Assembly (NCBI RefSeq): GCF_029232205.1 | Contig: NZ_CP107255.1 | Coordinates: 840,001-872,000, forward strand | DNA length: 32,000 bases | Source: Candidatus Saccharimonadota bacterium | Lineage (GTDB): Archaea > Nanohalarchaeota > Nanosalinia > Nanosalinales > Nanosalinaceae | Reading direction: 5' to 3' | Program-made: the position numbers and the translations under genes | Shown here: positions 1 to 32,000 of the stretch, one piece after another | Layout: each line of letters opens with the position of its first letter | How positions within the stretch are numbered: the first letter of the stretch is position 1 | The notes under the pieces: model-generated | Database searches by the model: none | Told to the model about the DNA's origin: nothing | The model's input: the letters and a program-made list of their open reading frames with translations, nothing else

Positions 1-1104
1 GAATGGAAGCCTGAGCTCTCGGCCATTACGGAAACTGATAACGTTATCACGGTAGAGATCTCTTTCAAATATCCCTCGAAGGCCTGAAAGACACTCCTTA
101 TTCAGATATCCTTGCTGACGGTGATAGCCAGCGTAAAGCTGCTCGCTACCTAGGCCAGAAAACACGACTTGCTCGTTATCCTGATTCTTCTGCAATGCAA
201 AGTGGAAAGGCAGGGCCACACCGTTCTTGACTACGGAGGTAGATGAAATCCAGTCAACGATTTCAGGCAAAACCTCTTCCACTTCTTCAAGACTGGCTTC
301 GTAGGCCTCAAGTTCGATATCCATTTCCTCGGCAATTTCCTGGGCCCAGTCCATGTCACGCGGCGCATTAACATTTCCATGTTGAATGCCTGCAGTATAA
401 GCGGTGAAACCCTTATCAAGTTCTTGCAGAGCCGCAGCAATAAGAGTAGAATCGACACCACCAGAGAACAGAAGGCCTACATCTCCTTCAGGAACCCTCT
501 TCTTCACGGCCCCTAGGAACTTCTCCTTTATCTCTTCAGCAGCTTGATCAATCTCTATGGCCTCTTTCACATCTATTTCAAAGAATTCTCTCTGCTGGAA
601 AGAAACTTCATCTTCCTCAATATCATATCTAAGTATTCTGCGAGGATGTAGTTCTCGACACTCCAAACCTTCTTTTTCCAAGGCCTGTCTCTCCGATGCA
701 AAAACAAACTCTTCATCAGAGTACCAGACAGGATTGACTCCGAGAACATCTCTTGCAATTATAATTTCACCATCTTTCAGGTATGCAAATGCGTAGATGC
801 CGTCAACCTCTTCAAGGCCTTCCACACCTTTCTCATCAAGCAGCTTAAGGAGTGTTTCAGCATCGTTTTCTGTCTCCCAGCCGTATTTTTCGTTCAACTC
901 TTTCCAGTTGTATATTTCGCAGTTAGCGGAGAGAAGGCCTTTATCCTCGATAGGTTGGGAAAGTTCTCCAACTACTGAGTGAAGGTAGTGGCCTATAGCA
1001 AAGTTTTCTATTTCAACTGTTTCACAGGAGCTGCCTCTGTGACTTAGATGCTGATTCAGGGCCTTTACTGTTTCCCTGTTTTTTGCTCCTGTTATTCCGC
1101 ACAT
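1..1104 (-). CDS. asnB: Asparagine synthase (glutamine-hydrolysing), AsnB-like; C-terminal end runs off the window
   Basis: Absent from the ORF track because it has no stop inside the window. My reverse-complement translation from ATG 1104..1102 gives MCGITGAKNRETVKALNQHLSHRGSSCETVEIENFAIGHYLHSVVGELSQPIEDKGLLSANCEIYNWK, the Cys2 Ntn-glutaminase start. The same frame gives VGLLFSGGVDSTLIAAALQE at 480..421 (PP-loop SGGxDS) and DLYRDNVISFRNGRELRLPF at 60..1. Confidence 0.85.
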   Translation of the reverse strand, partial: MCGITGAKNRETVKALNQHLSHRGSSCETVEIENFAIGHYLHSVVGELSQPIEDKGLLSANCEIYNWKELNEKYGWETENDAETLLKLLDEKGVEGLEEVDGIYAFAYLKDGEIIIARDVLGVNPVWYSDEEFVFASERQALEKEGLECRELHPRRILRYDIEEDEVSFQQREFFEIDVKEAIEIDQAAEEIKEKFLGAVKKRVPEGDVGLLFSGGVDSTLIAAALQELDKGFTAYTAGIQHGNVNAPRDMDWAQEIAEEMDIELEAYEASLEEVEEVLPEIVDWISSTSVVKNGVALPFHFALQKNQDNEQVVFSGLGSEQLYAGYHRQQGYLNKECLSGLRGIFERDLYRDNVISFRNGRELRLPF

Positions 1105-1209
1105 ACTATCTTGGTTGCAGGTGAAGACTTTTGAGTCTGTAACAGAACCACTAAGTCAGAAATTTACCAGTAACAGCATTTTTATGATTTCAAGTTGTAA
1201 AACTGGCTC

Positions 1210-1578
1210 ATGAGCAAAATAAGGGATAGACTGGGCGACAGACTTGAGCCTGGAAACAGTTCAGGCATGGAACTGAACGAGGAAAAACTACTGGAAGAAG
1301 ATACCACACCAGATAGAGAAAACACAGTAAGCTACCCAATACACTATTCCGAAGGTGCCGAAGGAGATTACGTAACTTTAAACTTCTCAGATCCTGTAGG
1401 CAAAAAGACTCTAATCCCCGACTATACAGCAACCCGCGTATCAAACTCTGATTCAACGGAAGTCTGGAGCGTCGGAGCTGAAGAAGGAACAGTCGAAGTA
1501 GAAGTAGATTCAAACATCAAATCGAAAGATAAACTCGCCAATGCATTGAAAACAGCATACGACGAGGCAATAAGATAG
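1210..1578 (+). CDS. Hypothetical small acidic protein
   Basis: 122-aa ORF with the host-typical A-rich codon style. A TATA-like CATTTTTATGA at 1177..1187 lies about 25 nt upstream of the ATG (leaderless-type layout). No recognisable motif. Confidence 0.5.
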   Translation: MSKIRDRLGDRLEPGNSSGMELNEEKLLEEDTTPDRENTVSYPIHYSEGAEGDYVTLNFSDPVGKKTLIPDYTATRVSNSDSTEVWSVGAEEGTVEVEVDSNIKSKDKLANALKTAYDEAIR

Positions 1579-1581
1579 AAA

Positions 1582-2370
1582 CTAGTCGGTGCTGTAGTCA
1601 GCAGAGAAGTCGGAAAGGCCTTTCTGCGAGTTATCTATTGCATCGTATGAGTTAATGACGTCAGCCATTTCAACCTCTACGAACTCGAGCTCGCGGTCCT
1701 CAAGGTAGTCCAGAACTTTATCCGTCATCTTCGGCGCGACAAGAATTCCTCGGATAGTTCCCTGGAACTCTTCATCGATCTCATCCACATACCGCTGAAG
1801 CTGCAGAACAGTGTTGTAATCCGGATTCCTCTTCACCTCTATAACCACATAGTTATTTTCTTCATCACGGGCGAACACATCGATAAATCCTGCAGGAGTT
1901 TCTCTTTCACGTTCAATAACTTTGAGGCCCTCCTCCACTATTTCAGGCTCCTCTTCAATCGACTCATGTATATCTACTTCGTGGCCGGCGATCTTGAGCT
2001 CGGATTTATCCACTAACTGATCGACAGTCAGCAGATCGATCTCCTCAAACCTGACCTCCACTACTTCCTCAGGATTATTCCTCTTGGCCTCCAGAATCAG
2101 ATGATCGTTCTCCTCATCAACTTCAACACTGTAAGAATCGACCTCTGGCTGCCAGTTCTTCGGCTGATAGTTTTCAGGCCCGTGAACAAGTATTGCAGAA
2201 TCCTGCTTCTTGATCACAAGTCTCTCCCCACGATCAAGTTTTGACTTCGCACGGCCCTGATAGTTAACCGAGCAGAGGCCGTTAATCTGCACAGTGTACT
2301 CGCGTGAAAGGTATTCTGCTAGGACTTCTCTGGCCTCCTCAATCTCAGGGCTTTGCAAAAACTTCTCCAT
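1582..2370 (-). CDS. nucS: Endonuclease NucS/EndoMS (RecB-like nuclease fold)
   Basis: N-terminal domain VNYQGRAKSKLDRGERLVIKKQDSAILVHGPENYQPKNWQP and C-terminal nuclease core GFIDVFARDEENNYVVIEVKRNPDYNTVLQLQRYV match the NucS family. The track ORF extends to 2415. I prefer the ATG at 2370 (MEKFLQSPE...), which gives the usual ~260 aa and avoids overlapping the radC leader. Confidence 0.85.
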   Translation of the reverse strand: MEKFLQSPEIEEAREVLAEYLSREYTVQINGLCSVNYQGRAKSKLDRGERLVIKKQDSAILVHGPENYQPKNWQPEVDSYSVEVDEENDHLILEAKRNNPEEVVEVRFEEIDLLTVDQLVDKSELKIAGHEVDIHESIEEEPEIVEEGLKVIERERETPAGFIDVFARDEENNYVVIEVKRNPDYNTVLQLQRYVDEIDEEFQGTIRGILVAPKMTDKVLDYLEDRELEFVEVEMADVINSYDAIDNSQKGLSDFSADYSTD

Positions 2371-2451
2371 ACCTAGGCCTTGGCAGGAAATACTTTTTAC
2401 AGTTTCCAGCACCACAGGTTTAAACCTGTCTGGAAAATATTCTGGTTAGAG

Positions 2452-3117
2452 ATGGACTACACCATCAAGGAACTGCCGGAAAGCGAAAGGCCTAGAGAGA
2501 AACTCGAAGATCACGGCCCGCAAAAACTTTCGGACGTAGAGCTTCTCTCCATTATTCTCAGGACAGGCACTAAAGGGAAGAACGTGAAGGAACTCAGCTC
2601 CGAAATACTGAACGAACACTCTCTGGAAGAAATAGCTGACAGAGGCCTCGACGAAATGAAAAAATTCAACGGCATCTCAAGAGTAAAGGCCGGTCAGCTC
2701 CTTGCAGTAGGAGAACTCTCCAGGAGACTGAAGAAGGAGGAAAGAGAGAAAATTCAGGGCCTTGAAGATGTGAAGGCCCGGACAGGCGACATGAAGTTCA
2801 TGGAGTCGGAGGTTCTGCGAGTTTTCTACCTTAACTCGGGCAACGAACTACTTGCTGAAGAAGAATTTGAAGGCACTGTCTCAGAGGTAGGCCTTAACAC
2901 CAGAGAAATCTTCCAGGCCGCTATGAACTGTAATGCAACTGCTATAATTCTTTCGCACAATCATCCTTCCGGAAAGGCCTCTGCTACGGAACAAGATATA
3001 GCTGTGACCCGTGAAATTATTGAATTGGGTGAAGGCCTTGGTGTTCAGGTGCTTGATCATGTTATAGTTGGGGAAGATTTCTGGAGTATGAGGGAGAATT
3101 CGGAAGTCAATTTCTGA
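2452..3117 (+). CDS. radC: RadC-like JAB/MPN domain protein
   Basis: MDYTIKELPESERPREKLEDHGPQKLSDVELLSIILRTGTKGKNV is the typical RadC N-terminus. The JAMM-like HNHPSG motif is present (ILSHNHPSGKASATEQD). The track start at 2380 adds 24 non-conserved residues, so the ATG at 2452 is preferred. Confidence 0.85.
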   Translation: MDYTIKELPESERPREKLEDHGPQKLSDVELLSIILRTGTKGKNVKELSSEILNEHSLEEIADRGLDEMKKFNGISRVKAGQLLAVGELSRRLKKEEREKIQGLEDVKARTGDMKFMESEVLRVFYLNSGNELLAEEEFEGTVSEVGLNTREIFQAAMNCNATAIILSHNHPSGKASATEQDIAVTREIIELGEGLGVQVLDHVIVGEDFWSMRENSEVNF

Positions 3118-3154
3118 GTATTTGCGCAGGGTCTTTATAGGTGTTTTGCCGTCT

Positions 3155-3177
3155 GCCCCACGGTATTTAAAGTTTAC
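3155..3177 (+). promoter_or_regulatory. Putative BRE/TATA promoter of the rpo operon (GCCCCACGGTATTTAAAGTTTAC)
   Basis: A/T-rich TATA-like box preceded by a purine/GC element. It is nearly identical to the element upstream of rps12 (13775..13796). Its AAAGTTTA core recurs upstream of tuf, and a related AAGGTTTA upstream of rps10. Confidence 0.55.
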
Positions 3178-3229
3178 CTGAGGACTTGTATTTGTCTAAG
3201 ACTATTTTCTAGGCGGTGTGCAATCAATC

Positions 3230-3469
3230 ATGGCAATGGATGTAACTGACCACGTGGCGGTTCCGGAACACAGAAAAATGGATGAAGACGAAGTTGAAGA
3301 ACTTCTAGAAAAATTCGATACTAAAAAAGAAAAGTTACCTAAGATCGAGAGAACTGATTCTGCGATCAAAGGCCTTGATCCGGAAGTTGGCGACGTGATC
3401 GAAATTGTCAGAGAATCTCCTACCGCTGGAGAAACAACCTATTACAGAGAAGTTATTGAGAGTCGATAA
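3230..3469 (+). CDS. rpoH: DNA-directed RNA polymerase subunit H (Rpo5)
   Basis: HVAVPEHRKMDEDEVEELLEKFDTKKEKLPKIERTDSAIKGLDPEVGDVIEIVRESPTAGETTYYREVI is RpoH-like and sits immediately upstream of rpoB. The ATG at 3230 follows the SD-like GGCGGTG. A GTG at 3218 is an alternative start. Confidence 0.9.
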   Translation: MAMDVTDHVAVPEHRKMDEDEVEELLEKFDTKKEKLPKIERTDSAIKGLDPEVGDVIEIVRESPTAGETTYYREVIESR

Positions 3470-3472
3470 TCA

Positions 3473-4933
3473 ATGAACGAACAATTCCTGCAGCAGCTGA
3501 TCGATCGAAACATTGTAAAACACCAGATAGAGTCCTACAACAGGTTCGTGGACGAACGTATACAGAACATTCTCAACGAAGTCGGATCCATCGAACCAGA
3601 ACTACCTGATGGAGAAGACCTAGTAATCAAGATAGTAGACGTAGATATCAAGAGGCCTAAGATCAACGAAGCAGATGGATCTGTTCGACAGATCACACCT
3701 AAAGAGGCCCGAATGAGAGATCTTACCTATTCTTCAGAGATCAAAGTTACGATGACACCGATCTTCGAGGGAATCCAGCAGGAATCCGAAGAAGTTACCA
3801 TCGGAGAGATCCCAGTAATGGTTGGTTCCGAACTTTGCTGGACGTCAGAAATGGACGATGAAGAGCTCAGAGAAGCAGGAGAAGACCCAAAGGATCCAGG
3901 AGGATACTTCATCATCAATGGATCAGAGAAGACAATCATCTCCATGGAAGAAATGGCCAACAACAAGCCAATCTACCAGGAAGACGACGGAGAGCAGACC
4001 TGCAGAATTAACTCGGAGAACGAAGGATACGTTCAGAGACACATTCTGGAAAGAGACGACGATATCGTCGAGATCAGCTTTGCAAACGTAAAGAATACAC
4101 CAGCAATCGCACTGATCAGAGCTCTCGGTTACGAAACAGATAAAGAAATCGTCGAGCTTATCGGCGACGAATACGCATCCGACATCTACCTCAACCTTTA
4201 CGAAGTAGATGCATCAGACCAGGCAGAAGCCTTCGAATACATCGCAAACCGTGCAGGAGTCACAAACGACGTACAGGAAAGAGTTACCAGCATCCTAGAC
4301 GACTACCTTCTACCACACCTAGGACAGGAAGAAGAAGCACGAGACGACAAGGCCGAACTACTGGCAAACATGATCAGAAACACAATCGCACTCGGAAAAG
4401 GCGACATCAAAGAAGACGACATCGACCACTACGCAAACAAAAGACTCAACCTGGCTGGAGAACTACTGGAAATGCAGTTCAGATCAGTCTTCCTAGGAAA
4501 ATGGGGATTAGTCGCCAGAATGAAATACAACTTCCAGAAATCAGCAAAAAGAGGCCGACTACCATCACTACAGTCAACAGTAGTTGCAGACACTCTCAGC
4601 AAACAGATCATGGGAGCAATGGCAACAGGAAACTGGGTAGGAGGAAGAACAGGAGTATGCCAGAGCCTGGAAAGAAACAACCGTATCAAAACACTATCAC
4701 ACCTCAGAAACATTGTATCTCCACTGTCAAGCGACAGACAGCACTTCGAGGCCCGTGACCTGCATCCAACGCAGTGGGGCCGTGTCTGTCCAATCAAGAC
4801 ACCGGAAGGTATGAACATCGGACTGCGTACACATCTCGCTATGTCCGCTAACGTTTCAACCGGTATGAACGATATGGACAAGAACTCTTTGAAGGCAAAA
4901 CTTCAGGAAACCGGAATCAACGTGAGCCAATAA
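3473..4933 (+). CDS. rpoB2: DNA-directed RNA polymerase subunit B'' (N-terminal half of split Rpo2)
   Basis: 486 aa. The conserved RpoB segment HPTQWGRVCPIKTPEGMNIGLRTHLA lies near the C-terminus, and the gene sits between rpoH and rpoB'. Confidence 0.95.
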   Translation: MNEQFLQQLIDRNIVKHQIESYNRFVDERIQNILNEVGSIEPELPDGEDLVIKIVDVDIKRPKINEADGSVRQITPKEARMRDLTYSSEIKVTMTPIFEGIQQESEEVTIGEIPVMVGSELCWTSEMDDEELREAGEDPKDPGGYFIINGSEKTIISMEEMANNKPIYQEDDGEQTCRINSENEGYVQRHILERDDDIVEISFANVKNTPAIALIRALGYETDKEIVELIGDEYASDIYLNLYEVDASDQAEAFEYIANRAGVTNDVQERVTSILDDYLLPHLGQEEEARDDKAELLANMIRNTIALGKGDIKEDDIDHYANKRLNLAGELLEMQFRSVFLGKWGLVARMKYNFQKSAKRGRLPSLQSTVVADTLSKQIMGAMATGNWVGGRTGVCQSLERNNRIKTLSHLRNIVSPLSSDRQHFEARDLHPTQWGRVCPIKTPEGMNIGLRTHLAMSANVSTGMNDMDKNSLKAKLQETGINVSQ

Positions 4934-5010
4934 TGAATACTATGCGAATTCGTGAAAAACTAGTTGAGAAGGCAAAAGCCGCTAGAACAAGTTTCGAGAG
5001 GTGGGCCTAA
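4933..5010 (+). CDS. Candidate 25-codon micro-ORF bridging rpoB'' and rpoB' (MNTMRIREKLVEKAKAARTSFERWA)
   Basis: Its ATG overlaps the rpoB'' stop (TAATG at 4931..4935), and its TAA at 5008..5010 abuts the rpoB' ATG at 5011. The only support is this exact positional fit. Confidence 0.25.
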   Translation: MNTMRIREKLVEKAKAARTSFERWA

Positions 5011-6813
5011 ATGACCAAGGTATTCCTTGACGGAGAAATCCTTGGTGATGCAGAATCACCTGACGAAGCTCTAGAACAGCTAAAAGAAAAAAGAAGAAGT
5101 GGCGAAGTAGATCAGGAAGTCAGCATCTACTACGCAGAAGACAGAGACGAGATCAGAATCAACACTGACTCGGGGAGAGTTCTAAGGCCTCTTGTAATTG
5201 TAGAGGATGGAGAACCAAAGCTGACAGACGATCAGCTTGAAGACCTGAAAGAAGGAGAGATCTCACTCGAAGACCTGGAAGAGGAAGGAGTGCTTGAACA
5301 CCTCGATGCAGAGGAAGAAGAAAACGCATACGTAGCCCTCTCAGAAGACGAGGTAACTGAAGAACATACCCACATGGAACTTGATCCAGAGATTATCAAC
5401 GGAGTATCCGCATCACTGACAGTCTACCCTGAACACAACAGAGGAGACCGTGTCAACTTCGGAGCAAAAATGGCAGGCCAGGGACTTGGAATGCCAGCAA
5501 GAGAGTTCCACCAGAGATTCGACACACAGTCAAACATTCTAACATACCCACAGCAACCGATCGTGGAAACAAATACTTACGACACACTGGTAGGAGACCA
5601 CCCAATCGGCCAGAACATGGTTGTAGCACTCGCATCCTTCGACGGATACAACATCGAGGACGCAGTCATCATGAACCAGGACGCCATCGACAGAGGCGTA
5701 GGCCGATCAACATACATGAGAACCTACCAGACAGAAGCACAGCGATTCTGGGGAGGCCAGCAAGACGAAATCGGCATCCCAGACAAAGACGTCAGAGGAT
5801 ACAGAAGAGAAGAAGTATACACACACCTCGACGAAGACGGAATCGCAAACCCAGAGACAGAAGTAGACAGCGATGACGTACTAGTAGGAAAGACATCTCC
5901 ACCAAAATTCCTGGGATCAGGAGGCGGAGAAGAAATCCAGATGGGACTGGCAGACAGAAGAGAAACATCCCTAACCGTAAGACACGGAGAAAAAGGAAAA
6001 GTCGACAAAGTAATGGTCTCAGAAACAAGCGACGGAGACAAACTCATCAAAATGAAAATGAGAGAATACAGAGTCCCAGAGCTTGGAGACAAGTTCGCAA
6101 CAAGACACGGACAGAAAGGAACAGTCGGAATGACAGTTCCAGAAGTCAACATGCCTTTCACAAAACAAGGTATCACACCAGACATCATTCTCTCCACACA
6201 CGCAATCCCAAGCCGTATGACAGTAGCACAGCTAATCGAGCTCATGGCCGGAAAAGCCGGCGCAATGAGAGGAGAACCTGTCGACGGAACAGCATACCAC
6301 AACGAATCCAAAGAAGAAGTAAAAGACATGTTGGAAGAAATGGGATTCGAAAAAACAGGCAAGGAAACAATGTACAACGGCCTGACAGGAGAAGAAATGG
6401 AAGCAGAAATCATGATCGGCCCAGCATACTACCTAAAGCTAAGCCACATGGTTGGAGACAAGGTCCACGCAAGAAGCAGAGGGCCTGTCACACTGCTCAC
6501 AAAACAACCTACCGAAGGCCGCTCCCAGGAAGGAGGACTCAGACTGGGAGAGATGGAAAAGGACGTCTTCGTAGGCCATGGAGCCTCACTCCTACTCAAG
6601 GAGAGGTTCGGAGCTGACTCCACAGAAATCAAGGTATGTGAGAACTGTGGAGAAATCGCAATCGAAGACAAGGCCGAGAACAAACAGTACTGTCCAAACT
6701 GTGAGACAGGTGACCTCGGCGAAACCGAAATCCCACACGCATTCCTACTACTCATGAACGAGTTGAAATCCATGATGATGGACACAACACTCGAACTGGA
6801 GGACGAGGAATAG
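5011..6813 (+). CDS. rpoB1: DNA-directed RNA polymerase subunit B' (C-terminal half of split Rpo2)
   Basis: 600 aa with FATRHGQKGTVG, GGLRLGEMEKDV and a C-terminal zinc ribbon (CENCG...CPNC). SD GAGGTG at 4998..5003 lies 7 nt upstream of the ATG. Confidence 0.95.
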   Translation: MTKVFLDGEILGDAESPDEALEQLKEKRRSGEVDQEVSIYYAEDRDEIRINTDSGRVLRPLVIVEDGEPKLTDDQLEDLKEGEISLEDLEEEGVLEHLDAEEEENAYVALSEDEVTEEHTHMELDPEIINGVSASLTVYPEHNRGDRVNFGAKMAGQGLGMPAREFHQRFDTQSNILTYPQQPIVETNTYDTLVGDHPIGQNMVVALASFDGYNIEDAVIMNQDAIDRGVGRSTYMRTYQTEAQRFWGGQQDEIGIPDKDVRGYRREEVYTHLDEDGIANPETEVDSDDVLVGKTSPPKFLGSGGGEEIQMGLADRRETSLTVRHGEKGKVDKVMVSETSDGDKLIKMKMREYRVPELGDKFATRHGQKGTVGMTVPEVNMPFTKQGITPDIILSTHAIPSRMTVAQLIELMAGKAGAMRGEPVDGTAYHNESKEEVKDMLEEMGFEKTGKETMYNGLTGEEMEAEIMIGPAYYLKLSHMVGDKVHARSRGPVTLLTKQPTEGRSQEGGLRLGEMEKDVFVGHGASLLLKERFGADSTEIKVCENCGEIAIEDKAENKQYCPNCETGDLGETEIPHAFLLLMNELKSMMMDTTLELEDEE

Positions 6814-6825
6814 AGGTGATCAATC

Positions 6826-9300
6826 ATGAAGGATATTGAAAGCATCGACTTTGGAATTATGAGCGCAGAAAAACTTCAGAAACTCGCAGTCAAGGAAATC
6901 GACCAGGCAGAAGTCTACGACGCAGACGGATACCCAGTCGAAGACGGCGTAATGGATCCTGCGCTAGGAGTTATCGACCCAGGAATGACATGTCAGACCT
7001 GTGGTGGAAAAATCCGAGAATGTAAGGGACACTTCGGACTAATCACACTATCCAAGCCAGTAGCACACGTCATGTACGCAAAACAGATCAGAAACCTTCT
7101 CAGATTCACACACGTCAACGAGAACGGAAACGTGACCTGCCTGGCCAAGGACCTAGACAAAAACCTGCGAAAAAGCAACAGAATGAAAGAAGACCCTGAA
7201 ACAGGAGAAGAAGTACCGGAAGTCGATCTAGACAAACCATACTCATACAAGATCGACGGAGAAGAAATCAAACCGGACGAAATCAGAGAAAGACTATCCA
7301 AGATCCCAGACGACATAGCAGCAGACCTGGGAATGGAGGGCGCAAGACCTGAAGACCTTATCCTGACACACGTACCGGTACCGCCGGTAACAATGAGGCC
7401 TTCAATCACACTGGAAACAGGAGAAAGATCTGAAGACGACATCACACACAAGATGGTTGACGTCATCAGGATCAACAAGAGACTGCAGAACAACATCGAA
7501 ATCGAGGCCCCAGACTTCATTATCGACGACCTCTGGGAACTACTGCAGTACCACGTAGCAACAATGTTCTACAACGACATGAGCAGCGTGCCACCAGCAA
7601 GACACAGATCAGGAAGAAGCCTCAAATCCGTCATGGAAAGAGTACAAGGAAAGCAAGGCCGCTTCCGACAGAACCTGATCGGAAAACGTGTAAACTTCTC
7701 CGCAAGAACAGTAATCTCCCCAGACCCAAACATCGGGATCAACGAAGTCGGAGTACCATTCCTAGTAGCAAAGAAACTATCAATCCCAGAAAAAGTAACA
7801 GAAAGAAACTGGGAACAAGTCAAAGAATGGATGGAAAACGGGCCTGACACACACCCAGGAGCAAACTACGTATACCAGCCAGACGGCTCCAGAAGAAGAA
7901 TTACAGATGAAAACCTTGAAGACCTACTGGAGGCCATCGAACCAGGAGAAGGATGGAAAGTCGAAAGACACCTGAAAGACGGAGACACCGTACTATTCAA
8001 CCGTCAACCATCCCTACACAGAATGTCCATCATGGCCCACGAAGTCAAAGTACTACCGCACAGAACATTCAGACTGAACCTGAACGTATGTGCACCGTAC
8101 AACGCAGACTTCGACGGTGACGAAATGAACCTGCACGTACCACAGACAGAAGAAGCACGTGCCGAAGCAGAAGAACTGATGAAAGTACAGGAACACATCA
8201 AATCGCCGAAGATGGGAGGCCCAATCGTAGGTATGCTACAGGACTACGTGTCCGGACTATACCTGCTAACACAGCCAGACAGAACACTCAGCAGAGAAAA
8301 AGCATTCAACCTTCTTGCTGAGGCCAACGAATACGAGAAAGAACTTCCAGACCAGGAAGAAATCTCAGGCCGTGAGATTGTCTCAATCTTCATCCCAGAC
8401 GACATCTCCCTCACAATCAACGAAGACGATGACAACACAGTAATCATCGAAGACGGAGAACTAGTCGAAGGAGTACTGGACGAAGACGCACTCGGAGACT
8501 ACGGAGGAGAAATCATCCAGCAACTAAGCATCGAATACGGAAGCGATAAAGTTGCAGAATTCCTCAACCGTGTCTCAAGAGTAGGAGCAATCTTCCTAAC
8601 AAAGAGAGGATTCTCAATCGGCCTCGACGACCTCGAAGTACCAGACGAAACAACCAACAAGATCAGAAACCTAGTAGAGGAAACAGTCGAAGACACAGAA
8701 GAAATCATCAAGGAATACGAAAGAGGAGAAATGGAATCCATCACAGGAAAAACCATTGAAGAAACAAGAGAAATCAGGGTGACAAAAACACTCAACGAAG
8801 TATTCACGGACATCGGAGACCTCGTAAGAGACGAAATCGACGATGACTCATCCGCATACATCATGGCAGACTCAGGAGCAAGAGGCTCCCTACAGAACGT
8901 TACAACCATGGCAGGCCTACTAGGCCAGAACTCTGTAAGAGACCAGAGAATCAACCGTGGATACAAAGACAGAACAACATCCCACTTCAAGAAAGGAGAA
9001 CTTTCACCAAAATCAAGAGGTTTCGTAGGATCCTCAATCCTCGGAGGCCTCGACGAAGTAGAGATGTTCTTCCACCAGATGTCTCAGAGAAAGGCACTGA
9101 TGGACAAGTCACTCCGAACAAAGACATCCGGATACATGTATAGAAGAGTATCCAACTCCCTACAGGACCTGACAGTCGAAGAAGACCAGTCAGTAAGAAA
9201 CGCACAGGGAGACATCGTCCAGTTCAGAGCTGGAGAAGACGGAGTGGACCCACAAAAATCTGATAGAGGCCTTATCTCTACAGACATTGAAACGAGGTGA
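6826..9300 (+). CDS. rpoA1: DNA-directed RNA polymerase subunit A' (Rpo1N)
   Basis: 824 aa with the N-terminal zinc motif CQTCGGKIRECKGHFG and the catalytic YNADFDGDEMNLHVPQ. SD GAGGTGA at 6813..6819. Confidence 0.95.
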   Translation: MKDIESIDFGIMSAEKLQKLAVKEIDQAEVYDADGYPVEDGVMDPALGVIDPGMTCQTCGGKIRECKGHFGLITLSKPVAHVMYAKQIRNLLRFTHVNENGNVTCLAKDLDKNLRKSNRMKEDPETGEEVPEVDLDKPYSYKIDGEEIKPDEIRERLSKIPDDIAADLGMEGARPEDLILTHVPVPPVTMRPSITLETGERSEDDITHKMVDVIRINKRLQNNIEIEAPDFIIDDLWELLQYHVATMFYNDMSSVPPARHRSGRSLKSVMERVQGKQGRFRQNLIGKRVNFSARTVISPDPNIGINEVGVPFLVAKKLSIPEKVTERNWEQVKEWMENGPDTHPGANYVYQPDGSRRRITDENLEDLLEAIEPGEGWKVERHLKDGDTVLFNRQPSLHRMSIMAHEVKVLPHRTFRLNLNVCAPYNADFDGDEMNLHVPQTEEARAEAEELMKVQEHIKSPKMGGPIVGMLQDYVSGLYLLTQPDRTLSREKAFNLLAEANEYEKELPDQEEISGREIVSIFIPDDISLTINEDDDNTVIIEDGELVEGVLDEDALGDYGGEIIQQLSIEYGSDKVAEFLNRVSRVGAIFLTKRGFSIGLDDLEVPDETTNKIRNLVEETVEDTEEIIKEYERGEMESITGKTIEETREIRVTKTLNEVFTDIGDLVRDEIDDDSSAYIMADSGARGSLQNVTTMAGLLGQNSVRDQRINRGYKDRTTSHFKKGELSPKSRGFVGSSILGGLDEVEMFFHQMSQRKALMDKSLRTKTSGYMYRRVSNSLQDLTVEEDQSVRNAQGDIVQFRAGEDGVDPQKSDRGLISTDIETR

Positions 9301-10421
9301 ATCAGAAAATGACAGAACTTAACTGGAAAGAACGAGCACAGGAGCTTCCTCCAAGACTGCAGAGCATGGAGCTCACTGACGACGAACACGAGAAAATCAA
9401 GGAAAGATATGAAGATATGCAGTACGAGCCAGGAGAAGCAATAGGTATCGTGGCTGCACAGTCACTCTCCGAGCCAGCAACACAGCTGACTATGGAGACA
9501 TACCACCAGGCAGGAGGAGCACAGGTTAACCTGACAGCAGGACTTCCACGTCTGATCGAGATCGTGGACGCAAGAAGAGAACCTGACACACCATCCATGA
9601 ACGTCTACATCCACGAAGACTACAACAACGAGGAAGACGCAAAGAGAGTAGCAAGAAAACTCAGAGAGATCAAGTTCAACGACCTAGTAAGACAGGACAC
9701 AATCGACATCATGCAGCTCAGAGTCGAATACGAACTCAACGAAGACCTCATGGAAGACTACGACGTGGACAGAGACGACGTCAAGTCAAGAATCAAAGAA
9801 TCCGTCAAGAAAGCCAAAGTAACATACGAAGGCGGAACCCTAGTCCTTGAATCATCAGAAGATGACTACGACCTCAGAGATGTTAAAGATCTCAAAAACG
9901 ATACCGAAGAGGCCCGTATCAAGGGAATCAAAGGTATCGACCAGGTAGTTATCAACCAGGACGATGGAGAATGGCAGCTGCAGACAGCAGGAACCGCTCT
10001 CCGCAAAACCCTCAAAATAAAAGAAGTAGACGAAACCAGAACAATCAGCAACGACCTCTGGGAAGTACTGAGAGTGCTCGGAGTAGAAGCACTTAGATCA
10101 AGAATTATTGAAGAAACCAACCAGACACTCTCCGCCCAGGGTATTGGAGTCGACGACAGACACATCATGCTCCTCGCAGACATGATGACACGCAAAGGAG
10201 ACCTCAAAGGAACCACAAGATACGGAATCGTCGGAGACAAAGAATCCATCCTCGCAAGATCAGTATTCGAGGAAACCAAGAAACACCTCAGAGAAGGAAC
10301 ACTTGGAGGAGAAACCGACGATCTCGAAGGAGTTGTCGAAAACCTGATCGTAGGTCAGCCAGTACCAGTCGGTACAGGCACCGTAGACCTCAAACCTGGT
10401 TTCGGCGGAGACGAGGAATAA
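9297..10421 (+). CDS. rpoA2: DNA-directed RNA polymerase subunit A'' (Rpo1C)
   Basis: GEAIGIVAAQSLSEPATQLTMETYHQAGG (trigger-loop region) and a C-terminal ENLIVGQPVPVGTG. The GTG start overlaps the rpoA' stop (GTGA). An ATG at 9309 is an alternative start. Confidence 0.95.
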   Translation: MNQKMTELNWKERAQELPPRLQSMELTDDEHEKIKERYEDMQYEPGEAIGIVAAQSLSEPATQLTMETYHQAGGAQVNLTAGLPRLIEIVDARREPDTPSMNVYIHEDYNNEEDAKRVARKLREIKFNDLVRQDTIDIMQLRVEYELNEDLMEDYDVDRDDVKSRIKESVKKAKVTYEGGTLVLESSEDDYDLRDVKDLKNDTEEARIKGIKGIDQVVINQDDGEWQLQTAGTALRKTLKIKEVDETRTISNDLWEVLRVLGVEALRSRIIEETNQTLSAQGIGVDDRHIMLLADMMTRKGDLKGTTRYGIVGDKESILARSVFEETKKHLREGTLGGETDDLEGVVENLIVGQPVPVGTGTVDLKPGFGGDEE

Positions 10422-10509
10422 ACCCCTCAAACTCCAATCCCTTTATAAAAACTAGGATTGTTTTAATTACTACAGACATCACGACAAAATATTTTTCTAA
10501 GGAGATAAC

Positions 10510-10932
10510 ATGGCTACAGCAACTTACGACACAGAAATGATCCGCACGATCAACCTCTTTGAATCAATCACCGACGTAGAAGCACGTCACGCGATTATCA
10601 AGGAGGAGGAAGCCTATTTCGTAGTGCCAGAAGGCAAAGCCGGTATGGCAATCGGAAAAGGAGGAAAAGTAGTACAAAAAGTACAGAACCAGCTAGGAAA
10701 AGAAATCAAAATCTACGAATACAGTGACAACCTAGGAAAGTTCATCAACAACCTGGTTCCAACCGACCTCAGAGGAGTAGACATCAAAGAAGAGGACGGA
10801 AAAAAGACAGTAGAGATCGACGTACCAAACGACAAGAAAGGCCGAGTAGTAGGAAAAGACGGCCAGAAGATCGACTCCATCAGAGAAATCCTCGCACGGA
10901 CACACGGAGTCGACGAAGTCAAAGTAGTATAA
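10510..10932 (+). CDS. nusA: Archaeal NusA-like transcription termination/antitermination protein (two KH domains)
   Basis: 140 aa with two KH GxxG motifs (GMAIGKGGKVVQKV and GRVVGKDGQKIDSI). It occupies the conserved position after rpoA''. Its own TATA-like CCCTTTATAAAAAC lies near 10439..10452, and a GGAG sits 5 nt upstream of the ATG. Confidence 0.9.
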   Translation: MATATYDTEMIRTINLFESITDVEARHAIIKEEEAYFVVPEGKAGMAIGKGGKVVQKVQNQLGKEIKIYEYSDNLGKFINNLVPTDLRGVDIKEEDGKKTVEIDVPNDKKGRVVGKDGQKIDSIREILARTHGVDEVKVV

Positions 10933-11026
10933 CCTACAACATATCCCCTCTTTCTACTCTACACAACAAACTTCCTCCAAAAAACCTGGAAACAGGCTTA
11001 AATCCAGCTATACCACAAACACTTCT

Positions 11027-11041
11027 AGGTGGGCCACGATA
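11027..11041 (+). promoter_or_regulatory. Shine-Dalgarno AGGTGG plus in-frame ATA, the putative non-canonical start of the GT2 gene
   Basis: AGGTGG at 11027..11032 lies 6 nt upstream of ATA at 11039..11041. This is the same SD sequence and spacing as at rpoB', rpoA', tuf and rps10. Confidence 0.45.
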
Positions 11042-12133
11042 GATCTAACAGTAGTAATACCAACCTACAACGAGAAAAACAACCTGGAAGAACTCACAAA
11101 GAGACTTTCAGAGGCCCTCCAACAACTTGAATACGAAATTCTAATAGTAGATGACAACAGCCCTGACGGAACATTTCAAGAAGCAGAAAGAATACAGAAA
11201 GAAACAAACAGAAACGTCAAGGCCATTCTAAGAAAGAAAAACCCAGGCCTCGCCAAAAGCGTGGTCAAAGGATTCCAGGAAGCACAAGGCGAAAAAATAG
11301 TAGTAATGGACGCCGACCTCCAGCACCCACCAGAAAAAGTACCGGAACTGGCCTCAAAAATAACGGAAAACACGCCGGTCTCCGTAGCAACAAGATACAA
11401 ACAGGACGGAGGCATAAATGGCTGGACAAAATTCCGTAAAACAGTCAGCAGAGGCGCAATACTTCTATCCAAAATCATAGTACCAGAGGCCCGCAAATCC
11501 TCAGATCCTGTCAGCGGATTCTTCGCAGTCAAAAAAGACAGACTCAAACCAGAAAAACTCTCACCACACGGCTACAAAATACTTCTCGAAGTACTAGCAC
11601 AGATCAGACCAGAAAAAGTAGAGGAAATAGGATACAGATTCGAAGAAAGAGAAAAAGGAGAGAGCAATCTGGGTCTCCAACACTACATAAAGTTCCTGGA
11701 GCATGCAGCGGAATGCCGATTAAAGCACCACGGAGTTGACAGATACGTTGATCCCAGGAAGATCATACGTTTCATGGAGTTCGGCGCAGTAGGAGCATCC
11801 GGCACGCTACTCAACATGCTGATCTTCGCCACAACCCAGTCAAACGGCCTACATTACCTCCTGTCAGGAACACTGGCCTTCGGAGGAGCAGTACAGTGGA
11901 ACTTCTTCTGGAACTGGCTGATCACATTCAACAAACCATCAGAAAACATCAGGGAGAAATACCTCAAGTTCAACTCAGTAAGCATAGGAGGCTTCCTGAT
12001 CTACCAGTCCATACTATTCCTGATGATAGGAGTATTAAACCAGCCAGAACTACCTTCAAACCTCCTGGCAATCATCGGCGGATTCCTCTGGAACTTCACA
12101 GGATCAGAAAAAGTAGCCTTCAGACCTGAATAA
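11039..12133 (+). CDS. GT2 family glycosyltransferase (dolichyl-phosphate hexose synthase-like) fused to a GtrA-like membrane domain
   Basis: The track calls only 11261..12133 (GTG). The same frame is open from 10928 and encodes (I)DLTVVIPTYNEKNNLEELTKRL...YEILIVDDNSPDGT...VVMDADLQHPPE, the complete GT-A core. The C-terminal FGAVGASGTLLNMLIF...WNFFWNW...WNFTGSEKVAF is GtrA-like. The 5' end is uncertain because no ATG/GTG/TTG is in frame. Confidence 0.75.
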   Translation: MDLTVVIPTYNEKNNLEELTKRLSEALQQLEYEILIVDDNSPDGTFQEAERIQKETNRNVKAILRKKNPGLAKSVVKGFQEAQGEKIVVMDADLQHPPEKVPELASKITENTPVSVATRYKQDGGINGWTKFRKTVSRGAILLSKIIVPEARKSSDPVSGFFAVKKDRLKPEKLSPHGYKILLEVLAQIRPEKVEEIGYRFEEREKGESNLGLQHYIKFLEHAAECRLKHHGVDRYVDPRKIIRFMEFGAVGASGTLLNMLIFATTQSNGLHYLLSGTLAFGGAVQWNFFWNWLITFNKPSENIREKYLKFNSVSIGGFLIYQSILFLMIGVLNQPELPSNLLAIIGGFLWNFTGSEKVAFRPE

Positions 12134-12169
12134 TACCTTTTTTACCTGCCCCGAGAAAAACATAGATAC

Positions 12170-13729
12170 ATGGGTCTTGTAGAAAACAAGATAGGAGACG
12201 TCGAAAGATTCGACGAAATAATCAGCATAATGGCGGAACAAGGCCTCGGAGTACTTCTCGACGAACTAGACCTATTCCACCGCGTATCAGTCACACAGAA
12301 ATTCTCACGCGAAAAAGTACCACCACCAGAAAGACTCAGAGAAACATTCGAACAACTAGGCCCCACATTCATCAAGTTCGGCCAGATCATGGCAGAAAGA
12401 CCTGACGTAGTACCAGAAAGATACGTGGAAGAACTAGAAAAACTACAGGACGACGTACCCGGATTCGAATCAGAAAAAGCAAAACAGATAGTAGACGAAG
12501 AAATAGGCCTTGACAAGTTCGAAAACTTCGAAGAAGAACACCTGGCCGCAGCATCAATCGCACAGGTACACCGAGCAACACTAAACTCCGGCGAAGAAGT
12601 AGTAGTCAAGATCAGAAGGCCCGGGATCAAAGACCAGATAGAAAGAGATCTCGAAATAATAGAATTCCTAGCCAAAAGAGGAATCAAAAGATCAGATTAC
12701 CTATCCGATGTACAACTTCTCAACGCAGTAAAAGAATTCGCAAGATGGACCCGACAGGAACTCAACCTTAAACGAGAGGCCCGTAACGGAGAACTACTGG
12801 CAGAAAACCTCTCCGACGAAGAAAACATCAAAATACCGGAGATCTACGCAGAAATGACCACGCAGAAAGTAATGGTCATGGAGTACGTCGACGGCATCAA
12901 AAGCAGCAAGACAGAGAAACTCCGGGAAATGGACATAGACAACAAAAAACTGGCGGAAACAGCAATCCGCTCCAGCCTCAAACAAATACTCAGAGACGGC
13001 TTCTTCCACGCAGACCCACACCCCTCAAACTTCCTGGTAAGAGAAGACGGCACACTCATCATGATCGACTTCGGAATGATGGGCAACCTAACCAAGGACA
13101 CGAGAGAAAACATGGCCCTAATGATACTGCACTCTCTCAGAGAGGATGTGGACAAGGCCTTCGACGATCTCAAACGAATGGGGCACGTTCAGAGCGACGC
13201 CGACGAGCAAGCACTGAAGGCCGAACTAGAAGAAAAAATACTGCTAATACAGAACGCCAACCTCGAAGAAGTCAGCTTCACAGGCCAATTCCTCGACATG
13301 ACCATCCAGGCCTCACGCCACGGAGTAATAATGCCACAATCCCTCGTCCTCATGGGCAAAAGCATGGTCACCATGGAGGGAATCGGAATGGCCGTATACC
13401 CAGAATACGAGATCAACGACCAGTTCAAAAAGACCATCAAAGAAATACTGAGAGACGACTTCAAACCAGAAAAACTGATGAAGGAACTCTCACTCGACCT
13501 GGTAGAAAACAAAGACCTCATCACAGAACTACCATCCAAACTCAACGAACTCACAGAAAAAGAAGACACAGAAGTCAAAGTAGTCAACGAGGGCGGCGAC
13601 AACAGAACACTGGAAGCAGGCCTCATCATCTCATCAGCTTTTCTAGTCACTCAAGGCCAGAAAGAACTCATCGCACTAGGCGCACTCGAAATGGCCTTCG
13701 CAGCATATCTCTTCAACAAAAACAATTAG
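12170..13729 (+). CDS. ABC1/UbiB (AarF) family atypical protein kinase
   Basis: FIKFGQIMAERPDVVPERYVEELEKLQDDVP, AAASIAQVHRATL..GEEVVVKIRRPGI, HADPHPSNFLV and IDFGMMG are ABC1-family signatures. The C-terminus is hydrophobic. TATA-like CCTTTTTTACC lies about 25 nt upstream. Confidence 0.85.
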   Translation: MGLVENKIGDVERFDEIISIMAEQGLGVLLDELDLFHRVSVTQKFSREKVPPPERLRETFEQLGPTFIKFGQIMAERPDVVPERYVEELEKLQDDVPGFESEKAKQIVDEEIGLDKFENFEEEHLAAASIAQVHRATLNSGEEVVVKIRRPGIKDQIERDLEIIEFLAKRGIKRSDYLSDVQLLNAVKEFARWTRQELNLKREARNGELLAENLSDEENIKIPEIYAEMTTQKVMVMEYVDGIKSSKTEKLREMDIDNKKLAETAIRSSLKQILRDGFFHADPHPSNFLVREDGTLIMIDFGMMGNLTKDTRENMALMILHSLREDVDKAFDDLKRMGHVQSDADEQALKAELEEKILLIQNANLEEVSFTGQFLDMTIQASRHGVIMPQSLVLMGKSMVTMEGIGMAVYPEYEINDQFKKTIKEILRDDFKPEKLMKELSLDLVENKDLITELPSKLNELTEKEDTEVKVVNEGGDNRTLEAGLIISSAFLVTQGQKELIALGALEMAFAAYLFNKNN

Positions 13730-13774
13730 AAAAAATTTTTACTGTTCTACAGGACTAAAACCAGGCCTGATTTT

Positions 13775-13796
13775 GCCCACGGTATAAAAAGTTTAG
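13775..13796 (+). promoter_or_regulatory. Putative promoter of rps12-rps7 (GCCCACGGTATAAAAAGTTTAG)
   Basis: Near-identical to the rpoH upstream element. The TATA-like box is centred about 26 nt upstream of the rps12 ATG. Confidence 0.55.
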
Positions 13797-13812
13797 TGCC
13801 GGGATATAGGAT

Positions 13813-14235
13813 ATGGGTTTATACAACGCACGGAAGATGCGGAAAAAGAGACAGCAGTACCGCTGGAGCGACAAAGACTACAAGAGAAGAATGCTGAATC
13901 TAAAAGAAAAAGCAGATCCACTAGAAGGATCACCTCAAGGAAGAGGAATTGTACTAGAAAAACGTATTATCGAGGCAAAGCAGCCTAACTCCGCACTACG
14001 TAAATGTGTCCGTGTGCAGCTACTTAAAAACGGAAAACAGTTGACAGCTTTCGTTCCAGGAGACGGAGCGATCGATCACATCGACGAGCACGACGAAGTA
14101 CTAATCGAAGGAATCGGAGGAGCAGACTCCGGACCTAAGGGAGACATCCCAACAGTAAGATACAAAGTCATCAAAGTAAACGGCGTAAGCCTCAAAGAAC
14201 TCGTCGCAGGAAACAAACAGAAACCAACACGGTGA
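13813..14235 (+). CDS. rps12: 30S ribosomal protein S12 (uS12)
   Basis: [30 protein letters not shown] and [16 protein letters not shown]. It holds the conserved position before S7. Confidence 0.95.
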
Positions 14236-14241
14236 TAAAAA

Positions 14242-14868
14242 ATGACAGACGCAGCAACACTAGACCTAGACGACGAACTCAAGACCTTCGGACGATGGGA
14301 CGCATCCGAAGCAGAAATCTCAGACGAAGGCCTTGTAAGATACATCAGCCTAGAAAACATTCTCGCACCAAGATCCAAAGGAAGACACAGCGAGAAACAG
14401 TTCTACAAGGCAGACGTACCAATCGCAGAAAGACTACTAAACCACATGTACGTCGCAGGCCACAGAGGAAAGAAACACTACATCACCTCAGGCCGCAACA
14501 TCGGAAAGAGCGAAAAACTCTGGACAATCATCGAAGACGCATTCGAACAGATCGAAGAAGAAACCGGAGAAAATCCTTTCCAGGTACTGGTAGACGCAAT
14601 CGAAAACAGCGCACCAGTAGAAGAAGTAGTAACATACCAGAGAGGAGGAGTACGAGCACGCAAAGCAGTACTAGTCTCCCCACAGAGAAGAGTAGACCTC
14701 GCACTCAGACTACTCGCACAAGGCTCCTACGAAAACAGACTCGCATCCTCAGAAGACGCAGTCGAAACACTGGCCCAGGAAATCATCAAGGCCGCAAACG
14801 GAGCAGACGACGTAAGAGCAGTCAGAGAGAAAGAAAGAAGAGAAAGAGAAGCAGAAGGCGCCCGATAG
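14242..14868 (+). CDS. rps7: 30S ribosomal protein S7 (uS7)
   Basis: 208 aa. KTFGRWDASEAEISDEGLVRYISL, VVTYQRGGVRARKAV and the C-terminal AVREKERREREAEGAR are typical archaeal S7. Confidence 0.95.
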   Translation: MTDAATLDLDDELKTFGRWDASEAEISDEGLVRYISLENILAPRSKGRHSEKQFYKADVPIAERLLNHMYVAGHRGKKHYITSGRNIGKSEKLWTIIEDAFEQIEEETGENPFQVLVDAIENSAPVEEVVTYQRGGVRARKAVLVSPQRRVDLALRLLAQGSYENRLASSEDAVETLAQEIIKAANGADDVRAVREKERREREAEGAR

Positions 14869-14880
14869 GCCCTTCCCGCC

Positions 14881-14890
14881 CTCTTTTTCC
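14881..14890 (+). terminator. Oligo-T tract downstream of rps7
   Basis: CTCTTTTTCC with a T5 run at 14884..14888, which is archaeal oligo(T)-type terminator context. Confidence 0.35.
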
Positions 14891-15036
14891 ACCTATATTT
14901 CCTTCTCAATTTTCCAACCTAATTTCCAGCCAACTTCTTCCAGATTCAATCTCAACTTCCAACACACCTCTTTCTAGACGCCAACCTATCAGAAAAAGAG
15001 AAATATTTTTACTAGAAAAGCCAAAAACTAGCACAA

Positions 15037-15618
15037 ATGACACAGAACAACATAACAAATTCAAAAACAGTTCTCTACACATTCTTACTGGTTCTAGGAA
15101 TTCTAATAGGTCTCTCAGCCAGCTTTTTCCCAACACAACCTTCAGAACCAGACAGGCCTGTAGCAAGTCAGGAAAGAATCTGGCAGGAACAAATCTGGAA
15201 CACATCATACCTACGCCAGAACTCAGATATAGTTGTGAAAGGAACAGTTACCGAGGTTCACGAAGCAAGATGGAACACTGAAGATGGCAAAAGGCCCAAA
15301 GAGATCACAGAACACGAAATATTCCACACAGCAGACATCAAAGTTGAAAATACTCTAATGGGCGATACAAAAGACCAGATAACATTGAGAATTAGTGGAG
15401 GAACTGTTGGAAACCTAAGTATGAACGCAGAAGATGCACCTACTCTCGTAGAAGGAGATCAGGCCATCTTCTTCATTGAGAAAGAAGACAACCACTACGA
15501 ACTATTCGGCGCGGCCCACGGAGTATTCTACCTCTCAGGAGACAAGGCCGTAAGAAGAAAAGCACCAGCCAAATATAGAAGTGTGAACCTTGACCAGCTA
15601 AGAGACTCCATTAAATAA
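15037..15618 (+). CDS. Hypothetical protein with N-terminal membrane anchor or signal sequence
   Basis: 193 aa. The N-terminal hydrophobic helix VLYTFLLVLGILIGLSASFF is followed by a soluble, apparently beta-rich domain. TATA-like ATATTTTTACTAG at 15003..15015 lies about 25 nt upstream of the ATG. Confidence 0.6.
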   Translation: MTQNNITNSKTVLYTFLLVLGILIGLSASFFPTQPSEPDRPVASQERIWQEQIWNTSYLRQNSDIVVKGTVTEVHEARWNTEDGKRPKEITEHEIFHTADIKVENTLMGDTKDQITLRISGGTVGNLSMNAEDAPTLVEGDQAIFFIEKEDNHYELFGAAHGVFYLSGDKAVRRKAPAKYRSVNLDQLRDSIK

Positions 15619-15705
15619 GAGAACAATAATTTTTCTTCTTTTTCTTTTCCCCAGATACCTATCCAACGACCTTTAAACACGTCCCAGAGCATATTTTTAC
15701 TGTAA

Positions 15706-16836
15706 ATGTTTCTGGATAAAGAGATCAACGACATCTACCTGTACGAAGTCCTCAGAACATTTGGAATGGACCTGATAGGCCTTTTCATACCCATATACAT
15801 AATATCTCAGGGGTTCGGATTTGAGTACGCACTTGGATTCCTGATGATCGAACAGTTAACAGGCATCGTTCTTTCACTTCCTGTGTCCCACATAATCGCA
15901 AGGATAGGATTCAAACACAGCCTGGCCCTCTCATACATCTTTCTGCTGCCAGCACTGCTGCTGATAAGATCCACACCGTTAACCTTGACAGTTATAGCAG
16001 GATCATCAATCATCTACGGGATCGGAAAAACTCTGCACAGCGTATCCATAGACTCAGAGTTCGCAGTAGACTCCCACTCCAAGAAGAGAGATTCAGAATC
16101 AAGTAAAATGCTAGGCCTGCCAAACATCTCCAGGATACTGGCCCCAGTCACAGGAGGAGTGATACTGAACCAGTTAGGATTCAGCTTCCTGGTATCCACA
16201 AGCATAGCCTTCTTCCTGCTATCAGCAGTCGTACTCTTCAGATCAGAGGATCACAGAGATCCTCTTGACTATGACATCAAAGACGTAGTAAAACAGAACT
16301 ATGCCAAGACATTTCCTGTCTTTTTCTTCCGAGGGATACTGAACTCAGCCGCAGTCACAGCCTTCGCACTGTTTACATTCTTCTTCATCGGGAGCGAGAT
16401 CGACGCAGGCGCAGTAGCCGCGATAGACAACATAGGCCTTCTGGCAGTAGCTCTTATCTCCGGTAAGCTATCACAGAGATTTGGAAGAGCGAAGATAATT
16501 ACTGCAGGCCTTCTCAGCTCATCCGCAATACACTTCCTGAGAACCATAGTCAGCACACCGGCACAGGCCCTCGCAGTATCAGGTATCGGCGGCGTCGTCT
16601 TCATGATGTACGAGGTACCGCTTTTCTCAGACTTTGCAGACGTCGCGGAAGACGAAGACGTACTTGAATTCTACACGGTAAAACGCATAATATTCAAAGC
16701 AGGGCAGATCACTACCATCGGCCTCATCACCGGCATAGGCCTGCACTCAGGACTGAAACAAGGATTCCAGGCAGCATTCATACTCGCAGGCCTGGTCTCA
16801 GCCTCAAGCATCTTATGGACTAGAAAAGACTGGTAA
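15706..16836 (+). CDS. Multi-pass membrane transporter, MFS-like
   Basis: 376 aa with roughly 10-12 hydrophobic segments in two halves separated by a charged loop (DSHSKKRDSESSKM). The start is uncertain: TATA-like ATATTTTTACTG lies only about 10 nt upstream, and an ATG at 15766 is an alternative. Confidence 0.6.
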   Translation: MFLDKEINDIYLYEVLRTFGMDLIGLFIPIYIISQGFGFEYALGFLMIEQLTGIVLSLPVSHIIARIGFKHSLALSYIFLLPALLLIRSTPLTLTVIAGSSIIYGIGKTLHSVSIDSEFAVDSHSKKRDSESSKMLGLPNISRILAPVTGGVILNQLGFSFLVSTSIAFFLLSAVVLFRSEDHRDPLDYDIKDVVKQNYAKTFPVFFFRGILNSAAVTAFALFTFFFIGSEIDAGAVAAIDNIGLLAVALISGKLSQRFGRAKIITAGLLSSSAIHFLRTIVSTPAQALAVSGIGGVVFMMYEVPLFSDFADVAEDEDVLEFYTVKRIIFKAGQITTIGLITGIGLHSGLKQGFQAAFILAGLVSASSILWTRKDW

Positions 16837-16837
16837 T

Positions 16838-17188
16838 TTGTCCATTCTGTTTTTCACTTTGCACTACCACAAGGTTATTGTGAGAGATCAAAAACAGCGT
16901 TTCTGCCCGAACTGCGGATCCAATAACGTAGAGTTCGACATGAGCCACACCAACCAGTTAGGAGAGGCCATCGCTAATCCAAACAAGTGGAAATGCAACG
17001 AGTGCAACTACAGAGGACCTATGCCAGCGGGAGATCCAGAAAAACAGAAGGAAATGGACATAGAATTCGAACCAGCAGAACAGGAAGAAATAGATACTGA
17101 CTTCGGAAAGGCCGAACTCAAAGTACTGCTCTACATAACCATACCTGTAACGATCCTGGCCGCAGTATACTTCCTACTGATCCAGTGA
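16838..17188 (+). CDS. Zinc-ribbon protein with C-terminal transmembrane anchor
   Basis: CPNCG...(32 aa)...CNECN four-Cys ribbon, then an acidic linker and the C-terminal helix LLYITIPVTILAAVYFLLI. The TTG start sits 1 nt after the transporter stop. An in-frame GTG at 16880 is an alternative start. Confidence 0.5.
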   Translation: MSILFFTLHYHKVIVRDQKQRFCPNCGSNNVEFDMSHTNQLGEAIANPNKWKCNECNYRGPMPAGDPEKQKEMDIEFEPAEQEEIDTDFGKAELKVLLYITIPVTILAAVYFLLIQ

Positions 17189-17803
17189 ACCTTTCACATC
17201 TGAAATACTTTCCACATCACGGCCGATAATCACATCTTCAAGGCCTTCACGCTGCGCCGCAACATCATCAGCCTCCGAATCACCGACAAACAATGGATTC
17301 TCACAGTGAAGCTCTGCCAATGCATAATCAACATGAACAGGATCAGGCTTCCTCCGAGAAAGATCCTCAAACGTAGTGATACCTCGGAAATAATGCAGAT
17401 ACTTCTTTAGACCAAACTCTTCTACTACAAGATCAACAGTCAAATCAGGAGAATTACTGATAATAGAGGCCTTAACATCTTGAGAGTGAATAAACTCAAG
17501 AACATCACGAGCACCATCCTTCAACTCGAGACGGCCTGACTCAATTAACTCTTTCTTACCTTTCATCCTCTCCTTCTCAACAACAGGCCACAGCTTTTCA
17601 GGGTCAGCTCCTATCTCTTTACAGGCCTCAGCAAATTTCTCGTCACCTCTAACACCGGTGAGATCAAAAATTCCGTCTTCAGGAACTTCAAATCCTTCCT
17701 CATCCAGAGCTCTGGCTACGGCCTCTTTCATCCATGAAAGATCACCTGAGGTAGACTGAAGAAGAGTTCCATCAAGATCAAAGATTACTGCATCGTACTT
17801 CAT
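17174..17803 (-). CDS. HAD superfamily hydrolase (phosphoglycolate phosphatase-like)
   Basis: MKYDAVIFDLDGTLL (motif I DxDGT), IISNS (motif II) and FVGDSEADDVAA (motif IV). Confidence 0.85.
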   Translation of the reverse strand: MKYDAVIFDLDGTLLQSTSGDLSWMKEAVARALDEEGFEVPEDGIFDLTGVRGDEKFAEACKEIGADPEKLWPVVEKERMKGKKELIESGRLELKDGARDVLEFIHSQDVKASIISNSPDLTVDLVVEEFGLKKYLHYFRGITTFEDLSRRKPDPVHVDYALAELHCENPLFVGDSEADDVAAQREGLEDVIIGRDVESISDVKGSLDQ

Positions 17804-17894
17804 ACAGGAAACTGGCCTTTACATGAATAAATTGGCTTCCCCAACCCTGCTGAACTATCATGCTTTTTAACCAATCAAGGACATATCCCTCTTA

Positions 17895-19082
17895 ATGGCT
17901 GACGATGACGCCGAAAACAACTTTGACGAAGCTAGAGAGGACATGCATAGAGAGGAGTCAGAAGCTTCAAGCGTAGGCGATGAAGCAGACCATGTAGACG
18001 ATCTAGAAGATCAGGCCAGAGCAGAAGAAGATGAGGAAGAGGAACATATTGACGACGAAGGCGACAACGAAAGGGAAGGCGAAGATCCCGGAGAATCAGC
18101 TCAACATCATCAACAGATTATTTCTCACGAAGAACACACCGAAGAACTACTGAACGAAATACTGGAAGAGATAGAGGATGAAGTAGGTAAAGAAATAGAC
18201 CAGGCACAGCTCCTATCCGAGGAAGAAGACGATATCAACCAGGGCCTTCACGAAGTAACTGAAGATCTCAAAACATTATCACAGAACCTGGAGAACAGAG
18301 ATCAGAAACAGATTAAAGACAGCGAACTACGCGAACTAGAAGACCTGATAGAACAGGTGCACGAAGGCACAGAACTGGAAGAGCAGACAGATGAAGAAAC
18401 ACTTCAACTGGAAGAAGAACTAAACAATACCGAAGTAGAAGAAGGCAGGGCCCTGAAACTGATCGAAGAAGCAATAGAGGAAGAAGAAAAAGAAGAAAGC
18501 GAAATAAAATACGAAGGACAGGCCGCAGAAGAATACCAGGAAGAACAGGCCTCAAGAGCCCTCCACGAAGAATACAGCGAACTGGAAAGCATGGAAGAAA
18601 AAAACAAGGCAATGGCCCAAGAAATAGCCGCAGAAGTAAACGGCAGAATAAACAAGATGCAGGAAGCCCTCTACGACGAAATAAGAGAAAGCGAAGACAC
18701 TGCACAGACCATCGAAGAGGCAATAAATATTCTGAAGAGTCTTGATCAACAGCTTTCAGAGTGCGCAGAAGGAGCAAAAGACGCAAAAAAACAGAGAATT
18801 AACAGGGTCAGAAACGACATACAGGAATTTATTCCAAGAGCAGAACAGGCCCTGAATAAAATAAGAAGCGTCCTGGGGGCCGCTAAAAACCACATGGAAA
18901 AAGTAGCAAGCACCTCAAAGAAAGTAGCAGGATACGCAAACAGTAAAATGCCTGTAAACGTGAAAGGCGGTGCAAAAAATGCAGGAAGAGCAAGCCTCAC
19001 ACTAGGGGCCTCTGCAGTAAAACTTTCGATCCTGGTAATGCTGGTAATAATCATTCTATATATACTAACAACGTTCGTATAG
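17895..19082 (+). CDS. Extremely acidic coiled-coil protein with basic C-terminal region and tail anchor
   Basis: 395 aa. About 300 residues are D/E-rich with heptad-like patterns. The region then turns K/R-rich (KKQRINRVRN...KNHMEKVASTSKKVAGYANSKMPVNVKGGAKNAGR) and ends in a terminal TM helix, LSILVMLVIIILYILTTFV. TATA-like GCTTTTTAACC lies about 27 nt upstream. Confidence 0.65.
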   Translation: MADDDAENNFDEAREDMHREESEASSVGDEADHVDDLEDQARAEEDEEEEHIDDEGDNEREGEDPGESAQHHQQIISHEEHTEELLNEILEEIEDEVGKEIDQAQLLSEEEDDINQGLHEVTEDLKTLSQNLENRDQKQIKDSELRELEDLIEQVHEGTELEEQTDEETLQLEEELNNTEVEEGRALKLIEEAIEEEEKEESEIKYEGQAAEEYQEEQASRALHEEYSELESMEEKNKAMAQEIAAEVNGRINKMQEALYDEIRESEDTAQTIEEAINILKSLDQQLSECAEGAKDAKKQRINRVRNDIQEFIPRAEQALNKIRSVLGAAKNHMEKVASTSKKVAGYANSKMPVNVKGGAKNAGRASLTLGASAVKLSILVMLVIIILYILTTFV

Positions 19083-19178
19083 AAGACCCTGAAAAAGAGT
19101 TAAATCCAGCTTATTCTCGATCCATTTTTAAAAATTGCAATTGCTTCTTCTACTATAATCAACGGTGAAAATTGAAAT

Positions 19179-21371
<2,193 letters not shown>

Positions 21372-21401
21372 AAACCTTCTTCACAGGCCGTAAAAGGCCT
21401 A

Positions 21402-21410
21402 CCACATTTT
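21402..21410 (+). terminator. CCACATTTT 3'-end motif after aEF-2
   Basis: T-tract 31 nt after the stop codon. The same CCACAT..TTTT context recurs after the next two genes. Confidence 0.4.
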
Positions 21411-21511
21411 CCTCAACATCTTAATTTTTCTTTACTATCTGGCAAAAATTCAATCTCTATTTCGAGCACCACAACGGCATTTCATGTCACGCACCACCAC
21501 TTACTTAATAG

Positions 21512-22057
21512 TTGTTACAAGGAAGTTACAACATGGGACAAACTATTCACAAATGGGATAGCCTAACAGAAGAAGCACAAAATCAGTCTTACGAAATATT
21601 CAATACAGGAGACGTCCACATACAGGAAGCTAATGCCAATCTCGTAGGAGGAGGCACTACAACCGTAGAAATACCTAAACTTGTAGTCGACGGCGACTCG
21701 GAAACACTAGAACAGTACCAAGAACTCAGAGAACAAGTTGCATCTGGAGAAGCAGATCCAGAAACAGCAGGACAGCTTTTCGGAGAAACAATGGGCGCAC
21801 TAGAAATGCGGATGGCCGGATATGGAGAACTGGGAGACTACGACGTAGCTGTAGCATTCCCAGACGGCACCGCGAACAAACACTACGACAACCCTCTTGG
21901 AGGATCAGAGGGAAAAATTCAGGACCTCATGGGCGACTGGGCACAAGCACTCGAAGAAAGTGCAGGAACACCAGAATCACATCCTGCATACGAAATGGCC
22001 AGAAAAGTAGACGAAGATATCGACCACATAGACCCTTACGGAACGAGTAACAGATAG
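21512..22057 (+). CDS. Hypothetical acidic protein (orphan) between aEF-2 and aEF-1alpha
   Basis: 181-aa ORF with a TTG start; an ATG at 21533 (MGQTIHK...) is more likely. Codon style is host-like. No motif recognised. Confidence 0.5.
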   Translation: MLQGSYNMGQTIHKWDSLTEEAQNQSYEIFNTGDVHIQEANANLVGGGTTTVEIPKLVVDGDSETLEQYQELREQVASGEADPETAGQLFGETMGALEMRMAGYGELGDYDVAVAFPDGTANKHYDNPLGGSEGKIQDLMGDWAQALEESAGTPESHPAYEMARKVDEDIDHIDPYGTSNR

Positions 22058-22075
22058 AAACAGCCATTAACAGCC

Positions 22076-22087
22076 CCACATATTTTT
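22076..22087 (+). terminator. CCACATATTTTT 3'-end motif
   Basis: T5 run 25 nt after the stop of the orphan ORF. Confidence 0.4.
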
Positions 22088-22142
22088 CCCTTATCTTATA
22101 ATTCTCTTTTTAACCACCTATAAAGGCCTGAAAAACCACATA

Positions 22143-22160
22143 CCCTTTTTAAAGTTTAAC
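22143..22160 (+). promoter_or_regulatory. Putative tuf promoter (CCCTTTTTAAAGTTTAAC)
   Basis: Shares the TTTAAAGTTTA core with the rpoH promoter element and AAAGTTTA with the rps12 one. It is followed by SD AGGTGA at 22189..22194. Confidence 0.5.
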
Positions 22161-22201
22161 AGAGTAATCCTCAATTATACGCATCAATAGGTGACCACCA
22201 A

Positions 22202-23488
22202 ATGGCAGACAAAACACACGTTAATCTAGTATTCATCGGACACGTAGACCACGGAAAGTCAACCTCAATCGGAAGACTTCTCTGGGATACCGAAAACCTA
22301 CCACAAGAAGAAATGAGAAAGCTCGAAGACGCTGCTGAAGAAGCAGGTAAAGAATCATTCGGATTCGCATTCGCAATGGACTCTCTTGAAGAAGAGAGAG
22401 AAAGAGGAGTTACAATCGACCTCGCACACCAGGAGTTTGACTCAGATAATTACCACTTCACAATTATCGACGCTCCAGGCCACAGAGACTTCATTAAAAA
22501 CATGATCACAGGAGCTTCTCAGGCAGACGCTGGAGTTCTAACAGTCGCAGCAGACGACGGAATCCAGCCTCAGACAAAAGAACACGCATACCTAGCAAAG
22601 ACACTGGGAATCGACCAGCTAATCGTCTCCATCAACAAAATGGACCTAGTTGACTACGGAGAAGACGGTTACAATGACATCAAGGAAGAAGTTTCCGAGA
22701 TGCTACAGGGAGTAGGATACGACACATCCGAAATCAACTTCGTTCCAATCTCAGCATTCGACGGAGAAGGCGTTGTAGAGCCTTCCGACGAAATGGGATG
22801 GTACGACGGCCCATGCCTACTAGAGGCACTAGACGACCTGGAAGAACCAGAAAAGCCAGGAGACCTACCACTAAGAATTCCAATCCAGGACGTATACAAC
22901 ATCTCCGGAATTGGAGCAGTAACAGTAGGAAGAGTTGAGACAGGAGACATCGCAGGAGGAGACAGCATCAAGTTCGAACCTGCATCCACAAGACTCAACA
23001 AGAACATCGGTGGAGAAGTCAAGACCATCGAAATGCACCACGAAGAAGTAGAAGAAGCACACCCAGGAGACAACATTGGATGGAACACAAGAGGAGTCGG
23101 AGAATCTGACGTCAAGAAAGGAGACGTAGCAGGACCAGCCGACAACCCACCAACAGTAGTCGACAGCTTCGAAGCACAGGTCATCGTCCTAAACCACCCT
23201 AACGTCATCTCCGAAGGATACACACCTGTATTCCACGTTAACACAGCACAGGTATCCTGCACATTCACGGACATCAAGTCCACAATGAATCCAAAGACAG
23301 GAGAGACAATCGAAGAAGACCCTGACTACATCAAGCAGGGACAGGCAGCAAAGGTTGAAATCACACCACAGCAGCCACTAGTCATTGAAGAGAACGACGA
23401 GATCCCACAGCTTGCAAGATTCGCAATCAGAGACATGGGACAGACAGTTGGAGCCGGACAGGCTCTAAAAGTCACAGAGAAGGAGTAA
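22202..23488 (+). CDS. tuf: Translation elongation factor 1-alpha (aEF-1alpha/EF-Tu)
   Basis: 428 aa with [17 protein letters not shown] and NKMD GTPase motifs. Confidence 0.95.
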
Positions 23489-23498
23489 ATCACTCCTC

Positions 23499-23508
23499 TC
23501 CCACATTT
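23499..23508 (+). terminator. CCCACATTTT 3'-end motif after tuf
   Basis: T-tract about 15 nt after the stop. This is the third copy of the CCACAT..TTTT context. Confidence 0.4.
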
Positions 23509-23595
23509 TCTTTCTATTATCCCTCTATTCTACCTACTTCTAAACGACATCTTTATGGAATTAAGCAAATACACAAACAATGCGAGGCATACTGA

Positions 23596-23961
23596 ATGAG
23601 TCTTAAAGACAAGGTAACAGACAGAATAACCAGAAAAGGGAAAGGATACCTACTTCTAGACCACAGCAAATACTCAATTCTACCAGCAGAACCTTTTAGC
23701 AGATGGGGATATGAACAGGGATCCGAAGCACTTGAAATATACCAGCAATCAGGCCTAGGAGAAGCAGCTACCTCAAGCGAAGCCTTAGCCGCGACAGTTC
23801 TTGGAGCAGGACTTGTAGCAAGCCTGGACTCCTACAGAAGATCTCTAGACCTTAAAGAAAACTACGATAAAGGAGCACTAGATAGAATGGTAGAGGACGA
23901 ATTCAACATTTCTCTCCATGATGAAGAACTGGACGAGTTATATAGTAGGCTACAGGACTAA
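23596..23961 (+). CDS. Hypothetical small protein, paralog A (Gly/Ala-rich core, acidic tail)
   Basis: 121 aa. It shares GEAA...GAG...AS and N(I/V)S..DEE(L/I)(D/E)E(L/M) blocks with the next ORF. Confidence 0.5.
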   Translation: MSLKDKVTDRITRKGKGYLLLDHSKYSILPAEPFSRWGYEQGSEALEIYQQSGLGEAATSSEALAATVLGAGLVASLDSYRRSLDLKENYDKGALDRMVEDEFNISLHDEELDELYSRLQD

Positions 23962-24002
23962 AGCCAAAACATATTTTAACCTTTTAGTAACAACACTATT
24001 CT

Positions 24003-24341
24003 ATGAGTCTTTTTGGAGAAACCGAGGAACGAGCTGTAAACTACGTGGCCGACAGACTTGAAGACTTTGAATACGGAGAAGCAGCAGCTAAAACAGGAAC
24101 AGTAGCAGGCCTTTCAGGCGCAGGAGCAGCACTCGCCAGCAACAACGTAGGCCTCGGAGTACTATCGTTCGCAGTCGGAAACTTCTCACACAATGTCAGC
24201 ACAGAACTGGCCTCAAGACCCGAATACGGCCTCAACGTTTCAGACGAAGAAATAGAGGAAATGGTCGACGGCGAACTATACATGGAAGACATCGATGTAG
24301 AAGACATTGATACTGACTACGAGTTTGAAAAGGATGAGTGA
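24003..24341 (+). CDS. Hypothetical small protein, paralog B (Gly/Ala-rich core, acidic tail)
   Basis: 112 aa. TATA-like ACATATTTTAACC lies about 25 nt upstream. Its stop overlaps the GTG start of the downstream membrane protein (GTGA at 24338..24341). Confidence 0.5.
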   Translation: MSLFGETEERAVNYVADRLEDFEYGEAAAKTGTVAGLSGAGAALASNNVGLGVLSFAVGNFSHNVSTELASRPEYGLNVSDEEIEEMVDGELYMEDIDVEDIDTDYEFEKDE

Positions 24342-25636
24342 AGAACTCTGAAACAGTGAAACAGAAGAAGGCCTTAACTATTCTAGCAACTATAACTGCA
24401 GCAGTATTTATTCTCAAGGCCTTTCCAATGGCCGGTGCATCTACAGTACCTCCTGGATGGATAGATACTAGTTATCATACATCGACCGCGGTAGACGTTT
24501 CCAGCGGCGATCTTGACAGCCTGATGCACCCATGGTGGCACATACAGGGCAACTCAGCAACAGTAGGCGACGTCCCAGTAATAGACAGAAACTCGAAAAC
24601 ATTCTACTACCCGCCATTCCTCCACCTATTCATGGCCTCATTCATGCTAATACTGCCCGCAGGCCTCGCAACAATACTATCGATATCGCTTATATACAGT
24701 CTGACAGCCCCAGCAACATATCTTCTGACAAGATCATACGAAATAGACAGAAAATCAAGTCTACTGGGCGCAGCCTTCGCAGCAACATCAATACCGCTAA
24801 TCCACTCACAGATCATGGGATTCTGGTCATTCGCAGCAGCATTCATACTGGGAATAACAGCATTCAGCTTCTACAGACTACACAGAAAACACGGAGGCCG
24901 AAAACTCCTGGCAGCATACCTGTTAACCGCAACAGCTACAGTCCTAACACACTGGGTATTCGGAGCATTCATAATAGGCATGCCACTACTCAGCACATTA
25001 CTCGAAGAAAAAACAATTGACTGGAAAATACCAGGCCTCGCACTTGCAACAGTACTACCACACTATGTAGCATTCTTTGCAACATCAAAACTTTCAATCT
25101 ACAGCACCACAACATTCGACAAGTTCTACACCTCTATAACACCTATCGCAATAATCGGAGGCCTTCTCATCAGCAGAGGCCGCAACAGAACAATCGACCT
25201 ATTCTCAGCAGGAAGCCTTGCAGGAATGACAGCCTACTACCTCGGAGCACCAATCACATTCGGAGGAATGATACAGTTTGCACTACCAGTACTGGCCGGA
25301 TTCTACATAGCAGACACAAGAAAAAGAATCAACGGGAAAGAACTTGCAAAGGCATTCACAATACTGACAACAGTATTCATAGCTGCCAGTATGATTTCAC
25401 AGGCCGCAATAGGAAACAACTCTGGAAGAGTGCTGACAGAAGACCAGTTCCACGGCCTGTTAGATGCAAGAGATAAAATACCTGAAGAAAAGATTGTAGC
25501 AGGGCCTGAAGTCGGCGCCTGGATAACACTTGCATCCGGAGAAAACAGGATAGTCAATCCCTACGCAGAATACAATGCTTCAAAACTTGATGAAAGGTTC
25601 TACGTGCTCTCTACAGCTAGGGGAGCAAGGCCCTGA
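24338..25636 (+). CDS. Polytopic membrane protein, possibly a GT-C/STT3-like glycosyltransferase core
   Basis: 432 aa with about 11-13 hydrophobic segments. A first-loop acidic stretch WIDTSYHTSTAVDVSSGDLD and a C-terminal VAGPEVGAWITLASGENRIVNP loosely resemble the STT3/AglB EL1 and WWDYG..NR..DN regions. Membrane topology is well supported; the functional call is weak. Confidence 0.6.
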   Translation: MKNSETVKQKKALTILATITAAVFILKAFPMAGASTVPPGWIDTSYHTSTAVDVSSGDLDSLMHPWWHIQGNSATVGDVPVIDRNSKTFYYPPFLHLFMASFMLILPAGLATILSISLIYSLTAPATYLLTRSYEIDRKSSLLGAAFAATSIPLIHSQIMGFWSFAAAFILGITAFSFYRLHRKHGGRKLLAAYLLTATATVLTHWVFGAFIIGMPLLSTLLEEKTIDWKIPGLALATVLPHYVAFFATSKLSIYSTTTFDKFYTSITPIAIIGGLLISRGRNRTIDLFSAGSLAGMTAYYLGAPITFGGMIQFALPVLAGFYIADTRKRINGKELAKAFTILTTVFIAASMISQAAIGNNSGRVLTEDQFHGLLDARDKIPEEKIVAGPEVGAWITLASGENRIVNPYAEYNASKLDERFYVLSTARGARP

Positions 25637-25637
25637 A

Positions 25638-25655
25638 CCATTTATAAGGTTTAAC
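25638..25655 (+). promoter_or_regulatory. Putative rps10 promoter (CCATTTATAAGGTTTAAC)
   Basis: A TATA-like box with GTTTAAC as in the tuf element. It starts 2 nt after the upstream stop and is followed by SD GAGGTG at 25661..25666. Confidence 0.45.
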
Positions 25656-25671
25656 TTCGAGAGGTGTTTAT

Positions 25672-25980
25672 ATGCAGAAGGCCCGAGTAAAACTAAGAAG
25701 TACCGAAAAAGAGAAGGTAGATGACCTTGCTCAGGAAATACTAGAGATCGGTGAGGAATACGACGCAGAAGTTTCAGGCCCTGTACCTCTACCGACCAAC
25801 AACATGAAGATCACCACCAGGAAAGCACCTGATGGAGAAGGAAGCTCAACAATCGAAAGATACGAGATGCACGTCCACAAGAGACTTCTCGACGTAATGG
25901 AATCCGAGAGAGCTCTCAGACAGGTCATGCGTGTACACGTACCTGAAGGCGTAGACATCGAAATCGAGCTAAAGGATTAA
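25672..25980 (+). CDS. rps10: 30S ribosomal protein S10 (uS10)
   Basis: MQKARVKLRSTEKEKVDDLAQEI...GPVPLPT...ERYEMHVHKRLLDV is typical archaeal S10. It holds the conserved position after tuf. Confidence 0.95.
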   Translation: MQKARVKLRSTEKEKVDDLAQEILEIGEEYDAEVSGPVPLPTNNMKITTRKAPDGEGSSTIERYEMHVHKRLLDVMESERALRQVMRVHVPEGVDIEIELKD

Positions 25981-26097
25981 AATCCTATTCTTTCTACCCT
26001 TTCCTAATTTAAAGATTCTACAGACTACTTTTCCTATAGGCTAAAAGCGCATTCCTAGAATGCTCTAGGCTTGATCAAACTTAGCCTGAAAGTTTGT

Positions 26098-26184
26098 GCC
26101 GGAGTGACTGAGTGGCTAAAGGTGCCGGTCTTGAGAACCGGTGGGACATCTGCTCCCTCCTGGGTTCAAATCCCAGCTCCGGCG
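26098..26184 (+). tRNA. tRNA-Ser (anticodon UGA), long variable arm, no encoded CCA
   Basis: Hand fold: acceptor GCCGGAG/CTCCGGC; anticodon stem CCGGT/ACCGG with loop CTTGAGA; variable arm GGGA-CATCTGC-TCCC; T-arm CTGGG-TTCAAAT-CCCAG; discriminator G. Confidence 0.85.
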
Positions 26185-26299
26185 TAAATTTCAAACCCAA
26201 AAATCATTCTATACTCCTGCAACACAAGGCAAAAAGAGTTCTGAGAATAATTCCTAGGGCTACCCTTTTTATTCAGCTATTAGGCATTTCTTTACAAGT

Positions 26300-26722
26300 A
26301 TGAAAGCTGAAGATTTAATGGACGAACCAGACTTCATTGAACCTGACGCGGCCATAGAGGAGGTCGTGGAGGAGTTCAAAGGTAGTGAAAACACTCTCAT
26401 AGTACGGGAGGAAAACAAAATAATGGGAGAGATCCACGAAAACAGCCTTCTCAAGGCCATGATCCCGGAAGACAAGCTGGACGAGGAATCAATTATCGGC
26501 GTGCTTGGAATCTCATTCGACCAGAGCTACGTACCAGACACCGCAGAAGACCTGATGAACAGTCACGAAGTAACAATCAGTCCCGACACAGATATAGGAG
26601 AGATAGCATTCCTCATGGACCGTGAAGACATTCGATCACTTCCAGTAAAAGAAGATGGCGAGATAATCGGAGTCGTACACGAAAACAAGGTAATAGAAAA
26701 CTTCTCGGAGGGAGGAGAATAA
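26300..26722 (+). CDS. CBS-pair domain protein
   Basis: 140 aa with two CBS repeats (KAEDLMDEPDFIEPDAAIEE...IMGEIHENSLL and TAEDLMNSHEVTISPDTDIGE...IIGVVHENKVI). Confidence 0.8.
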   Translation: MKAEDLMDEPDFIEPDAAIEEVVEEFKGSENTLIVREENKIMGEIHENSLLKAMIPEDKLDEESIIGVLGISFDQSYVPDTAEDLMNSHEVTISPDTDIGEIAFLMDREDIRSLPVKEDGEIIGVVHENKVIENFSEGGE

Positions 26723-26723
26723 A

Positions 26724-27881
26724 ATGGCAGCAGGACTTGCAGCCGGCACACTATACAACGTTGGAATACTGCTGATGGCATCATTTATCCTCGGAGAACT
26801 ATTCGAGAGAATAGGCCTTGAATCAATACTAGGATACATCACCGCCGGACTGTTACTCGGACCTTCATTCCTTAGCGTGATGGACGCATCCGCAGTACAA
26901 TCCTTCGCAACAATCGGAGTCTCACTAGTACTATTCAACGCAGGCCTCAGAGAGGAGAACGCCGCAGATATTTTCAGGCATAGACAAGGCCTGCAGCTAG
27001 GACTTGGAATTCTTGCAGGATCTTTCGCACTGATATTTGCAGCGCTGTACTTCTTTGGATCGCAGTTCCTACCTTACAACACGTTGACACAGTTCCTGTT
27101 CATCGCACTGGCATACGCAGTAGTCGACATCGGCATCCCATCCAAAATCATGATGAGCCGTGGAATGCTCAGAGAAGAAACAGGCAAGTACACGATCAAA
27201 TCCGCAGTCATCAACGTCACAGCAGGACTACTCGCACTAACAGGCCTCGTACTGGTCTTCTCACCTGGAGAAAATATCGCTATGAGGCTCGGAGGAATCC
27301 TGGGCTTCGCAGCAGTATTCTATCTTCTGCACGAAACCATTCACAGGATCGATGACTACATCATCAACTTCGAGGAGACAGAGGCCCAGTTCGCAATAAC
27401 ATTCGCATTCCTACTAGGCCTCTCCTACATGACAGAGATTGTAGGCCTTTCAACAGTACTCGGAGCATTCTTCGCAGGAATCATCGTATCAAGAAGCGAC
27501 TTCTCCGAATCCAAGGCCTTCCAAGAAAAGATCAATGCGATCGGACTCGGACTATTCATCCCGATATTCTTCGCATGGTTCGGCCTCGGACTACATGTTT
27601 CCAGCATTATCGCGAACATTGAGGCAGCAGTCTTCCTGTTTGGCCTATCCACAGTCTCCAAGCTGGGGATAGGTTACGCAGCCTCGAAGCTTCACGGTAT
27701 GGACAAGCCAGGAACTATCGCAGCATCGCTGATTTCGCTGGATATTGAGACACTGGTCGTGCTGCTGATCGGAAAAGACATGGGCCTCTTCGGACCCGAA
27801 ATCCTGCAGATGTTCGCACCAGCAGTACTGCTTTCGACACTCACAATCGTACTGCTGTACGCACTCATCGACCGCAGGTAA
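26724..27881 (+). CDS. Cation:proton antiporter, CPA2/Kef-type membrane domain without an RCK domain
   Basis: 385 aa. ILLMASFILGELFERIGLESILGYITAGLLLGPSFL is the typical Na_H_exchanger family N-terminus, and the protein is polytopic throughout. It starts 1 nt after the CBS gene stop. Confidence 0.8.
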   Translation: MAAGLAAGTLYNVGILLMASFILGELFERIGLESILGYITAGLLLGPSFLSVMDASAVQSFATIGVSLVLFNAGLREENAADIFRHRQGLQLGLGILAGSFALIFAALYFFGSQFLPYNTLTQFLFIALAYAVVDIGIPSKIMMSRGMLREETGKYTIKSAVINVTAGLLALTGLVLVFSPGENIAMRLGGILGFAAVFYLLHETIHRIDDYIINFEETEAQFAITFAFLLGLSYMTEIVGLSTVLGAFFAGIIVSRSDFSESKAFQEKINAIGLGLFIPIFFAWFGLGLHVSSIIANIEAAVFLFGLSTVSKLGIGYAASKLHGMDKPGTIAASLISLDIETLVVLLIGKDMGLFGPEILQMFAPAVLLSTLTIVLLYALIDRR

Positions 27882-27911
27882 CTTATCACTTCCTTTCTCT
27901 TTCTTTTCTTA

Positions 27912-28256
27912 ATGTCAGCCAAACAGAACTATCTCCGAGCAATCTACAAACTAACAGATGCCGGCGACAAAGGAACAACCACAGGAGAACTCTCAGAAGA
28001 ACTCGGAGTATCCAACGCATCAGTATCGGAGACCATCAAAAAACTGGAAGATGACAAGCTGATCTGCCGGGCACCTTACAAAGAATTCACTTTAAGCCCG
28101 ATGGGCAAGGAAGAAGCAGAAAGAATCAAAGAAAAATACGACATACTCAGAAATTTCTTCGAAGACCTGGGCCTGGAACACCCGGAAAAAGAAGCCGATA
28201 CAGTAGAACACAGCATCTCAATGGAAGCCGTAAAGAAAATAGAGCAGCAGCTTTAG
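27912..28256 (+). CDS. DtxR/MntR family metal-dependent transcriptional regulator (short form)
   Basis: QNYLRAIYKLTDAGDKGTTTGELSEELGVSNASVSETIKKLEDDKLI is the DtxR-type winged HTH. FFEDLGL...EADTVEHSIS is the dimerisation/metal-site helix region. Confidence 0.8.
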   Translation: MSAKQNYLRAIYKLTDAGDKGTTTGELSEELGVSNASVSETIKKLEDDKLICRAPYKEFTLSPMGKEEAERIKEKYDILRNFFEDLGLEHPEKEADTVEHSISMEAVKKIEQQL

Positions 28257-28261
28257 ATCAG

Positions 28262-28273
28262 TTTTTAAGAATT
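28262..28273 (+). promoter_or_regulatory. TATA-like box TTTTTAAGAATT upstream of tRNA-Gln(CUG)
   Basis: Centred about 35 nt upstream of the tRNA 5' end. A near-identical box, TTTTTTAAGAGTT (30217..30229), sits at the same distance from tRNA-Gln(UUG). Confidence 0.5.
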
Positions 28274-28301
28274 AACCGCAACAGTTACACATACACCTTA
28301 G

Positions 28302-28374
28302 AGTCCCCTGGTGTAGTGGCCAATCATGAGAGGCCCTGGCCCTCTCGACGCAGGTTCGAATCCTGCGGGGACTA
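28302..28374 (+). tRNA. tRNA-Gln (anticodon CUG)
   Basis: Hand fold: acceptor AGTCCCC/GGGGACT; anticodon stem AGAGG/CCTCT with loop CCCTGGC; T-arm GCAGG-TTCGAAT-CCTGC; discriminator A. Position 33 is C rather than U. Confidence 0.8.
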
Positions 28375-28416
28375 AACTCATATCTTTCTTTAACCACCTC
28401 AACAAATTCTATCCTG

Positions 28417-29370
28417 ATGCAGGAAGACCCAGAGATAAAACAACACTTCGACCTCAACTCAGTAGACTATGACAGGTACATGGGCACCAACCAGCACGGA
28501 ATGATGCACTACGGAGACCACACAGAATACCAGAGAAACTGGAAAGAAAAAATACTGGCCAAAACAGGCCTCATAACCAGAAAAGAAGTAAAACAGGCAG
28601 TAGTACACAGAGTAGAGGCCCTCGCAGAAAAAGCAGACATACAGCAAGGAGACACCGTACTGGACTCAGGATGCGGCCGCGGAGGAAACACAATCTGGCT
28701 GGCCAAAAACACCAACGCAGAAAAAATAATAGGCCTCGACATCGACAAAGACCTCCTGGAAAAAGCCAGAGAAAACGCCGAAGAAGCAGGAGTAGAAGAA
28801 AAAGTAGAATTCATACACCAGGACTACGATAACCTCCAACTAGACAACTTCGACGTATACTTCGCAATCGAAAGCCAGGCCTACTCCCAAGACGAAAGAA
28901 AACTGGCAGAAAACATCTACAAAGGCCTAAACCCCGGAGGAAGACTGGTAATCACCGACGGATTCCGGACAGAAAAATTCTCCGAAAAACACGAACAAAT
29001 ATCCAGAAAAATGCATATCGGCTGGGGAGTCGACTACATGGCCTACAGATCCAACTTTGAAAGATTCCTCAAACAAGCAGGATTCCAGAACATCCAGGTA
29101 GAACCGCTCATGGAAAAAATAGCTCCCACCTCAAAATACCTGCACAGGGCCTCCGTACTCACAACGCCATACGTACAGCTAAGACTTGAAATAGCAAAAG
29201 GCCTGAACACACTAACAGACAGCATAGGCCTCAACACAGAGAAAAAAGAGAAAGAAGTCAAGAGATACCGCCAGCTCAGAAACCTCACCACCACAGGCCG
29301 CTACCAGTACATCGCCGGTAAAAAAGAGATATTCAACCAGTTCGACTTCTACGCAGAGAAACCCGAGTAA
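28417..29370 (+). CDS. Class I SAM-dependent methyltransferase
   Basis: 317 aa with motif I VLDSGCGRGGNTIWLA, the acidic post-I residue in IIGLDID, and LNPGGRLVITD. The substrate cannot be inferred. Confidence 0.8.
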   Translation: MQEDPEIKQHFDLNSVDYDRYMGTNQHGMMHYGDHTEYQRNWKEKILAKTGLITRKEVKQAVVHRVEALAEKADIQQGDTVLDSGCGRGGNTIWLAKNTNAEKIIGLDIDKDLLEKARENAEEAGVEEKVEFIHQDYDNLQLDNFDVYFAIESQAYSQDERKLAENIYKGLNPGGRLVITDGFRTEKFSEKHEQISRKMHIGWGVDYMAYRSNFERFLKQAGFQNIQVEPLMEKIAPTSKYLHRASVLTTPYVQLRLEIAKGLNTLTDSIGLNTEKKEKEVKRYRQLRNLTTTGRYQYIAGKKEIFNQFDFYAEKPE

Positions 29371-30195
29371 TTAGGCCTCCTTGATAGGATCCACTTCTTC
29401 AATGAACCTCTTAACCTCTTCTTGTGCTGCGACTCGAACACCATACTTCCCTGCTTTACTTCCTCTCACACCAATATTAGAACACATCTCAAGGAAGTCA
29501 TCAAGCAGCGGCCTAGATCTGTTCTTGAAATGAACAACCTTGTAGCCGTCCTCAGATCGCAGGTATATCGAACCATCTGTGTTAGTAAGCCCTCTTAGAC
29601 ATGAATTAGACAGAGCTTTAGAATTTTTTACCCACTCTGGAACTCCTACTTGATGTTTTACCTTATTGCCAGGAACTAGACCCACCTCCTTGAGACCCTC
29701 AACTATCTTCTTTCCGTAAACTCAGATTTATGGCTGATCATGGCTAAATTCTTCAACTGAAGGTTCTTTACTAAGACATTCTTTGATCAAGTAGTTAGCC
29801 CTCGAAATAATCTTTTCTTCCTCAGAGCTGAAAGAAATCTTCAAGTGATGGTTAGACACATGTCTATCGCCACGATCATAGGATTTATCGCTCAAATGTC
29901 CGTCTCCTAAAATCATGCCAACTAGTTCGGCAGTCAACTCATTTTTAATCAGGTCTATCGATGAAAACTTTCCTATCCCATTTTCATACTCTATATATTC
30001 ATACTGAACATCACCGTCATATAGAGTCTTTAGAGCCTCAAAAGAATCACTTGGAATACTTGTTCCCGAATAAAGATGATTTCTGAAGCCGCTATCTATC
30101 TCTGCTGAAATATCATCTAGAGTGAACCCCTCGGCTTTGAGAGAATCATAAACCTTTTGCAGCTCAGACTTAGGGACCTTAACCCTTCTCTCCAT
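29371..30195 (-). pseudogene. LAGLIDADG homing endonuclease (double-motif) interrupted by two in-frame stop codons
   Basis: Track ORFs 29728..30291 and 29371..29685 are in the same frame, separated only by TAA-ATC-TGA (29730..29722). The first carries LVGMILGDGHL and the second LRGLTNTDGSI. The likely start is the ATG at 30195 (MERRVKVPK...). The upstream extension to 30291 overlaps the tRNA and is spurious. Confidence 0.75.
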
Positions 30196-30256
30196 AGAAA
30201 CGCAATAACTAGTTTGTTTTTTAAGAGTTCCAATTCTTATTACGAGATACAGCAAC

Positions 30257-30360
30257 AGTCCCCTGGTGTAGTGGCCAAATACCTTCAACACTATGTTAAG
30301 GTAGGCAATTCATAGCGGCCTTTGGAGCCGCTGACCCAGGTTCGAATCCTGGGGGGACTA
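30257..30360 (+). tRNA. tRNA-Gln (anticodon UUG) carrying a ~31 nt insert (putative non-canonical intron) in the D-loop
   Basis: The first 22 nt (AGTCCCCTGGTGTAGTGGCCAA) are identical to tRNA-Gln(CUG). After the insert comes TCAT-A-GCGGC-CTTTGGA-GCCGC-TGAC-CCAGG-TTCGAAT-CCTGG-GGGGACT-A, a complete cloverleaf once 30279..30309 is removed. Confidence 0.75.
30279..30309 (+). other. Putative D-loop tRNA intron (ATACCTTCAACACTATGTTAAGGTAGGCAAT)
   Basis: Defined by alignment to the intron-less paralog. It contains a 6-bp hairpin, TACCTT (30280..30285) paired with AAGGTA (30298..30303). Boundaries are ambiguous by 1-2 nt because of the flanking A and T runs. Confidence 0.6.
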
Positions 30361-30427
30361 TAATCATTCTCAGATATGTAATTTAGTGTAAAAAACGATA
30401 TTTCTTGCTGGAACAAATTCTCCTTCT

Positions 30428-30751
30428 ATGAGACAGGATGAGGAAAGTGTAGAGGATGTGCTGGAGAACATAAGCCTGTTTTTAAAGGCCTTTGAAGTGG
30501 ATGAGTCTGATATCGGGATTGTTCTTTCGCCGGCGTATGAGAACGTGGATGGCAGGCCTCGATTGGATTATTTTGTGAAGGCCTATACTGATTTGAATCC
30601 GTGTTTGGATGGTTCTGTGTATATTGAGGAAGGTTTTTCTGAGGATGTGTATACTGGCTGGGTGGAGGAGTTTGAGTCAGGTTTTCCGGAGGCCGATGTT
30701 GCTGCGGCTAGTTTTGAGGATTTAGAGCACTTGATGCAGGGTTCGTTGTAG
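30428..30751 (+). CDS. Hypothetical acidic protein with atypical codon usage
   Basis: 107-aa ORF. All 11 Asp codons are GAT, and GAG/GTG/TTT predominate, unlike the GAC/GAA/GTA/TTC preference of the core genes. Confidence 0.45.
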   Translation: MRQDEESVEDVLENISLFLKAFEVDESDIGIVLSPAYENVDGRPRLDYFVKAYTDLNPCLDGSVYIEEGFSEDVYTGWVEEFESGFPEADVAAASFEDLEHLMQGSL

Positions 30752-30836
30752 AAGTACTGTTCTGATGATTTTGTTTTCGTGTAAGAAAGGATATTTTCCA
30801 GTCATTCTGGTATAGTATTTGGAGGGCTGAAGAAAA

Positions 30837-31043
30837 ATGAATGAGGAAGATTTACCTAGCTTCTCGGCTTTAAGTCTTGTAGGAGCTGCAGCAGTGGTTA
30901 TTGTGTACTGGATACATCTTGCATTGATAAACAGGCCTTTGATCAATGAGACAGGGATCAGTTTAACGATATTTGTCTCGGCTTACCTGGCCCAGTACCT
31001 GCCTTTGAGAGCTTTAAGAACCCGACTTTTGACGAAGATGTAA
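30837..31043 (+). CDS. Hypothetical small membrane protein (two predicted TM helices)
   Basis: 68 aa with hydrophobic segments LSLVGAAAVVIVYWIHLALI and ISLTIFVSAYLAQYL. GGAGGG lies 9 nt upstream of the ATG. Confidence 0.4.
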   Translation: MNEEDLPSFSALSLVGAAAVVIVYWIHLALINRPLINETGISLTIFVSAYLAQYLPLRALRTRLLTKM

Positions 31044-31044
31044 G

Positions 31045-31070
31045 CTGGAGTCAATATTTCAAAACTCCAG
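31045..31070 (+). terminator. Hairpin CTGGAGT-N12-ACTCCAG immediately after the stop codon
   Basis: A perfect 7-bp inverted repeat (31045..31051 with 31064..31070) followed by a pyrimidine-rich stretch. Confidence 0.3.
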
Positions 31071-31236
31071 ACACATCTTCCTTCTTTACATTCAAGCCTA
31101 GAATAGGAAGTCCTTAAGCTAAAACAGCAAATACACCAGCAACAATAGATTCAGAGAGCAATACAGTCGCCACATTCTTATTGAAGCAATATACTTAAAT
31201 TTTTGAGGGATAAATGTTTGTTATTGGTGAACAAAA

Positions 31237-31689
31237 ATGCAAGGAGCTCATGAATACGATACCGGCATCCGGTGGAAGGACGGAGTCTCTGATGAGAATG
31301 TCGAGGCCCTGGCAGAGGTAACGGACGATGTAGCTGCTAGGCTTGACTACTTCACGGAACTCTACAGGGATGGAGAGGTAGAAAGAGAAAGAATCGACCG
31401 ACTTGTGGCTCTGGGGGAGAGAGCACTCCGGGCAGAAGGAATCTGGAGGGACGAAACACGAGGCCTCGAGGCCACGTACGAAGAACTTGAATCGCGTGGC
31501 GAAGAAGAAATCAGTGAGGTAGAAGATATTCAGGAAGTCTTTAGCGGAGAAGAACACAGTCTTGAGGACTACAGCAATGAATTCGTGGAAGAGGCCGAAG
31601 CATACAGCAGCGATCCAGAAACCAGGCTATGGAAAGCACAGGAACGATATCGCGAAGCACTGGGAGAACTCAGAGAGCTGGAAAACTAG
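31237..31689 (+). CDS. Hypothetical acidic helical protein
   Basis: 150-aa ORF with GGTGA 6 nt upstream of the ATG. No motif recognised. Confidence 0.5.
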   Translation: MQGAHEYDTGIRWKDGVSDENVEALAEVTDDVAARLDYFTELYRDGEVERERIDRLVALGERALRAEGIWRDETRGLEATYEELESRGEEEISEVEDIQEVFSGEEHSLEDYSNEFVEEAEAYSSDPETRLWKAQERYREALGELRELEN

Positions 31690-31740
31690 GCAGGCCTCCA
31701 AACATCCTACTTTTTTAGATTCAGCCACATAATTTGAACT

Positions 31741-32000
31741 ATGAACCGGAAGAAGGCCTTTCTATTCCTTGCAATGGGAGTTACAGGAGTACTGATCTTC
31801 CTGATGATATCTCCTTACCTGGGCTATCTGCTTACAGGAGGAATACTGGCCTTTATGCTGCATCCAGCGAAAAGATTTTTCGATAACTACACCAAGTACT
31901 CGGCAGCGGCCGTAATAATGATGACATTTCTCATGGCGGTTTTCCCACTGGTACTGACAGCTGGAGCAGTAGCGAACGATGCCAGCGACATGGTATCAAC
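31741..32000 (+). CDS. AI-2E family (PerM/UPF0118-like) membrane transporter, N-terminal fragment; continues beyond the window
   Basis: My translation from ATG 31741 gives MNRKKAFLFLAMGVTGVLIFLMISPYLGYLLTGGILAFMLHPAKRFFDNYTKYSAAAVIMMTFLMAVFPLVLTAGAVANDASDMVS. The pattern of two TM helices flanking LAFxLxP resembles this family. Confidence 0.6.
   Translation, partial: MNRKKAFLFLAMGVTGVLIFLMISPYLGYLLTGGILAFMLHPAKRFFDNYTKYSAAAVIMMTFLMAVFPLVLTAGAVANDASDMVS

Follow-up and report, generated by a model that had tools for sequence, protein, structure and literature searches.

The palindrome AGGCCT is enriched about tenfold above chance in the window, that is, the whole 32,000-nt stretch of DNA analysed here, whose source is almost certainly the cultured DPANN archaeon Ca. 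Nanohalovita haloferacivicina BNXNv. The reading that we favour, with a probability of roughly 45%, is that in a subset of Nanohaloarchaeota including BNXNv, AGGCCT has become a lineage-specific "highly iterated palindrome" (HIP), spread by molecular drive through over-transmission.

Abundance of AGGCCT and null models

The + strand of the window carries 71 AGGCCT (2.2/kb), the approximate figure given in a preliminary description, which had anticipated 5 to 8 by chance; base composition (M0) predicts 6.0 and a first-order Markov model (M1) 6.7 (both-strand values halved). Second- and third-order models predict 19.7 and 45, respectively, and the M1 ranking of all 4096 hexamers in the window places AGGCCT as the top outlier (z ~35). 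The maximal-order model (M4) expects 69 vs 71 observed and is uninformative, because the sub-words AGGCC and GGCCT are mostly the hexamer itself, which makes this null circular. The core GGCC occurs 227 times in the window (62 expected under M1, 89 under M0), including the 14 copies in 1..1200 described earlier and recounted here; besides the full hexamers, there are 109 half-sites (AGGCCN or NGGCCT) and 47 other GGCC.

When hexamer counts in the window are set against Markov and codon-aware nulls, the excess persists. Synonymous codons were shuffled within genes, keeping every protein and the per-gene codon usage (500 shuffles), and coding DNA holds 65 AGGCCT vs 15.6±3.4 after shuffling (maximum 28) and 206 GGCC vs 83.8±6.8. 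The best control is a natural one, the orthologous genes of non-enriched relatives: in 30 nanohaloarchaea without enrichment, these genes have 0.21 AGGCCT/kb, with an observed/expected ratio (O/E, M1) of 1.00. The shuffle and these orthologues show that the excess is not an artefact of codon or dicodon usage.

Distribution of sites across the window

The first bases of the AGGCCT sites are as follows.

1-10 kb: 80, 303, 473, 681, 815, 935, 1616, 2375, 2488, 2643, 2889, 2975, 3033, 3370, 3653, 5185, 7396, 8913, 9045, 9267
11-20 kb: 11245, 12241, 12505, 13155, 13308, 13618, 13763, 14328, 15154, 15777, 16113, 16434, 16506, 16737, 16788, 17241, 17467, 17623, 18547, 19880
21-28 kb: 21395, 22124, 23751, 24107, 24149, 24369, 24417, 24661, 25033, 25159, 26813, 26942, 26987, 27242, 27416, 27443, 27514
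28-32 kb: 28566, 28731, 28877, 28923, 29199, 29226, 29373, 30486, 30554, 30579, 30933, 31461, 31692, 31754

All three codon phases are used, as had been noted (42 sites as xxA GGC CTx, 17 as xAG GCC Txx, and 6 as AGG CCT), and 6 sites are intergenic (1.95/kb vs 2.25/kb in coding DNA). The intergenic sites named previously exist, although their coordinates were off by 1 to 6 nt and should read 13763, 21395, and 22124. Sites are spread unevenly among genes, in dense and sparse blocks, and the regional counts in the preliminary description are all correct (13 in 1-3.1 kb, 6 in the rpo region, 1 in EF-2, none in EF-1alpha, and 7 in each of three dense blocks).

1..3117, dense block of 13 sites: asparagine synthase, NucS, and RadC
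1-1104, - strand: asparagine synthase, 6 sites
1582-2415, - strand: NucS/EndoMS mismatch endonuclease (Pfam NucS_N and NucS_C), 2 sites
2380-3117, + strand: RadC, 5 sites
3473..10932, + strand, sparse block: rpoB''/B'/A'/A'' and a NusA-like KH protein, 6 sites in 7.5 kb
19179..23488, + strand, sparse block: EF-2 with 1 site (19880) and EF-1alpha with none; intergenic sites at 21395 and 22124
24003..25636, + strand, dense block: two ORFs without known family, 7 sites
26724..27881, + strand, dense block: cation:proton antiporter, 7 sites (6.0/kb), 100% identical to a Ca. Nanohalovita haloferacivicina protein, the match on which the naming of the organism rests
28417..29373, + strand, dense block: class I SAM-dependent methyltransferase, probably BNXNv_0971, 6 sites plus one at its 3' edge
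29371..30291, - strand: LAGLIDADG homing-endonuclease remnant in two adjoining ORFs, GC 0.39-0.43, a single site at its edge

In the sparse block of rpo and NusA-like genes, few protein-neutral positions are reachable; informational genes offer 1.28 reachable positions/kb, 53% of them occupied. The class I methyltransferase at 28417..29373 has no DNA-methyltransferase motifs (DPPY, PCQ). The LAGLIDADG remnant had been described as free of internal sites, and its only site is indeed marginal; this near-empty state is compatible with site build-up only after residence, in a sample far too small to carry weight.

Codon choice and protein sequence

The context-dependent glycine codon choice reported earlier is evident in the window, with GGA used in 57% of cases overall, whereas GGC is used in 82% inside xxA-Gly-CTx. 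Likewise, alanine is encoded by GCC in 17 of 18 cases inside xAG-Ala-Txx, and the described frequency of AAG and GAG before GCC is reflected in AG preceding 35% of GCC codons vs 12% of all alanine codons.

The pull has also altered protein sequences, wherever an amino acid change is tolerated. Per 1000 aa, enriched genomes have 7.4-8.5 Gly-Leu dipeptides instead of 5.3 (up 40% to 60%) and 4.1-4.4 [KEQ]A[SFLYCW] instead of 2.7, and residue conservation at site codons is lower (0.747 vs 0.811). Informational and other genes show similar occupancy, with 1.0-2.1 vs 4.0-4.7 reachable positions/kb; conserved informational genes are site-poor because amino acid changes are recruited only where proteins tolerate them.

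A base-independent pull on the complete hexamer

Occupancy was scored at synonymous third-codon positions at which the other five bases match the hexamer. At all six positions, the completing base is used in 85% to 95% of cases in strongly enriched genomes vs 15% to 63% in relatives (odds ratios 7-48), and in the window ~68% of synonymously reachable positions are occupied; the log-odds of the pull are ~3-4 and ~2.3, respectively. At position 4, which is fourfold degenerate, relatives have A/C/G/T counts of 114/44/46/86 and enriched genomes of 10/189/4/8, so that A, G, and T are each ~47-fold lower relative to C. On the outer A and T, the pull matches that on the cytosines in strength (odds ratios 22-31).

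There is no flank consensus outside AGGCCT (KL <0.06 bit) and no tandem structure around the sites, and spacing is roughly exponential (CV 1.0-1.1 in loci of 20-32 kb, too short for periods of 10-90 kb). In strongly enriched genomes, non-coding DNA has 6.3 sites/kb vs 2.7/kb in coding DNA, and both half-site orientations are enriched proportionally, which argues that the pull is not translational. The sites are positionally conserved above phase-matched controls, as expected under drive or selection alike, because ~90% of available positions are filled. These patterns show a directional force on the complete hexamer, acting throughout the sampled DNA, strand-symmetric, in coding and non-coding sequence, and indifferent to the base replaced; they are consistent with whole-site selection or biased conversion. 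Compared with non-enriched relatives, the window has 10.8-fold more full sites, 3.7-fold more half-sites, and 1.6-fold more core-only GGCC, core and flanks being roughly independent, whereas in other lineages the hexamer is cooperative (15-, 1.5-, and 0.6-fold, respectively), and the recogniser may therefore differ between lineages.

Presence and loss among nanohaloarchaea

Eleven of 42 nanohaloarchaeal loci are enriched 8- to 17-fold (M1 O/E; 2-3.6 sites/kb), and the others lie at ~1-fold. The enrichment is likely genome-wide, considering the 32-kb window, three loci of VS9-1 (~62 kb in two areas, 3.5-3.9 sites/kb), and two loci of SG9 (3.3-3.5 sites/kb). None of 100 bootstraps recovered the enriched genomes as monophyletic, and the groups L023+L025 and L015+(L032, L038, L024) each received support from 100 of 100. 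On this phylogeny, the trait is lineage-specific, on in some sister lineages and off in others, and at least one lineage has lost it. L025 still has as many near-sites per kb as its sister (2.18; baseline ~1.1), with occupancy at the baseline of 0.22 vs 0.75 in the sister, and has therefore lost the trait recently, leaving a fossil footprint. No deamination signature was found in this decaying lineage. The loss in L025 was accompanied by no obvious genome change.

Candidate driver genes

Neither a Vsr endonuclease nor a DNA cytosine methyltransferase, both components of the mechanism preferred in the preliminary description, is present among the genes of the 32-kb window, and no recognition protein, methyltransferase of the expected type, or uptake gene was identified among the window's genes and published gene descriptions. 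A search with an M.HaeIII probe matched bacterial enzymes only. The published description of the BNXNv genome lists only a type III Mod/Res system, for which adenine methylation is expected, and reports no cytosine methyltransferase; Dcm-like cytosine methyltransferases are reported only in the non-enriched SVXNc. Environmental DNA import has been proposed for nanohaloarchaea. NucS orthologues occur in the enriched SG9 and VS9-1, the non-enriched SVXNc and LC1Nh, and probably also the non-enriched L002, L006, L013, L016, L029, and L032; judging from these, NucS does not co-vary with the trait.

Mechanism and alternatives

The mechanism that we infer starts from a protein that would recognise AGGCCT as a symmetric dimer, as suggested by the readout of all six symmetric positions, the outer ones mattering slightly less. 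Its gene would be accessory, gained and lost. To judge by cyanobacterial HIPs and uptake sequences, the sites would either carry a mark, probably cytosine methylation, or be bound directly. DNA bearing sites would be favoured when it is imported and/or when cells or chromosome copies recombine homologously. Alleles with sites would thereby be over-transmitted, a molecular drive mathematically equal to biased gene conversion, countered solely by purifying selection on proteins. We follow the preliminary description in regarding some sequence-specific recognition system as the likely cause, and the fallback proposed there, a binding or uptake signal, is compatible with the evidence as a whole.

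Selection acting directly on a cis function seems to us rather unlikely. In this scenario, dense AGGCCT would be required by a protein that organises the chromosome or associates with the nucleoid, or by a factor in repair or replication, and each site would bring a small fitness gain with no transmission bias. Such selection predicts the same equilibrium as biased conversion, accommodates the whole-hexamer, base-independent pull, the conservation above phase-matched controls, and the sites in coding and non-coding DNA, and finds a precedent in the selection and nucleoid role favoured for HIP1 by Xu et al. However, spacing is near random (CV ~1.0-1.1) rather than even or periodic at the 20-32 kb scale, periods of 10-90 kb being beyond reach; sister genomes that share gene order and lifestyle, two cultured species among them, lack the trait, and any cis function would therefore be dispensable; and L025 lost the trait with no obvious genome change. 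Drive and ordinary cis-function selection are inseparable from sequence data.

A GGCC- or AGGCCT-specific 5-methylcytosine methyltransferase coupled to Vsr- or Mig-like T:G repair, turning near-sites into sites, was the cause preferred previously and is improbable. The palindrome has a GGCC core, cytosine methyltransferases specific for GGCC and AGGCCT exist, NucS is encoded in the window, and enriched genomes have a somewhat lower share of AGGTCT/AGACCT among one-off words (odds ratio 0.72, p=0.005; 0.51, p=2e-5 for the window plus L001). This lower share, however, largely represents a rise of outer-position variants, and transition neighbours are not specifically depleted, their absolute O/E being ~0.9-1.2 (window vs strongly enriched genomes: AGGTCT/AGACCT, 1.18 vs 0.94; AGGCTT/AAGCCT, 0.88 vs 1.08); among tetramers, GGTC and GGCT are depleted no more than GGAC. 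The equal depletion of A, G, and T at position 4 shows no T specificity, T-to-C repair is incapable of a pull on the outer A and T equal to that on cytosines, and the commonest site class arises by transversions (e.g., GGA to GGC). By simple reasoning, a pure T-to-C drive at most doubles C, whereas 10- to 17-fold is observed. NucS also occurs in non-enriched genomes, BNXNv has no reported cytosine methyltransferase, and the decaying L025 lacks a deamination signature. As a sole cause, methylation with Vsr-like repair is contradicted by the base-independent, whole-site pull.

A force imposed in trans by a host methyltransferase, nuclease, or DNA-handling protein, with patchiness tracking host identity, is likewise improbable. 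Nanohaloarchaea form cytoplasmic bridges with haloarchaeal hosts, symbiont-host methyltransferase exchange has been proposed for a related consortium, sister symbiont lineages differ in the trait, and no candidate driver is reported in BNXNv; yet all of this is indirect, and SVXNc also has a Haloferax host and is not enriched. Finally, a by-product of composition, of amino acid or dicodon usage, or of mobile or tandem repeat copies containing AGGCCT has a negligible chance of being correct and is ruled out, even though the commonest site class encodes Gly-Leu and the (circular) M4 null reproduces the count, by the codon shuffle (15.6 vs 65), the lack of excess in relatives' orthologous proteins, the equal or higher non-coding density with all three phases used, and the absence of flank conservation and tandem structure.

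Comparison with known systems

AGGCCT is also the target of StuI-type restriction-modification, as in Alcanivorax borkumensis SK2, whose system methylates AgGCcT and whose genome has 1674 sites; palindrome-reading, cytosine-methylating proteins with the identical recognition sequence thus exist (PMC12128166). That system, in contrast, serves defence. Taking the SK2 genome to be ~3.1 Mb, we estimate ~0.5 AGGCCT/kb, which is not hyper-abundant. Restriction normally works against its target sites rather than favouring them. The Dcm/Vsr site CCWGG of E. coli is likewise an over-represented palindromic methyltransferase-type site for which repair rather than function has been proposed, but the very-short-patch effect is modest and T-neighbour-specific, whereas the AGGCCT pull is 10- to 17-fold and base-independent, including the A/T flanks.

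The closest analogues are bacterial DNA uptake sequences and cyanobacterial HIP1. Uptake sequences (USS/DUS of Pasteurellaceae and Neisseriaceae; Findlay and Redfield 2009, PMC2817400) are similar in their density (order of one site/kb), in building up in coding DNA at the protein's expense (encoded tripeptides about doubled vs peptides up 40% to 65% for AGGCCT), in avoiding conserved genes, in a drive model without per-site benefit, and in motif "dialects" that vary between related lineages. They differ in that a competence pilin binds them and in their asymmetry and length of 9-12 bp, whereas AGGCCT is a 6-bp palindrome whose presence varies between sister species, and DNA import by nanohaloarchaea is a proposal.

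Cyanobacterial HIPs comprise HIP1, GCGATCGC, and the alternates GGCGCC, GCSGC, and RCCGGY (Elhai 2015, PMC4390886; Xu et al. 2018, PMC5861425). HIP1 and AGGCCT are both short palindromes with a GC core, each the top outlier word of its genome, at comparable densities (300-2700 vs ~1800-3900 per Mb); both are dispersed over every reading frame and non-coding DNA, are missing from some close relatives, have 1-nt deviants concentrated at outer positions, and are positionally conserved above controls. The O/E of AGGCCT (8-17) is lower than that of HIP1 (55-228) because the hexamer baseline is higher. HIP genomes contain the cognate methyltransferase, whereas none of the expected type is reported in BNXNv; AGGCCT is archaeal (DPANN) rather than cyanobacterial, 6 bp long with A/T outer bases, and its flanks are additive in the window lineage rather than forming one unit. 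HIP1 raises transformation efficiency in a methylation-dependent manner and correlates with DNA-transfer genes. By analogy, the AGGCCT trait may represent, in Archaea, the equivalent of the cyanobacterial highly iterated palindromes, which are themselves unexplained.

Enrichment of AGGCCT in the window

The forward strand of the window, almost certainly part of the chromosome (45.0% GC) of the cultured Haloferax ectosymbiont Ca. Nanohalovita haloferacivicina BNXNv, carries 71 copies of the palindrome AGGCCT, compared with 6.0 expected from base composition and 6.7, 19.7, and 45 expected under first-, second-, and third-order Markov models, respectively (both-strand values halved). Against the first-order Markov null (M1), the site is the strongest hexamer outlier in the window (z 35). 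The 69 copies predicted by a maximal-order Markov null, against the 71 observed, were set aside as circular, since AGGCCT itself accounts for over half of the AGGCC and GGCCT words. We also used a codon null, in which synonymous codons were shuffled inside each gene (500 shuffles), retaining the protein and the codon usage of the gene, the latter already inflated by the sites. Window coding sequences contain 65 AGGCCT, compared with 15.6 ± 3.4 after shuffling (maximum of 28 in 500), and 206 GGCC, compared with 83.8 ± 6.8. The excess claimed from the sequence in the preliminary description is thus real and strong.

The sites occur in the phases xxA-GGC-CTx (42), xAG-GCC-Txx (17), and AGG-CCT (6), with 6 more in intergenic DNA. 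All regional site counts of the preliminary description were accurate; the three intergenic sites it cited as examples exist, at positions 1 to 6 nt away from those reported. The context-dependent codon choice that it described is also evident: glycine is encoded by GGA in 57% of cases overall, versus GGC in 82% of cases inside xxA-Gly-CTx, and alanine by GCC in 17 of 18 xAG-Ala-Txx contexts.

Patchy distribution among nanohaloarchaea

To place the window among its relatives, 42 nanohaloarchaeal loci of approximately 20 kb each, around the EF-2 gene, were scored against M1. Eleven are enriched 8- to 17-fold, with 1.8 to 3.6 sites/kb: the window, L001 (M3_22), L007 (SG9), L008, L012, L015, L017 (Nanosalina VS9-1), L021, L022, L023, and L041. 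AGGCCT is the top palindrome in all 11, with z values (M1) of 18 to 48 in most of the other enriched loci and 10.8 in the 4-kb L041. One locus, L025, is intermediate (3.9-fold), and the remaining 30, pooled, have an observed/expected ratio (O/E) of 1.00 and 0.21 sites/kb; these 30 serve below as the non-enriched relatives, and values for the strongly enriched genomes are given apart from those for the window and L001. Cultured species lacking the trait are Ca. Nanohalococcus occultus SVXNc (1.3-fold) and Ca. Nanohalobium constans LC1Nh (0.3-fold). Three VS9-1 loci, covering approximately 62 kb in two chromosomal areas, carry 3.5 to 3.9 sites/kb, and a second SG9 locus carries 3.5 sites/kb; the trait is therefore not local.

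In a bootstrapped neighbor-joining tree built from nine proteins (3225 concatenated columns), enriched L023 pairs with L025 in 100/100 bootstraps, enriched L015 groups with non-enriched L032, L038, and L024 in 100/100, and enriched L007 and L008 group with non-enriched L004 to L006 in 81/100. Monophyly of the enriched genomes was recovered in 0/100 bootstraps.

Several further compositional features were observed. The core GGCC is depleted relative to M1 in non-enriched L003 (0.26-fold), L009 (0.36-fold), L034 (0.35-fold), L042 (0.44-fold), and LC1Nh (L169; 0.57-fold), but not in L002, a close sister of L003 (1.07-fold). This depletion looks like restriction avoidance provoked by a fast-turnover GGCC-specific system, and with depletion in some lineages and excess in others, the core is both avoided and amplified within the phylum. 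A mild excess of other hexamer palindromes (z of about 4 to 8, M1) is present whether or not a genome is enriched in AGGCCT, for example, TCCGGA (L003, L017, L019), GATATC (L009, L018, L020, L029), GTCGAC (L002, L003, L016), and AGTACT (window); these are probably codon-pair effects, since the palindromes spell the acidic-proteome pairs Ser-Gly, Asp-Ile, and Val-Asp. In VS9-1, the 5' portion of a gene for a giant (>3000 aa) DUF2341 surface protein (L170, 17526–21158) has 5 sites in 3.6 kb, that is, 1.4 sites/kb versus 3.5/kb across the whole of L170, and such giant SPEARE-like genes may be younger than, or constrained otherwise than, the remaining genome.

Anatomy of the site

Beyond the six bases, the flanks have no consensus (Kullback–Leibler divergence <0.06 bit per position), so AGGCCT is neither a mobile nor a tandem repeat. 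Distances from one site to the next are approximately exponential (coefficient of variation 1.0 to 1.1), with a slight shortage below 30 bp. Density in non-coding versus coding DNA is 6.3 versus 2.7 sites/kb in the strongly enriched genomes and 1.8 versus 2.1 sites/kb in the window and L001. The coding-strand orientation ratio of half-sites (AGGCCN or NGGCCT) is 2.0 to 2.2 in every group, both orientations being enriched in proportion.

Relative to the non-enriched relatives, full sites are 10.8-fold, half-sites 3.7-fold, and flankless GGCC 1.6-fold as frequent in the window, near to a multiplicative model of independent flanks, which predicts a full-site value of 8.6-fold. The hexamer is cooperative in the strongly enriched genomes (full sites 15-fold, half-sites 1.5-fold, core 0.6-fold). 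Outer variants of the form NGGCCT stand at 1.1- to 2.8-fold (M1) in the strongly enriched group and 3.0- to 4.8-fold in the window, and inner variants at 0.5- to 1.4-fold; the share of position-6 variants rises with enrichment from 0.05–0.10 to 0.09–0.19.

A force on the whole site at synonymous positions

The force was gauged in coding sequences at every place that lacks just one base of AGGCCT, provided that this base is at a third-codon position and has synonymous alternatives.

Table. Completion of AGGCCT at synonymous sixth bases, across the six positions of the site.
Strongly enriched genomes: 85–95% completed; odds ratio versus relatives 7–48
Window and L001: 62–96% completed; odds ratio versus relatives 3–52
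Non-enriched relatives: 15–63% completed

At position 4, the counts of A/C/G/T are 114/44/46/86 in the relatives and 10/189/4/8 in the enriched genomes, so that A, G, and T are each approximately 47-fold down relative to C. At orthologous Gly-Leu, Arg-Pro, and Lys/Glu-Ala positions, the relatives have AGGACT, AGACCT, AGGTCT, or AAGCAT where the enriched genomes have AGGCCT. Inner one-off neighbors keep an absolute frequency near that of the relatives (O/E of about 0.5 to 1.4), and outer ones are raised. The pattern is that of an equilibrium favoring the complete site alone, or less strongly the core with one flank, with log-odds of about 3 to 4; a base-specific mutational pathway does not produce it.

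Protein constraint and proteome footprint

Sites are unevenly distributed among genes, as first noted in the preliminary description: informational genes of the window (rpo, EF, S12, S10, NusA) have 0.68 sites/kb versus 3.3/kb in other genes. Occupancy of reachable positions in informational versus other genes is 0.53 versus 0.71 in the window and 0.89 versus 0.84 in the strongly enriched genomes, and reachable positions number 1.0 to 2.1/kb versus 4.0 to 4.7/kb, with a baseline of 1.1 to 1.3/kb in the relatives. Informational genes are thus site-poor because opportunity, rather than occupancy, is lower, and the surplus of reachable positions elsewhere must have been built by changes past one synonymous step. 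Consistent with this, Gly-Leu dipeptides increase with enrichment from 5.3 to 7.4–8.5 per 1000 residues (+40–60%) and [KEQ]A[SFLYCW] from 2.7 to 4.1–4.4 per 1000 (+55–65%), although single-residue frequencies are unchanged. Agreement with the majority residue of the relatives is lower at site codons (0.747 versus 0.811).

Conservation of site positions and loss in L025

Sites are positionally conserved at 0.45 to 0.69, versus 0.24 to 0.31 for phase-matched control hexamers (window versus L001, 0.52 versus 0.40). This excess over controls does not separate selection from drive, because in the strongly enriched genomes sites occupy approximately 90% of the positions open to them. For the same reason, shared site positions were discarded as a means of telling common descent from convergence.

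Near-site density remains raised in L025, at 2.18/kb, as in its sister L023 (2.33/kb); occupancy is 0.22 in L025, at baseline, versus 0.75 in L023, and L025 sites are conserved with L023 less than are control hexamers (0.17 versus 0.33). This footprint in the sequence indicates that the force was lost recently. In the small sample available, the spectrum of decayed L025 sites is indistinguishable from baseline and is therefore mute on cytosine methylation.

Gene content of the window and the search for a driver

The window encodes the following:

Asparagine synthase
NucS/EndoMS and a RadC-like JAB protein, back to back (1582–3469), directly 5' of rpoH
rpoH, rpoB'', rpoB', rpoA', and rpoA''
NusA-like KH protein
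Glycosyltransferase
ABC1 kinase
S12
MFS transporter
HAD hydrolase (opposite strand)
EF-2
EF-1alpha
S10
CBS protein
Cation:proton antiporter (Kef-type, BNXNv_0968)
DtxR-type repressor
SAM-dependent methyltransferase (28417–29370, probably BNXNv_0971)
LAGLIDADG_3 remnant, free-standing, as two adjacent ORFs (29371–30291, minus strand; E 2.4e-7)

Relatives of the EF-2 protein put the window in Nanohaloarchaeota, and over 385 residues the antiporter shares 100% identity with the protein of Ca. Nanohalovita haloferacivicina. The published BNXNv numbering of the antiporter and the methyltransferase fits as well. The NucS–RadC arrangement before rpoH is kept in VS9-1, SG9, SVXNc, and LC1Nh. A glycosyltransferase and an ABC1 kinase part the NusA-like gene from S12. 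In the region 13813–19082, no recognizable S7 gene follows S12, and the interval between S12 and EF-2 holds two overlapping family-less ORFs (14232–15281 and 15037–15618), the MFS transporter, a zinc-ribbon ORF, the HAD hydrolase, and a family-less 395-aa ORF. Much foreign content thus breaks up the classical rpo-str operon here. The LAGLIDADG_3 remnant has a GC content of 0.39 to 0.43 versus 0.46 for the window and is nearly devoid of AGGCCT and GGCC, as would be expected of mobile DNA that arrived recently or is decaying; SVXNc has a faint LAGLIDADG_3 ORF at another location (L167, 15267–15818). What looked like insertions or inteins in EF-2 in about a dozen loci (among them L001, L007, L009, L013, L018, L019, L022, L023, L025, and L029, with spans of 2.8 to 3.3 kb) proved to be an artefact, since the codon alignment has no internal insertion and the tblastn match overruns into the GTPase domain of EF-1alpha.

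A motif scan of the analyzed loci found no C5 or N4/N6 DNA methyltransferase, and no DNA methyltransferase, Vsr, or restriction enzyme is encoded in the window or in these loci. The SAM-dependent methyltransferase lacks DNA-methyltransferase motifs and was rejected as a candidate. NucS was likewise rejected as the driver: it occurs not only in the enriched SG9 and VS9-1 but also in SVXNc and LC1Nh, which are non-enriched, and on contigs that match several non-enriched loci in length, so its presence does not track the trait. The published description of BNXNv mentions no system other than a type III Mod/Res pair (BNXNv_0801/0802), for which adenine methylation is expected; Dcm-like enzymes have been reported for SVXNc, a non-enriched species. 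M.HaeIII, checked against the PDB, was used as a probe for GGCC methyltransferases: the matches listed from 5.8 billion proteins were all close bacterial homologues, and tblastn matches to plasmids were dominated by enterobacteria.

Viral contigs were scanned for AGGCCT triplets, yielding at least 120 matches; most were tandem repeats, or contigs whose proteomes are not acidic and which are unrelated, so the scan does not bear on viruses of nanohaloarchaea. Two unrelated viral contigs of non-halophile composition carry a dispersed excess: L045 (IMGVR_UViG_3300029432_000018, GC 0.36), with 13 in 3.6 kb versus about 1.3 expected, and L155 (GC 0.65), with 24 in 13.9 kb versus about 4.7 expected. 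The L045 excess seemingly reaches AAGGCCTT. Comparable hyper-abundance may exist in other hosts.

Comparison with known systems

HIP1, the highly iterated palindrome of cyanobacteria, has been known for about three decades, and debate over its origin and function continues. Nanohaloarchaeal AGGCCT resembles it in being a short palindrome and the top outlier, at 1.8 to 3.9 sites/kb and an O/E of 8 to 17; in being dispersed over all reading frames and non-coding DNA (1.8 to 6.3/kb), outside any longer repeat; in varying between lineages (11 of 42 loci enriched, with sister pairs that differ in 100/100 bootstraps); in the clustering of one-nucleotide deviants at outer positions; and in positional conservation above control words. 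The corresponding cyanobacterial features are a top-outlier palindrome with about 10^3 copies per Mb, in all frames and non-coding DNA, absent in some relatives, and with outer-position deviants (PMC4390886). The two differ in that AGGCCT is archaeal, has another motif and length, and so far has no methyltransferase paired with it, unlike the HIPs, whose genomes encode one specific for the palindrome or its core. Like the uptake sequences of bacteria (PMC2817400), AGGCCT leaves a footprint in the proteome and depends on protein constraint, but USS/DUS are asymmetric motifs of 9 to 12 bp that the competence machinery recognizes, whereas AGGCCT is a 6-bp palindrome without extended consensus. 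Chi-like motifs are asymmetric with strand skew, whereas AGGCCT is palindromic and its half-site orientation ratio is that of non-enriched genomes; restriction avoidance would entail under-representation, in contrast to the over-representation in enriched genomes. Hyper-abundance of AGGCCT has no earlier report in the literature naming the genus Nanohalovita or in that reached by full-text searching. The case is novel in motif and domain, and the kind of genome feature is already known but unexplained.

Possible mechanisms

We infer that a symmetric AGGCCT-recognizing protein would mark or bind the sites, and that marked or bound sites would be favored in DNA exchange or recombination. This mechanism is preferred because of parallels, which make it plausible by analogy: recent work links HIP1 to methylation-dependent transformation and DNA-transfer genes, import of environmental DNA has been proposed for nanohaloarchaea, and AGGCCT-specific cytosine methylation is known in bacteria (PMC12128166). 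Direct selection for a cis function of the sites is a serious competitor. The cytosine methylation coupled to Vsr-like T:G to C:G repair that the preliminary description favored is contradicted as the sole cause, as position 4 shows a drop of about 47-fold in A and G as well as in T, and the transition neighbors predicted to be depleted are not (AGGTCT/AGACCT, O/E 0.94 to 1.18; AGGCTT/AAGCCT, 0.88 to 1.08), in contrast to the specific loss of the T-containing neighbor under Dcm/Vsr. Neither an m5C methyltransferase nor Vsr/Mig is encoded in the window.

A bolder form of the recognition and exchange mechanism, to which we assign a probability of only about one in four (0.27), is that AGGCCT is the first archaeal self-recognition DNA tag, an uptake or recombination signal, possibly methylation-dependent, spread by drive in DNA-importing DPANN symbionts and toggled between sister species by one accessory gene.

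Implications

Because the motif distorts codon usage and dipeptides, it biases codon and k-mer analyses of these genomes, including binning and the detection of horizontal gene transfer and genomic islands. Since the genomes measure only about 1 Mb, on/off contrasts exist in several sister pairs, and BNXNv is in culture, a responsible accessory gene could be found by simple phylogenetic profiling, and StuI/HaeIII digestion or a cytosine-methylation assay of BNXNv DNA is predicted to be informative. Should site-bearing or methylated DNA be better taken up or recombined, as with HIP1, AGGCCT may provide a handle for the genetic manipulation of DPANN archaea. An independent case in a second domain of life makes hyper-abundant palindromes a general phenomenon, and the nanohaloarchaea offer a tractable system, with small genomes, repeated gain or loss between sisters, a decaying lineage, and a cultured member, that could part drive from selection. 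If AGGCCT is indeed a self-recognition tag, it would help to resolve the 30-year-old puzzle of what highly iterated palindromes are for.
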